A stretch of DNA of 64,000 bases from Spirochaetales bacterium. Its GTDB lineage: Bacteria; Spirochaetota; Spirochaetia; SZUA-6; JAFGRV01. The notes beneath the pieces are model-generated. The model was not told the origin of the DNA and made no database searches. It saw only the letters and a program-made list of their open reading frames with translations. This document shows positions 1-64,000 of the stretch, one piece after another. Each line of letters opens with the position of its first letter. Position 1 is the stretch's first letter. The stretch lies in assembly GCA_016935735.1 (NCBI GenBank), contig JAFGQK010000090.1:1250-65249 (forward strand), written 5' to 3'. The translations under genes were made by a program, and so were the position numbers.

Positions 1-800
1 ATACTTCAGAAAAGGCCCCGAATGTTGCATATACCATACACTTTTATGCCATGTCTCATAATTTCAGAAGCAATGCAGACCAGGCTATGTCAAATGGAAT
101 TGCATTATTTGCCACAGAATGGGGTGTGAGTGATTATTCCGGTGATGGTTATATTGATATCAGTCAAGGAGGACCAGCAGACCAATGGACAGATTGGATG
201 GAAGCAAACTCCATCAGCTGGACTGCATGGAGCTTTTGCAATAAAGGTGAAAGCAGTGCAGCACTGGAACCATATACCTATGATAATGTAGACAATGAAG
301 CCCGCTGGGCGACAAATGAAGTCATGAGCGGTTATTCTATGCAGAGTGGCCCCTGGGATGACTCGGTAATCAAGGACTCTGGAGAATGGCTCAGGGATAA
401 GATGAATAACGGTGCATCCCCACCGACTGCTGAACCAACACCTGATCCTACTCCTGAATTATCCCCCCAACCAACCCAGGTACCTACTCCGGAACCACCA
501 GAACCAATAGGAGGCGGTGAAGGAGACTCTTTTAATAATCCGTTTATGATACCTGCTCCCCAGACAGAAACAATTATAGACCTCTCAAACGGCTACTGCT
601 GGGTCGGATTTCCACAGATAATTAATGGATCCCAAATAAACAGTAATGGTGGAGAGTTTAGTATCAGAATAGAAAATGAAAGTGGTACTGTCCTTAAATC
701 AACAAGCTTAACATGGTCCACAGGCGGAATCCGAGGAGAAGACCTTATTAAAATAGTTCTGCTTGATGGAAATGCAAGCATTAAATTGATATGGTGGTAA
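1..800 (+). CDS. Glycoside hydrolase family 5 endoglucanase, C-terminal part (5' end outside window) with PT-rich linker and unknown C-terminal module
   Basis: Frame 3 is open to the window edge (TSEKAPNVAYTIHFYAMSH...). HFYA and FATEWG (nucleophile Glu) motifs and the WTAWSFCNKGESSA block are typical of GH5 cellulases. A Pro/Thr/Glu linker (PPTAEPTPDPTPELSPQPTQVPTPEPPEP) precedes a ~95-aa C-terminal domain. Confidence 0.8.
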   Translation, partial: TSEKAPNVAYTIHFYAMSHNFRSNADQAMSNGIALFATEWGVSDYSGDGYIDISQGGPADQWTDWMEANSISWTAWSFCNKGESSAALEPYTYDNVDNEARWATNEVMSGYSMQSGPWDDSVIKDSGEWLRDKMNNGASPPTAEPTPDPTPELSPQPTQVPTPEPPEPIGGGEGDSFNNPFMIPAPQTETIIDLSNGYCWVGFPQIINGSQINSNGGEFSIRIENESGTVLKSTSLTWSTGGIRGEDLIKIVLLDGNASIKLIWW

Positions 801-825
801 AATATACATTCATAAGAGATATTTC

Positions 826-853
826 AGCCCGGCCGCGTCGGCCGGGTTTTTTT
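826..853 (+). terminator. Rho-independent terminator after the GH5 gene
   Basis: A 7-bp GC stem (cccggcc / ggccggg, 828-834 and 840-846) with a 5-nt loop is followed by a T7 run (847-853), 26 nt after the stop codon. Confidence 0.85.
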
Positions 854-974
854 ATAGAGAAGTGGGCACCTGTAAGTACTTTTTCAATAACTATGTAAAG
901 CAGAAGAAATTTGAAGTATATATATCGGATGTCGTCATAGAGGAAATTGAAAAGACAAATGATGTTGAAAAAAG

Positions 975-1409
975 GACCATGGAGGTGGCTGCCGCGGGAA
1001 AGCACAATCTCTTTCTCTTCGTGTTGCCGGGGAGCGGCAAGACAATGGCTGCTGACGGCTTCCTTCTTCCTTCCCACGATCATGCCACCGCTGTCCCGGC
1101 AGGAAGCCCTTGAAGTGATGCAGATTCATTCCCTTGCCGGGAGAGCCTGGAAAAAGGTTGCAGACTTATCAGGCAGGCACCCTTCGGATGCCTTACTACT
1201 CTGCATCACCGGCGGGGGCAAGGTACCGAAACCTGGGAGAAGCATCCCTGGCACATCACGGTATCCTGTTTCTGGACAAGGCCCCGGAGTTCCGGCCGAA
1301 TATTCTCCAGGCTTTACGCGAATCTATTGAAGCGGAAAAAGTGATTATAACACGAGCCCAGGCGAGTTTGTGGTACCCTGCTTCTTTAAAGGTTGGAACC
1401 ATTAGGTAA
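975..1409 (+). pseudogene. Decayed internal fragment of a ComM/YifB-type Mg-chelatase-like ATPase (at least 2 frameshifts, both ends missing)
   Basis: Three overlapping + frames together read as a ComM core: EVAAAGKHNLFLFVLPGSGKTMAA (Walker A); then IMPPLSRQEALEVMQIHSLAG; then PFRMPYYSASPAG...GEASLAHHGILFLDKAPEFRPNILQALRESIEAEKVIITRAQASLWYPA (Walker B/sensor region). The segment is visibly GC-richer than its surroundings. Confidence 0.7.
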
Positions 1410-1647
1410 CTGCTTATTCAAATTAGCTGCGATATCTATTATATTACTTCCTTTATCTATACTATAATCCTTTAGAGTAAATTCTATTTGCTTTATAAGA
1501 AAGAGACATGAAGGAAATGAAATGATAAAGCTATCATTAAAAACAGGAACTTGTCGCCTAATAAAGCATAGCTGGTAAACGACTCTCCCTCTTCACCGGG
1601 GAAGGTTTGTTCTACCGGGGAGGAACTTAGAGAAATAATCCGGCAAG

Positions 1648-1863
1648 TTATGATGAATGTGTCATTAAATGCTGGATTATTTTTTGTTTTTCGGATTCGT
1701 TAAAATCCAGACCATAAAACCGTAAAAACATTTCTACCCTAAGATCTTTTTCTGCTATACCAGGCTTTTTCTCCAAAATTGAGCTATATACAATGGTTTT
1801 AGCGGCTTCAAACATCGAACAACCCATAGCCAACCGTTCTGCATTTGTTTTTTTCTTCATCAT
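1648..1863 (-). CDS. Hypothetical small protein (71 aa)
   Basis: Isolated ORF with no recognisable motif. Kept only because nothing else occupies the region. Confidence 0.3.
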   Translation of the reverse strand: MMKKKTNAERLAMGCSMFEAAKTIVYSSILEKKPGIAEKDLRVEMFLRFYGLDFNESEKQKIIQHLMTHSS

Positions 1864-2222
1864 CTTAATGAAATCAGTATAGCATGGAGAAAATTCAATA
1901 AAACTTGATTACTGATTTAACAACTAATTTTTATCACTGGTTATATACATCTTATCTTTAGAGCCTCTTGCAAAAATCGCATTATATTTTTTTCCTTCCG
2001 AATCCGGGAAGGTGAGGAAAATTAAAGGTTTACACGGTTTGTTAAACCGAAGCTATATTGTCCCCGACGCACTTTGTTCAGCCGGGCAGAGTGACAGATG
2101 ACAGAACATCCGGTTTCTCCGGGATAATAATTCCGGTAAATATACATTTAACGAATTCTTATTGTATGCAATTGTTCATGTCAAAATAAACTATCTATCA
2201 AAACCCATTATATGATAACCTG

Positions 2223-2374
2223 TGTTACTATGGATGAAAATCTTGGTATTATTCCAGGATTTTCACCCGGTAACACTTGCATTGGCCAAAACCTTCATGG
2301 ATGTAATGTAATTACAGGGCAAAAAACATTTCTTGCTTTTCTTGTTTTAGGTTGTGGGCATAGCCAACGCTGTG
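2223..2374. repeat. Copy A of a ~150-bp hairpin-containing intergenic repeat
   Basis: A degenerate hairpin (gaaaatcttgg tattatt ccaggattttc) is followed by a conserved tail (...gatgtaatgtaattacagg...tttcttgcttttcttgttttaggttgtgggcatagccaacgctgt) that aligns with copy B at roughly 75-80% by eye. Confidence 0.6.
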
Positions 2375-2557
2375 AGAGATTATATTTCCTCCCAAACTTA
2401 ATAAAAGAGTTTTTAACAATGTAAATATGGATTAAAAAGCCGGATTCGCCAGTTCCACCCTGTTCTGCACCCGGCATTTTTTATACATATGCAGTTCCCG
2501 GAATCACACCCCGGGGAAAATCAACCTTGACAGGACAAATAAAAGCTACTACCCTGT

Positions 2558-2707
2558 ACTACCAGGTCGAGAATCCTGGAATTTTACCAGGATTCTCGAC
2601 CTGGTAGTATTGGCGTTGGCAGGTACCTTCCCGGATATGATGTAATTACAGGTAATAGAGTATTTCCTGCTTTTCATGTTTTGGGTTATGGGCATAGTCA
2701 ACACTGT
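2558..2707. repeat. Copy B of the same repeat, with a perfect 22-bp inverted repeat
   Basis: actaccaggtcgagaatcctgg (2558-2579), a 7-nt loop, then ccaggattctcgacctggtagt (2587-2608). The tail is ...gatatgatgtaattacagg...tatttcctgcttttcatgttttgggttatgggcatagtcaacactgt. Confidence 0.7.
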
Positions 2708-2809
2708 ACCCGCATAGTTAGAATCCCTGAATATTCTTACATTTTAACTATGAGGAGTGGCAAATACCTTTATACTATAAAATAATGAGGGAGGAAAAAA
2801 CTATCCAGA

Positions 2810-3640
2810 ATGCCTGAACTGCCGGATATTGAATATATTGTAAAAAAAATAACACCTGCTGTTTCCAACCGGATTATTAAAGAAGTATCGGTAAAACAAC
2901 CCGTTGTTATCCGGATGATCATACCTGGTGCGGTAACGGAAATCCTTCCCGGTAAACATATTATTTCTGTCCAGCGCCACGGCCCGTTTCTGCTTTTCCG
3001 TATGGATACCCTTGACCTGGTAATCCACTTCATGCTGGAAGGGAGAATTAGTATACAATATGATAAGAAAAGCATGAAATCGACCTGTCTTTCAATTATA
3101 CTGGACAATGGTATATTCATGCATTTTTCGGACAGACGGCTGATGATGAAGATATATGTTACAGAGAAAAACTCTTATGATAAAATCCCTGGATTTGATA
3201 CGCAGGGCATTGATATAATGAGTAATGATTTTACCCTTGAATATTTTCTGAAATGCATGGAAAAAAAGTCGTGTCAGGTACGGGTGTTTCTCCTGGATCA
3301 ATCTGTGTTAAGCGCAATCGGGAATGCATATGCAGATGAAATTCTCTATAATGCCGGGATTAATCCACGGAAAAAAATCGATGACCTGGATAAAAAAGAT
3401 AAAAACGGACTTTTTAAAAGTATTCGTGATGTTATGCAATGGGGAATCTGCGAAGTAGAGAAAGCCAATCAACCCGTAGAAATAAAAGTAAGGGATCATA
3501 TGAAGGTACGCGGCCATGCCGGAAAACCATGTATTGCATGTAGTACGATAATACGCAAAATCGCTGTATATGGTTTTGATTCTTATTATTGCCCGGGATG
3601 CCAACCCGTCCCGGAAAATTATTTTATACAGTGGAAATGA
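2810..3640 (+). CDS. mutM: Fpg/Nei-family DNA glycosylase/AP lyase (formamidopyrimidine-DNA glycosylase-like)
   Basis: N-terminal MPELPDIEYI (catalytic Pro2/Glu3 signature MPELPEVE), a central H2TH-like region (LLDQSVLSAIGNAYADEILYNAGI), and a C-terminal zinc finger CIACSTIIRKIAVYGFDSYYCPGCQ. Confidence 0.85.
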   Translation: MPELPDIEYIVKKITPAVSNRIIKEVSVKQPVVIRMIIPGAVTEILPGKHIISVQRHGPFLLFRMDTLDLVIHFMLEGRISIQYDKKSMKSTCLSIILDNGIFMHFSDRRLMMKIYVTEKNSYDKIPGFDTQGIDIMSNDFTLEYFLKCMEKKSCQVRVFLLDQSVLSAIGNAYADEILYNAGINPRKKIDDLDKKDKNGLFKSIRDVMQWGICEVEKANQPVEIKVRDHMKVRGHAGKPCIACSTIIRKIAVYGFDSYYCPGCQPVPENYFIQWK

Positions 3641-3659
3641 AAAAAAGAAAGGAGTTCGT

Positions 3660-4382
3660 ATGGTGTCTTTTAAAAAATTATCCAGTCACCTGGTGTACCT
3701 GGTTTTTGATATCCTCATGATCCTGGCCGAACTTTTCTTATTTGAAAAACTGGTTGCCAACTGGGAAACCCTCTGGAATGGTACATACTTCTGGGTCTTT
3801 CTTTTTTTCTGTCTTGGTATTTTCCTTAAGTGGTGGGACCCGGAATATCTGAAAGGCATTGATACCTTCGGGCAAAAATACACAATTGTAAGCGTGATAT
3901 CCATCTACTTTTTCGGGCTGGGACTCGGCGGGTTTGCTCTTTTCAGCTTTGCCGGTATCTTTTTCAAAGGAGTACCGCCTATCTATATTGCAATACCTGC
4001 TGCCCTTATCTTTGTTTTCGGATACCCGGTCCTTTTCGGTTTTATTTCAAAAACAAAAACCCCGGATACAAAAAAACTGCCCGTGATTATAGTATTCCTG
4101 CTGCAAATGGTTTCATATGCTGCACTCTTTTTCATGAATATATATATGTTAAGTTTTGCATACTATCAGCTTGAAAAATTCAGGGCACATACGGTAATCC
4201 CTTTATGGACATATCCTTTTGTTATATTAATTGTGGCCCTTTTAATTATTCTCTTTTACCTGCCGGCACGAATTCACCTGTTTTTTCAAGCTGCCGATAA
4301 AAAAGGTAATTATATAAGCTTTATCATTACCTGTGCAGGACTGGCACTCTTTGCTGTTACAGGAATATACCTTAGATTTTAG
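3660..4382 (+). CDS. Polytopic membrane protein, hypothetical
   Basis: The ATG at 3660 is preceded by aaaggag. About 7 hydrophobic segments. The longer ORF from 3570 would overlap fpg, so it was trimmed. Confidence 0.5.
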   Translation: MVSFKKLSSHLVYLVFDILMILAELFLFEKLVANWETLWNGTYFWVFLFFCLGIFLKWWDPEYLKGIDTFGQKYTIVSVISIYFFGLGLGGFALFSFAGIFFKGVPPIYIAIPAALIFVFGYPVLFGFISKTKTPDTKKLPVIIVFLLQMVSYAALFFMNIYMLSFAYYQLEKFRAHTVIPLWTYPFVILIVALLIILFYLPARIHLFFQAADKKGNYISFIITCAGLALFAVTGIYLRF

Positions 4383-4467
4383 AAACATATAAAACTTTTT
4401 ATAGATAACGTACTATTGATTTCAATAGTGATTTTTTACAATGCACCCTTGAAAGAGTGAAAAAGTT

Positions 4468-5091
4468 ATGAAGAAATATCTTTTCATCCTTATAATTTTT
4501 CTTATTACAACTGGTACATTGAATCTATTTGCAGACAGTGCTTATTTTCCATTCGTAAACCTGGAAAAAAAATCTTTTCATATACTCAACTGTCCTTATA
4601 CCACTGTTTTTATTGACTGGGATTCCTGGAACTGGGATATTAATCATTTCAATCATGGGGGACTGCTGGCATCTGCCATTACCTTTATCGCAGGCATCTC
4701 TTTATATGCAGGGGGGGGAGCCGCTGCATCGACCAACCTGGATATGGCTTTACTACTCATCACCATCGGGGTCCCGGTAAACTGTGCAGGCTGTCTTTTG
4801 GAGGATTTTTTTCTTCAAAATATCCATAATAAATACAAAGCAAAAAGCGTTGCCATAAAAGAGGACTATGTATTCTGGTCATGGATGTTAAGCAGCATTG
4901 GGGTGGCGTTGTTTACCGGTTCCATTGCTGCCCGGTTTATTGAACCCGGCATAACAGGCACAATAATATCAATTTCCCTTGGGGGTACTGCCATGATTGT
5001 AAATGTCCTGGATTTCTTTCTGGTTAAGCAGGCATGGCTCAAAGAAATAAACACCGGTATCAGTATCTATGGATTTCAACAGGGATTTTAA
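4468..5091 (+). CDS. Signal-peptide/membrane protein, hypothetical
   Basis: N-terminal MKKYLFILIIFLITTGTLNLFA signal-like segment followed by several hydrophobic helices. No known motif. Confidence 0.45.
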   Translation: MKKYLFILIIFLITTGTLNLFADSAYFPFVNLEKKSFHILNCPYTTVFIDWDSWNWDINHFNHGGLLASAITFIAGISLYAGGGAAASTNLDMALLLITIGVPVNCAGCLLEDFFLQNIHNKYKAKSVAIKEDYVFWSWMLSSIGVALFTGSIAARFIEPGITGTIISISLGGTAMIVNVLDFFLVKQAWLKEINTGISIYGFQQGF

Positions 5092-5153
5092 AAATCGCAC
5101 CCCTTCTTACCCCATCGATTGACCATTCCCGTTATTCCCGTTATACTCTTTAT

Positions 5154-5564
5154 ATGTTTCGACCAGATCCATTTTTAAATCCGGCTTCATATATCCTTTT
5201 AAAATCCCTGCCGCTTCTTATTATGGCAGTACTCATATTCAATATGATACAACGAGTCCTATGGAAGGGATGGGGAAAAAAAAGGTCTTCAAGTTTCTAT
5301 TCAGCACTCCTTATTACTTCACTTCTTGCGGCAGCCGCTCTTATTATGCGTTTTAAACTGAACGATCTTCTCCTTATCCCTGTTATCCTGGGAATTATTT
5401 TTTTTATTATGGTGAAAAGAAAAATTCTTTTCCCATATAAAACGAAATGCATACAGTGCGGGAATCCGCTTTCCATAAAGAGAATCATTGCTATTGAATC
5501 AAATCTCTGCCGGAATTGCGAAAGCGATTCCCTGAATAGTGAAGACAATGAGAAGGAGAAATAA
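5154..5564 (+). CDS. Membrane protein with C-terminal CxxC...CxxC zinc ribbon, hypothetical
   Basis: Start moved to the ATG at 5154 (MFRPDPF) to avoid overlap with the previous gene. Three hydrophobic helices are followed by CIQCGNPLSIKRIIAIESNLCRNC. Confidence 0.4.
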   Translation: MFRPDPFLNPASYILLKSLPLLIMAVLIFNMIQRVLWKGWGKKRSSSFYSALLITSLLAAAALIMRFKLNDLLLIPVILGIIFFIMVKRKILFPYKTKCIQCGNPLSIKRIIAIESNLCRNCESDSLNSEDNEKEK

Positions 5565-5576
5565 TGATGTACTCCT

Positions 5577-6812
5577 TTAGTTTCTGTGGAACATTTTCTC
5601 TATGATATCCTTGTTATCCAGGATCGAACTCAAGCTCTGGTCATAATGAAGCCGGTAGATACTTTTTGCAAAAAGCGGGGCCAGGTTTGCACTTATATAC
5701 CATTCCTTGTTCAATAATTCATCTGTATGGTACACTGCATTTGTCCCGATTACTTTATTAAACAGACCGTTCTTATACGCTTCATCAAAATGCTGGAGAG
5801 CCTGGCCATTAAAAAGCGGAAGGCTTACGGCACAGATAATCTCCCTGGCACCCGATTCCTTTAAAAACTTAATTGCCTTAATAATCGTACCCCCGGTCCC
5901 GAGCATATCATCACACATGAACACCGTTTTATTCTGCACAGAACCAAGAAGTGTCATATTTGTTATATTACAGTCTTCTGCATTATGGGTAAGCTGGGAA
6001 TAATCCCTTTCCTTATAAATCATGCCAAGGGGTTTCCCCAGGGTACGGGCATAAAATTTGTTCCTGTCCACTGCTCCTGTATCAGGAGCAACAATAACAA
6101 GATCCGGATTATCCAGATCGGTAATTGAACTTAAGACTTTTAATATCTGATACGATGCCCTTAAGTTCTCCAATCTTAGCTTATTAAAGCTGTTTTCAAT
6201 TTCCTTGGAATGAATATCAAGGGTAATAATCCTCTCTATGCCGAAATATTCCATCATCTGCCCGAACCGGGCGGCAGTAAGACCTTCTCTTGATTTTTTC
6301 CGGTGCTGCCGGGAATAAGGATACAGGGGAATAACAATGGTAATACGTCCTGCCCCTGCCTGCAGAACAGCATCCACCGTAACAAAGAGATTAAAGATAT
6401 GGTCATTAATAGAAAGGATATGTTTTTCCTTTGATTCATAAAATGATATTGGACAATGATTGGCAATATCCTGGATAATATACATATCCCGGCCTCTTAT
6501 CGAAGTATGGATTTCTGTCTTAAACTCCCCATTGGCAAACCTGTAAAAATTCGCCCGGATACCATATTTGGGTGCCGGGTAATGGGAAATATCATGAGAT
6601 GAATTGTTTTTTAAATACGTAATGTCCCGGTTAAAATGAATCTTTTTAATAATTTCTGTTTCAGGCATGGAGTATTTCCTGGAAAGATAAGAAATTCTTT
6701 TCTTGAATTTTCTAATAGAAATATCTTTAAGATGGTGAATTACTTCCCTGGCAAAATATTCACCCCCGGGACATGCAATAACACCAATCTGGGTTTGATT
6801 ACTATAGATCAT
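5577..6812 (-). CDS. prs: Ribose-phosphate pyrophosphokinase (PRPP synthetase), long form with N-terminal-half insertion
   Basis: IACPGGEYFAREV, YPYSRQHRK, TLDIHS, VAPDTGAVDR and the PRPP-binding loop FMCDDMLGTGGT. At 411 aa it is longer than the usual ~315 aa. Confidence 0.85.
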   Translation of the reverse strand: MIYSNQTQIGVIACPGGEYFAREVIHHLKDISIRKFKKRISYLSRKYSMPETEIIKKIHFNRDITYLKNNSSHDISHYPAPKYGIRANFYRFANGEFKTEIHTSIRGRDMYIIQDIANHCPISFYESKEKHILSINDHIFNLFVTVDAVLQAGAGRITIVIPLYPYSRQHRKKSREGLTAARFGQMMEYFGIERIITLDIHSKEIENSFNKLRLENLRASYQILKVLSSITDLDNPDLVIVAPDTGAVDRNKFYARTLGKPLGMIYKERDYSQLTHNAEDCNITNMTLLGSVQNKTVFMCDDMLGTGGTIIKAIKFLKESGAREIICAVSLPLFNGQALQHFDEAYKNGLFNKVIGTNAVYHTDELLNKEWYISANLAPLFAKSIYRLHYDQSLSSILDNKDIIEKMFHRN

Positions 6813-6830
6813 ATTACACCTTAATTATTC

Positions 6831-7049
6831 TTACAAATTTTTAAATATCTCTTTTTTTATATCCAGAACCTTATTTTTTACTTCCATCTCTTTCCCGCAA
6901 CACACCGGGGTCTGGATTTCCCTTCCGCATGTCGGACAAAAAAATACAAAATCATCTTTTTCCATTTTTTTACCGCAACATACGGGAAACTTTTTTGATT
7001 TCCTGCACAAAACACATACAAGTTCCTTTTCACTCACACGGGGCATCAA
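6831..7049 (-). CDS. Small cysteine-rich protein with duplicated PVCCGKxME motif (putative Zn-binding)
   Basis: 72 aa with 10 Cys: CVLC...PVCCGKKME...CPTC...PVCCGKEME. Lies 18 nt downstream of prs on the same strand. Confidence 0.5.
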   Translation of the reverse strand: MMPRVSEKELVCVLCRKSKKFPVCCGKKMEKDDFVFFCPTCGREIQTPVCCGKEMEVKNKVLDIKKEIFKNL

Positions 7050-7335
7050 TATACTCCTTTCTTTTTTGATTTAAATAAAAATATCATTCAATCTTAAAAA
7101 AATAATAATATTCTTCATTTTTTTACTTTTAAGTAAAAGCCTTTATCATATAAGCCTGAATTCGGTTGTCGATAATATATTGTCTCTTACCTGTTCATTT
7201 TCAATTATTTTTATATAATATATTGATGTCCTCTGCCACAGAAACTTTCTAGATGAAATGATAGCATGAAAAATAAAGAAAAGTCAAGACATAAAGACAT
7301 TTTCAGGAAAGAATTTGATAAAGTATAAAATCAGG

Positions 7336-8031
7336 CTAATAATCGAAATAGGATATGGTATCCCCGCCGGAAGTGATTCCGGTATGAGGATTATATAAAT
7401 CAAGCATCTTTTCACCATCTATGAGGAAATAATAGAAATACCTCCCGGGAGCTACCCGCAGCGAGATAAAGTAATACCCTGGCGGAGCCTCTTTTAACAC
7501 ATGCATATAGGGGTCCCAATCATTAAATGAACCTACCAGGGAGATAATCCGTCCTGGTCTGGTTTTAAACACGAATCTGACATATCCATTATCATCCTTT
7601 TGCGGATTTATTATTTCTTCTTCAATTATTTTTGTAATTTTAAACAGTGAATAATCAATACCCAGTAAATCCTGTTCAAACAGGGGATTTGTTGGGTCTT
7701 TCATTACAAGACCATCTACAACAAGTCTGTATTTTAATACCGGACTATTATTCGGAATTGGATAAATAAAGAAAAAAATACCATTGTCATTACACTGGTA
7801 TATATGCTGGATACTGTACCCTTCATGTTCAAATATTACCATAACAGACCGTACAGGCTTTGGCGATTCAAATGTAAAAATGATATTACTACCATAAAAT
7901 TCCGGTTGATCTGCTCTATCCAGCTCCACGACTTTTAAATGAAGATACGTGTCCAAAGAGCCGAATAATGAATATGGGCTTAATAAAAGTAAGAGTAATG
8001 GAAACAATAAATGGGATGTAATATTTTTCAT
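7336..8031 (-). CDS. Secreted protein with CBM48/AMPK-beta glycogen-binding-like (E-set) domain(s)
   Basis: Signal peptide MKNITSHLLFPLLLLLLSPYSLFG. C-terminal VSLVGSFNDWDP...YYFLIDGEKMLDLYNP is typical of CBM48/AMPK1_CBM, and the N-terminal half has a similar beta-sandwich-like pattern. Confidence 0.6.
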   Translation of the reverse strand: MKNITSHLLFPLLLLLLSPYSLFGSLDTYLHLKVVELDRADQPEFYGSNIIFTFESPKPVRSVMVIFEHEGYSIQHIYQCNDNGIFFFIYPIPNNSPVLKYRLVVDGLVMKDPTNPLFEQDLLGIDYSLFKITKIIEEEIINPQKDDNGYVRFVFKTRPGRIISLVGSFNDWDPYMHVLKEAPPGYYFISLRVAPGRYFYYFLIDGEKMLDLYNPHTGITSGGDTISYFDY

Positions 8032-8112
8032 ATCTGTGCTATACTAGTATTCGGAATAATTTTGTTATTTCTAAAGCCGATATATAAATAAGGCAGAGGT
8101 AAGAGACTTAAA

Positions 8113-11100
8113 ATGCCAGAGTTAAAAGATATTAAACGGTTTAATGAATTTCTCTTTTCTCTTGGGACCGAACCGCAGATTCTTAAAGAAAGAAATGAAG
8201 AAGTAGAAGAAATTCCCGTGCCGGAAGATGGGTTGCCTTCTGATGTCTCTGAATTACTGAATACCCCGGTTGATAACGGTTTTTCTCCTGATACCTCTTC
8301 TACTGGTTTTAATGGAGAGCTTGATGACATCTCCCTACTCGGTACCGGAAGCGATGCAGGTACATCCGGTATGGATACAGGGGATGATCTTGATTTATCA
8401 ATTGATATTCCTGGTATCCCTGATACTTCCGTAGATAGTGATGATGGAGGAACAGAACCCCCGGATGACCTTTCCGATACAACTGGCGACATAACAGGTA
8501 ATGGGATCGGAGATAGTATTATCGATGATAGTGGCGATAATTTTGATTTCGATTCATCATTGACTGATGATATACCAGGGGACCTGTCACTTTCCGGTGA
8601 TTTTTCCGATATCAACGATACTGCCGGGAATGGTGATATAATTGATGATACCGGTACAGACATCACCCCGCCGGACGATATCCCGGGAGATTTCTCCGTC
8701 CCTGATGATTCCGGGATAGATACTGATATCCCGGATGACATCATTGCCGATCTTTCACTCCCTGATAATTTATCCGCTATTACTGATATTGATGAAAGCG
8801 GTGATATTATTGATAGTGCCGGGACAGATATTCCGGATGACGATTTCGGGGATTTTTCCCTTCCTGATGATTCCGGGATAGATACGAACCTGCTGGATGA
8901 TATCCCGAATGACCTTTCGCTTCCCGATGATTTGCCTGATATCATGAGTGATGACTCCGGGAGCAATGCCGGAACAGACATAATCCCACCGGATGATGAT
9001 CTGGGGGATTTCTCCCTCCTCGATGACTCTGGAATAGACCAGAATCCACCGGATGATATCCCCGATACTTTCAGCGATTCAATCGGAGATTTCGGTGATA
9101 TAAGCAGTGATGATACCGGAACAGATACAACTCCGCCGGATGATGACCTGGGAGATTTTTCTCTCCCGGATGCAATTAGTCCGGGCACTATCGAGCCGGG
9201 AGCAGAAATCCCTCCTGGCGCTGATTCATTCGAGGTTAATGATGAAGATGAATTCTTTATCGATGAGTTCAGTATTCCCGAGGAAGATCAGATTGATGCA
9301 CTCTCCGGCATATATGCTGCACGGGAGGGTGAAGAAGAAAAAAAGCAGTTTGGTGAAGTACTTCATGAAGACGAAGACATCTCGATATCCGAAGCCCAAT
9401 TGCAGGCCATACAGAAAACCCTATCCCTCCTACCGCTTAACCTGAAAATCAAAGTGGAAGAACTTATCGGACTGGGACAGGTAACAGGAAATGAGTTGCG
9501 TTCCCTCCTGGATCTGCTGATTAAAAGCGCATCGCCCCAGGAAATTGTTACAATTATTTCACAGATTACAGGCGAGAAGGTGATTCTCCCCAGGAGGTTC
9601 GAGAAAAAAACCGGCATTGCATTTGAAAAAGAAAGAAGGTCTTTTACCTATGTACTCCGTGAAAATCTTGTTCCTTTACTAAGTATTTTTATACCAGGTC
9701 TTATTATTCTGGCAGTCATCACCATTGGCGGTTATAATCTGAAAATATGGCTGGATGCCCAGGATCAATTTAAACGCGGTATCTATTATATCAAAGAAGA
9801 AAAAGAATTTGCATTGGGAAACGATGAGTTTTCACAGGCATATCAGAAAGCACAGGATGACAAATGGTATTTTCGCTATGCAGAAGCATTTACACAGGAA
9901 CATCAATATGAGTATGCCAGGGAAAAATATGAGCAACTGCTGGACATGAAATGGAATGAGGATAATATCGAGTACATAGCAAATATGAATAAGCACGGGA
10001 TTATCGATTATGCTTTATTTGAATCCAGAACCGGCGGTAATTATAAAAAAGCTGCTGCCCTGCTGGATTATCTTTTATTCCGGGAACCATACAACAAACA
10101 GGCACTTCTCGCAGCAGGTGATAATTATCTGGAGTGGTCTAAAGAAGATGATACCTATTATAAAGCAGCAAGTGACATGTATGCAAAATACAAGAATAAG
10201 TATGGTGATACGCCCGAAATCATGTTCAGGTATCTCCGCTTTTTTATTGAGACAGATGATTATGATAAGGTTCTGGAATTAAAAGATCTTTTCCAGTCCA
10301 GGGACAAATTGAAAGTAGATCCCGAAGTTTATGCACAACTTGCCGGGTATCTTATGGAATACAATCAGATCCAGGATGTACGGGATATTCTTGCAAGAGC
10401 CCTGAAAGCAAACCGGAATATTCCGGAAATCCATTATCAACTGGCCCGTTATCTTAACATAATGAAAGAACACAGAGAAGAAGAAAAAGCCCTTTTAAAT
10501 GCTAAAAAGCTATACGAAGCACTCCCTCCACTTAATTTATATGACAGAACATTAAAACATTATATTGATACCTATAATAGACTTGGGAAATTATACTATT
10601 CCAACAGCCGGACAGGTCTTGCAGAAAGTGAACTGGATGAAGCTATTGCAATAATCGAAGACAGGCAGGATAAAAGAATTTTAGGCTTTCATAAAGATCT
10701 TGGAGAAGTTTATTACAACCGTGGAGATATTTTCTACGATCTTAAAGATTATTCTGCTGCACTTGATTATTATGAAAAAGCAGAGAAAAATCTATATTCC
10801 GACCCGGAAATAAATTATAAAAAGGGATTTGTCTATTACAGGGATAACAAGTATCTTGATTCACTCTTAGAATTCTATAAAGCAGAAAAAGGGATGCGAA
10901 ATAACCAGAATATTCTTTTTGCGATCGGAAATGCACTCTATTACCGTGGAGACTACTTTGCCTCCCAGGGTTACTATACACATCTTCTATCCATTTTAGA
11001 GAAAAAAAGAGGAAAAATCGAATACATACGGCCGGATGAAAATCCGGCACACAGGTCATTACTTAACTTCATGATGCGTACGTACAATAACCTGGGGGTA

Positions 11101-11379
11101 ACGATAAAAAAACTTTCCGAAGTATCCAGGAATGAAAAAAAAGAATCCGAGGCCCTCGTTTATCTGACAAAATCTTCCGAATATTATGACATCCTTGACC
11201 GTCTGATTATTGATCCCGAATCAATGGAAAGGGATAAGGAGACAAGAAGTCTTCCTTACCTGAATCAGAAGCATATTTTTTATCCGCAGTTGAATTATAG
11301 TTTAAGTATCTATAATACGATTCCGCTGGATACACATACACTGGATATTGATGATCTCTTTTCCACGGCTATTAAATAA
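8113..11379 (+). CDS. Large protein: acidic Asp-rich repeat region, one TM segment, C-terminal TPR array
   Basis: Residues ~60-370 are D/S/G/P-rich repeats (PPDDxxGDFSLPDDSGID). A hydrophobic helix LVPLLSIFIPGLIILAVITIGGY follows. The C-terminal ~550 aa have many TPR-like A/Y/L patterns (GDIFYDLKDYSAALDYYEKA, GNALYYRGDYFASQGYY). Confidence 0.75.
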   Translation: MPELKDIKRFNEFLFSLGTEPQILKERNEEVEEIPVPEDGLPSDVSELLNTPVDNGFSPDTSSTGFNGELDDISLLGTGSDAGTSGMDTGDDLDLSIDIPGIPDTSVDSDDGGTEPPDDLSDTTGDITGNGIGDSIIDDSGDNFDFDSSLTDDIPGDLSLSGDFSDINDTAGNGDIIDDTGTDITPPDDIPGDFSVPDDSGIDTDIPDDIIADLSLPDNLSAITDIDESGDIIDSAGTDIPDDDFGDFSLPDDSGIDTNLLDDIPNDLSLPDDLPDIMSDDSGSNAGTDIIPPDDDLGDFSLLDDSGIDQNPPDDIPDTFSDSIGDFGDISSDDTGTDTTPPDDDLGDFSLPDAISPGTIEPGAEIPPGADSFEVNDEDEFFIDEFSIPEEDQIDALSGIYAAREGEEEKKQFGEVLHEDEDISISEAQLQAIQKTLSLLPLNLKIKVEELIGLGQVTGNELRSLLDLLIKSASPQEIVTIISQITGEKVILPRRFEKKTGIAFEKERRSFTYVLRENLVPLLSIFIPGLIILAVITIGGYNLKIWLDAQDQFKRGIYYIKEEKEFALGNDEFSQAYQKAQDDKWYFRYAEAFTQEHQYEYAREKYEQLLDMKWNEDNIEYIANMNKHGIIDYALFESRTGGNYKKAAALLDYLLFREPYNKQALLAAGDNYLEWSKEDDTYYKAASDMYAKYKNKYGDTPEIMFRYLRFFIETDDYDKVLELKDLFQSRDKLKVDPEVYAQLAGYLMEYNQIQDVRDILARALKANRNIPEIHYQLARYLNIMKEHREEEKALLNAKKLYEALPPLNLYDRTLKHYIDTYNRLGKLYYSNSRTGLAESELDEAIAIIEDRQDKRILGFHKDLGEVYYNRGDIFYDLKDYSAALDYYEKAEKNLYSDPEINYKKGFVYYRDNKYLDSLLEFYKAEKGMRNNQNILFAIGNALYYRGDYFASQGYYTHLLSILEKKRGKIEYIRPDENPAHRSLLNFMMRTYNNLGVTIKKLSEVSRNEKKESEALVYLTKSSEYYDILDRLIIDPESMERDKETRSLPYLNQKHIFYPQLNYSLSIYNTIPLDTHTLDIDDLFSTAIK
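8560..9175 (+). repeat. In-frame tandem coding repeats (~150-nt period, about 4 copies) inside the 8113-11379 gene
   Basis: A repeated peptide unit (T/A)GTDI(T)PPDD(D/I)(L/P)GDFS(L/V)PDDSGID(T/Q)(D/N)..DDIP.DLSLPD starts near nt 8659, 8824, 8977 and 9121. Confidence 0.7.
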
Positions 11380-11440
11380 TTAATAATTGACTTTTAACAT
11401 GCCGATTTTTCGTCTTTTCAAGAGATTCACCGCTGCTTAT

Positions 11441-11857
11441 TTATCCAGGGAGTTTCATGCCTTCTTCTTTCTTTTTCTTTTTCTTTCTTTTTGGCTTTTC
11501 TTTTCTTTCAATAAACTCCAGAAATACCATCTCTGCTGCATCAGCAGGACGCTGCCCGAGTTTAATTATCCGGGTATATCCTCCAGGCCGCTCCAGGAAC
11601 CGCGGTGCAATATCCGTAAATAATTTTGTAAGAATCCCTTTATCCTGAATAACTCTTGACACGACCCTTCTTCTATGTACCGTATCGTTCTTTGCTTTTG
11701 TAATGAGTTTTTCTGCTGTTCTCCGGATTTCTTTTGCTTTTGCAATTGTTGTCTTAATCCGTTCGAACTTGAAAAGAGATGTGACCATATTTCTATGCAG
11801 AGCTTTTCTGTGGGCCGATTTTCTTCCCAATCTGTTAAACTTAATCTTGTGTTTCAT
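11441..11857 (-). CDS. rplQ: 50S ribosomal protein L17 with Lys-rich C-terminal tail
   Basis: [39 protein letters not shown] is the canonical L17 N-terminus. Last gene of the alpha operon. The tail is [15 protein letters not shown]. Confidence 0.95.
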
Positions 11858-12899
11858 CAGAATCCTTATTATCCTCTTTCTTCTTTATTTCCTTAAGAAT
11901 ACTGTAATCCACCATACCAAGGGAAAGATTCCATTCCTTCAGCTTATCCTTGATTTCCTGTAAAGATTTTTTTCCAAAATTTCTGGTCTTTACCAGATCC
12001 TCTTCTGTTTTTTTTGTAAGATCACCCAGGGTCCTTATATTGGCATTCTTAAGACAATTGCTTGAACGGACAGAAAGCTCGAGTTCTTCCACAGGAGTAT
12101 CAAGGAACTTCCTGATTCGTTCTTCCTCATCATCCCTGTCATCTTCTTTTAGTATTTCATCTTCATCAAAATTTATGAATATAGTAAAATGCTCCTTGGC
12201 GATTTTTGATGCTTCTGCAAGGGCATCTGCAGGTGAAATACTCCCATCTGTCCAGATTTCCAGAATGAGTTTATCATAATCGGATCTCTGTCCTACCCGG
12301 GCGTTTTCTATTGTATACTTTACCTTTACAATCGGTGAAAAAATCGCATCAATAGGAATCGTACCGATAACATCAATATATTTTTCATTGCGTTCGGCCG
12401 ATACATATCCTCTTCCCAGGTCTATCTGTAATTCCAGTTCAATATGAGCTTTATCGGATAATGTTGCAATATGAAGATCTTTATTGATAATTTTAACATT
12501 ACCACCTGCTTCAATGCTTCCCGCTTTAAATTCCAGCGGTCCATTCAGTTCTACTGCAACCGTTTCTGATTCAATATCATCACCAAGCTGTATCTGAACC
12601 TTTTTCAGGTTATTTATCACTATTGGGGTATCCTCAACAACCTCCGGGATCGATTCATACTCATTCGAAATAACTTTCGGGATCCCTTCATTATTATAAT
12701 GTGTTATCCGGATAGCAGTAATGGCATATCCCTGGATTGAAGACAAAAGGATTCTCCTTAATGAGTTCCCAATTGTCATCCCATATCCTCTTTCAAACGG
12801 ATATGCCGTGAATTTTCCGTAAAAAGTATCTTCTTCCGATTGATCAAAAATGATACCTTTTGGTCTTTTGAATCCTTTTAATAAATTCTTTCTTGCCAT
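11841..12899 (-). CDS. rpoA: DNA-directed RNA polymerase subunit alpha
   Basis: Start set at the ATG at 12899 ([13 protein letters not shown]), just after the rpsD stop. The C-terminal domain block is [21 protein letters not shown]. The 3' end overlaps the rplQ start by 17 nt. Confidence 0.95.
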
Positions 12900-12909
12900 T
12901 ATTACTCCT

Positions 12910-13545
12910 TTATTTTGAGTAAAGCTCGACAATAAGCTGTTCCTTGATATCAGCAAGATCGATTACATCATTCCTAGATGGTATAGTTTTTAAAATCCCA
13001 AACATATTATCCGGGTCCACATCCAGCCATGGAACAACCCCTGATCGTGAATATTCTTTTAAACTCTCCTTAATGACCAGGAGTTTTTTACTTCGCTCCC
13101 GGATTTCAACCTTATCGCCTTGCCGGAGGATGTATGAAGGAATATTCACTCTTTTGTCATTCACCCGTACATGTCCGTGAGAAACCAACTGACGAGCCTG
13201 CTTTCTTGAAGAGGCGAAACGCATGCGGTATACAACAGTATCCAATCTTCTTTCAAGAAGACGGATCAAATTTTCACCTGTCACACCTTTCATTTTATTC
13301 GCTTTATTAAAAAATATTTTAAACTGCCTTTCAAGCATTCCGTACATTCTTTTTAATTTTTGTTTTTCCCTTAATTGCAACCCGTAATCAGAGACTTTTC
13401 TCATTCTAAACCTCTGACCTTTTCCCGGAGCTCCTCTTTTCTTGGTGATTGCACAATTCGGACCTTTACATCTTTCTCCTTTTAGAAAAAGCTGTTTTCG
13501 CTCTGTTCTGCAATTACGGCACTGGGGTCCTAAATTTCTTGCCAT
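12910..13545 (-). CDS. rpsD: 30S ribosomal protein S4
   Basis: [27 protein letters not shown]-terminus and an S4 RNA-binding domain ([30 protein letters not shown]). Confidence 0.95.
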
Positions 13546-13563
13546 TCTTATATCTCCTTTATT

Positions 13564-13947
13564 CTAAACTCTCCTGCTTTTCTGCGGTCTGCATCCATTA
13601 TGGGGAATAGGGGTAATATCTTTTATGGATTTCACCTTTATCCCAAGCGCACCCAGGGCTCTTATCGCAGATTCTCTCCCAACTCCAGGGCCTTTCACAA
13701 ATACATTTACTTCATGTAATCCATGATCTATGGCCTTTTTTGCAGCAGTTTCAGCTGTTTGCTGGGCTGCAAAGGGTGTGGATTTTTTCGCTCCCCTGAA
13801 TCCGAGGGAACCTGCTGATGCCCAGGAGATTGCATTTCCCTTCTGATCTGTAATCGTTACAATCGTATTATTAAATGTGGCCTGGATATAAACACACCCG
13901 TATGGAATATTCTTTTTTTTCTCTTTTTTCCCTTTCCTCTTTGCCAC
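13564..13947 (-). CDS. rpsK: 30S ribosomal protein S11
   Basis: [20 protein letters not shown]...[14 protein letters not shown]...[18 protein letters not shown]. Confidence 0.95.
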
Positions 13948-13969
13948 GATATTATTTCCTCCTTAAAAA

Positions 13970-14341
13970 TTATTTCTTTCTTCTCTTACCTGCTACAGTT
14001 TTTCTCTTGCCTTTCCGTGTCCGGGCATTTGTTTTTGTTCTCTGGCCCCGGACAGGTAATCCTTTCCGGTGACGGAGTCCCCTGTAGCATCCAATATCAA
14101 TGAGTCGTTTTATATTCAGAGCAATTTCAGTTCTGAGTCTTCCTTCTACTTTATAGTCATTTTCAATAACCTTCCGTAATTTATTTACTTCTTCTGCAGG
14201 AAGATCATTCATCCGTAAAATCGGATCTATCCCGGTTTTCTCACATATATTTCTGGCAGATGATCTGCCGATTCCAAAAATATAGGTGAGTGCAATATCT
14301 ATATGCTTGTTTGGAAGATCTACTCCAGCAATTCTCGCCAT
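13970..14341 (-). CDS. rpsM: 30S ribosomal protein S13
   Basis: [25 protein letters not shown]...[21 protein letters not shown]. Confidence 0.95.
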
Positions 14342-14467
14342 GGATATTTACTCCTTATAATTAATAATCTTCTCAACACCTCATTCTCTGTAAGTGTCTG
14401 GTTAAAAAATATACTAAAATACTTAAAAACAGCGTATATTAAATGCTTCACAAAATACCTGTTATTC

Positions 14468-14581
14468 CTATTTCTGTCTTTGTTTATGTTTTGGATTCTT
14501 GCAAATAATCCTTAACACACCTCTTCTGCGAATAACTTTACATTTTTCACAAATAGGTTTAACACTTGATCTTACCTTCAT
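14468..14581 (-). CDS. rpmJ: 50S ribosomal protein L36 (Zn-ribbon form), 37 aa, not in the ORF track
   Basis: Hand translation of the minus strand gives [37 protein letters not shown] followed by TAG. ATG at 14581-14579. Located between secY and rpsM as expected. Confidence 0.9.
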
Positions 14582-14616
14582 AATCTCTCATCCTTATCTA
14601 TAATCAATTTCGCCTG

Positions 14617-15939
14617 CTATAAATTCCTCGATTTTATCTTTCCTTTTTTTACCAATCCATCATGATGATGCATTCGCAGGTGACCTTCTATTTGCGACAT
14701 CGTATCGAGGTCTACTCCAACCATAATAAGAAGGGATGTCCCACCCATAAGCATTGCAACATCCCGTGGAAACTTGAATAAAAGGGTAATCACGGTTGGT
14801 ATAATTGCAATAAAAGCTAAAAATAAAGAACCGGGTAAAATAATTCTCATCAGTATCCGGTTAAGATATTCTTCCATTTTTTCCGATCTTATGCCAGGAA
14901 TTGAACCGCCATTTTCCCTTATATTTTTTGATATCTCAAAGGGATTCAGCGTAACCTGGGTATAGAAGTATGCAAAGAATACAATGAGTAATCCATACAC
15001 AATATTATATCCAATTTTATCCCATGTAAACCCTCTTAAAAAGGACTGAAAAAATTGAATGTCCTTGCCCAGACCCTGGATAAGTTGAATCGGGAAGGTT
15101 AAAAGAGCACTGGCAAAGATAACAGGAATAACCCCGGACGGATTGATCTTAAAAGGAAGATAGGTATTCTGTGAACCGTATATCTTTCTTCCTATAACCC
15201 GTTTTGCATAATAAACCGGGATCTTTCTCTGACCCTGTTGTTCATAAATAACAAGGGCAACGACAACAACGAATATCGCTATAACAATAATAAGAAATAC
15301 CGGATTCAATCCTGAATTAGGATCCCGTACAGCCTGCACCAGGGATATGGCCGATTGGGGCATTCTGGCTACAATTCCTGCAAATATCAGGATCGATATC
15401 CCGTTTCCAATTCCCCTCTGTGTAATCTGTTCTCCAAGCCAGACAAGAAAAACTGTACCGGTCGTTACTGTTAACATGGCAATAAAGGTAAAATAGAGAG
15501 GATCTATTGTTAATGCCTTAAATTCATTTGCCAACTGGGGTATTGTTAACGATTGAATCATACAGACAGGAATAGTCAAATACCTTGTATATTTCTGTAT
15601 TTTTTTCTTTCCACCTTCTTCTTCAGACAATTTCTTTAACTTTGGGAAAATTATGGTGAGGAGATTCATTATAATAGAAGTGGTAATGTACGGCATAACT
15701 CCAAGCATAAAAATGGAAACATTTTTAAATGCTCCCCCTGCAAAAAAATCGATAAAATCAAAGATACCGCCCATTCCCCCTGCACCCTGGTTAAAATAAT
15801 TAATAACTGCTGTCCGGTCTATTCCCGGGACAGGTATGAATGCGCCAAGACGAAAAATAACAAGAACAAATAAAGTAAACAAAATCCTGTTACGTAAATC
15901 CTTGATTCTGAAAATGTCTATAATTGGATTACTCGCCAT
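14617..15939 (-). CDS. secY: Preprotein translocase subunit SecY
   Basis: 440 aa with 10 hydrophobic segments. Typical SecY blocks (GIMPYITTSII-like VMPYITTSIIMNLL, WLGEQITQRGIGNGISILIFAGI). Follows rplO in the spc operon. Confidence 0.95.
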   Translation of the reverse strand: MASNPIIDIFRIKDLRNRILFTLFVLVIFRLGAFIPVPGIDRTAVINYFNQGAGGMGGIFDFIDFFAGGAFKNVSIFMLGVMPYITTSIIMNLLTIIFPKLKKLSEEEGGKKKIQKYTRYLTIPVCMIQSLTIPQLANEFKALTIDPLYFTFIAMLTVTTGTVFLVWLGEQITQRGIGNGISILIFAGIVARMPQSAISLVQAVRDPNSGLNPVFLIIVIAIFVVVVALVIYEQQGQRKIPVYYAKRVIGRKIYGSQNTYLPFKINPSGVIPVIFASALLTFPIQLIQGLGKDIQFFQSFLRGFTWDKIGYNIVYGLLIVFFAYFYTQVTLNPFEISKNIRENGGSIPGIRSEKMEEYLNRILMRIILPGSLFLAFIAIIPTVITLLFKFPRDVAMLMGGTSLLIMVGVDLDTMSQIEGHLRMHHHDGLVKKGKIKSRNL

Positions 15940-16546
15940 CTTCTCCTGCCTTTTCTTTATCCTTAGCTTTGCCTTTTACGGAAACCTTTTCTTTTTTCCC
16001 GGTTTCGGTTTTTTCTTCCTGTTCCTCATCATCATCTGCTTTTGCTCTTTTCTTTGTCTTCTTTTTATCTTTTTCGTTATCCTTTTCTTTTACCTTTGCT
16101 TTCTCTTTCACAATTACTTCGCCGCCCAGGGATATAATTGTTTCCTGTGCACTTTTCGATACCTTATCGATTTCCACAATAAGTTTTTTCGTAAGTGTTC
16201 CACCGGAAAGTATTTTAACAGGATAAGCCTTTTTACGCACTATCTTTTCCCGGATAAGTTCTTCTTTTGTCACTTTACTTCCATCTTCGAATATCTCAAG
16301 TGCGCCGAGTTTTATTATTGTATATACCTTTTTAAATCGTGAATTGGAAAAACCCCTGGTAGCAATTCTACGATATAAGGGCATTTGTCCACCTTCAAAT
16401 CCCGGACGGACTCGCCCTCCTGCTCTCGCTTTCTGCCCTTTTGTCCCTTTACCGGACGTTGAACCATATCCTGATCCAATTCCACGGCCAATTATTTTCC
16501 GGTTTTTCCTGGCACCTTTGGGTGCTTTGATCTGTATTTTATCCAT
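15929..16546 (-). CDS. rplO: 50S ribosomal protein L15 with ~58-aa Lys/Glu-rich C-terminal extension
   Basis: GRGIGSGYGSTSGKGTKGQKARAGG core. The normal end ...SLGGEVIV is followed by KEKAKVKEKDNEKDKKKTKKRAKADDDEEQEEK.... The 3' end overlaps the secY start by 11 nt. Confidence 0.9.
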   Translation of the reverse strand: MDKIQIKAPKGARKNRKIIGRGIGSGYGSTSGKGTKGQKARAGGRVRPGFEGGQMPLYRRIATRGFSNSRFKKVYTIIKLGALEIFEDGSKVTKEELIREKIVRKKAYPVKILSGGTLTKKLIVEIDKVSKSAQETIISLGGEVIVKEKAKVKEKDNEKDKKKTKKRAKADDDEEQEEKTETGKKEKVSVKGKAKDKEKAGEDGE

Positions 16547-16731
16547 TATGTTATCTCCTCGACAACCACAAGGTGCGATACAGTATTCACCATACCCATA
16601 ATCTGGGGAGTAACCTCTTTCTCTACATTGGAATTGATCTTACGAAGACCCAATGCATGAACAGTCTTTCTCTGGCATGGCTTGCTTCCAATAACACTCT
16701 TTACCAGTTTTATACGAATTTTCTTTTTCAT
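16546..16731 (-). CDS. rpmD: 50S ribosomal protein L30
   Basis: Start set at the ATG at 16731 ([33 protein letters not shown]), directly after the rpsE stop. TAATG overlap with rplO. Confidence 0.9.
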
Positions 16732-16732
16732 T

Positions 16733-17230
16733 TTATCCCCAAATCTCCTGTACTGTCTTATTTCTGTTTTGAGCGATCTTTTTTGCATTCATCAACCTGC
16801 CAAAACCGTTGAATACGGCTTTGAGAATATTCATCGAATTATCGCTTCCTAAAGACTTACTCAAAATATCTTTTACACCAACTGCATCCATAACAGCCCG
16901 GACAGGACCTCCTGCAATAACACCTGTTCCAGGGGCAGCGGGTTTTAATATAACCCGTGCGCTCTTGTATTTACCGATTATCATATGAGGTATTGTATTT
17001 TTTTGAAGGTTAACCATAATCACATTCTTTTTTGCTTTTTCAAGGCTTTTCTTTATTGCTTCTGAAACGTCGTTTGCCTTGCCAAAGCCGAATCCGACTC
17101 TCCCTTTCTGATCACCGACAACAACCAGGGCAGAAAATGAAAATCGCCTTCCACCTTTCACCACCTTGGCAACACGATTAAGCCTTACAAGTTTTTCTAT
17201 ATATTCTTTTTCGGTTCTATTATCGTCCAC
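16733..17230 (-). CDS. rpsE: 30S ribosomal protein S5
   Basis: GTG start preceded by gggagg. [26 protein letters not shown]...[17 protein letters not shown]. Confidence 0.95.
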
Positions 17231-17239
17231 ATTTCCTCC

Positions 17240-17599
17240 CTAAAAATGAATGCCTGCTTTTCTTGTTGCATCAGCAATAACTTTTATAATACCATGATAT
17301 TTATATCCGTTCCTGTCAAAAACAATCCCGGAAATATTCTTCTCCTTTAATCGCTTCCCGATAATTTCTCCAAGACGCCCGGCATCCTTAACTCTGCTTT
17401 TAATATCGATAAATTCCTTTTCCTTATTTGATGCAGAAGCGATCGTATGACCTTTTTTATCATCGATAACCTGTATATAGATATATTTGTTACTTTTATA
17501 AATCGTCATACGGGGTTTTTCTGTAATTCCCCTTACTTTCCTTCGAATTCTTATTCTCCGCCTGTAGCGGCGTCTGGTTTTTTCTTCCATTTTTCTCAT
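17240..17599 (-). CDS. rplR: 50S ribosomal protein L18
   Basis: [35 protein letters not shown]...[24 protein letters not shown]. Confidence 0.95.
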
Positions 17600-17608
17600 A
17601 ACACTATC

Positions 17609-18151
17609 CTACTTTACCCCTGTTTTTCCGACTTTCTTTCTTACATACTCGTTTTCGTATCGAATTCCTTTACCTTTATAAGGTTCCGGCGGTCTGAATG
17701 CGCGAACTTCCGCACATACCTGGCCAACCTGTTTTTTATCTATACCTGATACGAAAATCTTCGTATTTGCTTCCACTTTACAGCTTATGCCTGCCGGAAG
17801 TGTATAAACAACAGGATGTGCAAAACCAAGGGAAAGGACGAGGTCATTCTCCTTAACTTCCGCTTTATATCCGACACCTATGATTTGAAGAACCTTTGTA
17901 AATCCGTCTGTGACCCCTGTTACCATGTTGTTAATAAGATTTCTATAAAGCCCGTGCATGGATCTTACCCTTTTGCTGTCATTCTTCCTGTTCACATAGA
18001 TAAAAGGTTTTTCATACTTTATCTCTATCATATCATCATAATCCTGAGTGAGTTTTCCTTTCGGACTTTCTATCGTCACTTTATTGTCTTTAATGGTGAC
18101 GTTTATATTATCTTTCTTCACCTCAACAGGAATTCTACCAATCCTGGACAT
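17609..18151 (-). CDS. rplF: 50S ribosomal protein L6
   Basis: MSRIGRIPVEV...LVLSLGFAHPVVY...RPPEPYKGKGIRY. Confidence 0.95.
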   Translation of the reverse strand: MSRIGRIPVEVKKDNINVTIKDNKVTIESPKGKLTQDYDDMIEIKYEKPFIYVNRKNDSKRVRSMHGLYRNLINNMVTGVTDGFTKVLQIIGVGYKAEVKENDLVLSLGFAHPVVYTLPAGISCKVEANTKIFVSGIDKKQVGQVCAEVRAFRPPEPYKGKGIRYENEYVRKKVGKTGVK

Positions 18152-18166
18152 ATCTCTCCTCTCTTC

Positions 18167-18565
18167 CTACCAGATACTGCAAAGCAGTTCACCGCCTACT
18201 TTTTTCTCTTTTGCCTTTTTTCCTGTAATAACACCTTCCGATGTACTGATAATAATAATACCGTATCCATTAAATATACGCGGCATTTTTTTATAAGAAA
18301 CATACATCCGCCTGCCCGGCTTTGATAGACGGTCAAGCCCGGTAATGACCGGGGTTTCTTTTTCTGCATATTTCAGAAAAATACGTATGTAGTTTCTATT
18401 ATCATGATTTATCTTCTTAAAGGTTTTTATAAACCCTTCATTCTTTAGAATTTTCGTTATTTCCAGCTTTACCCGCGAAGTGGATATATCCACTTTCTCA
18501 AATTTAGCTGTATTTGCATTACGAATTTTAGTAAGCATATCTGCTATAGGATCAGATAAACTCAT
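18167..18565 (-). CDS. rpsH: 30S ribosomal protein S8
   Basis: MSLSDPIADMLTKIRNA...GYGIIIISTSEGVITGKKAKEKKVGGELLCSIW. Confidence 0.95.
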   Translation of the reverse strand: MSLSDPIADMLTKIRNANTAKFEKVDISTSRVKLEITKILKNEGFIKTFKKINHDNRNYIRIFLKYAEKETPVITGLDRLSKPGRRMYVSYKKMPRIFNGYGIIIISTSEGVITGKKAKEKKVGGELLCSIW

Positions 18566-18577
18566 ATAGTACTCCCT

Positions 18578-18763
18578 TTACCAACTTGACTTTGTTACAC
18601 CAGGAATTAACCCTTCACTGGCCAGTTTCCTGAAGCAAATTCTACACATCTGAAATTTCCGCATATATCCCCGGACCCTGCCGCAAATACGGCACCGGTT
18701 AACTTTCCGCGTCTTATACTTGGGACTTCTTTGTGCTTTTAAAATCATTGCTTTTCTCGCCAT
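18578..18763 (-). CDS. rpsN: 30S ribosomal protein S14, type Z (zinc-binding, 61 aa)
   Basis: [45 protein letters not shown] with two CxxC pairs. Sits between rplE and rpsH. Confidence 0.95.
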
Positions 18764-18781
18764 TCTCTTCCTCTTTCTTTA

Positions 18782-19354
18782 TTATTTTCTAAATGGCATA
18801 CCCAATTTATCCAAAAGGCTTTTCGCTTCTTTGTCTGTTTTTGCAGTAGTGACAATAGCGACATTCAAGCCTGATACCCGCTCAATTTTATCATAATCTA
18901 TTTCAGGGAAAATGATCTGTTCAATAATTCCCAGTGAATAATTACCATGTCCATCAAAAGCATTCGGATTTGTACCACGAAAATCTTTAACACGAGGAAT
19001 TGCGACATTAACTAACCGGTTAAAGAATTCATACATATAGTGTCCCCTTAATGTCACCATTGCCCCGATTTCCATACCGGCACGCACCTTGAAACCGGCA
19101 ATGGATTTTCTTGACTTTGTTCTGACAGCCTTCTGACCGGTAATCTGTGTGAGTTCCTTTACTGCTGCATCGAGCAGTTTCTTATTCTGAATCGCATCTC
19201 CCATACCAATACTTACAACGATCTTTTTCAACTTCGGAACCTGCATTACAGATTTATAAACAAATTCCTTCCTTAATTCTTCCTTTATTTTTTCATCATA
19301 CAGTTTTTTAATAGAAGGAAGTTTTTTGGCTCCTTGTTTTTCCGAACCACTCAT
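18782..19354 (-). CDS. rplE: 50S ribosomal protein L5
   Basis: Start set at the ATG at 19354 (MSGSEKQ...), which forms a TAATG overlap with the rplX stop. [38 protein letters not shown]. Confidence 0.9.
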
Positions 19355-19686
19355 TATAATTCCTCCCCACATTTTTTACATATTCTTAATTTCTTCTTCT
19401 GTGCGTCCGAGTTTTTGAATCCAATCCGTGTCGGTCCGCATTTTTTACAGAGTATCATGATATTTGATAACTTCACCGGTGCTTCGATCTCAACAATACC
19501 ACCTTTTTGATTCTGCTTATTCTGTCTCATCGCTTTTTTTACCATGTTCTGCCCTTCTATGATAGCTGTGCCATTCGCCTTGTTTATTTTAAGTATCTTT
19601 CCGGTATTATCAATATTTTTGCCTGTAATGATCTTTACCTGATCATTCTTCTTTAATTTATATTTATTTTTTTTCATTTTTTGCAT
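19354..19686 (-). CDS. rplX: 50S ribosomal protein L24
   Basis: GAGGAGG lies 5 nt upstream of the ATG at 19686. [18 protein letters not shown] motif. Confidence 0.9.
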
Positions 19687-19724
19687 AACTTCCTCCTCTG
19701 TAAAATACCCGGATACATGGAATA

Positions 19725-20093
19725 TTACAATACCTCCGGTGCAAGCGAAACGATTTTCATATAGTTCTTTTCACGTAATTCCCTTGCAACGGGACCAAAA
19801 ATTCGTTTTCCTTTCGGGTTTTTATTCGCATCAATTATAACACAAGCATTGTCATCAAATCTTATATAAGTCCCATCCGGTCTCCTGTATTCCTTCTTTG
19901 TTCTTACAATCACTGCTTTTTCCACAGATCCTTTTTTTATTGGTGCATTGGGCAAAGCATCCTTTACTGCAACAACGATAATATCTCCAATACTGGCAAC
20001 TTTTCTTCTTGTGCCTCCAAGTACCTTAATACATGAAACCCTTTTGGCGCCACTATTATCTGCCACATTTAAATATGTCATTACCTGTATCAT
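19725..20093 (-). CDS. rplN: 50S ribosomal protein L14
   Basis: [27 protein letters not shown]...GPVARELRE. Confidence 0.95.
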
Positions 20094-20192
20094 CTTTTAA
20101 ACTCCCTTTACATCAACATCAAATGAGCTGAAATACTACAATGTATTCAACATGGTTGACCCCCAACTGTTGTTTAAACAAGGAGGTATTCG

Positions 20193-20438
20193 CTATTTTG
20201 CCCGTTCTACTATTTCTAAAAGACGCCAGCATTTATCTTTGCTTAATGGTCTCGTCTCGATTACTTTTACAACATCATTCACATTACATTCATTCTTTTC
20301 ATCATGTGCTTTTATTTTCTTTGTTTTATTTACATATTTCTTATACAAACGATGGAGTTGTCTTTGAGCAATTTCCAAAACAATTGTTTTATTCATTTTA
20401 TTGCTCACAACCCTTCCCGTTAAAATCTTTTTATTCAT
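20193..20438 (-). CDS. rpsQ: 30S ribosomal protein S17
   Basis: Start set at the ATG at 20438 (MNKKILTGRVVSNKMNKTIVLEI), downstream of the rpmC stop at 20470. The longer ORF from 20501 would overlap rpmC. Confidence 0.85.
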   Translation of the reverse strand: MNKKILTGRVVSNKMNKTIVLEIAQRQLHRLYKKYVNKTKKIKAHDEKNECNVNDVVKVIETRPLSKDKCWRLLEIVERAK

Positions 20439-20469
20439 TGTCTTCTGTTTTGCTGCCACTTCTTTACAC

Positions 20470-20670
20470 CTACTCTTTTCTGATTTCCAGGTTATATTCA
20501 TTGATAATCGTATTAAGTCTGGCGATCTGCCTTCTCATTATCCGTTTTTGTAAAGGATTATCAATATGACCTATTACCATATTAAAGCGCAGATCCCTGT
20601 ATTTTTTTTTCAACTCTTCTCTTTTTGTAAGAAGTTCCTTGAATGTCAAATCGTTAAATGAATTTTTCAT
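20470..20670 (-). CDS. rpmC: 50S ribosomal protein L29
   Basis: 66 aa, [46 protein letters not shown] overlap with rplP. Confidence 0.9.
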
Positions 20671-21092
20671 ACTGCCTGCTCATAATCCCTTCTAATAATG
20701 ATTTTCGTTTTTATAGGAAGTTTACTCCCGGCCAGCCGGATTGCAGAGAGAGCAAGGTCCTTTGAAATACCTGCTACCTCAAACATAACCGTTCCCGGTT
20801 TTACCACTGCCACCCAGTATTCCGGGCTTCCTTTTCCTTTCCCCATTCTTGTCTCTGCAGGTTTCTTTGTATATGGCATATCCGGGAAAATCCTTATCCA
20901 TACTTTACCACCACGCTTTATATGCCTGGTAATTGCAATACGCGCCGCTTCAATCTGGCGATTGGTAATCCAGAAGCACTCCATAGCCACCAGACCGAAA
21001 TCTCCGAATGAAATTTTATTGCCCCGGCTTGCCTTCCCATGCATTCTCCCGCGCATTTTCTTCCGGTATTTTGTACGCTTTGGACTTAACAT
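20667..21092 (-). CDS. rplP: 50S ribosomal protein L16
   Basis: [21 protein letters not shown]...[21 protein letters not shown]. Confidence 0.95.
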
Positions 21093-21111
21093 TATCCTCT
21101 ACTCCTCTCCG

Positions 21112-21801
21112 CTACTCTTTCTCTCTTGCCTGCTTTAATAGAATACCTGCATCCTCTTTTTTATCCTTACCGTATACTTCCCCGTGACATATCCATACTT
21201 TCACCCCGATAGTGCCGAACGTAGTAATGGCAACGGCGAAACCGTAATCGATATCTGCACGAAACGTATGCAGGGGAATTCTTCCTTCTTTATACTCACT
21301 TGTTCGCGCCATTTCAGCGCCGCCAAGCCGCCCGGATATTTTTATTTTAATTCCCTGGATCCCGGTTTTCATTGCATTGGAAACTGCCATCTTCATCGCT
21401 TTTCTGAAAGAAGACCGGGCTTTTAATTGCTTTGCAACATTAAGGGCAACAAGCTGGGAATTGAACTCCGGTCTTTTTATTTCCTTTATTTTAATCTGTA
21501 TCTTCTTTGTCACTATTTTTTTAATAAGATTCCCGAGCCGCTCGATATTCGAACCCTTTACCCCGATAATAACCCCGGGTTTGGCTGTATGAATAATGAT
21601 TGTCACTTTTTGCGGATGCCGTACTATTTCAATATCTGCAACATCTGCATTCTTTGTCTCAGGGAATTCCTTGATTATTTCCCTGATTTTAAGATCTTCA
21701 TGTAAAACATCTGCATATTCCTTTGGATCAACAAACCATTTTGATTTCCATGTTTTATTGATGTTTAATCTGATACTATAAGGATGTACTTTCTGTCCCA
21801 C
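21112..21801 (-). CDS. rpsC: 30S ribosomal protein S3
   Basis: GTG start at 21801 (TAGTG overlap with the rplV stop). [24 protein letters not shown] domain, [30 protein letters not shown]. Confidence 0.95.
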
Positions 21802-22166
21802 TATTTTTTCTTCGCCTCCCCTATTTCATCAATAACTACAGATATATGAGAAAACCGTTTTAATAACCTGTCTGCCCTTCCCCTGGCACGCATCCAGATA
21901 CGTTTCATTCTTGGGCCCTCATTTATTTGTAATTCTTTAATATAAATCATATCCTCATCAAGTTTTTCATTTTGCTTTAATGCATTTGCCATAGCAGAAC
22001 TGATTACTTTTTTAAGCAAATGGGCGCCTTTATGAGGCATATTTTCCAGAACTGAAATCACTTCACTGTACGGCTTTTTACGGATAATGTTTGCAATTCT
22101 TCTTAATTTTGCAGGCGATATCCGTAAATACCTTGCATGTGCTTTATATCCCTTTTTTGCTTCCAT
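21801..22166 (-). CDS. rplV: 50S ribosomal protein L22
   Basis: Start set at the ATG at 22166 ([31 protein letters not shown]), downstream of the rpsS stop at 22177. Confidence 0.9.
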
Positions 22167-22176
22167 TTCCTGATTA

Positions 22177-22458
22177 TTACCTCTTCTTTGCTTTCTTATC
22201 CGAACCAGAATGGCTGCGGAATATCCGTGTAGGAGAAAACTCCCCAAGTTTATGCCCAACCAGGTTCTCTGTTATATATACAGGAATCCAGGTTCTTCCG
22301 TTATAAACAGATATAGTAAGACCCACCATTTCCGGAATAATCGTTGAACACCTTGAAAAAGTTTTAATCATTTTCTTTTCACCGGACTTTTTTACATCCA
22401 GTACTTTCTTGTAAAGGCTTTTTTCAATAAACGGGCCTTTTTTTATTGATCTAGACAC
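22177..22458 (-). CDS. rpsS: 30S ribosomal protein S19
   Basis: GTG start. [14 protein letters not shown]...[28 protein letters not shown]. Confidence 0.95.
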
Positions 22459-22469
22459 TCTTCACTCTC

Positions 22470-23315
22470 CTACTTCCTTTTCTTTATTATAAACTTACCC
22501 GTGGTTTTTCGTTTCTTCCTTGTTTTATATCCTTTTGTCGGCACTCCCCAGGGGGTAACCGGGTGCCTTCCCCCGGAAGATTTTCCTTCTCCACCGCCAT
22601 GCGGATGATCATGCGGATTCATGGCAACACCCCTTACCTTTGGCCGCTTCCCGAGCCAGCGGTTACGTCCTGCTTTGCCCAGTGAAACATTCATATGATC
22701 TTCGTTCCCGATCACTCCAATAGTTGCAAAACACTTTTTAAAAACCAGGCGCATTTCACCGGAAGGAAGACGCAACGTAACATAATCACCTTCTTTTGCT
22801 ACGATGGTTGCTCCTGTTCCGGCAGACCGGGCAAGTTGGCCACCTTTCCCCAGCTGGAGTTCAATATTATGGACAACCATTCCCAGGGGAATACGCTCAA
22901 GCGGTAATGCATTCCCGTTTTCCAGGGGAGCATCATTCCCGCTTTGAACGGTCATACCGACCTTCAAATCCCTGGGTGCCAGGATATACCTTTTTTCTCC
23001 GTCCACGTAGTTGATGAGTGCAATATTGGCACTCCTGTTGGGATCATACTCAATTGATGCCACTTTCCCGGGAATGCTTTTCATTAAACCATCTTTCGTA
23101 TATTTATCCCGTCTGAAATCGATGACACGATACTTTCTTTTATGTCTTCTTCCTCTACGCCGGACACTTATTCTTCCATTTGCACCCCGGCCGGCTTTAA
23201 ACGGCATTCCTTTTGAAAGAGACTTTTCGCTTTTTTCACGGGTAATCTCATCAAAGGAGAGGCTTGTTTTATAACGCATTCCAGCTGTATTCGGTTTATA
23301 ATTCTTAATACCCAT
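22470..23315 (-). CDS. rplB: 50S ribosomal protein L2
   Basis: [15 protein letters not shown]...[31 protein letters not shown]. Confidence 0.95.
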
Positions 23316-23320
23316 AATTG

Positions 23321-23608
23321 TTATACACCTTCAAAAATACTGATTTTTTCCCCTTCCCGTAATGTTACTATTGCCTTTTTCCATGTTGCAGTATATCCCG
23401 GCTGATACCGGACTCTTCTCGGTTTTCTTTTACAGTTTATAATATTACACTTCAAGGGACGTACATTAAAAAGCACTTCAATTGCTCTTTTTATCTGTTT
23501 CTTATTTGATCTTGAATCTACTTTAAAGCCGTATTTATTCCTTTCACGCATTGTATTGGACTTTTCTGTTACAATCGGTTCTATTATAATATCCTCGTTA
23601 AATTCCAT
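23321..23608 (-). CDS. rplW: 50S ribosomal protein L23
   Basis: 95 aa, [14 protein letters not shown]...[24 protein letters not shown]. Sits between rplD and rplB. Confidence 0.9.
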
Positions 23609-23652
23609 ATCATTCTCCTGTTTGTATATATCGTACTATTATCCTTGTTTCT

Positions 23653-24276
23653 TCATCCTGAATAAACATTATTCAGTTCCATGGCCGCAGATTCATGGAT
23701 AATAAGATTAAGTCCATAAAAAAGATCATGGGCATTAAGCTTATTAAAGGTAAGCATCTTTACCCAGGGAATATTTCTTCCGGCCCGTTTTATCCGATTA
23801 TTGTCGTCTTTAAGAATCATAACAGTATTTTTTGCATCAACATGATTGTGAAGAAGTGTTATGAGTTCTTTTGTTTTTCCGTTCTCAATATCAAAATCTT
23901 CTATAATCCTTATCCTGTTTTCCTTCATTTTAAGGCTTAATATAGACTTTATTGCAAGATGTTTTAACTTTTTCGGTATTTTATAATTAAAACTCCTTGG
24001 TCTGGGTCCAAATACAATTCCACCGCCAACACGCAAAGGTGAACGTTTTGTACCGGCCCTGGCCCTGCCTGTACCTTTCTGACGATACATTTTCTGGCTG
24101 GTTCCCTGTACTTCACCCCTTGTCTTTACACAAGCTGTTCCCACACGTCTGTTTGCGAGTTCATTTTTAATGGCATGGTAAATTGATCCCATACTCACTT
24201 CCCGGCAAAATACATTATCTGACAGTTCTATCTCGTTTTTTTCTGTTCCGTCTATTGCGAATACCTTTATCTTCAT
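23653..24276 (-). CDS. rplD: 50S ribosomal protein L4
   Basis: KTRGEVQGTSQKMYRQKGTGRARAGTKRSPLRVGGGIVFGPRPRSF. Confidence 0.95.
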   Translation of the reverse strand: MKIKVFAIDGTEKNEIELSDNVFCREVSMGSIYHAIKNELANRRVGTACVKTRGEVQGTSQKMYRQKGTGRARAGTKRSPLRVGGGIVFGPRPRSFNYKIPKKLKHLAIKSILSLKMKENRIRIIEDFDIENGKTKELITLLHNHVDAKNTVMILKDDNNRIKRAGRNIPWVKMLTFNKLNAHDLFYGLNLIIHESAAMELNNVYSG

Positions 24277-24310
24277 AATCTATCTCTCTTATCCTTCCTT
24301 GTAATTTGCA

Positions 24311-24949
24311 TCATTTCGATTTCGCATTACCCTTTTTCTTCGATTTATATACCAATACGACCCTGTTCCTTGGTCCTGGAACAGATCCTTTTATAAGAAG
24401 GATGTTTTTTTCAGCATCGATTTTTACCAGCTTTAGATTTTGTACTGTTACGTTTTCCCCACCCATTCTGCCGGCCATTCTTGATCCTTTAAAAACCCGG
24501 GAAGGCCATGCTGACTGTCCGGTAGAGCCAGGAGTCCTGTGAAATTTGGATCCATGTGTTTTCCGTCCGCCGGCAAATCCATGCCGCTTTACCACACCCT
24601 GGAACCCTTTTCCTTTGGAAATTCCTTTTACATCAACGTATTCAATCCCTTCAAAAAGGTCAACAGAGAGTTCGCTGCCAATCTCGTATTTCTTTTCAAA
24701 ATCTCTTATTTCAACACATACTTTACGGGGTTTTATTCCTTCCCGGAATTGTCCGGCATAGGGCTTTTTCACATTCTTTTCTTTCATCTCAAATGCCCCG
24801 AGTATAACAGCATTATATCCGTCCCTGTCTGCTTTTCTTTCATTAACAACAACATTCGCTTCCACCTGAACAATCGTAACAGGTAACATATTCCCTGTTT
24901 CATCAAATACCTGGGTCATCCCGACTTTTTTTCCAATCAAACCTACCAT
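24311..24949 (-). CDS. rplC: 50S ribosomal protein L3
   Basis: MVGLIGKKVGMTQVFDE...FQGVVKRHGFAGG. The ATG at 24949 has agagga 5 nt upstream; the ORF-track start at 24952 is a GTG one codon earlier. Confidence 0.93.
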   Translation of the reverse strand: MVGLIGKKVGMTQVFDETGNMLPVTIVQVEANVVVNERKADRDGYNAVILGAFEMKEKNVKKPYAGQFREGIKPRKVCVEIRDFEKKYEIGSELSVDLFEGIEYVDVKGISKGKGFQGVVKRHGFAGGRKTHGSKFHRTPGSTGQSAWPSRVFKGSRMAGRMGGENVTVQNLKLVKIDAEKNILLIKGSVPGPRNRVVLVYKSKKKGNAKSK

Positions 24950-24969
24950 CACGTTCCTCTATTCTTAAA

Positions 24970-25278
24970 CTACATCTTGATTTCTACATCAACACCTGCA
25001 GGGAGCTCTAATTTCATTAAAGCATCCATTACAGCAGATGTCGGTTCAATAATATCTATCAACCGCTTATGAGTTCTCATTTCAAATTGTTCTCGCGACT
25101 TCTTATTCACATGTGGTGATCGAAGAACAGTATATTTGTTAATACGAGTGGGGAGAGGTATCGGCCCAGAAACCCTGGAACCAGCCTTTAACACTGTATC
25201 AACAATAGCTTTTGAGCTTTGATCGATGAGTTCCACATCAAATCCTCTTAATCGAACACGAATCCTTTCTTTAATCAT
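24970..25278 (-). CDS. rpsJ: 30S ribosomal protein S10
   Basis: Start set at the ATG at 25278 ([14 protein letters not shown]), preceded by caggagg. ...[39 protein letters not shown]. Confidence 0.95.
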
Positions 25279-25371
25279 CCTTCCTCCTGATACCAACTTT
25301 TCTTTACCATCGTTCACCGCTTATCAATGAGAATCACATAAGATAAGCACATACTAATGGCCGATAATATA

Positions 25372-26562
25372 TTATTCTATAATCTCCGTTACTGCACCAG
25401 CAGCGACAGTTTTTCCACCTTCACGGATAGCGAATCTGAGTCCTTTCTCGATCGCGATAGTACAGATAAGTTCCACTTCCAGCGGGGTGTTATCCCCGGG
25501 CATTACCATCTGCTTTCCTTCGGGAAGATTTACCGTCCCTGTCACATCGGTTGTTCTGAAGTAAAACTGTGGTCTATATCCTGTAAAGAACGGGGAGTGT
25601 CTCCCACCTTCTTCTTTTGTTAAAACATACACCTGGGTCTTTACCTTTCTATGCGGGGTAATCGATCCCGGTTTTGCAATAACCTGGCCCCTCTGTACTT
25701 CTTTCTTATCAATACCGCGAAGAAGACATCCGACATTATCCCCTGCCCGGCCTTCATCAAGTATTTTGTTAAACATCTCAACACCGGTAACAACTGTTTT
25801 CTTTGTATCTTTTATCCCGATGATTTCCACTTCATCCCCGACTTTTACAATACCTCTATCAACTCTCCCGGTAACGACTGTTCCCCTGCCCTGGATAGAG
25901 AAGACATCCTCCACGGGCATAAGAAAATCCTTATCAATAGCACGCTGGGGAAGGGGGAAATATTCATCCATTTTTGCAAGAAGTTCAGTAATTGTTTTGA
26001 TCTTTTCCGGATCTTCCGGATTATTCATGGCTGCCAGTGCCGATCCCCTGACGATAGGAATTTCATCCCCCGGGAATTGATATTCTTTAAGAACGTCTCT
26101 TATCTCTTCTTCGACAAGATCGATAAGTTCAGGATCATCAACCTGATCAATTTTGTTCAGATATACAACAATTGCCGGTACCCCTACCTGACGGGCTAAA
26201 AGGATATGTTCCCTTGTCTGGGGCATTACTGAATCAGGGGCAGACACAACGAGAACCGCGCCGTCCATCTGGGCAGCACCTGTAATCATATTCTTGATAT
26301 AGTCTGCATGTCCCGGGCAGTCCACATGAGCATAATGCCGGTTCTCGGTTTCATATTCAACATGGCGGGTATTGATTGTTATACCCCTGGCTTTTTCTTC
26401 TGGTGCATTATCTATATCATCAAATTTCATCAACTTACTTCCATACTTCGCGGCACAGTACATGGTAATGGCTGCTGTAAGTGTTGTCTTTCCATGGTCG
26501 ACATGCCCAATAGTACCGACATTGATATGTGGTTTTGTTCTTTCGAATTTTGCTTTTGCCAT
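25372..26562 (-). CDS. tuf: Elongation factor Tu
   Basis: [40 protein letters not shown]. 396 aa, immediately upstream of rpsJ. Confidence 0.98.
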
Positions 26563-26711
26563 CTTATCCTCCTTTATTTTCTAAAATAACGCTACTTATA
26601 GCATATATTTTTCTATATAAAAAGCCTTATAAGCCCGTTATTTCAGGAAACTTCTGTATAAATTAAAAGCATTTGCTCTTTTCCATTTTTCATTACCACC
26701 CGTAATGATCA

Positions 26712-27182
26712 TTACCATCTGTAATGCGCAAATGCTTTGTTTGCCTCTGCCATCCGGTGGGTATCCTCCTTTTTCTTAAAAGAAGACCCGGTTGAATTAA
26801 ATGCATCAATGAACTCTGCAGAAAGTTTTTCACTCATTGATTTCCCGGAGCGGTGCCGGGCAAAAGTAATGAGCCAGCGCATTGCAAGTGCTTCGCGCCT
26901 TTCTTCTTTAATCTCTACAGGAACCTGGTATGTAGAACCGCCAACTCTCCTGGATTTCACTTCTATAAGCGGTTTTACCTGCTCCAGTGCTTTTTCAAAG
27001 ACCTCAAGCGGATCTTTATTAAGCTTTGTTTTAATCGCATCCAGTGCACTATAAAATATATGATATCCGCAGGATTTCTTTCCTTTAAGCATCATCCTGC
27101 TTACAAACCTGGTGATGGTGACACTTCCAAATTTCGGATCTGGCTGTACCTGTTTTCTTGCCGATATCCTTCTTCTTGGCAT
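26712..27182 (-). CDS. rpsG: 30S ribosomal protein S7
   Basis: MPRRRISARKQVQPDPKFGS...VEIKEERREALAMRWL...MAEANKAFAHYRW. Confidence 0.95.
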   Translation of the reverse strand: MPRRRISARKQVQPDPKFGSVTITRFVSRMMLKGKKSCGYHIFYSALDAIKTKLNKDPLEVFEKALEQVKPLIEVKSRRVGGSTYQVPVEIKEERREALAMRWLITFARHRSGKSMSEKLSAEFIDAFNSTGSSFKKKEDTHRMAEANKAFAHYRW

Positions 27183-27218
27183 TTTATTCTCCTCTATCCT
27201 GTACCAGGGCTTTTTAAT

Positions 27219-27593
27219 CTAAGCCTTTGGCTTTTTTGTTCCGTATTTGGACCGGGCTTTTTTCCGGTCATCTACCCCAAGAGTATCCTTGGCTCCTCGA
27301 ATTATATGATACCTGACCCCGGGTAAATCCTTTACCCTGCCTCCACGAATCATAACAACAGAATGCTCCTGGAGATTATGACCAATACCGGGAATATAGG
27401 CTGTTACCTCAATTCCATTTGTAAGTCTCACCCTTGCAACTTTCCGCAAAGCAGAATTCGGCTTTTTGGGAGTTACTGTCATTACCCTTGTACATACTCC
27501 CCTTTTCTGGGCGCATGACTGGAGTGCAGGTGATTTTGTCTTATGAAGTACTCTTTTCCTGCCCTTCCTTACAAGCTGATTTATCGTTGGCAT
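27219..27593 (-). CDS. rpsL: 30S ribosomal protein S12
   Basis: Start set at the ATG at 27593 ([13 protein letters not shown]). ...[20 protein letters not shown]...[17 protein letters not shown]. Confidence 0.95.
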
Positions 27594-27626
27594 ACCGCTC
27601 CCTTCTTCACTTTTATTGAGCAAACG

Positions 27627-27655
27627 ATTTTAGCAACCACACAAAAAAAAGTCAA
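27627..27655 (-). promoter_or_regulatory. Sigma70-type promoter candidate upstream of rpsL
   Basis: The minus strand reads TTGACT, a 17-nt spacer, then TAAAAT (-35 at 27655-27650, -10 at 27632-27627), about 35 nt upstream of the rpsL ATG. Confidence 0.5.
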
Positions 27656-27888
27656 TCCTTCCCTTGAAAAAACAAAAAAAGAATTGCTTTTTTTTGTCAG
27701 TTCATTTGCTTTTCATTTCCTTCCCGTTTTTAAGAGAAATTTTTTATTCTCTCCCGGAATCATTTCTTTGTAAAAATGAATTCCAGATCCACACTGTTGC
27801 CTATACTATCATTTTAAAATGATTTATGCAACCCTTCTATAATAGATTTTATATAAAAAATAATTCAGTTTCTGTCAATAGCAGAACG

Positions 27889-27917
27889 AATATAGTAAAA
27901 TTTAAAAAAAGTGTCAA
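27889..27917 (-). promoter_or_regulatory. Consensus-like sigma70 promoter candidate in the rpoC-rpsL spacer
   Basis: The minus strand reads TTGACA, a 17-nt spacer, then TATATT. A second TTGACA-N17-TATATA lies about 40 nt downstream (the -35 is at 27878-27873). Confidence 0.4.
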
Positions 27918-27963
27918 TCCTGTACTCGTAAAGAGGAGTACTGATTTTTTTTTTTTTACACTT

Positions 27964-30900
27964 CTAAAGAATGGTTAATCCGGCATTCTCTTCCGGGGGA
28001 GCACCGATTTCCTTTTCTTTACCTTTTTCTTCTATTATTTTAGTAATCGATACATCAATATCTTCCATATTTTCATCAAAGAGTTTGACATTCTTATACA
28101 GTTTCATACCGGTTCCTGCTGGAATCTGATGTCCGATAATAACATTTTCCTTAAGGCCTCTTAAATGATCAACCGATCCTTCAATTGCCGCATTGGTGAG
28201 TACCCGGGTGGTTTCCTGGAAGGAAGCAGCAGAAATAAAACTGTCGATATTAAGTGATGCCCTGGTAATTCCCTGGATAAGCGGCCGGGCAATTGACGGC
28301 TGCCCGCCTTCACGAATCACTTTTTTGTTTTCTTCATTAAATATATGCTTATCTACATGCTGGCCGTAAATAAAATGGGTATCACCCACCTGCATAATTT
28401 CCACTTTTCTCATCATTTGCCTGATAATAATACCAATATGCTTGTCATTGATATTCACTCCTTGTAACCTGTATACCTCCTGTATTTCATTCACCAGGTA
28501 ACTTTGAAGTGCATTTTCTCCCAGGATGTGAAGAATATCATGAGGATCAATATTCCCGTCACAGAGAGGTTCGCCTGCATCAACTGAATCACCATCCCTG
28601 ACAAGGAGATGTTTTCCCATTGGTATGAGATGCTTAAACTCCTTTCCGTAAGGATCAACAACAATAATATTACGTTTCCCTTTTATTATACCTTTAAACT
28701 GTACAACACCGCTTATTTTTGAAAGAACTGCCGGATTCTTCGGTTTCCTGGATTCAAAAAGTTCCCCGACACGCGGCAATCCACCGGTAATGTCCCTGGT
28801 CTTTACACTTTCCTTTAACAATTTGGCAAGTGTCGTGCCTGCCTTAATCCTATCGCTATCTTCTACATTCAGATAAGCCGAACCGGGTAAAAAATATACT
28901 GCCTGTTCCTCTTCATTATCATTTATAATAACTATTCGCGGCTGGAGTGTTTCCAGGGTGAACTCGGTAACTTTCTTATCTATTTTACCGGTTTCTTCAT
29001 TTATTTCTTCTTTCAGGGTTGTTCCTAAAATAATATCCTCAAACTTTATAATTCCGTCAACTTCCGAAATAATGGGTTCACTAAAAGGATCATAAAAAGC
29101 TATCGCTTCTTCCGGTGCAACAATATCCCCGGCTTTTACAACGAGTTCTGATCCGTTTCGTATATCGATCTTCTGATCCTGGGCAATAAGCAGCAGATGA
29201 TTGTCTTTAAACATGATATACGCAATATCATCCGATTCGATCTTCTTTTTGCCCCGTTTAACAATCGCCTGGCCTTTAATGATCTTCTGGCCATCTTCAA
29301 CAAGAATGGCATCTTTTGGTTTTAATTCAATATTTTCAAAAATTCTGTTTACCAGTAAATATCCTTTTCGTGTAAAAAGCTCATTCCCGTTTGAAAGCTT
29401 TACCCTGTTTCCACTGATTTCTTTCACAATGACCGGGTATTTTAAATAAGTTCTGTTTTCTTCAGAAATCTTGGTAGCTGCTCCTCCTATATGGAATGTC
29501 CTCATTGTAAGCTGGGTTCCGGGCTGGCCGATAGACTGGGCGGCAACAATACCAACTGCCTCCCCGATATCAACTGCTTTATTTGTTGCCAGGTTTCTCC
29601 CATAACATTTTACGCACACTCCATGTTTTGCTTCACAGGTAAGACCGGTCCTGATTCGCACCCCTTCTATCCCTGCTTCTTCTATCTTTTCTGCTATTTC
29701 GTCGGTAATTTCCTGATTCACATCCACGATGATTTCGCCGGTAATCGGATGTTTAACCCTTTCCAGCGTGAATCTTCCTGCAATCCTGTCCCGGAGAGCC
29801 TCGACAATCTCTTCCCCGTCTTTAATAGCCCTTCGTTCAATCCCATTGATTGTGCCGCAATCATATTCATTCACCACCACGTCCTGGGCAATATCAACAA
29901 GCCTCCTCGTCAGGTAACCGGCATCTGCGGTCTTTAAAGCAGTATCTGCCAGACCTTTCCTTGCACCGTTTGTTGAAATAAAGAATTCAATAACCGATAA
30001 TCCTTCTTTAAAATTGGACCGTATGGGAAGTTCGATAATATCACCGGAGGGTTTTGCCATAAGGCCACGCATCCCGGCCAGCTGCCTGATCTGGGTCCTG
30101 CTTCCCCGTGCACCGGAATGTGCCATCATATAAACCGGATTAAATCCGCCTTTGTCCTTTTTAAGTGTTTTCATCATCTCGTTCGTAACGAGTTCATTCG
30201 TTGTACTCCATACCTCTACAACCCTGTTATACCGTTCTTCGTTGGTAATATGTCCCTGGAGATACTGTTTCTGGATTTCCTCTACCAGTGAATTGGCCTT
30301 TGCAATAAGGTTCTTCTTTTCCTCCGGGATAACAATATCCTCCATCCCGATTGTTGCACCGAATTTGGTCGCGTATTTGAATCCAAGGTCTTTAATAATA
30401 TCCAGCATCTGGACAGCAGTAAACGGACCAAAGGTTTTATAGCAATCTGCAATAAGTTTATGGAGTTCCTTCTCCCCGATTTCCCTGTTAATAAACCCGA
30501 TTTCTTTGGGAACCTCTTCATTTAGAATAATTCTTCCGGGTGTTGTTTCTATGTATTCACCTTTAATATTCACCTTTACCAGCGCCTGATAATCCACATC
30601 CTTTACATCTACGGCAAGGAGTACTTCCTCTGCTGACGAATAATACCGCCCCTCCCCTTTTGCTCCTATTTTCTGTTTTGTAAGATAGTTGATTCCAAGA
30701 ACCATATCCTGGGTTGGTACGGTAATAGGATTCCCATTTGCCGGATCCAGTAAATTCTTTGAAGAAAGAATAAGTGTCCAGCATTCCATCCGGGCAGCCT
30801 GGGTAAGCGGCACATGAACAGCCATCTGATCCCCATCGAAATCCGCATTAAAAGCATGACACACAAGCGGATGAAGCTTAATGGCTTTTCCCTCCACAAG

Positions 30901-32187
30901 CATCGGTTCAAATGCCTGGATTCCAAGCCGGTGCAGGGTAGGCGCTCTGTTAAGGAGTATAGGATGTTCACGGACAACCTCATCCAGTACTGCGTAAACT
31001 TCCGAGGTTTCCTGCTCCACAAATGTTTTGGCCTTTTTTATATTATAGACCACATCCTTTTCCACAAGTTTTTTCATGATAAAAGGTTTATATAATTCCA
31101 GCGCCATTTTTGTGGGCAGCCCGCATTGATGAAGTTTCAACTCAGGTCCGACGACAATCACACTTCTCCCGGAATAATCTACACGTTTCCCGAGAAGGTT
31201 CTGCCTGAATCTGCCCTGCTTTCCACGCAGCATATCGGAAAGTGATTTAAGAGGCCTGTTGGAAGCTCCTTTTACCACTCTTCTTTTCTTGGAATTGTCA
31301 AAAAGAGCATCGACTGCTTCCTGGAGCATTCTTTTTTCATTACGGATAATAATATCCGGGGCATTTAATGCCTGGAGCCTCTTTAACCTGTTGTTCCTGT
31401 TTATAACCCGGCGGTAAAGATCGTTCAAATCTGATGTTGCAAACCTTCCCCCGTCCAGCTGGACCATGGGTCTTAACTCCGGCGGGATAACAGGGATAAC
31501 ATCCAGAATCATCCATTCCGGTCTGTTTTCAGAGTCCCTGAAATTCTCTACAATCCCGATTCTTTTAAGAAGTCTTTTATCAACCTTCTGGCCTTTTTCT
31601 ATCATTACCCTCCGTAATTCCGCAGAAACGGCATCCAGGTCCATCGATTCAAGGAGAATTTTAATGGCTCCTGCACCGATACCCGCGGTAAATGCCATTC
31701 CATACCGCTCTTTTGCCTCGTAACACTCCTCCTCTGTGAGGACCTCCATTTTTTTCAGGTCCGTGTCACCGGGATCAATAACGATGTATTTTTCATAATA
31801 GAGAATAGACCTCAAGGCTGCAAGGGAAAGATCCAGGAGTAATCCCATTCTTGACGGTACAGACCGGTAATACCATATGTGAGAGACCGGAGATGCAAGT
31901 TCAATATGCCCCATCCGTTCACGGCGAACCTTAAAGTGGGTTACTTCGACTCCGCAACGGTCACAAATAACACCTTTATACCTGATTGACTTGAACTTTC
32001 CGCAATAACATTCCCATTCCTTTGTCGTACCGAATATTTTCTCACAAAAAAGTCCGTCCCTTTCAGGACGCAATGTCCTGTAATTTATCGTTTCCGGCTT
32101 TTTCACTTCACCATAAGACCACGCCCTTATCTGTTCCGGTGAAGCTAATTTAAGCATTATCGTATCAAAATCCTGGATTTCTCTCAT
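27964..32187 (-). CDS. rpoC: DNA-directed RNA polymerase subunit beta'
   Basis: 1407 aa. Zn-binding [23 protein letters not shown] and the catalytic [12 protein letters not shown] motif. Confidence 0.98.
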
Positions 32188-32288
32188 TCTATTACTTTCT
32201 CCTTATACATCAAAGACTCCTGTATTCCATTAGTTGCATCATTTCAAGTACTGTTTAATACAGCAGTATTCCTTTTATGTAAAACAAC

Positions 32289-35200
32289 TTAAAAATTACT
32301 CCCCTGCTGGCTGATTAACTCCTCATCTCTTTCAGTAAGAGGTATTTGTTTTCCCCTGGAATCGAATATCTTTATATCAAGTGCAAGACCCCTGAGTTCC
32401 TGGATAAGTACATTAAACGATTCAGGAATTCCTGCAGGAGAGGATACTTCCCCTTTCACAATACTTTCGTAAATCCGGGCTCTTCCTGTCATATCATCGG
32501 ATTTGATTGTAAGAAGCTCCTGTAATGTATTTGCTGCGCCATATGCTTCAAGTGCCCAAACTTCCATTTCGCCAAGCCTTTGACCGCCGAATTGAGCCTT
32601 CCCCCCAAGGGGCTGCTGGGTGACCAGGGAATATGGTCCGGTCGATCGAGCATGAATCTTATCATCGACAAGATGATGAAGTTTCAGCATATAGATATAG
32701 CCGACATTTATGGGATTTTCAAAGGGTTCGCCTGAAAGGCCATCATAAAGTACAATCTTCGAGTTGATGGGAAGGCCTGCCTCTTTGAGTTTTCTTTCTA
32801 TCATTTCGTTGGTGGCAGATTGGAACACAGGGGTTGCATACCATTCACTCAGTATGGTGCCTGCCCACCCGAGTTCGGTTTCCAGTATCTGTCCGAGGTT
32901 CATTCTCGAAGGAACCCCTAAAGGATTAAGCACCAGGTCGATTGATGTGCCGTCAGTCATAAATGGCATATCCTCTTCCGGGAGAACCCGGGCAATAACA
33001 CCCTTGTTCCCGTGCCGGCCTGCCATTTTATCTCCTTCCTGGAGCTTCCTCTTTGTGGCAATAAGTACTTTTACCACTTCAATAACACCCGGATCAAGAT
33101 CGTCACCATCTGCACGTCTGAGCCTTTGAATATCGATAACAGTTCCTTCCACTCCATGGGGAACCTTGAGTGATGTATCGCGGACTTCCTTTGCTTTTTC
33201 ACCGAAAATCGAGTTCAAGAGTTTGAATTCAGGCGTGGAATCTGTCTCGCTTTTCGGTGTTACTTTACCGACCAGGATAAATCCCGATTTTACCTTTGCA
33301 CCAACCCGTATGATCCCTTCCTCATCAAGCTGATCAAAAGACTTTTCACTGGTATTTGGGATATCCCGTGTTATTTTTTCCGGCCCGAGCTTTGTTTCCC
33401 TTACTTCAATGGAAAACTCTTTTATATGAATAGAGGTAAAGATATCTTCTTTGATAATTCTTTCAGAAATCAGGATCGCGTCCTCGTAGTTATATCCGTT
33501 CCACGGCATAAACGCAACCAGGACGTTTCTTCCGAGCGCCAGTTCCCCATTTGACGTTGCGGGACCGTCGGCTATCACCTGGCCTTTATCGACATGCTGA
33601 TCCTTCTTTACAATAGGATAATGATTAAAACATGTATCCTGGTTTGTCCGTTTGAACTTAAAAAGTCTATAAACATCAATATCATCCGGGCCTTTGGCAT
33701 CATCCGGTCTGATATGGATTTCATCAGATCTGACATACTCGATAATCCCTGCCCGATTTGCAATAACCATAACCCCCGAATCATAGGCTGTTTTACCTTC
33801 CATCCCTGTTCCTACCCTGGGGGCTTCCGGCCGGAGCAGAGGAACAGCCTGTCTCTGCATATTGGAACCCATAAGTGCCCTGTTTGCATCATCATGTTCC
33901 AGAAAAGGGATTAAAGATGCAGATACGGATACAACCTGTTTAGGCGATACATCCATATAATCAATTTCAGATGGAGTACGGGTGGTATAATCTCCCCCCT
34001 TCCTTACCGGAACCAGGGTTTCCAGGAAGTTTCCGTCATCATCAATCGGGGCATTTGCCTGGGCGATAAAATATTTCTCTTCATCCATAGCAGAAAGGTA
34101 TTCAATCTGGTTTGTGGCTCTTCCGTCAATCACCTTTCTATACGGAGTTTCAAGAAATCCATACTCATTCACCCTTGTATAGTTAGCAAGGCTTACGATA
34201 AGCCCGATATTCGGTCCTTCCGGCGTTTCAATCGGACACATTCTTCCGTAATGTGTATAATGGACATCACGGACTTCAAATCCTGCCCTGTCACGGGAAA
34301 GTCCTCCCGGTCCTAATGCATTTAAACGCCGCTTATGGGTGAGTTCAGAGAGAGGATTAACCTGATCCATAAACTGGGAGAGTTGGGAAGATCCGAAAAA
34401 TTCTTTAACACTTGTTACGATCGGTTTGATTGATATAAGATCCTGCGGTTTTATCGTTTCTATTTCCTTGAGGGTCATCCTTTCTTTTGCTATTCTTTCC
34501 ATTCTGGCAAATGCTGTCTTCAGCTGATTTGCAAGGAGTTCCCCAACCGAACGTATACGCCGGTTACCCAGGTGATCTATATCATCGACATTTGCCTCAC
34601 CAATATATACTTTAATAAGGAAGGCAATGGTATTGATAATATCTTCTTTCTTGAGAGTATTCAAATCGGTGGATTCATTATAATCGAACTTTTTATTCAA
34701 TTTATATCTTCCCACACGTCCCAGGTTATACCTGCGGGGTGAAAAAAACATGGAATGGAGGTCTTTCTCTGCACTCTCGATGGTAATTGGTTCACCAGGC
34801 ATAATATTTGAATAAACATGGGAAATAGCATCTTCCTTTGTCGGTTCATCCTTTGTGGGATCATCCTTCGCTATTTTCATTTCTTCGCGTTCAAAACAAT
34901 TCAGGAATATCTGGGAATGAAGGGAATCGGGATGGGAAAAATCGATTATTTCTATCTCTGTTATTCCCTGGTGAAGAAGCTCTTCCACATCATGCGGGTG
35001 GATTTTATCCCCTGCCCTGTATAATTTCTTTCTGGCCTGTTCCTCCCCGATATAAACCTCTTTGGCAAAAACCTTACCGACAAGTTTCTCTTTTTCTTCC
35101 CTGGATTCTGTAATTGCAACCTTCTTTGTTTCATAAAAAAGATCAATAATTTTTTCCCTGGTATCATAACCAAGGGCCCGGAGGAACATTGTAACGAGTA

Positions 35201-35792
35201 TTTTCTTTTTCCGGTCTATCTTTGTAAAAACAAGCTCACGCTTTTTATCGATTTCAAACTCCAGCCATGATCCTTTGTATGGAATAATCCGGGAAGAATA
35301 GACACCCTTATCATCAGAAAAAATAACACCAGGGGACCGGTGAATCTGGCTTACGACAACTCTTTCTGCGCCATTGATAATAAAGGTTCCCCTTTCTGTC
35401 ATAAGGGGAATATCACCCATATAAATTTCTTTTTGTCTGATCTCGCCTGTCTGGAGAAAAAGCAGGTTAATCTTTGCTTTTACCGGAATTGAATACGTGA
35501 GTCCCTTTTCCTTACTCTCAAACTCGGAAAATTTCACCCCCTCCTCATTCAGGGTATACCCGCAATATTCCAGAACAAGTTCCCCATTTGGACTTTCAAT
35601 AGGGAATGTGTCCTGAAAAACAGATTCCAGTCCCGCTCTCTCCAGCTTTTCTCCATTATTCAATCTTCTCCGCTGCAAAAAAGTTTCATATGAATGAAGC
35701 TGAATTTCAATAAGATGGGGAACATCCATTACATCTTTATATTCTTTACCTAAATAGATTCTCTCTATTTTTTTAACCTGTTCAAGGATCAT
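32289..35792 (-). CDS. rpoB: DNA-directed RNA polymerase subunit beta
   Basis: 1167 aa. Rif-region-like [34 protein letters not shown] and C-terminal [19 protein letters not shown]. Confidence 0.98.
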
Positions 35793-35815
35793 TGAACCTC
35801 CCTGTTAAACAATAT

Positions 35816-35841
35816 CCACAGGCATAAAAATATACCTGTGG
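35816..35841 (-). promoter_or_regulatory. Hairpin immediately upstream of the rpoB RBS (possible attenuator/processing structure)
   Basis: A 7-bp stem ccacagg/cctgtgg (35816-35822 and 35835-35841) with a 12-nt AT loop, about 24 nt upstream of the rpoB ATG. The rplL-rpoB spacer is 287 bp. Confidence 0.3.
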
Positions 35842-36079
35842 TTGTTAGAGAAAAAAAAATTGATTATTCGTTGTTTATTTCCAGAATTCACATGATTTCT
35901 CAATATATTCCGGGACATCCTGATATATTTACTCTTCCGTCGCCCATCGGAAAATCCCTGGAGTTCTGGCTATGATTTACAGGCACAGGTAATGATTTTC
36001 ATCAATATTCTCAATAATGAAAAATGAATATCACAGCCAAAACATCTATAGCTATAAATCACTTAAATCCTTTTAAGCA

Positions 36080-36475
36080 TTATTTAATCTCTACAACACC
36101 TCCCGCTGCTGTAATTCGTTCCTTTATTTTTTCCGCTTCATCTTTTGAAATATCTTCTTTTATAGGTTTATCACCAGTTTCAACCAGTTCTTTTGCTTCT
36201 TTAAGACCCAATCCCGTAATTGCTTTCACTTCTTTAATTACCGGAATCTTTTTGCCTTCTTCGAAACTTCTCAGGATTACTGTAAATTCTGTCTTTTCCT
36301 CGGCTTCTTCTGCTTTTGGTCCACCCTGCGCTATACCGGCACCGGAAACCATGGCTACAGGAGCAGCAGCAGTCACACCGAATTTCTCCTCGATTGCTTT
36401 TACAAGTTCAGATAATTCCAGTACAGTCATGCTGGAAATCGCATCAAGAATTTCATCTTTTGTTTTTGTTGCCAT
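36080..36475 (-). CDS. rplL: 50S ribosomal protein L7/L12
   Basis: [34 protein letters not shown]...[16 protein letters not shown]. Confidence 0.95.
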
Positions 36476-36678
36476 TTTATCATCTCCTCAAATATTTTAT
36501 CACTGATCCGGTCTATCCGGGATACATGGTTTATTCCAGATTCCTTTTTCATATTATAACTGGTTGATTTTACGAAAGGTTTCTTCCTTGAAAAATAAAA
36601 TCAACCAAGAAGCACGTTATAATAGAAAAAAATAAGAACCCGGTTGAAATTCATAAGTATCCCTGAATAAAGCCCGTA

Positions 36679-37215
36679 TCATTCTTTTGACTTCTTATCG
36701 GCTACAGCCTTTAATGTACGGACGAATTTCTCAGTAACTCCATTCATCGCATACATCGTATTTCTTAATGGTCCTGTCATGGCGCTTAAGAGCATTGAAA
36801 TAAGCTGCTCTTTACCAGGCAATGCAGAGAAAGCCTCTACCTCGGCCATGTTCATGACACGTTTATCAATAACTCCGCCTTTTACCTGTATTGATTCATT
36901 CTTTGCATAATCAAAAAGTATTTTTGCTGCCTGTCCCGCATCCTTTGCTATCAATGTTAATGCAGTAGGACCAATTAAGTAATCACTGATGTCCGGGTAA
37001 TCAATATCTTTAAGGGCGATCCGCGTAAAATCGTTTTTTACGATTTTTAACACAGAATCCTGCTCCCTTAGTTTTTTTCTAAGTTCAGTAATTTTTTCTA
37101 CATTCAATCCACGAAAATCTGTCAAGATAAAATCTTTATATTTCAGAATCGAGTCTTTTATAGCATTTACTGCATCAGTTTTATATTTTTGTATCTTTTG
37201 TGTTTTTTCTCCCAT
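36679..37215 (-). CDS. rplJ: 50S ribosomal protein L10
   Basis: 178 aa located between rplA and rplL. DFRGLNVEKITELRKKLRE pattern is typical of L10. Confidence 0.9.
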   Translation of the reverse strand: MGEKTQKIQKYKTDAVNAIKDSILKYKDFILTDFRGLNVEKITELRKKLREQDSVLKIVKNDFTRIALKDIDYPDISDYLIGPTALTLIAKDAGQAAKILFDYAKNESIQVKGGVIDKRVMNMAEVEAFSALPGKEQLISMLLSAMTGPLRNTMYAMNGVTEKFVRTLKAVADKKSKE

Positions 37216-37330
37216 TGTGCTTCCTTTTCTCCTCTTCTTCTTATAGTATCCAGGACCAGTTTCCTGTATTCTTCCTGCCTGGTTAATTCCGTTTCCCTAT
37301 CCGGTTACTTTCAAGGTTTCCTTAAATTTT

Positions 37331-38011
37331 TCAAGACACCTCATTTAATACAAGTCTGAATCCCGGTCCCATAGTCGATGCGAGTGCAATAGACATAATA
37401 AAATCGCCTTTAAAGTCCGATGGTTTTTTCCTTTTCACTTCCTGTATAACTACCTTTGCGTTCCCCGCTATTTTTTCTGCATCCATCGATACCTTTCCAA
37501 TAGGTAAATGAACAACCCCGGTTTTGTCTGCACGGAATTCCATTCGTCCTTTTTTCAATTCCGAGATTGCTCCTTTTATATCAAAAGTAACTGTCTGTGT
37601 CTTTGGGTTCGGCATAAGACCCCGGCGTCCAAGAATGGGTCCGAGTTTTCCGACATCCTTCATCATATCCGGTGTTGCAACGGCAATGTCAAAATCAAGC
37701 CACCCGCCTTTTATCTTTTCAATAAGATCCGTATCCCCGACATATACTGCACCTGCATTTTTTGCTTCGTCTGCTTTTTCACCCTTTGCAAAAACCAGTA
37801 TTTTCTTCTCTTTACCGAATTGATGTTCAAGAACAACCGTATCCCGGACCGATACTCCCTTCCTTAAATTAAGTTTTAATGAAATATCAATCGTCTCATC
37901 AAACCTGGCAAATGCAATTTCCTTAATCTTTTCTACTGCCTGAGCTATGGTAAAACGTTCATTTTTATCGTATTTTTTTACTGCCCCGGCGTATTTTTTC
38001 CCTCTTCTCAT
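37331..38011 (-). CDS. rplA: 50S ribosomal protein L1
   Basis: [12 protein letters not shown]...[31 protein letters not shown]. Confidence 0.95.
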
Positions 38012-38096
38012 GTTCTTAACCTCATCTTACTAAAACAACAATTGGACCTCAACGAATGTTGAGGACCATTTTATTCAATTTACAATCGAACTTCAC

Positions 38097-38531
38097 CTAT
38101 GAAGACTCTACGGTAACGCCCATACTGCGGGCGGTTCCTGCAATAATTTTCACAGCCGCAGCCAGATCATTTGCGTTAAGATCCGGCATTTTCTGACTCG
38201 CTATATCTTCAATCTGCTTTTGTGTAATTGCCGCCACTTTTTGTTTATTCGGCTCTGGTGATCCTTTTTCCAGCGAACAGGCTTTCTTGATAAGCACTGC
38301 TGCCGGAGGTGTTTTTGTTATAAAAGAAAAGCTTTTATCCTGATAAACGGTAATAACAACAGGAATGATTAACCCTTCTTCGATCTTATTGGTCCTGTCG
38401 TTGAACTGCTTCACAAATTGTGGAGCACTTACACCATGGGGACCAAGCGCCGGACCCACTGGAGGCGCAGGGGTAGCTTTCCCTGCCGGAACCTGCAATT
38501 TAATAATTGCTTTTATTTTCTTCTTTGCCAT
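38097..38531 (-). CDS. rplK: 50S ribosomal protein L11
   Basis: [25 protein letters not shown]...[15 protein letters not shown]. Confidence 0.95.
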
Positions 38532-38571
38532 TTCAATTCTCCGATAGTAATACTTTCATTCATATACTGTT

Positions 38572-39126
38572 TTATATCTTTTCAACCTGGAGGAATTCCA
38601 ATTCCACCGGTGTTGCTCTTCCGAAAATACCTACCATGACCCTGAGTTTTCCCTTTTCATAGTTAACTTCTTCTATATTTCCGGTAAAACTATTGAACGG
38701 TCCATCGATTATACGGACAATCTCACCCACGGAGAAATCCATCTTGGGTTTAAGCACCCTCTCTGATTTTATTTCCCCGATTTTCTGTAAAATCACTTTG
38801 GCTTCTTCCTGTTGTATAGGGCTCGGTTTCTGGTTCCTGTTAGAACCGACAAATCCGGTTACCCCGGGAATCCTGACTATCTTTGCACAGATATCCTTCC
38901 ATCCTATATTAGGAAGATCCATTTCCACAAGGACATATCCAGGTAAAAATTTTTTTGTTACCGTTCTCTTTTTTCCATCTTTCACTTCCACGATTTCTTC
39001 TGATGGAACTTTCACATCAAATATATTGTCGCCCAATTCACCATTTTCAATGAGCTTCTTTATCTGTCGCTCTACCTTATTCTCCTGTCCAGAATAAGCA
39101 TGTACGACATACCATCCTTTTGCCAT
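38572..39126 (-). CDS. nusG: Transcription termination/antitermination factor NusG
   Basis: WYVVHAYSGQENKV NGN start, FPGYVLVEM, and a C-terminal KOW (GEIVRIIDGPFNSFTGNIEEV). Confidence 0.95.
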   Translation of the reverse strand: MAKGWYVVHAYSGQENKVERQIKKLIENGELGDNIFDVKVPSEEIVEVKDGKKRTVTKKFLPGYVLVEMDLPNIGWKDICAKIVRIPGVTGFVGSNRNQKPSPIQQEEAKVILQKIGEIKSERVLKPKMDFSVGEIVRIIDGPFNSFTGNIEEVNYEKGKLRVMVGIFGRATPVELEFLQVEKI

Positions 39127-39137
39127 ATTCCTCCGAA

Positions 39138-39317
39138 TTATAATAGTAAATTAAATATTCGATAAAGAGCGATATCTATCAGCCCAAGCACAATGGCTAT
39201 AATTAATACAGATATAATTACTACTTTTGTCGATGATGCAACTTCCTCCCTCGTCGGCCAGATAACCTTCTTTAACTCTGCATAACTTTCCTTTATAAAT
39301 TTAATTAACTTATTCAT
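39138..39317 (-). CDS. secE: Preprotein translocase subunit SecE (single-TM form)
   Basis: ATG at 39317 preceded by aggagaag. MNKLIKFIKESYAELKKVIWPTREEV followed by one TM helix. Sits between tRNA-Trp and nusG. The ORF-track start at 39338 is a TTG abutting the tRNA. Confidence 0.85.
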   Translation of the reverse strand: MNKLIKFIKESYAELKKVIWPTREEVASSTKVVIISVLIIAIVLGLIDIALYRIFNLLL

Positions 39318-39348
39318 ATCACTTCTCCTGCCAAACAAAAAAAGAAAC

Positions 39349-39422
39349 CAGGCCAGGCAGGACTCGAACCTGCAACATCCGGTTTTGGAGACCGGCGCTC
39401 TACCAATTGGAGCTACTGGCCT
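39349..39422 (-). tRNA. trnW: tRNA-Trp (anticodon CCA)
   Basis: Hand-folded cloverleaf: AGGCCAG TA GCTC CAATTGGTA GAGC G CCGGT CTCCAAA ACCGG ATGTT GCAGG TTCGAGT CCTGC CTGGCCT G. No encoded CCA. Confidence 0.9.
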
Positions 39423-39521
39423 AACATACTATATAATCCCTGTACAGATATATTAATAAAACACATACCGGCACTTTACCAGAATAAACATTTAATACAG
39501 GTAAAATAAGCTGAAAACAGC

Positions 39522-39698
39522 TTATTTAATCTTTGCTTCCTTATGAAGAGTATGTTTCCGGTCAAATTTACAATACTTTTTTAACTCCAGTTTACCCTGC
39601 ATATTTCTTTTGTTTTTCTTTACTGTATAATTCCGACGCTTACATTCAGTACATCGCAGTGCAATAAGCTCTACTGTCTTGGCTTTTCCTTTTGCCAT
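39522..39698 (-). CDS. rpmG: 50S ribosomal protein L33 (58 aa), not in the ORF track
   Basis: Hand translation gives [58 protein letters not shown] followed by TAA. CxxC...C pattern. Canonical position upstream of tRNA-Trp/secE. Confidence 0.9.
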
Positions 39699-39730
39699 AG
39701 CATACTACTCCTCTTAAGTTGGTGTTTAAG

Positions 39731-39758
39731 TATATTAAAATAACCAACATTATGTCAA
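39731..39758 (-). promoter_or_regulatory. Sigma70-type promoter candidate for rpmG-secE-nusG
   Basis: The minus strand reads TTGACA (39758-39753), a 16-nt spacer, then AATATA (39736-31), about 35 nt upstream of the rpmG ATG. Confidence 0.45.
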
Positions 39759-39937
39759 TAGAGATATACAATTACATTAAATATTTTACCTCCCGATTTT
39801 TACCGGAATGTGTGTAAAATATCTGGTAATTCCTTAAATGCTGGCCGTAAGGTATCATAGATTTGTAAGAAATCCATTACCTCAATATACCCCTCCTCAC
39901 CGGGTTTTGGGCGCGGCCAACATTATAATCAATATAA

Positions 39938-40010
39938 AGCCTTTGATCGGAATCGAACCGATGACCCCCTCCTTACCATGGAGGTGCTCTGCCTGCTGAG
40001 CTACAAAGGC
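39938..40010 (-). tRNA. trnT: tRNA-Thr (anticodon GGT)
   Basis: GCCTTTG TA GCTC AGCAGGCA GAGC A CCTCC ATGGTAA GGAGG GGGTC ATCGG TTCGATT CCGAT CAAAGGC T. Confidence 0.9.
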
Positions 40011-40136
40011 AGGTTTTAAGAATGTTAATTTAGCGATATATTTTAAATTTGTCAAGCGTTGAGTTCTTTTTTTTCGACTATTTTCGATTTATGGAAAAAA
40101 ATATAAGAAATTAACTATTTTTTTTCTTTCCTGCAC

Positions 40137-40166
40137 TTGACTTTTTTTCACGGATTGGTCATTATT
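40137..40166 (+). promoter_or_regulatory. Promoter candidate for tRNA-Met
   Basis: TTGACT (40137-40142), an 18-nt spacer, then ATTATT (40161-40166), about 10 nt before the tRNA 5' end. Confidence 0.4.
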
Positions 40167-40176
40167 ATAACAACAT

Positions 40177-40249
40177 CGCAGGGTAGAGCAGTTGGCAGCT
40201 CGTCGGGCTCATAACCCGGAGGTCGCAGGTTCGAGTCCTGCCCCTGCTA
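40177..40249 (+). tRNA. tRNA-Met (CAT), initiator-type features
   Basis: CGCAGGG TA GAGC AGTTGGCA GCTC G TCGGG CTCATAA CCCGG AGGTC GCAGG TTCGAGT CCTGC CCCTGCT A. Three consecutive G:C pairs close the anticodon stem, and position 1:72 is unpaired (C:T). Confidence 0.85.
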
Positions 40250-40254
40250 AAGAA

Positions 40255-40282
40255 AAAAGAGACCATTATGGTCTCTTTTTTT
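40255..40282 (+). terminator. Rho-independent terminator after tRNA-Met
   Basis: aaagagacc atta ggtctcttt stem-loop followed by a T-run (gtctcttttttt). Confidence 0.8.
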
Positions 40283-40461
40283 ATTTCCAATAAATACGAT
40301 TTCTTTACTTAGCGAGTTCTGTTCGCACATAGTCCCTTTATATGATCTTATGAGTTCCGTCCCTGCTTAGTCTTGGTAGTCCTGGTTTATATTCTTAAAT
40401 GGTATAGACAGTGCAAAAAAAATACTATATTTATCCATGGAGTAAAATATGCATACATAGA

Positions 40462-40755
40462 ACAATGGAACTGAGAAAGGAAAAACATATTCAAAATGTT
40501 AAAACCAAATATGAACAGCTATCCTTTTGTTTAAATAAAAAAAGCAAAAGATTATGGGCAGCAACCGAAGCGAATAGCATCGGATGGGGAGGAGTTAGCA
40601 TTGTTCATGAAGCAACAGGTATTGATTTTAAAACGATAATAAAAGGGATTAAAGAACTTTTTGTAACTAATAAAGGTAATCGTATTCGCAAAGTTGGTGG
40701 TGGCAGGATGAACCGGAATATACACTTTCTTTCATGCATTTACTTCTTCATCTAA
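40462..40755 (+). mobile_element. Truncated N-terminal remnant of an ISAzo13-like (DDE) transposase
   Basis: KRLWAATEANSIGWGGVSIVHEATGIDFKTIIKGIKEL...NRIRKVGGGR resembles the N-terminal HTH region of ISAzo13-family transposases (RRLWAA.EA..LG.GG...V..ATG.SR.TI..G..EL...R.R..GGGRK, recalled from memory). The ORF ends after ~100 aa, no DDE domain follows, and no terminal repeats were seen. Confidence 0.55.
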
Positions 40756-40785
40756 AGTTGTATTCTCTACATTCCAGGAAGAGTG

Positions 40786-43647
40786 TTATTCATCCAATAA
40801 ATTAATAATTCGGAAACCAAGTTCACCACAGGGGATATATGCATATTTTCCACTCACGGCAAATCCCCTGCAAATATTTTGAGGAGAAGTAAACTCTATA
40901 GCAAACAAAAATGTTCGCGGTATATGGATTATACCGGGATTTGAACCGGATATATTGATGAGTGATAAACCATGGAAAAATACCTTTCTTTGTCCGATTA
41001 CAGGAATGTCAATGATCATATCATAAATTAGATAAGCATAAATATATTTTCCCCTTAAAAAGGCAGCTTTGACTTTGGGAAAAGTTATATATATTGAAGA
41101 ATCCCAAAATGGAGTGGAGGGATCCCTTATATCTACTATCTGCACACTTCCGTTATAGGAATTTACTGTAAAAGCGTATGTCCCCTTTAGTATAAGTAGA
41201 TCCGTATCCAGCCCCGGGATTTCACAAGTTGCCTTATATGAAATATGTTCTTTCTTTGAAATATCATAAATTTTAAGACCGGAGTCTCCTGCTGCTACAT
41301 AAAGAAAATTATTTTGTATTTCTATATCCTTTGCGTATATATCTTCGGTATGTATAAGCTCAGGAGTTGTTGGCCGGGAAATATCGATAAAATAAAGCCC
41401 TCTTCTATCCTCTGGTGCAGATAGAATTCCAATATCACCCATTATTAATATTTCAGCAGCCCCGGAATTTATTTGATATGAACCGGATCTTTTAAATGTT
41501 GCAATATCAATTATTTCCAGGCCATAATCGGTAACACAATAAACATACTTTCCATTTATATCTACAGCGTATACTGCCCCTTTTGTTTCCACATACTGTT
41601 CTTTTACAGGATTTTCAGGGTCACTGATATTATAAGAATATAGTCCTTGATTTCCGGAATTTCCGGTTCCACAGGCAGCGTATAAGAGGTCACCTCTTAT
41701 AACAATATTATTTACACTACCAAGGTCATTACGGGAAATACTGGTTATTAATGGGGGAGTTACATCTATTATCTTTAATACACCATCTTCTGTTACAGAA
41801 TAGGAATAAATTTCATTGCTGTAATACACAAGTTCCACTTTATCTACAGTATTATTTATATTATACGTTTGATATATAATCGGAGATTCAGGATTCATTA
41901 TACTTATTGCCTGAACACCGGCTACATCATCCGCGACTATTGCAATTCCTAATTCTTCTACTATTGCAACATCGCTGGAATAGCCGGGAGTATTACAACA
42001 TCCCTTATAGTTTGGGGATTTGGAACTTGAAATATCGATAATGAAAAGACCTTCATAACCGTCTGCTACATATGCATAATTCCCAGACACTGCCACACCG
42101 GATGCAAAACCGTTGGTATCTTGTCGACACAGGGATTCCGGCTGTGATGGAATATTAATATCAAAAATTTCAAAACCCTCACGGCCTTTTACTATATAAA
42201 GAATATTATCCCGGCATACTACATCTCTAACATCACCCTGTACTTTCAAGGATATGATTTGGGAATTTACAGGATCAAATACATTTTCTATTATTGTAAT
42301 TCCGTTTTCTTCACATGCCACGTATGCATTGTTGCTGTTCACTGCTACACTACAAGCAGTATTTATCGGATATCTGTAAAAAAAAGCGGGTGTTTGGTTG
42401 GTAACATCGATTATTTCAAGACCTTTTGATGTTGTAATACAGGCGAATCTTTTTTTTTCAAAGTCGATAACAGTTATATTATTGGCAGAACCGGAAATTC
42501 CCTCAAATTTGGAATATTCTGCCGGATGAATTGGATCAGAGATATTAATTATTTTAAGCCCGCCAGATCCTGCCGCGATATATGCAAAATTTTCAATTAT
42601 GGAAATTCCTTCAATGCTGCCGTTAATTTCAAGTTCACCGGAGACATTTGTGTATGGGAGTTCCGAGATAGGATCTGACCGTCCGCAGTTAGCATAACTT
42701 TGTATACTCCCGGGAAAACAAGGGCGTATTGAATAGTAATATAATTCACCTGGCAGGATAGTATTATCCTCATAACTATTTTTATTGACCACCTTTATTA
42801 ATTGATAATGAGTTCCATCCCTTTCCGATCTATATACTTCATATTCTTCAATACCCTCAATGCAATTCCATTCCACACCCAGGGAGTAATTAAATTCAGA
42901 TATACGGGGTGCAAGCGTTTGTTTTGAAAGAGGAAGTGCTTTTATAAAACCTGAGGTTACTATTTTTATTCCCTGTTTTGCATCTATTCCGCAATAAGCC
43001 TTTAACTGAAAAATATGCAAGGAACCGTAATTTATATCCTGGTCTATAATATATGATGTTTCGGATTTATCAATATTTCTGATTATTATTCCATTTCCCT
43101 CATCGCCATTGTCCTCGAATGGATATGTATTATCCTGTGTATAAAGTAAAGTGTATGACTCTGCCAAAAAAACAGATTCCCAGGATAAATGAATACTTTC
43201 ACCTTTTACTTCCACTTTAAACGAAGGAATTCCATTTTCCATATCTCTTCTTAAATAGTGCTGAATTTCCGTTGTATTTCCATTCCAGTCTGTGGCCGTA
43301 ATCTGCAAAGTAAAGGCAGTTTGCAGTTTATTTGTTTCAAAATGAAAAGAAAATTTTCCGGAATCATTAAAATCAATGATTCCATTGATTGGTGAATTCA
43401 GAATTTTATATCGTACCCCGGCTACTTTACCGGGTTGTTTTTTATTCGCTTTATCTGTGACAGTTCCTGATACTTCCACAATAGATGCACATTCAGTCAT
43501 TTCGACAGGGCTAATAATTGTGATTTCCGGTTTTATGGTATCGTTTACTTTCAATACCATATCTTCATCAAAGGGTGTTGGGCATGATACAAATAAAAGA
43601 ACCATGATTATAATCAAGACAAAATATATAATTTTTTTCCTGAACAT
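40786..43647 (-). CDS. Large LVIVD-repeat (beta-propeller) surface lipoprotein with N-terminal Ig/FN3-like domains
   Basis: Start set at MFRKKIIYFVLIIIMVLLFVSCP (lipobox-like LFVSC). At least 10 repeats of the pattern G.A..V.V.GNYAYVA.G..GL.IIDIS.P..P (e.g. GNYAYVADGYEGLFIIDISSSKSP, NFAYIAAGSGGLKIINISDPIHP). Confidence 0.75.
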   Translation of the reverse strand: MFRKKIIYFVLIIIMVLLFVSCPTPFDEDMVLKVNDTIKPEITIISPVEMTECASIVEVSGTVTDKANKKQPGKVAGVRYKILNSPINGIIDFNDSGKFSFHFETNKLQTAFTLQITATDWNGNTTEIQHYLRRDMENGIPSFKVEVKGESIHLSWESVFLAESYTLLYTQDNTYPFEDNGDEGNGIIIRNIDKSETSYIIDQDINYGSLHIFQLKAYCGIDAKQGIKIVTSGFIKALPLSKQTLAPRISEFNYSLGVEWNCIEGIEEYEVYRSERDGTHYQLIKVVNKNSYEDNTILPGELYYYSIRPCFPGSIQSYANCGRSDPISELPYTNVSGELEINGSIEGISIIENFAYIAAGSGGLKIINISDPIHPAEYSKFEGISGSANNITVIDFEKKRFACITTSKGLEIIDVTNQTPAFFYRYPINTACSVAVNSNNAYVACEENGITIIENVFDPVNSQIISLKVQGDVRDVVCRDNILYIVKGREGFEIFDINIPSQPESLCRQDTNGFASGVAVSGNYAYVADGYEGLFIIDISSSKSPNYKGCCNTPGYSSDVAIVEELGIAIVADDVAGVQAISIMNPESPIIYQTYNINNTVDKVELVYYSNEIYSYSVTEDGVLKIIDVTPPLITSISRNDLGSVNNIVIRGDLLYAACGTGNSGNQGLYSYNISDPENPVKEQYVETKGAVYAVDINGKYVYCVTDYGLEIIDIATFKRSGSYQINSGAAEILIMGDIGILSAPEDRRGLYFIDISRPTTPELIHTEDIYAKDIEIQNNFLYVAAGDSGLKIYDISKKEHISYKATCEIPGLDTDLLILKGTYAFTVNSYNGSVQIVDIRDPSTPFWDSSIYITFPKVKAAFLRGKYIYAYLIYDMIIDIPVIGQRKVFFHGLSLINISGSNPGIIHIPRTFLFAIEFTSPQNICRGFAVSGKYAYIPCGELGFRIINLLDE

Positions 43648-43720
43648 TCTTACCTCCTGAATATTATTCTTTAAAAGTAAGTTTTTCATATGGTTGTCCT
43701 TTTTTTCTATAGATATTTAT

Positions 43721-45874
43721 TTACTGCCTGCCATTATGGATAAAGTGTATTATTTCTGTATCCTGTACATCCGCTTTTTCACGTTCTATCGTTTCCGGAT
43801 CTTCCTCATTGTCCGGGAGTAAATTGCCTTTGGCTATCATTGAATATTTAGCTGCTTTTTCATTGTCCCCCAGTTTTATGTAGAGATCGGCAATATATCC
43901 TGCAAGCAGTTTATAATAAGGGGAAGTTTCACCCTCGTTTACCAGAACCTGTTCCATAACAATAAGAAAGTAGTCCACTGCTTTTTGATATTCCCCTTTA
44001 CTATAATAAATGACTCCATGGTTTATTTGCACGTCATAATAATCAGGATCAATCTCAAGTGCTTTCATAAAGGCATTTTCTGCATTCTCATACATATCCC
44101 ACTCACCACAGACTATACCGAGAAGATTATAATCCTCTTTCTGCCCGGATGATTCTGTTGTGTCCCGGTAATACCGGATAATTGCATCTTTAAGTTTGTC
44201 CATATCTTTTGTAAAGGAATTTATTATATTATGTGCCGCCCCGTATTGAAGACCAAGGTCTTCTTCTTTCAAGCTTACCGGACGAAACCTATTATGTGCA
44301 TCTTTTGTTGTATAAAAATGTGCCTTACCACTGTTTAAATAGTATTCTTCAATTCCTTTTTTCCAGGCGGTAAGAAAATCCTCCTTTCCAAGCAAGGTGA
44401 TTTCTACCGGCACCCATAACTCATTATTACTGCTTAAGGTCATATTTTTTTCCGGGTGTACTTTTTTATAATTTTTTAATGGTATTTTCGTATTTACTAC
44501 CGGGTAAATATGATCCGGGAGTGTGATAAACCCTGTTTCCACCCCTGCTGCCTGGAGAATACTCAGATACAGGACCGTAAGATCATCGCAGTCACCTGCC
44601 GTCTTTAACAGGGTTTCCCTGGGCAGGGAAACCGAATCAATAACAGTCACATCATTTTTTACTGATGCCAGGGGGCGTTTCGGATCCGGCTGGTAAAAGC
44701 ATCCCAGCTCTGCAAGGCCGTAGTATACCTCCATTGCGGTCTGTAAAGAGTCACTGTATGCAGGCTGCTTTATGTCTTTAAACATTTTTGACAAATGAAC
44801 TGCATAATTACAGAGTGCGCTGTCTTCCGGGGTAATAAAAGCTGCGATCTTTTCTTCATTATCCCACACGATCGATCTTTTATCATACATGGAAAAGGAT
44901 ACTGACTTTTTTTGTTCAGCATGTTTTTGATTTGATATATATGAGATAATTATTTCCCCTGTTAATGGAATTACTCCTTCAATTGTAAAGACATTATTGT
45001 TAAATGTGGCAAAAACAGGAATACCGATACTCTCATTACCTTTTATTTCTTCTATAGAAAAAGAGGGAGTCGGCGAATCCATGTATTGCGGCTGAAAGAA
45101 TGATACTTCCACGTCAAAAATTGAATACTTCTCTGTATTGATAATGATAATTATTGTAAGAGGGTTTTGTGTATAATAATGCTGCATTGCGGCAAAGAGC
45201 TGACCCGGAAAGTTTATGTTTTCTATTTTAATGGATTTTATAAGATCCTTTATCATATCCGGGTCCCGTCCTAAGCGGTAATGGGCTGTAAATCCCAATG
45301 AAAAGATGAGCCCGTTAAAATCTTTAAGCTCGGAGAGGGAATAGAGGTATTTTATATTTGGATGTATGTCTATAAGGAAGTTGTAAGAGGGATTCAGGCA
45401 TATTCTTATCCCTGCCTGGCCGATCAGGTTTTTTCCGCCACAGGTTGCATCTTCCAGCAGGTAGGGAAAATACGATTGTGTCATGCCAAAAACCAGATCA
45501 CCGCCAAGTTCAAAATACCTGGCAAAACGGCGGGAAAAAACGAGACCTGCTGTACCGAAGATATGGTAATTATCCCATTTATTCTCTTCTTCCTGCTTGT
45601 TGTCAAATTGTATGATTCCGCCCTGTATTGAAGGCTGGAGGGTTGGTAAAAAGGGAAGGGGATACCGGACATTTACCGAGATTTCATAGACATTATACCA
45701 GGCTCCGTAATCATTAAATGGTGAGAGTGTCTCATATTCGATGCCAAAAGACAGGGGAAACCTGTAGTACTGGTTCAAATCTTTTGGCTCGTTATTCTCG
45801 ATTGTATACCCCGGATTTGTGAAAAAGGTTAGAAAAACAATGACTATTATAGTTATATACGTTTTTGTTTTCAT
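43721..45874 (-). CDS. Secreted protein with transglutaminase-like cysteine-protease core and C-terminal TPRs
   Basis: Signal peptide MKTKTYITIIVIVFLTFFTNPGYT. TAGDCDDLTVLYLSILQAAGVETGFITLPDHIY is a transglutaminase-core-like Cys...His arrangement. The C-terminus has TPRs (AENAFMKALEIDPDYYDVQINHGVIYYSKGEYQKAVDYF). Confidence 0.6.
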   Translation of the reverse strand: MKTKTYITIIVIVFLTFFTNPGYTIENNEPKDLNQYYRFPLSFGIEYETLSPFNDYGAWYNVYEISVNVRYPLPFLPTLQPSIQGGIIQFDNKQEEENKWDNYHIFGTAGLVFSRRFARYFELGGDLVFGMTQSYFPYLLEDATCGGKNLIGQAGIRICLNPSYNFLIDIHPNIKYLYSLSELKDFNGLIFSLGFTAHYRLGRDPDMIKDLIKSIKIENINFPGQLFAAMQHYYTQNPLTIIIIINTEKYSIFDVEVSFFQPQYMDSPTPSFSIEEIKGNESIGIPVFATFNNNVFTIEGVIPLTGEIIISYISNQKHAEQKKSVSFSMYDKRSIVWDNEEKIAAFITPEDSALCNYAVHLSKMFKDIKQPAYSDSLQTAMEVYYGLAELGCFYQPDPKRPLASVKNDVTVIDSVSLPRETLLKTAGDCDDLTVLYLSILQAAGVETGFITLPDHIYPVVNTKIPLKNYKKVHPEKNMTLSSNNELWVPVEITLLGKEDFLTAWKKGIEEYYLNSGKAHFYTTKDAHNRFRPVSLKEEDLGLQYGAAHNIINSFTKDMDKLKDAIIRYYRDTTESSGQKEDYNLLGIVCGEWDMYENAENAFMKALEIDPDYYDVQINHGVIYYSKGEYQKAVDYFLIVMEQVLVNEGETSPYYKLLAGYIADLYIKLGDNEKAAKYSMIAKGNLLPDNEEDPETIEREKADVQDTEIIHFIHNGRQ

Positions 45875-46244
45875 GTATTTTCCTTTTTCTTTAATTACGC
45901 TATATTATTTTTTTCTGAATAGTTAGCGTTTTTACAATCTTTTAATTACAATCTTTTAAATAGTATAATTTACCATTTGGGTAACAATATACAACGTAAT
46001 TAAATTTTGTCAATTATATCAAGTATTATTTGTTTAAAATTATTAAAAAGATATATCATCATTTCTGTCCAGGAATTTCAATATTTTCATATAAATCACA
46101 GATAACACATCTATGATTTCTCGGATTTTACAATATTTTAATCTGTGAAATCTCATTTTTAAGAAAAAAACAATAAGGTTAAGATGGATTTTCATTTCTT
46201 TTTATCTATTCTTAATCCGCCACTCCCGTAATTGTTATTTTATC

Positions 46245-47372
46245 TTAAACAAATTTTGTATTATGTTTTTCGATTCCCATAATCCATGAAATCGTATTCA
46301 CAACATCCTGTCTGAATTTAAGTGCTTGTTCCGGGACATTGCGTTTTAATGCAACATAATGATGAAATTCAGCTTCACTAATGTTAATGAATTCACAAAA
46401 TTCTTTTAAATTCTTTGGGATAGTATTTTTCATGCCAAGAATTCTAATTTCTTTTTTCCCCTGCTCTCTCGTAATAAAGCCCGAGCGAATCATTTGATTA
46501 ATTTCTGTCCTTAATTCCGAGAGTTCCCTTCTAAATTCCAAATACCCTTTTATCGGCTCGATAATACAACTTGAATGTATATTGGAATTTGAGGCATTTT
46601 CCCAGCCTATTTCCTTTTCCAGTGTGTCATGCAGGTTATCTAAATTCAACCAGCTGATATAATTGGACATAGGCACCATAACCGGATAAAAGCTAACCGT
46701 AACATCCGGTTTTGTATAATATAACAAATCTCCCAGGATTGTATTGATAATATCATCCATATATTCCGGCTCGAATTCTTTCAAAGCATTAATAAAAAAT
46801 TCATTCCACAATCTGCAGAATTTAAGAAAATTCTCCTTTTGAATTCCCTGGTCCGGCATGATGAAATTATGATTTAATTCCCTTTGCCCTTCAGAAAACC
46901 CTGTAATAATCAATGGAATATTCTCTTTTATAGCCAGGGGGAAAACACCTATACTCATAAGACCCGGGCAATAACAAACCTTGGCATTTCTTTTAAAAAA
47001 GGCTTTTAACAAACGCTGCGTTTTATTCATATCCCACTTACATATAACATGTCCGGAACCTGTTGCCTTAACCGCGTTTTCCATATTCCGCCATGCTGTT
47101 TGCCTGATTAAACCATTGTCCCATGTAAATGCCAGAACCTTTACCTTTAGAATTTTTGCCATATAATAAAGGACATAACAGCTGTCTTTACCACCCGTCA
47201 ATGGTACAATCACATCGTACTTACTACCCGGTTTTTTATATTGATTGATTAGTTCTGTAAATTCCTTTTCTTTCTGTTCCCAATCATTTTTTGTTTGATT
47301 GAAATTCCTGCATTCAGTACATAATGATTCATTTTCATTTATTGTGTTTAAGCATTTTGTACATTCTTTCAT
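46245..47372 (-). CDS. PP-loop ATP-pyrophosphatase, N-acetyl-sugar-amidotransferase-like (WbuX/TIGR03573-like) with N-terminal Zn ribbon
   Basis: CTKCLNTINENESLCTECRNF followed by YDVIVPLTGGKDSCYVLYY (SGGxDS-type PP-loop). Last gene of the minus-strand cluster. Confidence 0.65.
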   Translation of the reverse strand: MKECTKCLNTINENESLCTECRNFNQTKNDWEQKEKEFTELINQYKKPGSKYDVIVPLTGGKDSCYVLYYMAKILKVKVLAFTWDNGLIRQTAWRNMENAVKATGSGHVICKWDMNKTQRLLKAFFKRNAKVCYCPGLMSIGVFPLAIKENIPLIITGFSEGQRELNHNFIMPDQGIQKENFLKFCRLWNEFFINALKEFEPEYMDDIINTILGDLLYYTKPDVTVSFYPVMVPMSNYISWLNLDNLHDTLEKEIGWENASNSNIHSSCIIEPIKGYLEFRRELSELRTEINQMIRSGFITREQGKKEIRILGMKNTIPKNLKEFCEFINISEAEFHHYVALKRNVPEQALKFRQDVVNTISWIMGIEKHNTKFV

Positions 47373-47411
47373 TGTTTTCCTCCTTAATTAAACGTATAAA
47401 TCAAACTTCTT

Positions 47412-48638
47412 TTATACTTTCTTAAAAATTAAGCTGGCATTATAACCACCTATTCCACTTGTATTATTCATACAATACAAAATATGAGCTTTTCTTGACC
47501 TGTCTTTTACATAATCCAAATCACAGAATAAATCACCCTCTTTAAAATTCCTTGTAAGATGTACCTGCTGATCTTCAAGACTCTTTACACAAACTGCCGA
47601 TTCTATGGCGCCACAGGCAGCAAAAGAATGACCGAGCATGGATTTCGTACTGTTAACAGGGATTTTAAAAGCCCGGTCACCAAACAATTTTTTTATGGCT
47701 ATACTTTCCTCCCTGTCATTCGATATCGTTGAACTGCCATGAGCATTAATATAATCGATATTACCCGGTTCAATCCCGGCATCTTTTATCGCCATCTCCA
47801 TGGAATCGATTATTCCTTTATAGGATGCATCGGTAAGACTTTCTGCATTTATAGATGATCCATAACCTTCCACAAAAGCCCTGACACGTGCACCCCGGTT
47901 TATAGCATGTTCATAAGATTCAAGAACCAGAATTGCTGCTCCTTTGCTCAGGACAAATCCCGAGCGGTCTTTATCAAAAGGCCGCATAGCAGTTTCGGGA
48001 TCTTCCTCCCTGGTACTCATATACAGACGGCTGAAACCTGAAAAGAAGGGTGCATAAAACTTATTTTCAATTCCTCCTGCAAGCATAATATTCACCCGGC
48101 CATCCTGAATCATTTTATATGCCTCCCCGATGGATTGAGTACCGCTTGTACAGGCCGAGACAATAGTGGATGCATACCCATTAAGTGAAACAATATTAGC
48201 CAGGTATGATAAATAAATATTCGGATATGTTTCCAGAAACCATTTAGGATTCCTCTGATCATAAGGTTCACCGGAATATCTGTCTGCCAAAGCAGTCCCT
48301 GTTCCGATGATAGCTCCAACCCTGTATTTCCGAGTTTCTTCAGGAAAACTGATTCCTGCATCGTCTAAGGCGTCTAAGCCGGCATAAACAAGCATTCTGG
48401 AAAGAAAATTCATTTTCTTGATTAACATTTTACTATTTCTTCCCAGTTGAAATTTATCCAGATTAAAATCAACACATAACCCTACAAGCTTCATCCCGTA
48501 TTTGATTAATGATTTATCAAAGTCCGATAATAGAGTAATCCCGTTTCTTCCTTCCAATAAACCTTTCCAGACATCTTCTATATTCGAACCTAATGGTGTT
48601 ATTATGCCAATTCCTGTAATTGCTACCCTGTTTTTCAT
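47412..48638 (-). CDS. Beta-ketoacyl-ACP synthase (KAS I/II, FabF-like), catalytically complete
   Basis: VAITGIGIITPLG, active-site IVSACTSGTQSIGEA, INAHGSSTISND, KSMLGHSFAACGAIE (Cys-His-His). Confidence 0.85.
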   Translation of the reverse strand: MKNRVAITGIGIITPLGSNIEDVWKGLLEGRNGITLLSDFDKSLIKYGMKLVGLCVDFNLDKFQLGRNSKMLIKKMNFLSRMLVYAGLDALDDAGISFPEETRKYRVGAIIGTGTALADRYSGEPYDQRNPKWFLETYPNIYLSYLANIVSLNGYASTIVSACTSGTQSIGEAYKMIQDGRVNIMLAGGIENKFYAPFFSGFSRLYMSTREEDPETAMRPFDKDRSGFVLSKGAAILVLESYEHAINRGARVRAFVEGYGSSINAESLTDASYKGIIDSMEMAIKDAGIEPGNIDYINAHGSSTISNDREESIAIKKLFGDRAFKIPVNSTKSMLGHSFAACGAIESAVCVKSLEDQQVHLTRNFKEGDLFCDLDYVKDRSRKAHILYCMNNTSGIGGYNASLIFKKV

Positions 48639-48659
48639 TATATACCTTCCATTTGTTAT

Positions 48660-49403
48660 TTATTCCTTGATCGTCTGGGTAAAGCCGCCATCAAATATTA
48701 TATTTGTTCCATTAATAAATAAATGTACATTATCTGCAAGAAGATGAATCAAACCTGCAATTTCCTCAGGCTCTGTGAACCTGGCCAATGGTATACGTTT
48801 AAAGGATCCGGGATCTGTGTACCAGGGAGCTGATTTTATCATATCAGTAGCTACAGGACCAGGGGAGATTACATAAAATCGGATACCCTTATATACTAAA
48901 GCCTGTTGTTTTGTCCATTCGATGATCATGGCTTTTGAGACAGAATAAGCACCCTGGCCTTTGCGAGGCCGTACACCGGAGATACTGCCGATATTAATCA
49001 CAACAGGATTATCCGATTTCAGCAAAATAGATTTCCATTCATCAAATACTGAAACAGCCCCAAAAAAATTTGTTTGTATAATATCATTCCAGCTATCCAA
49101 CTCAACTTCATAAAGTAAATTATCCTTCAATATCCCTGCATTATTCACCAGCAGATTTATATTATCATGAATAAATTTTTTTCGTGCTTTTTGTATTTGA
49201 TCTTTATCACGAATATCAAATTCTAATATTTTCCCCTTACCGCCAATGGAAATTATTTCAGATAAAAGTCCTTCTATATTATCATTCTTCTTCCGGCAAT
49301 TCATATAAATATAAAATCCGGTTACAGCCAGTTTCCTGCAAATGGCCATTCCAATTCCCCTGCTGCAACCTGTAACAAGTGCTGTGCGTTCATGCATAAG
49401 CAT
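48660..49403 (-). CDS. Short-chain dehydrogenase/reductase, FabG-like ketoreductase
   Basis: ALVTGCSRGIGMAI (TGxxxGxG), LVNNAGI, YSVSKAM (YxxxK). Confidence 0.85.
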   Translation of the reverse strand: MLMHERTALVTGCSRGIGMAICRKLAVTGFYIYMNCRKKNDNIEGLLSEIISIGGKGKILEFDIRDKDQIQKARKKFIHDNINLLVNNAGILKDNLLYEVELDSWNDIIQTNFFGAVSVFDEWKSILLKSDNPVVINIGSISGVRPRKGQGAYSVSKAMIIEWTKQQALVYKGIRFYVISPGPVATDMIKSAPWYTDPGSFKRIPLARFTEPEEIAGLIHLLADNVHLFINGTNIIFDGGFTQTIKE

Positions 49404-49998
49404 TATCCTCCGTACTTATTAAAAGTTCCTGGGCAGTAAGATAAGTGTCAGACTGTTCGTTAACCCATGTAATTATTTTTTCCAATTTTTCAAATTGATC
49501 CTTTATTCCGATATAATTAACAATAATTTTCTTCCGTGACAATTCAAGTGCAGCAATTTTTGTTAAAGCAATTATACCGCTTTTGAAAGTATTAATAATC
49601 ACTTGCAATGCGGGATCGTTTTCAATAATAATCAAAGGTTCCAGTATCCAGACATTTACATTGCGTTGTTGTAATAAAGTTGTATAAAAACATTTTATGG
49701 AAAGAAAAATTTTTGTAAGTATCCTGTTGACTTGTACGTATAAATTTCCATTAGTTTCCGGATCCATGGCTGAATATATAATCAAAGTCTTGAAAGGTTT
49801 CAAATTATAGATTAAATCTTTATAATTCTCTAAATGATTAAAATCCACAGTATATGTATTCGCTTCTTTACAATCTGTACAATGTAAATTTTTACCGGTA
49901 TTATCAATCAAATTAATAATTTCATATTTCTTCCCGAAAATTCGGATTAGTTCCCGGTTTTGATGATTTCCGATATAATTAATTAATATTTTCTGCAT
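49390..49998 (-). CDS. Hypothetical Rossmann/SDR-like protein lacking cofactor and catalytic motifs
   Basis: 202 aa. The spacing resembles an SDR (KILINYIGNHQN for TGxxxGxG, LIIYSAMDP for NNAG, FKSGIIALTKIAALELSRKKIIVNYI for YxxxK...VN), but the Gly motif and catalytic Tyr are absent. 14-nt overlap with the downstream SDR. Confidence 0.4.
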   Translation of the reverse strand: MQKILINYIGNHQNRELIRIFGKKYEIINLIDNTGKNLHCTDCKEANTYTVDFNHLENYKDLIYNLKPFKTLIIYSAMDPETNGNLYVQVNRILTKIFLSIKCFYTTLLQQRNVNVWILEPLIIIENDPALQVIINTFKSGIIALTKIAALELSRKKIIVNYIGIKDQFEKLEKIITWVNEQSDTYLTAQELLISTEDNAYA

Positions 49999-50041
49999 TG
50001 AGTTATCCTTCTATATTTTCAAATTAAAATTTGCAGTAAAT

Positions 50042-50905
50042 TTATTTTTCTGCCTTTATTATGGCATAAGCATTGCTTTTTACCAGATGCCTTTTTATTA
50101 ATGTATTTACATCCTTATGATTTTCAATAAAAGCTGCATGCCCATTTCCAGGTAATATGACGCACTCACAATTTTTCACCTGTTCAGCAATTTCGTTTTG
50201 ATGAATAGCAGGAAAAATATAATCATTATCACTGCCAATTACCAATACCGGGAAGGTAATTTTATTAAGAATTGAAGTGATATCCGGTGCATTTATTATT
50301 GTTTGTATAAGATATTTTAATGAAACAAGATCCCGGTTATATGCGGCATATTTCAGGTATATATCCGGCCACATGGTTGATATTTTCTCGGCATATAACC
50401 TGGAAAAATGCCAGGGATATACAAGTAAAAGCAAATCACTCAATTCCGCTCCTTCGTCTATAAGCTGTATTAATCCCTTTAGAATAATCTTAAGCCTGTT
50501 ATTTAAATAAGCACCGGTATTCAATAATACCATATTCTCTATATACTGGGGATATTGAGAGGAAAACCATAAAGCCAACATACCGCCTGATGAGTGTCCT
50601 ATTAATGTTACATGTTCAATGTTTTCCTGTTTTATAATCAATAGTATATCGTTCACAATATCGAAAAAATCGAATTGTTTTCCGGATTTATTAATGGAAT
50701 CACCGCATCCCCTGTAATCAATAAATACCATTTTATAATTTTCATGAAAATATAATTCGGATTGCTGTTTTGTCCAGGCAGAATGATCGTGATACAAACC
50801 ATTAAGAAACAATAAACAATGATCCGATATCTGATTGCCACTCAAAAAATAGCGTATTTTATGTTCATCATCTTCATAATACTTTATTAAAACTTTCTTC
50901 TTCAT
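50042..50905 (-). CDS. Alpha/beta hydrolase (Ser-Asp-His)
   Basis: HCLLFLNGLYHDHSAW, nucleophile elbow LIGHSSGGMLAL, GSDNDYIFP, PGNGHAAFIE. Confidence 0.8.
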   Translation of the reverse strand: MKKKVLIKYYEDDEHKIRYFLSGNQISDHCLLFLNGLYHDHSAWTKQQSELYFHENYKMVFIDYRGCGDSINKSGKQFDFFDIVNDILLIIKQENIEHVTLIGHSSGGMLALWFSSQYPQYIENMVLLNTGAYLNNRLKIILKGLIQLIDEGAELSDLLLLVYPWHFSRLYAEKISTMWPDIYLKYAAYNRDLVSLKYLIQTIINAPDITSILNKITFPVLVIGSDNDYIFPAIHQNEIAEQVKNCECVILPGNGHAAFIENHKDVNTLIKRHLVKSNAYAIIKAEK

Positions 50906-50906
50906 A

Positions 50907-51746
50907 TCAAACTCCGTATAATTTCAGATGTTGTTCGATTGATTTATTGATTATGTCCGATCTTTCAATATGCATGGCATGCCCCGTTTCCTTAACTGCC
51001 AGATGAATACAGTTCGGCATTTTTGAAACGATCTCATTCTGGTATTGAATGGGAAACAAAACATCATTAAGGCTTCCCAGTATGAGTGTTGGTGTTGAAA
51101 TATCTTTTATTATGCTTTTAAGATCAGGACGATTGTCCGTTGCATTAAGCAACAATTTAAAGGATTTAATATCCTTATTATATTCACTGTAACCTTTTAC
51201 TATATCGGTTTCTATCCCATTCATTTTTTCCAAATACACATCAGAATAGATCCAGGGATATAATAAAGGTAATATGTATTCGAGCCGGATTCCCTTACTC
51301 AATAAATTAAAAATCCCCTGACCAGGTTGTCTTACATGCCAGTCCACCTTTAATGTAGTACCAATAAGATTTAACGATGCGATATAATCATTGTATCTAT
51401 AGGCAAACCATAGTGCTATTACACCCCCGACACAATACGCAATAATGGAAATCTTCCTTACCTTCTCGAGCTTCAGAATCGATACTATATCACAGCATAT
51501 GTCATCGAACCGGTATCTGTTGTATGATTTTTCAATAGAATTTCCCAATCCCCGGTAATCAAAAAATATCTGTTTATAATTCCTGTAAAAATATGGGTAT
51601 CGCCCCTGTTTGCGCCAGCTCCCATATGAATTATAAACACCATTTAAGAATAGCAAGCCTTTATCCGAATCCGGGCAACCGCCGATCGAATACGATAATT
51701 TTCTTTCATTATTTACCAGATATTTTTGTATAATTCTGCCTTTCAT
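50907..51746 (-). CDS. Alpha/beta hydrolase paralogue with Cys at the nucleophile elbow
   Basis: Collinear with the neighbour (GLLFLNGVYNSYGSW, GSLNDVLFP, KETGHAMHIE), but the elbow is IIAYCVGGVIAL. The Cys codon tgt is at 51434-51432 on the minus strand. Confidence 0.75.
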   Translation of the reverse strand: MKGRIIQKYLVNNERKLSYSIGGCPDSDKGLLFLNGVYNSYGSWRKQGRYPYFYRNYKQIFFDYRGLGNSIEKSYNRYRFDDICCDIVSILKLEKVRKISIIAYCVGGVIALWFAYRYNDYIASLNLIGTTLKVDWHVRQPGQGIFNLLSKGIRLEYILPLLYPWIYSDVYLEKMNGIETDIVKGYSEYNKDIKSFKLLLNATDNRPDLKSIIKDISTPTLILGSLNDVLFPIQYQNEIVSKMPNCIHLAVKETGHAMHIERSDIINKSIEQHLKLYGV

Positions 51747-51752
51747 ATCATC

Positions 51753-52787
51753 CTACCAATCAATAAATTCTGTTGTCATACGTTTTTTCATTATTGCTTC
51801 GAAATCCTGCACCACTGTTTTATAATCGAGGTTTGGTTTTTTCCTCACAGTAAATTCATTGGCATATACAATTATCCTGTTTTTTTCATCCAATCCCCAG
51901 AAATCAGCACTCAGATCCTCTCCTTTGCTTTCCCTGTATTTAATGATGACTTTGCAATTTTTCTCTGGTGGCTGCATATTACACACAAAAAGTTTTTTGC
52001 AGTCAAATGGCAGACGGGCAACACCATCTTTTAACCAACCAAAAAAGGCCAGGTATTGTATACAGGCATCATACCCCATTGGTGAAATGATGAATGATGA
52101 TTCCATATTCCTTATATAACCTTTTTCCAGGTTACGGCAATTATATTCACCGATCATGGTTGATTTTTTTTCATCAAGTGCACAACGGCCTGTTTTACTG
52201 TGAAACAATGTCTTAAGATTAGGCAGGAAATGCTCACTATAAATGTCCTTATTGGGTACGAAGTGATAATAATTAAAATTTAAATTTTCAATACCCGGGT
52301 ATTTTATTTCTGGGAATTGATTTGAAAAAGCAATACAGCATGATGCATTCAGACATCGGCCAAGAATCATGCCGGAATTATTTGTCCTTTTTGTGATCAT
52401 TTCCAGTTCGATTTTATAAGAGTTATTTCCAGGATGTACTTTGCATAAAACAATCTCGATTTCCAGTATTAAATGGAAAGCAATTTTAAGTGGTCTTTTC
52501 ATAGAAAGGTTTTCTAATCCAATTAAAGCAAAATCATTTTTTAAATAATGTTTTCTGATCCAGAAAGCAACTTCAAGGAATATTTCCATAATCATAGAAG
52601 CTGGAACTGTTGGCATATCACCTATAATATGATCATTCACATAAAGATGCTGTCTTGCATCAATAACAATATTGAATGCAATACTTTTTTTATTATTACT
52701 CCTTGTAGTGCAATCTTTTAAATGAGGATACATATCAAATCCCGGGAATGGAGAAGATTCAGGATGATTTAAATGATTTCTATACAT
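51753..52787 (-). CDS. Hotdog-fold dehydratase-like protein (~340 aa, probable double hotdog)
   Basis: NDHIIGDMPTVPASMIMEIFLEVA resembles the FabZ/PKS-DH His-loop (H...G....P then E/helix). ATG preceded by gagaggtg. Paralogous in size and layout to the next gene. Confidence 0.55.
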   Translation of the reverse strand: MYRNHLNHPESSPFPGFDMYPHLKDCTTRSNNKKSIAFNIVIDARQHLYVNDHIIGDMPTVPASMIMEIFLEVAFWIRKHYLKNDFALIGLENLSMKRPLKIAFHLILEIEIVLCKVHPGNNSYKIELEMITKRTNNSGMILGRCLNASCCIAFSNQFPEIKYPGIENLNFNYYHFVPNKDIYSEHFLPNLKTLFHSKTGRCALDEKKSTMIGEYNCRNLEKGYIRNMESSFIISPMGYDACIQYLAFFGWLKDGVARLPFDCKKLFVCNMQPPEKNCKVIIKYRESKGEDLSADFWGLDEKNRIIVYANEFTVRKKPNLDYKTVVQDFEAIMKKRMTTEFIDW

Positions 52788-53764
52788 TTTTCACCTCTCA
52801 AATTCTTATTTTTAAAATAGCAGTCTATTTCCTTGCGTTGAAATGCCAGATACATACCTTTCTGAAGTGTTATATTTTCAATAAATCCAACAATGCAGCC
52901 GGAATCATCTTTTATATAAACAGAAATTTCCGCCTCGTTTTCAGAATCACGAATTAATCTGGTGTGGCATTCATATTTTCTCCCTGAATCAAAAGGAAAT
53001 TTAAAGCAACCATTCTTAATTCTCACCGGTAATTTTTTATAAATAGTTTCATTATCACCGGATGCTGAAATCACACTTAAAAGTGTAGAGGACTGTAAAA
53101 TACTGTCAAAACCTCTTGGCGACAGGATGAATTGCAGTCCCGGTCTTACAGAAAAATAATTATCTTCCTTGCCAATATGAAATTCTGAAACAAGTGAATT
53201 TTTATTACAATTGATTTCAAATTTACCTGTTAGAGTACGGAACAGAGGGCCATGTGTCCTGGAAAAATATTCATAATACCTGTATTTATTAATTTTAATT
53301 CCATAACCAGAATCTATCTTTGAAAATATTCCGATTTTATTATCCATATGTTTTCCCAAACATATGTCAGCCTCTGCAAAAATAGTATTTTTTCTTACAA
53401 CCTTGCCCGTAAGATCAGCTTTATTCCCCCTGATCCTGACCAGGAATCGTGAAAATTCATCTGTTTTTTCAACTAATAAGGTGTTAATTGATATACTGGT
53501 TTTTCCATCTGTATCGACATTAATTGGCCTGGATATGGTAAAAGAATTAATCAGAACCGGCCATATCATTTTTTTATTCAATAATGCACATGCTTCTATC
53601 ATAAGCTCGAGTGAAATTACTGCCGGGATTAAACATTTCCCGCCAAAAAAATGATCTTTCATAAAGGTCATCTCTTTTGATGAGAAGTCAAGGCAAAAGG
53701 TAAATTCTTTATCATTGGCAACTGTAATTCTATTTTGCCAATATTTTAAAAAATATGTTTCCAC
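52769..53764 (-). CDS. Hotdog-fold dehydratase-like protein (~330 aa, probable double hotdog)
   Basis: MKDHFFGGKCLIPAVISLELMIEA fits HxxxGxxxxP followed by the central-helix Glu. 19-nt overlap with the downstream paralogue. Confidence 0.6.
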   Translation of the reverse strand: METYFLKYWQNRITVANDKEFTFCLDFSSKEMTFMKDHFFGGKCLIPAVISLELMIEACALLNKKMIWPVLINSFTISRPINVDTDGKTSISINTLLVEKTDEFSRFLVRIRGNKADLTGKVVRKNTIFAEADICLGKHMDNKIGIFSKIDSGYGIKINKYRYYEYFSRTHGPLFRTLTGKFEINCNKNSLVSEFHIGKEDNYFSVRPGLQFILSPRGFDSILQSSTLLSVISASGDNETIYKKLPVRIKNGCFKFPFDSGRKYECHTRLIRDSENEAEISVYIKDDSGCIVGFIENITLQKGMYLAFQRKEIDCYFKNKNLRGEKCIEII

Positions 53765-53787
53765 TATTGTAACTCTCCTGATCTGTA

Positions 53788-55086
53788 TTAGCCATTGAAT
53801 TTTGAGTAGATAATAGAAGTATTTTGACCGCCAAATCCAAAACTATTCGAAAGGACATTGTATAATTTTTTTTCCTCAACCCTATTATCAGGAATATAAT
53901 AGAGATCCAATTCAGGATCCCTGTTTTCCCAGTTCCGGTTGGGATGCATTATATTATTGTTTATGCTTTTTACACATACAATGCCTTCTATGGCTGCTGC
54001 TGCCATGATCGAATGACCAATCATCGATTTTGTGGAGGAAATCGGAATGTTATATGCATAATCCTTAAATACATTTTTAATTGCCCTTGTTTCTGTTAAA
54101 TCATTCATCTTTGTCGATGTACCATGTGCATTAATGTAGTCGATCTCTCCTGTATTGAGTTGTGCCATTTCCAGAGCCTGCCTGACGGCCTTACAGCATC
54201 CCTTTGCATCCGGATCCGGGTCTGTTGACCGGAAAGCATCACTGCTGTATCCATATCCCTTGATTTCTGCAAGGATACAGGCACCGCGTTTTTTTGCAAA
54301 CTCAAGCTCTTCTATAATCAGAATACCGCAGCCGCTTCCCATAACAAAGCCACTCCGTTTTTCATCAAACGGACAACATGCTGATTCAGGGTTGGTACTG
54401 GTTGTCAGGGCAGCAATACGGGTGAACCCGATTAATGAATTCAGACTGTAATTATATGCCCCCCCGGTAATCGCTGCATCAATATACCCCTGCTTGATTT
54501 TCATAAAGGCTTCTCCTATAGCTGTATTACCTGATGCACAGGCTGTGGCAGAGCTGATTTGTGGACCCGTTATGCTGTAATTCCTGGAAACCAGGTGGTT
54601 AATACTGTCTGGATCATTAAAGAATGATCTTTTTCCAACCTGTATTTTTTTTAATAACGTATAAAATTTATTTTGATTAATGGTATTGTTTTCATCAACA
54701 CACCGGTCCAGTAAGCGGGCATATTGATCAATATATTCTACAAGGGGCATGGGCCGGTCGGCAATAAATGCCCCGGTCCTGTCTTTCTGATCCAGTTTCA
54801 AAAGATCAAGCCCGGCATTATTCAATGCGTCATACACTGCCAGGAAAAAACTCTTAACACTTTCATCTTCCGGAATTCTTTTAAAAAGAACAGATCCTTT
54901 TTCCCGGTAGATATTGTCATTAATAATTGGCATGCTTCCTGCAATGGAAGCAATACCCCCCTGCACTTTATAATCTGTTATCCTGGAAATACCGTTTTTA
55001 TTTGCCAATAAAGAATCCCACAAAACATCAACACCAAAACCAAATGGTGTAACAACACCTAAACCTGTTACCACTACTCGTTTCAT
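53788..55086 (-). CDS. Beta-ketoacyl synthase (KS-alpha-like), catalytically complete
   Basis: VVVTGLGVVTPFG, SSATACASGNTAIGEA, INAHGTSTKMND, KSMIGHSIMAAAAIEG. Its ATG overlaps the stop of the upstream KS-like gene (ATGA at 55083-55086). Confidence 0.85.
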   Translation of the reverse strand: MKRVVVTGLGVVTPFGFGVDVLWDSLLANKNGISRITDYKVQGGIASIAGSMPIINDNIYREKGSVLFKRIPEDESVKSFFLAVYDALNNAGLDLLKLDQKDRTGAFIADRPMPLVEYIDQYARLLDRCVDENNTINQNKFYTLLKKIQVGKRSFFNDPDSINHLVSRNYSITGPQISSATACASGNTAIGEAFMKIKQGYIDAAITGGAYNYSLNSLIGFTRIAALTTSTNPESACCPFDEKRSGFVMGSGCGILIIEELEFAKKRGACILAEIKGYGYSSDAFRSTDPDPDAKGCCKAVRQALEMAQLNTGEIDYINAHGTSTKMNDLTETRAIKNVFKDYAYNIPISSTKSMIGHSIMAAAAIEGIVCVKSINNNIMHPNRNWENRDPELDLYYIPDNRVEEKKLYNVLSNSFGFGGQNTSIIYSKFNG

Positions 55087-56351
55087 TTATCTGTTCCTCC
55101 CTCTTTCATCACAATACTGCATGCGCCACCAAGGTGGTCAAATGAATTAACAAGACAAACCCGGTTATGGTTGGAAATAGCCTTTTCTTTTACATAATTT
55201 AACTCCTTTTCAAAGAACAGATCCCCTGTCCTGATCAGCGGAGCGATGAAATTATAGTTCAATTGCAATAATGCATAACATACTGCAATAGCCGGCATCC
55301 CTGCCAATGTATTCCCTGTTGCGGGCTGGCAGCCTGTAATGTATGCTTTGCTTCCGTATACGGCTTTGATTGCCGCTGCTTCTGCATAATCCATCTTTTG
55401 GTATCCCCATCCATTTGCCTGTACAAAATCCACATTTTCTGCTTTAATTTTTGCATCATCAAGGGCATCCCGCATACACTTTTCATAGTGAGGAGTGATC
55501 CTGCTCCAGGATTCTTCCTTGAAGGAAGGGATATACCTGTTGCTATAGCCGATAATTTCTCCGTAGCATTGAGCGTTAGGTCTGATTGTCGCCTGCTCAT
55601 TTTCCAGTACTAACACAGCGCCTCCTTCACTTAACAGACATCCATTGCCTGTTACACTAAAGGCAGCAGAACCGGTATAGTTACCTGACAACCAGCCATA
55701 ATTTTCATTCCTTATATAAAAATCAGGATAAATCTCACCTTCTGCCCCACCGCAAAACACCCTTTCTGAACGGCCATGCTTAATCTGTAAATAACCTTCC
55801 CCTATTGCCAGTGCAGCGCTTACCATTCCATTCACAATTGTATTATTAAAACCCTTAATAGTGTGCTGGATGGATATTTGCCCACTGGTTGTATTTGGCA
55901 GCCGTGCCAGGATCCATAACGGGGGAAGATTCCTGTATCCATAATCGCCGAGTTTGGTATAATCAATCGTACCATTGCTTCTTAAACATGGAATAACAGC
56001 TTCACATAACGGCAATATACTATCCATCACCCCTCCGGCAAAGAGCATAGCATCATCTTCGCTTTGATTGATTATATCCCTGGTAAGACCTGCATCTTTA
56101 ATCGCCAATACAGCTGCAGAGCATCCAAGGATGTTCTGCCGATTCATTATTTTAAGTGCTTTTTTATCAGTTATATAATCCAATGCTTTAAAACCGGGTA
56201 CTGTTCCACTTACTTTCGGGAAATCAGTCCCCGGCCTGCTTTCAAATCGGATACCGCATAATCCTTCTTTTAAAGCTGTTATATGTTTTTCCAGTTCAAT
56301 TCCTAATGGCGACAACACCCCCATCCCTGTAACAATTACCTTATTTTCCAT
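55083..56351 (-). CDS. KS-like protein lacking the catalytic triad (chain-length-factor / KS-beta-like)
   Basis: Thiolase-fold N-terminus VIVTGMGVLSPLG. The active-site region reads NTIVNGMVSAALAIGEG (no Cys), the His motifs are replaced (VQANGWGYQKMD, GNTLAGMPA), and the gene is translationally coupled to the complete KS. Confidence 0.7.
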   Translation of the reverse strand: MENKVIVTGMGVLSPLGIELEKHITALKEGLCGIRFESRPGTDFPKVSGTVPGFKALDYITDKKALKIMNRQNILGCSAAVLAIKDAGLTRDIINQSEDDAMLFAGGVMDSILPLCEAVIPCLRSNGTIDYTKLGDYGYRNLPPLWILARLPNTTSGQISIQHTIKGFNNTIVNGMVSAALAIGEGYLQIKHGRSERVFCGGAEGEIYPDFYIRNENYGWLSGNYTGSAAFSVTGNGCLLSEGGAVLVLENEQATIRPNAQCYGEIIGYSNRYIPSFKEESWSRITPHYEKCMRDALDDAKIKAENVDFVQANGWGYQKMDYAEAAAIKAVYGSKAYITGCQPATGNTLAGMPAIAVCYALLQLNYNFIAPLIRTGDLFFEKELNYVKEKAISNHNRVCLVNSFDHLGGACSIVMKEGGTDK

Positions 56352-57498
56352 TTTCCATTTTTCCTTTATTTTGATATATGTTTATAAATTCATCCATATA
56401 TAAGGCACAGCTCCTTGTTTCTGCACCAACTGCCCGTCGTTCGAATTGAAATATTTGGCCAAATCGACCACATTTACATTTCCCTTCAAAAACAATTCTT
56501 CCAATATCACCACTAAGTATAAAACCGGGTGATGAATTATTTAACGGGTCAAATATAGCTAAAATTCCTGATTTTCCGGATAATTCTTCTTTTTCTAGAG
56601 GATTTTCGATATTCCTTATAGAAAAATAACCCCAGGGAGGGACGTGCTTCTGCTGATATTCACATTCCATTGTAAATAAATTGGATTCCGCCATTGCAAA
56701 AATATCACGAATATTAAAATTGGAAATGTTAAATATATCAGCTAATAAACCATTAAGCTCATCTCTTGTGCATAAAGGAGAATCTCCCTTTCGTTTCCAA
56801 CCGCCTATAGTAATAACCATGCTACCAGGGTCCAGGTCGAATCTTTTTCCAGGATATCTGCTTTTAATAAATTGTATAAAATCATAAATTAAAAAAGGCG
56901 CTCCAATTAGGTGACAAATTGATTTTCCTTTTTGATCCAATATTTCTTTCAGTATACGATCAAAATCGGGAGGATCCCCTGGTAGATCGATAACATAATC
57001 AAACCCACTGAAACCAACTTGCATAAAAGTAATTAATTTCATTAACCCCAATTTTGCAATATATTTAGGCGGTATTGTGAAAAACATTCCATAATCACCA
57101 ATTATCGGAAAAAATTCCCTATAAAGGGAAAGAATTGAAACAGCAATCCTGTCCAGTGTTACAATATCTTTATAGCTTATGCTGGGAATCCCGCTGGTAC
57201 CCGAACTTTCCACTTGTTGCCGGATATTTTCCATGGGAACAGTTAATAATAGCTTTCTCTCTGCTTCTATCTTAAAAGCATCAATTGGGATTAATGGAAT
57301 TTTAATTAAATCGCCATAGTTTGTAATATCACCAGGAATAATATTATATTTATTACATATTTCACGATAATTTTTGTTTGCATTATAATGATATTCAAAG
57401 GATGCTTTTATCAGTTTAAGCCGCTTATTAATTATATCATATGAGTTTTCATAAAATATTTTTCGTTCAAATATCATATTTATTAATTGATTCAGCAT
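56341..57498 (-). CDS. LuxE-type acyl-protein synthetase / PaaK-like adenylate-forming enzyme
   Basis: The N-terminal layout is typical of LuxE-family proteins (...FEYHYNANKNYREICNKYNI...IKIPLIPIDAFK...) and the phosphate-binding loop is ESSGTSGIPS. Confidence 0.65.
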   Translation of the reverse strand: MLNQLINMIFERKIFYENSYDIINKRLKLIKASFEYHYNANKNYREICNKYNIIPGDITNYGDLIKIPLIPIDAFKIEAERKLLLTVPMENIRQQVESSGTSGIPSISYKDIVTLDRIAVSILSLYREFFPIIGDYGMFFTIPPKYIAKLGLMKLITFMQVGFSGFDYVIDLPGDPPDFDRILKEILDQKGKSICHLIGAPFLIYDFIQFIKSRYPGKRFDLDPGSMVITIGGWKRKGDSPLCTRDELNGLLADIFNISNFNIRDIFAMAESNLFTMECEYQQKHVPPWGYFSIRNIENPLEKEELSGKSGILAIFDPLNNSSPGFILSGDIGRIVFEGKCKCGRFGQIFQFERRAVGAETRSCALYMDEFINIYQNKGKMENGK

Positions 57499-57611
57499 CT
57501 GTGTTCTCCTTTGCCCTATTATTCTGCCTGGTATCCTACAAAATTCATTTATTAAAATTACATATGGATTAATTCCTTTTAGTGTGTGTAATTATATCCA
57601 ATAAGGATTCG

Positions 57612-59093
57612 TTAATTGTATTTTACGGGACACCCGGTAATTGCGTTTAAGTTCTTTCCTTTCCCAACCAGTCCGGATTGTATGATTTGTTTGTATCTTG
57701 CCTTTCTTTTTTGATTTACCTTTTTTACACGTCTCTTAATTATAATGTTACGAATCTTATTGTTCGTAAAAAGAAAAAAGAAAAAAGTGGTCTTGATCAA
57801 ATTAGGAAAGATAAAAAGCTTATTTTGTATATAATATAAAAAATCTTCGCGTAACATCATGCCAAGGGATGCAATACGGTTTCTCAACATAGCATCAAGC
57901 GCCAGATGAGAATAGCACGGCAGTATTTCCCACTTCTCTGCCATGGCAGAATCTAATTCATTAACATACTGATGAATCGTCTCTGCAATGTTTGTCATAT
58001 TATTTTCATCCAGGCCCAGGTGCGCTATTGTTTTTACTCCAATTCTGGAAAAAAAATCATTAACATAACATGCAACATCATTTCCTATGATACCGCCTCC
58101 GGTTATGACAACAAATCCATACTTGGGATTTAAAAAAGGACGATGAAACAAACCATAAGCTCTTTCCATTAATGTTTTTAAATATACATCGACAAAACCG
58201 GAGGAGCTGTGTCCGATGCAAATGATTCCATCAGATGCTTCCATTTTCCGTATTATCTCATTAAACCTGTCTTTTTTCTGGAACCGGCATCCGTGACCAA
58301 TAATGGAATTGCATACAAGACAACCGGTACAAGTGCTAATTTTGTATTCTTCTATTTCAATCAGTTCTACTTTGTTTATTGAATAATTTCTTACAATCTC
58401 CACTATAGATAACGCTTCTGCATCTTTAGTGATTTTATTCCCGGTTATCACCAGTATGGATTTATTATTTCTCTTTTCCACTTTAGCTTTATTTAATTTA
58501 AAATAATTTCCGAAATGAACGGGAGAAATATAACGACGGTATGTGTCCGGGTATTTGGGGGTTGGTAAAAAATTTATTTCTATTGCATGATTTATTTTTT
58601 TAGCCAGTACTTGACAAGCTGTTTCAGTATTTTTTTCATTCAAATAACCCAATTGGGGGTTAGCTTCGGCTGAGATTTCTCCAACATAACTGAATCCCAG
58701 ATTTTCACTAACCAACCTGATTTTATCAAGTGCATAATTATCAAAGATATTAATTGATGTTACTATAGAAGCTGCGCTTTTATTCTTAAAATAATATTGC
58801 TGGGCTATTAATTTATCCAATAAATACTGTAACTTGACAGGAACATATCCCAGGTATACACCAAAAGTCCATACAATGACATCAGTAGTTTTTATTTTCT
58901 CCAAAATACTTTGGAATGCCGGTTCCGCCTCATCAGCTTGTGGGGTAAGATGCACTGTATTATTATTAGAACTGTCATTAACATTAATAAATTCATAATC
59001 ATAATTAAGAAACAGTGATAGGTACATTGCAACACCCAGACTACTGCTCCTGTTGCCCCTTGGACTTCCATTTATAAAAAGTATTTTTTTCAA
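57612..59093 (-). CDS. Tandem flavodoxin-like (NADPH-dependent FMN reductase / iron-sulfur flavoprotein-like) protein with basic hydrophobic C-terminus
   Basis: Domain 1 begins MKKILFINGSPRGNRSSS (FMN_red-like). Domain 2 begins SILVITGN and has CTGCLVCNSIIGHGC (Isf-like Cys cluster) and GFVVITGGG. The C-terminus is FFFFLFTNNKIRNIIIKRRVKKVNQKRKARYK. Confidence 0.55.
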   Translation of the reverse strand: MKKILFINGSPRGNRSSSLGVAMYLSLFLNYDYEFINVNDSSNNNTVHLTPQADEAEPAFQSILEKIKTTDVIVWTFGVYLGYVPVKLQYLLDKLIAQQYYFKNKSAASIVTSINIFDNYALDKIRLVSENLGFSYVGEISAEANPQLGYLNEKNTETACQVLAKKINHAIEINFLPTPKYPDTYRRYISPVHFGNYFKLNKAKVEKRNNKSILVITGNKITKDAEALSIVEIVRNYSINKVELIEIEEYKISTCTGCLVCNSIIGHGCRFQKKDRFNEIIRKMEASDGIICIGHSSSGFVDVYLKTLMERAYGLFHRPFLNPKYGFVVITGGGIIGNDVACYVNDFFSRIGVKTIAHLGLDENNMTNIAETIHQYVNELDSAMAEKWEILPCYSHLALDAMLRNRIASLGMMLREDFLYYIQNKLFIFPNLIKTTFFFFLFTNNKIRNIIIKRRVKKVNQKRKARYKQIIQSGLVGKGKNLNAITGCPVKYN

Positions 59094-59108
59094 TTCAAAC
59101 TCCTTTTA

Positions 59109-59549
59109 TTAGCTGATTATATTTGCATTAATTAATTTCTTAGCTTTTTTTTCATTCAATTTATAGGTTGTAAATTCCACAATATTTTTTACTTTTAATG
59201 GAATCCGTGCAGTATTTTCCACATTCTGCCTGATCTCATTTATCATCTTTTCTTTCATATGCGGGTATTCATTTCCAAGCTGCTCCAGGAATGTATCTTT
59301 GAATTCATTTTTTATTCTGCCGGCTTCATCTATATATTTGCTTGCCGGAAAATAGGGCGGGAAAATGTCCTTGGGGTTTACTTTACCAATTTGAAAATCC
59401 TTTTCCAACCTGAAACAAATATCAATAAAGTCAATGGATTCTGCTGCAAGATCATTAACAATATCCGATTCAGGTGTGATTTCGATTTCTTCATTATCCA
59501 GTCCAAGTACATCGGCTAATAATGTTTTTACCTTTTCTTCAATAACCAT
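59109..59549 (-). CDS. Acyl carrier protein domain with ~70-aa C-terminal extension
   Basis: Start set at the ATG at 59549 (GGAGG 5 nt upstream). LLADVLGLDNEEIEITPESDIVNDLAAESIDFIDICFRLEKDF matches the ACP helix I-II layout, with the Ser of (D/E)S(L/I)D as the phosphopantetheine site. First gene of the cluster. Confidence 0.7.
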   Translation of the reverse strand: MVIEEKVKTLLADVLGLDNEEIEITPESDIVNDLAAESIDFIDICFRLEKDFQIGKVNPKDIFPPYFPASKYIDEAGRIKNEFKDTFLEQLGNEYPHMKEKMINEIRQNVENTARIPLKVKNIVEFTTYKLNEKKAKKLINANIIS

Positions 59550-59990
59550 AAATACCTCCATATATCTTTTAATGTTTATTATTTACCGGCACTGATCCTG
59601 CCGGCATATCATTTCTTTGAATTTCATTACCCGTAATTTCTGACCCATTCACAATCCAGGAATTCTGTGCACAGGATTATTTCCACCTTCTCCAGGAATT
59701 CCCTATCATTTGCTTTTCTGTTTATTACATAAAGCTTTATTGATGATCATTCTTTATTAAGAGGGGGAAATTGAAGTCTTTTATAGTCGTGCAAAAAGCT
59801 GTTTTATCACAACTTTATGCTATTAACTCCCCCTGCTTATTTTTCCATAAAAATCTTCACTTCGTTATTCAGCTCCAGGCTGAATACTCTTATTTGTATT
59901 TTACTGTAGGGGTGTGAGTTTAGAAATGAAAAAAACATTATTATTCGTTAATACAAATATCTATTACCGGGATACCTGAATTTTCATGTT

Positions 59991-60025
59991 AAAAAAACAA
60001 GCCGCCATTATCCTGTAATGGCGGC
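59991..60025 (-). terminator. Rho-independent terminator after the LVIVD/dockerin gene
   Basis: The minus strand carries gccgccatta caggataatggcggc: a 10-bp stem (gccgccatta / taatggcggc, 60001-60010 and 60016-60025) followed by cttgttttttt. It lies 27 nt after the stop at 60052. Confidence 0.8.
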
Positions 60026-60051
60026 CTGTCTTTAAAAGATAAAGTTATTCC

Positions 60052-61813
60052 TTATTGCAAATTTGTCCTGATAATGATAAGCTCATAATTTGTATGCCTG
60101 CCTGGAATATATATGTATCCGCCTTCAAAAGCGACTCCACCGGCTTTCCCGGGTATTGAAATACAACCGGCTTCCACAACATCATCAGGATTGGAAATAT
60201 TAATTATCTCAATTGCTCCTGAGGATGCAAAAACATACGGGAAATTTACTACCAGACCATTTCCTTTAACATTGCTGCCAAGAACAAGGCCATCGGCTAC
60301 CAGGGGATGTAACGAATCGGTGATGTCTATTATCCGGAACAGGTTGTTTTCCTGGACAAGATAAAGATAATTTCCTTCCAGGTCAAATCCATTCATGACA
60401 GCATCATAATCAACATCAAGGTAGGTATCCAGTAAATTTACAACTTCCAATGATCCGGCAGTTACTATCTTGATTTCAGGCGAAATATTGTTTCCCAGTA
60501 CTATATTTGTATCTTTTACAACAAGATTCATCGCACCCCAGATATTAATGTCAGGAGTCACCGCGGGTGTACTGGTCGGATAGGGTGTGGGTGTCGGTTC
60601 AGTTGGTGGTATTGGTGTTTCCGTCGGGAAAGGTGAAGGTCTCGGCTGTCCGGCAGTTGAATCTGTTTCTACAGGGGACAGGGGATTGGAAATATCAATA
60701 ACAGTAATGCCCGCTACCTGTTCTGCTACATAGGCATTATTGCCGTCTATATACACATCCACAGCAGTATCATGGGTGGGAAGACTGGCTTTCAGAACAG
60801 GAGTTCCCGGATTTGATATATCGACAACTTTGAATCCGCCGGTCCCGTCTGCAATATAAATATAATTACCTTTTATCTGAAGATTATAGGGATTAACCAG
60901 GGAAAGGGAACCGGAAAGAACCGGATGTATTCCCCATGAGAAAAGCATAATGACCGGAAAGAACGATAGCATCTATTCTAAGGTTAATCGGAATGGTGTC
61001 AACCTGGACAGGATTCCCCCGATTTGATACATCGAATACAACCAGCATGTCATCGTTTACATTTACCATATAGGCATAAGACCCATAAACAACAATACCG
61101 GTTGCTCTGAATAACTCGACCCCATCTATAACCACTGGATTATCAGGTTGTGTTATATCCACCAAAAAAACCTCGTCAGTACAACCAATATAAAAATAAT
61201 TGCCATTTTTAACCATTGAATACATCGGGGGCATGGTAATTGATGTTACTACTGAAGGAGAAGAGGGATTTGATATATTGAGAACAACGAGGTTTTTATA
61301 ATCAGAGGGGAAACATGAAACATAGGCATAATTATTATCAATAACAATAATATGCTCCTCACCCGGATTATCCCCGGGAATCTCACAAAAACCTGAAAAA
61401 ACAGGATTCCCGGGTTGTGATACATCAAATACTTTAAAACTTACTTCACTGGTCATATAGAGATAATTGCCGGAAAGAACACTATTACGCCAGTTGTCCC
61501 GGTTTCCCATTTCCAGGGGCAACATTCCTGTCATTTCCACGAAAAAGGGTGCTATAGACGTGGGATCCTGCCTTGGTGTGACATCCGGGAAAGGGGTAAA
61601 TCCCAGCGGGTCCGGCGTGGGAGGTGTTGTCGGGACAGGCGTGGCCCCGGGAAATTCAGTAATTAATCCCACATAATATTGGGCAGTCAACAAGGCATCC
61701 ACTATATCGATGGAACCATCATTATTGGGGTCACCAATAAGACCATACATACCGGTAACAGAGAAAAAGAAAAAGACGGTGACATTAAGAAGCAAAAAAA
61801 CAGCTTTTTTCAT
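60052..61813 (-). pseudogene. LVIVD-repeat surface protein with N-terminal signal peptide and dockerin-like Ca-binding motif, split into two ORFs (60893-61813 and 60052-60972) by a 10-bp tandem duplication
   Basis: Signal MKKAVFLLLNVTVFFFFSVTGMYG, then GDPNNDGSIDIVDALLTAQYYVG (dockerin/EF-hand-like), PT linkers, and LVIVD repeats in both ORFs. The minus strand reads tccggttcTT tccggttcCC (plus strand 60906-60925). Deleting one 10-nt unit joins ...FLMGNTSG to SLSLVNPYNLQIKGNYIYIA in frame. Confidence 0.7.
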
Positions 61814-62630
61814 TTTATTCCTCCTTAACTTATAAAAATTTTTATTTTCCTGTTTTGATTATATCATAAAATATAACTATTGTGTTGTCATCTACCCGGG
61901 TAGGAATAGACATTTTTTACTAATTCTTCTGTTACTTTATTACTTTTCTAGCATTAATAGTGCAATTCCCCATACCCCCGAATTTTTCTGTAAGATGGCC
62001 TTCAGCCGGGTCAGTGCCAGGGAGGTATTTCAGATCCACAAAGGGCATGCTTACAGGGCAATGTTCATCTTTTTCTCCATACTGACATTGTTAATACCAA
62101 ACACTTCTCTCGAATTTCGTGGTTAATATAAAAAAAATTAATCACAAAATTTCCACGGAGACATAAGGCGCTGAATAAGCTTCTTTAAAAAGGCAATTAA
62201 CCCGCATTTCTCATAAGAACCTGCATTTTAATTATAGGTTAAAACTAACTTATTATAAGATAACAATTTAATAAAAATGGCGGGTTTTAGCGCATTTCTC
62301 ATTTTTACAATGTGTTATTGAATCTCTATAAATAATAAATAATTATTTATATGGAAACAAGATAATAGTAATTTCCAACCGTTGGTGAGAAATGCGCATT
62401 AATCAACAGGAACTAATTAAATAAACCAGAGAAGTTATTCCACCTTACTAATTAATAGAATACAACAGAAGTTAAATCATGATTTCACTTGTATCTAAAA
62501 TTATTTACTTTGTTTAAGCTATACCGACGAGTTCACACATTTAATTACGACAAGAAAAGTAATGCGATGATTTTTGCAGGAGTGAAATCATGGAACGATA
62601 ATATTGCTGTTTTAGCATTTTTGCTTGTGA

Positions 62631-63290
62631 TTAATATTTAAATAAATTTTTTCCAATTTTCATCATTTTTATATATTCCTTTATTTCTAATTCAAGCAAG
62701 GAAAAAGCATGTAATGATTTCAGTGGAGTAAAATCGGATATAAATTCTGAAACACGGGAAGCGTGTTTATATGACGAGAATTGCTTTAACCTGCGGCCTT
62801 TAAGTCCACATACTTTTTTAAGCAAATTATATAAAATTTCTTTTGGATCAGGTAGTAATTCAAGTTTATTGATCTTGGGCAATTCTATTTTTTCTTTACT
62901 ATTAGGATTACCTGACGCTCTTTTAATTGCAGCTTCATCGATGAGTAACCATGTTTCAGTCATTTTAACAGGGATAACACTTATATATGGCGGTGGATTA
63001 AGTTGTTTCTTTACCTGTTGAGTAGCTATATTTATTTCACCTACGCGGTGTTCTCTTGATTTTTTTTCCGCATCCCTGTGAATAAATAAAATATCGCATG
63101 GATATAATTCATAGCTTTTAATTATTTTATCTGCAAGATCTTTTAAAGGTCTGTAGATATGTCTTAAATCAGCCCATACAGGTTGAATAGTATATGCTAA
63201 ACCGCATTCTCTTAAAAGCCAATTAATGATTGGAATTAATGCTTTATCAGAACTACCATCTGCTATAAGAGTATAATATAATTCATTCAT
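62631..63290 (-). CDS. DUF4276-like protein (putative TOPRIM-like partner of the upstream ATPase)
   Basis: Start set at the ATG at 63290 (MNELYYTLIADGSSDKALIPIINWLL), an 8-nt overlap with the ATPase stop. ILFIHRDAEKKS and PVKMTETWLLIDEAAIKRA match my recollection of DUF4276 blocks (vEG..D.., hrDaD, E.WlLaD..al). Confidence 0.55.
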   Translation of the reverse strand: MNELYYTLIADGSSDKALIPIINWLLRECGLAYTIQPVWADLRHIYRPLKDLADKIIKSYELYPCDILFIHRDAEKKSREHRVGEINIATQQVKKQLNPPPYISVIPVKMTETWLLIDEAAIKRASGNPNSKEKIELPKINKLELLPDPKEILYNLLKKVCGLKGRRLKQFSSYKHASRVSEFISDFTPLKSLHAFSLLELEIKEYIKMMKIGKNLFKY

Positions 63291-64000
63291 TGTTAATATC
63301 AAAATCAGTTAAATAAGGCTGAAAATCATCGCGGTCAACAATTCTCTGGCTTTTTCTTAATAGTTTGTCCTTTTCCTGTTTACTTTCATTTCGACGTACA
63401 AAGTTCAGATATGAAAGGAGTTTACCTCTGCGGACAGGCTTAACATCATGGTCTGCCATTTTAGATCGCCATGTATCTGGAAGGAAACTAAATTGTACTC
63501 CTTTTGAGAGGTTCCCATCACTTATTACCTCCTTTAACTCGGCAACCAGAAGACTATCATCCGGGACTTGAGTAACTACAGCAGGAGAATGTGTATTTAC
63601 AATGACCTGTCTTAAAGGATTATCCGGCCCTATCTCTAATTCCGTATCACATGCTATATCCTGAAGAATCTCAAGAATTGCTGGAATTCGCTGTGGATGT
63701 ATTCCGTTTTCCGGTTCCTCCATGCAAATTACACCATTAGTTTTTGGATCCAGGGATATCACTGTAAGTGCTAAAAATCGGAGAGTTCCATCAGATAATG
63801 ACCGAGCTGGGTAAATTGTTCCATTTTTATCTGTTATTCGCAGAGTGAGTAAATCCCGTGTTTTATCTTCATCAATTTGGATTTCATATACATCATCAAT
63901 CAAAGCAGAGAGCCTGTCCGCAACCTGGTCATATATGCCTGCAAGATTCTCTTCTGATGTCTGATTTTTAATATTATAATTTCTTGCTAAAAAATATAAT
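63283..64000 (-). CDS. ABC/SMC-like ATPase (AAA_15/AAA_21-type), C-terminal part (N-terminus outside window)
   Basis: The reading frame is open to the window edge; the ORF-track start at 63903 is an internal TTG. ARSLSDGTLRFLALTVISL (signature/Q-loop-like) and GVICMEEPENGIHPQRI (Walker B and D-loop, hhhhDEPE..LHP) are typical of OLD/AriA/PtuA-like ATPases. Confidence 0.65.
   Translation of the reverse strand, partial: LYFLARNYNIKNQTSEENLAGIYDQVADRLSALIDDVYEIQIDEDKTRDLLTLRITDKNGTIYPARSLSDGTLRFLALTVISLDPKTNGVICMEEPENGIHPQRIPAILEILQDIACDTELEIGPDNPLRQVIVNTHSPAVVTQVPDDSLLVAELKEVISDGNLSKGVQFSFLPDTWRSKMADHDVKPVRRGKLLSYLNFVRRNESKQEKDKLLRKSQRIVDRDDFQPYLTDFDINNE

Follow-up and report, generated by a model that had tools for sequence, protein, structure and literature searches.

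Thirteen closely packed genes at positions 46245-59561 of the window, the whole 64-kb stretch of DNA analysed here, which is part of a 79-kb contig of an uncultured bacterium, raise the question of what kind of synthase they encode and whether it belongs to a known system. We consider it probable (roughly 0.6 for the two statements jointly) that they are a single operon encoding a fatty-acid/polyketide-like synthase made of discrete enzymes ('type II'), and that the cluster is a rearranged version, specific to its lineage, of an uncharacterised cluster family that is rare, horizontally scattered and known from a small number of anaerobes in several phyla. When tested for membership of the aryl-polyene, aromatic type II PKS, housekeeping fatty-acid synthase and Lux systems, the cluster could be placed in none of them. 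A characterised gene cluster family with this architecture was not found in the full-text literature or among the curated NCBIfam models, in line with the first-pass annotation, which had matched the cluster to no characterised pathway.

Operon layout and gene content

Re-reading of the ORF layout from the sequence placed all 13 ORFs (g01 to g13 in order of transcription) on the minus strand, with spacings between consecutive ORFs of +15, +113, -11, -4, +23, -19, +6, +1, +43, -14, +21 and +39 nt and a Shine-Dalgarno-like purine run 5' of most genes. The packing with gaps of at most 113 nt and the 11-, 19- and 14-nt overlaps reported previously were thus reproduced, and the ATGA at 55083-55086 was read directly. 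Significant family matches in Pfam and NCBIfam were obtained for 12 of the 13 ORFs, and this co-directional, translationally coupled arrangement is far beyond chance. None of the 13 proteins reached a curated NCBIfam cut-off. All 13 earlier gene-level assignments were recovered with Pfam, NCBIfam, alignment and structure-profile matches.

The first gene, g01 (59109..59561, 150 aa), encodes an acyl carrier protein (PP-binding, 5.1e-07, aa 9-66) that contains the Ser of the 'AESID' motif and a C-terminal extension of ~85 aa. The extension is conserved in its orthologues (121-159 aa, 33-49% identity), one of which heads every related cluster. The LuxE-family acyl-protein synthetase g03 (56341..57498, 385 aa; PF04443, 1.7e-44) scored 142 bits on the LuxE equivalog model, against a cut-off of 550. 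Across 112 homologues, its residues K235, R355 and C364 are kept in 111-112, and the same Lys, Arg and C-terminal acyl-accepting Cys are essential in P. phosphoreum LuxE (PMC9157457). The cluster differs from LuxCDE systems in lacking the LuxC reductase, the LuxD transferase and luciferase, and the acyl acceptor of g03 is likely to be an ACP or KS rather than LuxC. The closest homologue of g03 (54% identity) sits in another cluster with KS, KS-like, ACP and DH genes (L001).

Three proteins contain both the N- and C-terminal ketoacyl-synt domains. Alignment to FabF showed that g05 (53788..55086, 432 aa) and the third KS, g12 (47412..48638, 408 aa), keep Cys/His/His, and that g04 (55083..56351, 422 aa), a KS-like protein of the chain-length-factor (CLF) type, has Met/Asn/Asn at these positions. 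Since the g04 stop and the g05 start share the ATGA, the coupling of a triad-less KS-like protein to a complete KS, its presumed catalytic partner, stands as first described. In the related loci, a g04-type gene lies directly upstream of a g05-type KS gene in every case. The g04 orthologues form a tight group of ~18 proteins (35-47% identity), followed by a gap in E-values; identities to orthologues are 52-64% for g05 and 44-64% for g12. In a neighbour-joining tree drawn without support values and leaving out reference type II PKS sequences, the three KS types formed three separate, cluster-specific clades apart from named FabFs, with Cys/His/His missing throughout the KS-like clade and retained in the other two. 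Together with FabF equivalog scores of 368 bits (g05) and 360 bits (g12) against a cut-off of 493.75, this goes against one of the refuting outcomes named in the first-pass annotation: the KSs do not nest within housekeeping FabF.

Two stand-alone double-hotdog dehydratases are encoded by g06 (DH1; 52769..53764, 331 aa, GTG start) and g07 (DH2; 51753..52787, 344 aa). DH1 matched PKS_DH_N above the cut-off (1.2e-07, 32 bits) and contains the HxxxGxxxxP and DxxxQ motifs. Its family is rare, with 52 representatives in 1.84 billion proteins, ~22 of them DH1-type. DH2 matched PKS_DH_N (1.1e-05) and PS-DH (5.9e-04), and the catalytic His and a 'GxDxCxQ' motif are conserved in its family alignment. 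The FabG-like ketoreductase g11 (48660..49403, 247 aa; adh_short 6.4e-39, KR 5.1e-12) has intact TGxxxGIG, NNAG and YxxxK motifs and is 42-54% identical to its family orthologues. It is overlapped by 14 nt by g10 (49390..49998, 202 aa), a catalytically dead, SDR-derived pseudo-ketoreductase, and a g10-type gene immediately precedes the SDR gene in every related case. The g10 sequence alone gave no Pfam or NCBIfam match and reached E = 0.006 with the FabG structure 2uvd, whereas the profile of its nine-member family matched FabG structures at 4.3e-08, with more than 100 SDR matches. The family lacks the Gly-rich motif and the catalytic Tyr, and its Lys is variable. Type I PKS and PUFA synthases are typically marked by a structural pseudo-KR ahead of the KR and by double-hotdog dehydratases. 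The window cluster resembles these in its truncated, inactive Rossmann-type protein encoded just before the active KR and in its PKS_DH_N matches, but each element is a polypeptide of its own and its KSs resemble FabF, not the KS domains of type I PKSs.

The two alpha/beta hydrolases, g08 (50907..51746, 279 aa; Abhydrolase_1, 8e-18) and g09 (50042..50905, 287 aa; Abhydrolase_1, 2.1e-25), are 39% identical. The GHSSG, Asp and His of the g09 triad (Ser-Asp-His) align with those of family members, and g09 shares 30-43% identity with the one hydrolase that related clusters have. The nucleophile elbow of g08 is AYCVG, with Cys where all other aligned family members, including g09, carry Ser. The tandem flavodoxin-like FMN reductase g02 (57612..59093, 493 aa, TTG start) matched FMN_red twice and Flavodoxin_2, and its second domain carries a CxxCxxCx7C motif that is invariant or nearly so among 37 homologues. 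Its AF2 model (pLDDT 75, pTM 0.78) consists of two alpha/beta domains and a helical tail, with Foldseek matches to AzoR, NQO, SsuE and RosB. Distant copies (23-27% identity) close L015, L020 and L023. Because nearer homologues (36-43%) occur in unrelated gene contexts, the case for g02 as a pathway member consists solely of its position and these distant copies.

In agreement with the absences listed earlier, Pfam and NCBIfam gave no match among the 13 proteins to MCAT, PPTase, AMP-binding ligase, hotdog thioesterase, glycosyltransferase, methyltransferase or MMPL/LolA families. A recognisable enoyl reductase was not found in the cluster either.

A rare family of related clusters

Eight of the gene families recur together as a syntenic core, which was seen in about ten loci from Pelosinus, a Bacteroidales MAG, a Deltaproteobacteria MAG, a Firmicute and metagenomes; these include Pelosinus baikalensis JAJHJB010000068, JACABB010000029 (Bacteroidales), JAUVJO010000068 (Deltaproteobacteria), OW818645.1 and several metagenome contigs. 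The shared orthologues are those of g01, g12, g04, g05, g07, g10, g11 and g08/g09 (22-64% identity), and the couplings of KS-like to KS and of pseudo-SDR to SDR are common to the window and its relatives. The core order, extended ACP, KS, KS-like, KS, DH, (pseudo-SDR, SDR/hydrolase), radical SAM, was seen in L012-L015, L018 and L020-L028. A scan of 185,579 species genomes with a single conserved g04 peptide pattern matched 4. The term 'orphan' in the first-pass annotation holds in that no characterised counterpart was found, but the cluster is not unique. Likewise, part of its 'unusual accessory set' recurs: three distinct relatives carry a WbuX-like gene, and two a tandem FMN_red gene. The LuxE gene, DH1 and a second hydrolase copy with its Cys nucleophile are additions of the window; DH1 is not part of the canonical clusters, whose single DH is orthologous to g07 (25-33% identity in all related loci). 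Relatives also carry export-type genes, either LolA-like with ABC/FtsX or an outer-membrane efflux protein, in keeping with a lipid product bound for the envelope or for secretion. A phytoene-desaturase-like gene occurs in L024/L026.

A HemN-like radical-SAM gene usually closes this core. It is present in all nine related loci that are long enough (eight of them independent) and absent from the entire 64-kb window. The window variant may consequently make a chemically different product or need genes elsewhere. One could go further and read the cluster as what is left of a canonical radical-SAM cluster after decay or loss of parts, non-functional or dependent on genes elsewhere, as its order is also rearranged: the third KS, which relatives place immediately after the ACP, stands last here, and the tandem flavodoxin-like and LuxE genes are inserted after the ACP at the front. 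We regard such decay as unlikely. The 13 ORFs are all intact, with tight spacing or translational coupling throughout, catalytic motifs are kept in KS, KR, DH, hydrolase 2, LuxE and PP-loop proteins, an identical copy of the cluster is present on an independent assembly, and the added genes have relatives of their own elsewhere, including DH1 and the natural DH1-DH2 fusion protein P0288. These observations point to a functional variant rather than to decay.

Comparison with known systems

The last gene, g13 (46245..47372, 375 aa), encodes a WbuX-like PP-loop ATP pyrophosphatase/amidotransferase with an N-terminal Zn ribbon. It falls in the N-acetyl sugar amidotransferase family (TIGR03573, 3.9e-46), although its 158 bits fall below the curated WbuX cut-off of 203, and its N-terminal 150 aa, including the TGGKDS PP-loop, match the N-acetyl sugar amidotransferase 8wex (5.7e-13). 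Orthologues follow the radical-SAM gene in L013 (44% identity) and in L015 and L023 (24-27%), and in relatives the WbuX-like gene is accompanied by an AsnB-type amidotransferase and a tandem FMN_red protein. This family assignment would suit an acyl-modification module for a glycan, e.g. one that N-acylates or amidinates a sugar (a nonulosonic acid or an O-antigen sugar) on spirochaete flagellin or surface polysaccharide. The acyl group would then be assembled by LuxE, ACP and FAS-like enzymes, and the acetamidino-type group would be the work of the WbuX/PseA-like enzyme. Flagellin glycosylation islands of Aeromonas indeed hold LuxE, ACP and 3-oxoacyl-ACP reductase genes (PMC7874193), and the host is probably a spirochaete. 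Nevertheless, we find a glycan module improbable, as sugar-nucleotide, nonulosonic-acid or glycosyltransferase genes are present neither in or beside the window cluster nor, in five related loci, next to the core. The cluster also lacks partners of the WbuY/WbuZ type that would supply ammonia, g13 stays under the cut-off of its family, and a set of three KSs, a pair of PKS-type dehydratases and a pair of hydrolases far exceeds known glycan acylation cassettes.

The parallel with aryl-polyene (APE) systems drawn in the first-pass annotation is sound at the level of logic: both use a discrete ACP, a KS/CLF-type heterodimer (putative in the window cluster) with an extra KS, a KR and a dehydratase pair, without enoyl reductase, and for the window cluster an envelope-lipid destination like that of APEs is proposed. 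APE systems have an ApeO/ApeC heterodimer and the KS ApeR (PMC8358021). A divergent APE or flexirubin-type pigment cluster, producing a polyene anchored in the outer membrane, would share this logic; g11 scored 160 bits on the flexirubin FlxB model, and the relative L018 has a LolA-like protein and an ABC exporter. However, when the proteins were set directly against those of the APE cluster of E. coli CFT073 (c1186-c1204), the result was only ~30% identity for KS and KR proteins, no match of g04 (422 aa, full length) to the unrelated CLF ApeC (~240 aa), and no counterparts of the DH, hydrolase, LuxE, flavodoxin-like and PP-loop genes. The dehydratases are double-hotdog and PKS-type, unlike the FabZ-like ApeI and ApeP, and matched PKS_DH_N instead of the ApeI-like or ApeP-like families; the loader is LuxE instead of an AMP-ligase. 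The 13 proteins include no 4HBT thioesterase, MMPL/LolA, glycosyltransferase, LPLAT or methyltransferase, nor, to supply an aryl starter, a tyrosine ammonia-lyase or chorismatase. With FlxB at 160 of 340 bits and FlxY at 25 of 520, far under the cut-offs, a pigment cluster appears unlikely.

Another parallel may be seen in 'Cluster I' of anammox bacteria, a putative ladderane pathway, in which a triad-less FabFmut and an active FabF2 form a KS/CLF-like heterodimer in a FAS-like cluster (bioRxiv 10.64898/2026.05.19.726425). Like the window cluster, it has an unusual ACP of its own and a gene for a triad-less FabF homologue just upstream of the gene for the active one; with the relatives of the window cluster it also shares radical-SAM genes. 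It differs in its FabZ-type dehydratase, in its B12-dependent radical-SAM enzyme where the window's relatives have a HemN-like one, in lacking LuxE, hydrolases, a pseudo-KR and a PP-loop enzyme, and in its taxa. The heterodimer principle and a discrete KR and DH acting on ACP-bound chains are also shared with the highly reducing type II PKS of ishigamide (Iga11/Iga12) and the aromatic one of actinorhodin (KS/CLF), but the window cluster has no cyclases or aromatases, and the CLF-position residue, Gln in aromatic CLFs, is Met in g04.

That the operon is simply the organism's primary or specialised membrane fatty-acid synthase, e.g. for unsaturated fatty acids, is very improbable. In favour of this reading, its KSs match FabF structures better than Iga11 (6kxd), Act KS (1tqy) or any other solved type II PKS KS, and there are no cyclases or tailoring oxygenases. 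Against it, the KSs remain below the FabF cut-off in clades of their own, FabD, FabH, FabZ/A and FabI/K/L/V are absent from the cluster, and the family, found with the g04 pattern in so few genomes, has hosts as varied as a Firmicute, one named species of Pelosinus and a Bacteroidales MAG.

A possible pathway

For the type II synthase that we favour, homology and gene order suggest six steps. The acyl-protein synthetase g03, whose catalytic residues are present, would adenylate a free carboxylic acid, acylate itself on Cys364 and then transfer the acyl group, either straight to a KS or to the extended ACP at its phosphopantetheine thiol. By analogy with ApeO/ApeC, the Act KS/CLF, Iga11/12 and the anammox FabF pair, we infer that g05 and g04 form a KS/CLF-type heterodimer, which would elongate the chain with malonyl-ACP; g12 may carry out priming or a separate elongation phase, and malonyl loading and phosphopantetheinylation would have to come from the housekeeping FabD and AcpS. 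The beta-keto groups would then be reduced by g11, probably scaffolded by the adjacent g10 with its dead active site, and dehydrated by g06 and g07 as a pair. As no enoyl reductase is recognisable, the chain presumably stays unsaturated or hydroxylated. Release or transfer of the chain could be performed by the alpha/beta hydrolases, with the Cys-nucleophile copy g08 possibly acting as a transacylase. Finally, g13 may activate a carbonyl with ATP for replacement of its oxygen by nitrogen, giving an amide or amidine, while the Fe-S/FMN tandem reductase g02 could supply electrons for a redox step. Weak matches of g13 to the sulfur-transfer PP-loop enzymes LarE, TtuA and MnmA leave room for insertion of sulfur rather than nitrogen. 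Judged from sequence, the cluster most likely yields an acyl chain primed by LuxE, elongated by the KS/CLF pair and partly reduced, which is then released, possibly with a nitrogen cap, and most likely serves as a cell-envelope or secreted lipid.

The cluster family and the variant in the window

The thirteen minus-strand genes at 46245–59561 (g01–g13 in transcription order) form a new variant within a rare family of discrete synthases that are based on a ketosynthase (KS)/chain length factor (CLF) pair and have no characterised member. The first-pass annotation had read them as an orphan type II PKS/FAS-like pathway of discrete enzymes. This type II KS/CLF reading is supported overall by domain calls, catalytic residues and conservation across relatives, and a full-text literature search found no description of the architecture, in line with the first-pass annotation, which had matched it to no characterised pathway.

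The family was defined from the neighbourhoods of g04 orthologues, from two collection scans and by tblastn/blastp mapping. Eight core orthologues lie in one co-directional cluster and are 22–64% identical (tblastn, blastp) to those of L012–L028, loci from other genomes and metagenomes. The conserved order is an extended ACP, a KS of the g12 type, a KS-like protein (g04), a KS (g05), a dehydratase (DH) of the g07 type, a variable block (either pseudo-SDR, SDR and hydrolase, or hydrolase, pseudo-SDR and SDR) and a radical-SAM protein, with the KS-like gene always directly upstream of the KS gene and the pseudo-SDR gene directly upstream of the SDR gene. This order was found in Pelosinus baikalensis, a Bacteroidales MAG, a Deltaproteobacteria MAG, several metagenome contigs and the 4.19-Mb sequence OW818645.1, which we attribute to a Firmicute because of its DpaA gene. 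The radical-SAM protein is HemN-like and nearest to ChuW/HutW (about 190 bits, below the cut-off). Its gene is present in all nine loci that reach far enough (eight independent, L015 and L020 being near-identical), and tblastn gave no match to it at E < 1e-6 across the 64-kb window. The family is clearly rare, with a g04-peptide match in 4 of 185,579 species-representative genomes, a lower bound set by a single conserved peptide pattern. Its spread over four or five phyla points to horizontal transfer.

In the window variant, the third KS (g12) is relocated to the 3'-terminal position, the tandem flavodoxin-like gene (g02) and the LuxE-family gene (g03) directly follow the ACP gene, the hydrolase is duplicated (g08 and g09), and an extra dehydratase, DH1 (g06), lies ahead of the canonical one (g07). 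Some accessory genes of the window recur next to the core elsewhere. L015/L020 and L023 continue after the core with a WbuX-like gene, an AsnB-type amidotransferase gene and a tandem FMN_red gene, while L013 continues with a 44%-identical g13 orthologue and has a LuxE gene (28% identity), an NRPS/PKS gene, an acyltransferase gene and an outer-membrane efflux gene near its core. In the Deltaproteobacteria MAG (L018:7171–10024), the core is followed by genes for an ABC ATPase, an FtsX/MacB-type permease and a LolA-like protein, which suggests lipid export to the outer membrane. In the related loci L024 and L026, the genes upstream of the core (L024:1856–6327) specify a 4HBT thioesterase, a short KS-like protein, a pair of SDRs and a flavoprotein resembling phytoene desaturase, and a gene downstream (L024:15919–18726) specifies a 935-aa KS-containing protein. 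Around the core of the metagenome locus L023 lie genes for three HemN-like radical-SAM paralogues and for two extended ACPs (L023:1847–5709 and 12785–14152).

Both g05 and g12 encode complete KSs, and g04 encodes a full-length KS fold with Met/Asn/Asn at the Cys/His/His positions. The orthologue group of g04 comprises about 18 proteins (35–47% identity, E ≤ 1e-70), after which the next matches jump to 1e-45. A neighbour-joining tree was constructed from the window KSs, the orthologues of ten loci, the two KSs of L001 (the locus of the closest g03 homologue) and 19 hits of the g04 search, including named FabFs. It contained three monophyletic, cluster-specific clades (KS3, KS and KS-like), in which the window genes were placed inside their own clades, usually beside those of the Bacteroidales MAG; the named FabFs formed a separate group. 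The triad is missing in every member of the KS-like clade, the Cys position being occupied by Met in g04 and by Ile, Pro, Ala, Val or Met in its orthologues. Among solved structures, FabFs matched g05 and g12 best (260–285 bits), and Act KS, AntD and Iga11 scored lower. Both proteins remained below the cut-offs of the FabF equivalog TIGR03150 (368 and 360 bits; cut-off 493.75) and of NF005589 (351 and 361 bits; cut-off 387). The possibility raised in the first-pass annotation that the KSs nest within housekeeping FabF/FabB is thus not borne out by the separate clades and the sub-cut-off FabF scores. From these scores and this tree, which has neither support values nor reference PKS sequences, the cluster KSs appear to be FabF-derived and to belong neither to housekeeping FabF nor to a characterised type II PKS clade.

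Enzymes encoded by the cluster

The 13 ORFs lie exactly where the first-pass annotation had placed them, among them the pair g04 and g05, whose stop and start codons overlap as ATGA (55083–55086, read directly off the sequence). Its functional calls agree for all 13 genes with the family calls made with Pfam and NCBIfam, for g10 through a family profile, and the absences that it listed were confirmed: none of the 13 proteins matches MCAT, PPTase, AMP-ligase, hotdog thioesterase, glycosyl- or methyltransferase, or MMPL/LolA families in these databases. No enoyl reductase was matched among them either. The gaps in transcription order are +15, +113, −11, −4, +23, −19, +6, +1, +43, −14, +21 and +39 nt, and a purine-rich Shine-Dalgarno-like run lies upstream of most of the genes.

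The ACP (g01) has 150 aa, with its PP-binding domain confined to aa 9–66. In g02, Pfam recognises two FMN_red stretches, and an AlphaFold2 model built with 37 homologues (pLDDT 75, pTM 0.78) has two flavodoxin-like domains and a helical tail, with Foldseek matches to AzoR, NQO1/2, SsuE and RosB; a search against PDB sequences gave a single marginal match. Domain 2 contains a CxxCxxCx7C motif that is invariant or nearly so throughout the family, and this conservation suggests, by analogy, an Fe-S site as in iron-sulfur flavoproteins. The three loci of the closest g02 homologues, in Desulfobacterota, are unrelated neighbourhoods, so that the g02 protein family as a whole is not cluster-specific.

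The g03 protein matches PF04443 (1.7e-44, 152.7 bits; cut-off 24.9), and its Lys235, Arg355 and Cys364 are kept in 111–112 of 112 homologues. The corresponding residues of Photobacterium LuxE are required for adenylation and self-thioesterification (PMC9157457). Although g03 resembles the LuxCDE reductase in its LuxE fold, catalytic Lys/Arg and C-terminal Cys, we rejected its assignment to the Lux fatty-acid reductases, since it reaches 142 bits against the LuxE equivalog NF052244 (cut-off 550) and Pfam detected neither a LuxC-type (aldehyde dehydrogenase family) nor a LuxD gene in the cluster. Its closest homologue (54% identity) is encoded in L001:5715–11074 (MAG GCA_049472295.1, JBLIRM010000101.1), in the order SDR, triad-less KS (Phe/Gly/Glu at the Cys/His/His positions), ACP, FabA/ApeI-like DH, KS, LuxE and ICMT methyltransferase, where the contig ends. 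As the nearest g03 homologue has this setting, LuxE-type enzymes recur beside KS/KS-like pairs. The LuxE homologues at middle distance, from Bacillales, were discarded as cluster relatives because they belong to an unrelated ACP-LuxE-NifU-IscS operon. This conserved unit of the Lysinibacillus/Metabacillus type (L004/L005:9787–15742, L002:4166–7163) encodes a small ACP, LuxE, NifU and a cysteine desulfurase, followed in Lysinibacillus by a U32 peptidase, an unknown protein and an acyl-CoA dehydrogenase. It may represent a sulfur-inserting acyl pathway; to our knowledge it has not been characterised.

Both dehydratases (g06 and g07) match PKS_DH_N/PS-DH and possess an HxxxGxxxxP-type His motif and a DxxxQ motif; neither matches the ApeI/ApeP families PF22818 and PF22817, and DH1 had no match among PDB sequences. 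An exhaustive search of 1.84 billion proteins yielded 52 representatives of the whole DH family, about 22 of them closer to g06 than to the canonical DH. One protein, P0288 (665 aa), is a double-hotdog fusion of a DH1-type (aa 10–299) and a DH2-type region (aa 320–650). DH1 is therefore not an orphan, having relatives of its own that include P0288, and the fusion in g06–g07 order argues that the two proteins work together.

As a single sequence, g10 had no direct family match in Pfam or NCBIfam, and an AlphaFold2 model made from it alone was too poor for use (pLDDT 33.6). The profile built from nine orthologues matched FabG 2uvd in the PDB (E = 4.3e-08) and more than 100 SDRs spanning alpha4–beta6, which places g10 within the SDR fold; hhalign comparison of the pseudo-SDR and SDR alignments was not significant (probability 1.5%). 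The Gly-rich TGxxxGxG motif and the catalytic Tyr are missing in 9/9 family members, and the Lys is variable. Given its FabG homology and these losses, g10 is considered a dead SDR. The following gene, g11, encodes a FabG-type KR with intact motifs. Both hydrolases belong to Abhydrolase_1 and are 39% identical; g09 has GHSSG at the nucleophile elbow, and g08 has AYCVG, a Cys unique among the family members aligned.

The last protein, g13, scored 158 bits against TIGR03573 (WbuX; cut-off 203). Over its N-terminal Zn ribbon and TGGKDS PP-loop it can be aligned with the N-acetyl sugar amidotransferase 8wex (5.7e-13); weak similarity to LarE/TtuA/MnmA was also detected. Membership of the N-acetyl sugar amidotransferases (WbuX/PseA/WbpG) is not supported by this sub-cut-off score, and neither HisH/HisF-like, ammonia-supplying partners of the WbuY/WbuZ type nor sugar genes were found nearby.

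Proposed pathway and alternatives

The following route can be envisaged from what was observed: which genes are present, how they are translationally coupled, which catalytic residues are kept or lost, and what is conserved across loci. LuxE would place a free acid on the ACP or a KS via a thioester at Cys364. Chain extension would be carried out by a g05/g04 KS/CLF heterodimer, with g12 as a priming or second-phase KS. The beta-keto groups would be reduced by g11, with g10 as a scaffold, and dehydrated by g06 and g07; because no enoyl reductase is encoded, the chain would stay unsaturated or hydroxylated. The hydrolases may release or transfer it, the copy with the Cys nucleophile perhaps being a transacylase. 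Using ATP, g13 would exchange a carbonyl oxygen for nitrogen or, in view of its weak similarity to LarE/TtuA/MnmA, possibly for sulfur, and g02 may deliver reducing equivalents to one of the steps. The LolA-like, ABC/FtsX and OEP export genes of relatives point to an envelope or secreted lipid as the product.

A cassette for glycan acylation would agree with the WbuX/PseA-like character of g13 and with the LuxE, ACP and FabG genes found in Aeromonas flagellin glycosylation islands (PMC7874193), but is weakened by the complete absence of sugar and glycosyltransferase genes, both at this locus and around the core of five related ones. The cluster is unlikely to be a decayed remnant, given 13 intact, coupled ORFs with preserved motifs.

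Membership of the aryl-polyene or flexirubin pathways fails on the features compared. In the aryl-polyene cluster of E. coli CFT073, the window KSs (g05 and g12) and KR find counterparts of about 30% identity, whereas the remaining genes have no match: g04 does not match the annotated chain length factor (ApeC), the CFT073 dehydratase gave no tblastn match, and none of the 13 proteins matches the Pfam families for AMP-ligase, 4HBT, LolA/MMPL, glycosyl-/acyltransferase or methyltransferase. Flexirubin was dismissed on FlxB and FlxY model scores far under the cut-offs. An aromatic type II PKS was likewise rejected: the KS-Cys position of the KS-like protein lacks the Gln of an aromatic CLF, Pfam detected no cyclase or aromatase family in the cluster, and among PDB matches Act KS/CLF are outranked by FabFs. 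On the evidence of the 64-kb window and its relatives, the reading of the cluster as the organism's primary FAS is contradicted by the rarity of the family (four genomes by the g04 peptide pattern), by the KSs, which have clades of their own and sub-equivalog scores, and by the lack of FabD, FabH, FabZ/FabA and enoyl reductase in the cluster (Pfam/NCBIfam).

The discrete KS/CLF synthase has its nearest conceptual precedent, by analogy, in the FabF2/FabFmut heterodimer of anammox Cluster I, where a triad-less FabF is encoded just upstream of the active one (bioRxiv 10.64898/2026.05.19.726425). Both are FAS-like clusters with a special ACP and a KS/triad-less-KS gene pair, but the B12-dependent rSAM (TIGR04072), the phytoene-desaturase-like enzyme and amxFabZ of Cluster I are absent from the window cluster. 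The L024/L026 combination of a desaturase-like protein, a radical-SAM protein and a KS/dead-KS pair also recalls Cluster I. Jaw5 is the only HemN-like polyketide or lipid enzyme that a term search found in a 2026 review of radical-SAM lipid enzymes (PMC13459092). With its double-hotdog DHs and its truncated dead SDR, encoded just ahead of an active KR, the cluster mirrors type I PKSs with their pseudo-KR/KR and DH domains, although here the elements are separate proteins. A 2023 KS-CLF catalogue described a large unexplored clade, mainly non-actinobacterial, without Spirochaetes or Bacteroidetes among the 14 phyla named (PMC10132072), and the present family is plausibly part of that space.

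For now this is one orphan cluster among many, and nothing so far indicates an unprecedented mechanism. A bolder reading, to which we give perhaps one chance in five, is that the family combines a free-standing reductive loop of type I PKS/PUFA synthases (separate pseudo-KR and KR, separate double-hotdog DH pair) with a FabF-type KS/CLF pair; as a living intermediate it would then stand between the architectures of type II FAS and type I PKS. The spirochaete variant would be the first case of an assembly line that a self-acylating loader of the LuxE type primes, yielding a new class of unsaturated envelope lipids whose carbonyl is converted into an amide, amidine, nitrile or thio group by the PP-loop enzyme.

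KS/CLF systems beyond actinomycetes are a large unexplored space (PMC10132072), and the present family is compact and open to experimental test. No characterised pathway combines an ACP whose C-terminal extension is conserved, three ketosynthases including a catalytically dead one, stand-alone and sometimes fused PKS-type dehydratases, a split pseudo-KR/KR and a HemN-like radical-SAM enzyme or, in the window, a LuxE loader. Knowing what the cluster makes would uncover a new lipid or polyketide of anaerobes that have been little studied, spirochaetes among them, would explain how an enzyme of the LuxE type can prime a pathway based on carrier proteins, and would bear on the relation between type I PKS domain architecture and discrete enzymes.

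Genomic setting of the cluster

An independent Logan assembly carries the cluster in identical form, and its location is chromosomal, as the window also contains rpoB, rpoC, tuf, ribosomal-protein operons and three tRNAs. Among the proteins encoded there, EF-Tu and RpoC are the sole members of their 90%-identity clusters, while that of SecY contains a protein labelled 'MAG: Spirochaetales bacterium', which makes an uncultured spirochaete the probable host. Genes with LVIVD repeats (beta-propeller) flank it on both sides (40786–43689; 60052–60972 and 60893–61813), and the cluster could have been inserted into an LVIVD gene array. The two upstream LVIVD ORFs, of 306 aa each with an 80-nt overlap, might be one disrupted gene. 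A palindromic GC-rich hairpin (60001–60025) just 3' of the upstream LVIVD gene and a sigma-70-like promoter site (46013–45986, score 11/12) ahead of the downstream TPR gene fit the cluster boundaries, in a scan that was overall near chance level: the number of promoter-like sites equalled the shuffled expectation, and terminator-like sites showed a modest excess (16 versus 9.4 ± 3.0). In 2-kb bins, the GC content is 42% at 54001–56000 (g04/g05) and 33–35% elsewhere in the cluster, which reflects either a distinct base composition of the KS pair or a stronger constraint on its sequence.

Elsewhere in the window, a 386-aa ORF at 8028–9188 (−) overlaps almost entirely with the start of a 1088-aa ORF at 8113–11379 (+); presumably one of them is spurious. 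For the region ahead of the LVIVD genes (62631–63903), the matching Logan contig (compare L006:1085–3260) encodes an AAA_15/AAA_21/SMC_N ATPase of 507 aa and, after it, a 219-aa protein without a family match, a pair that looks like defence genes in the manner of OLD/abortive-infection ATPases.
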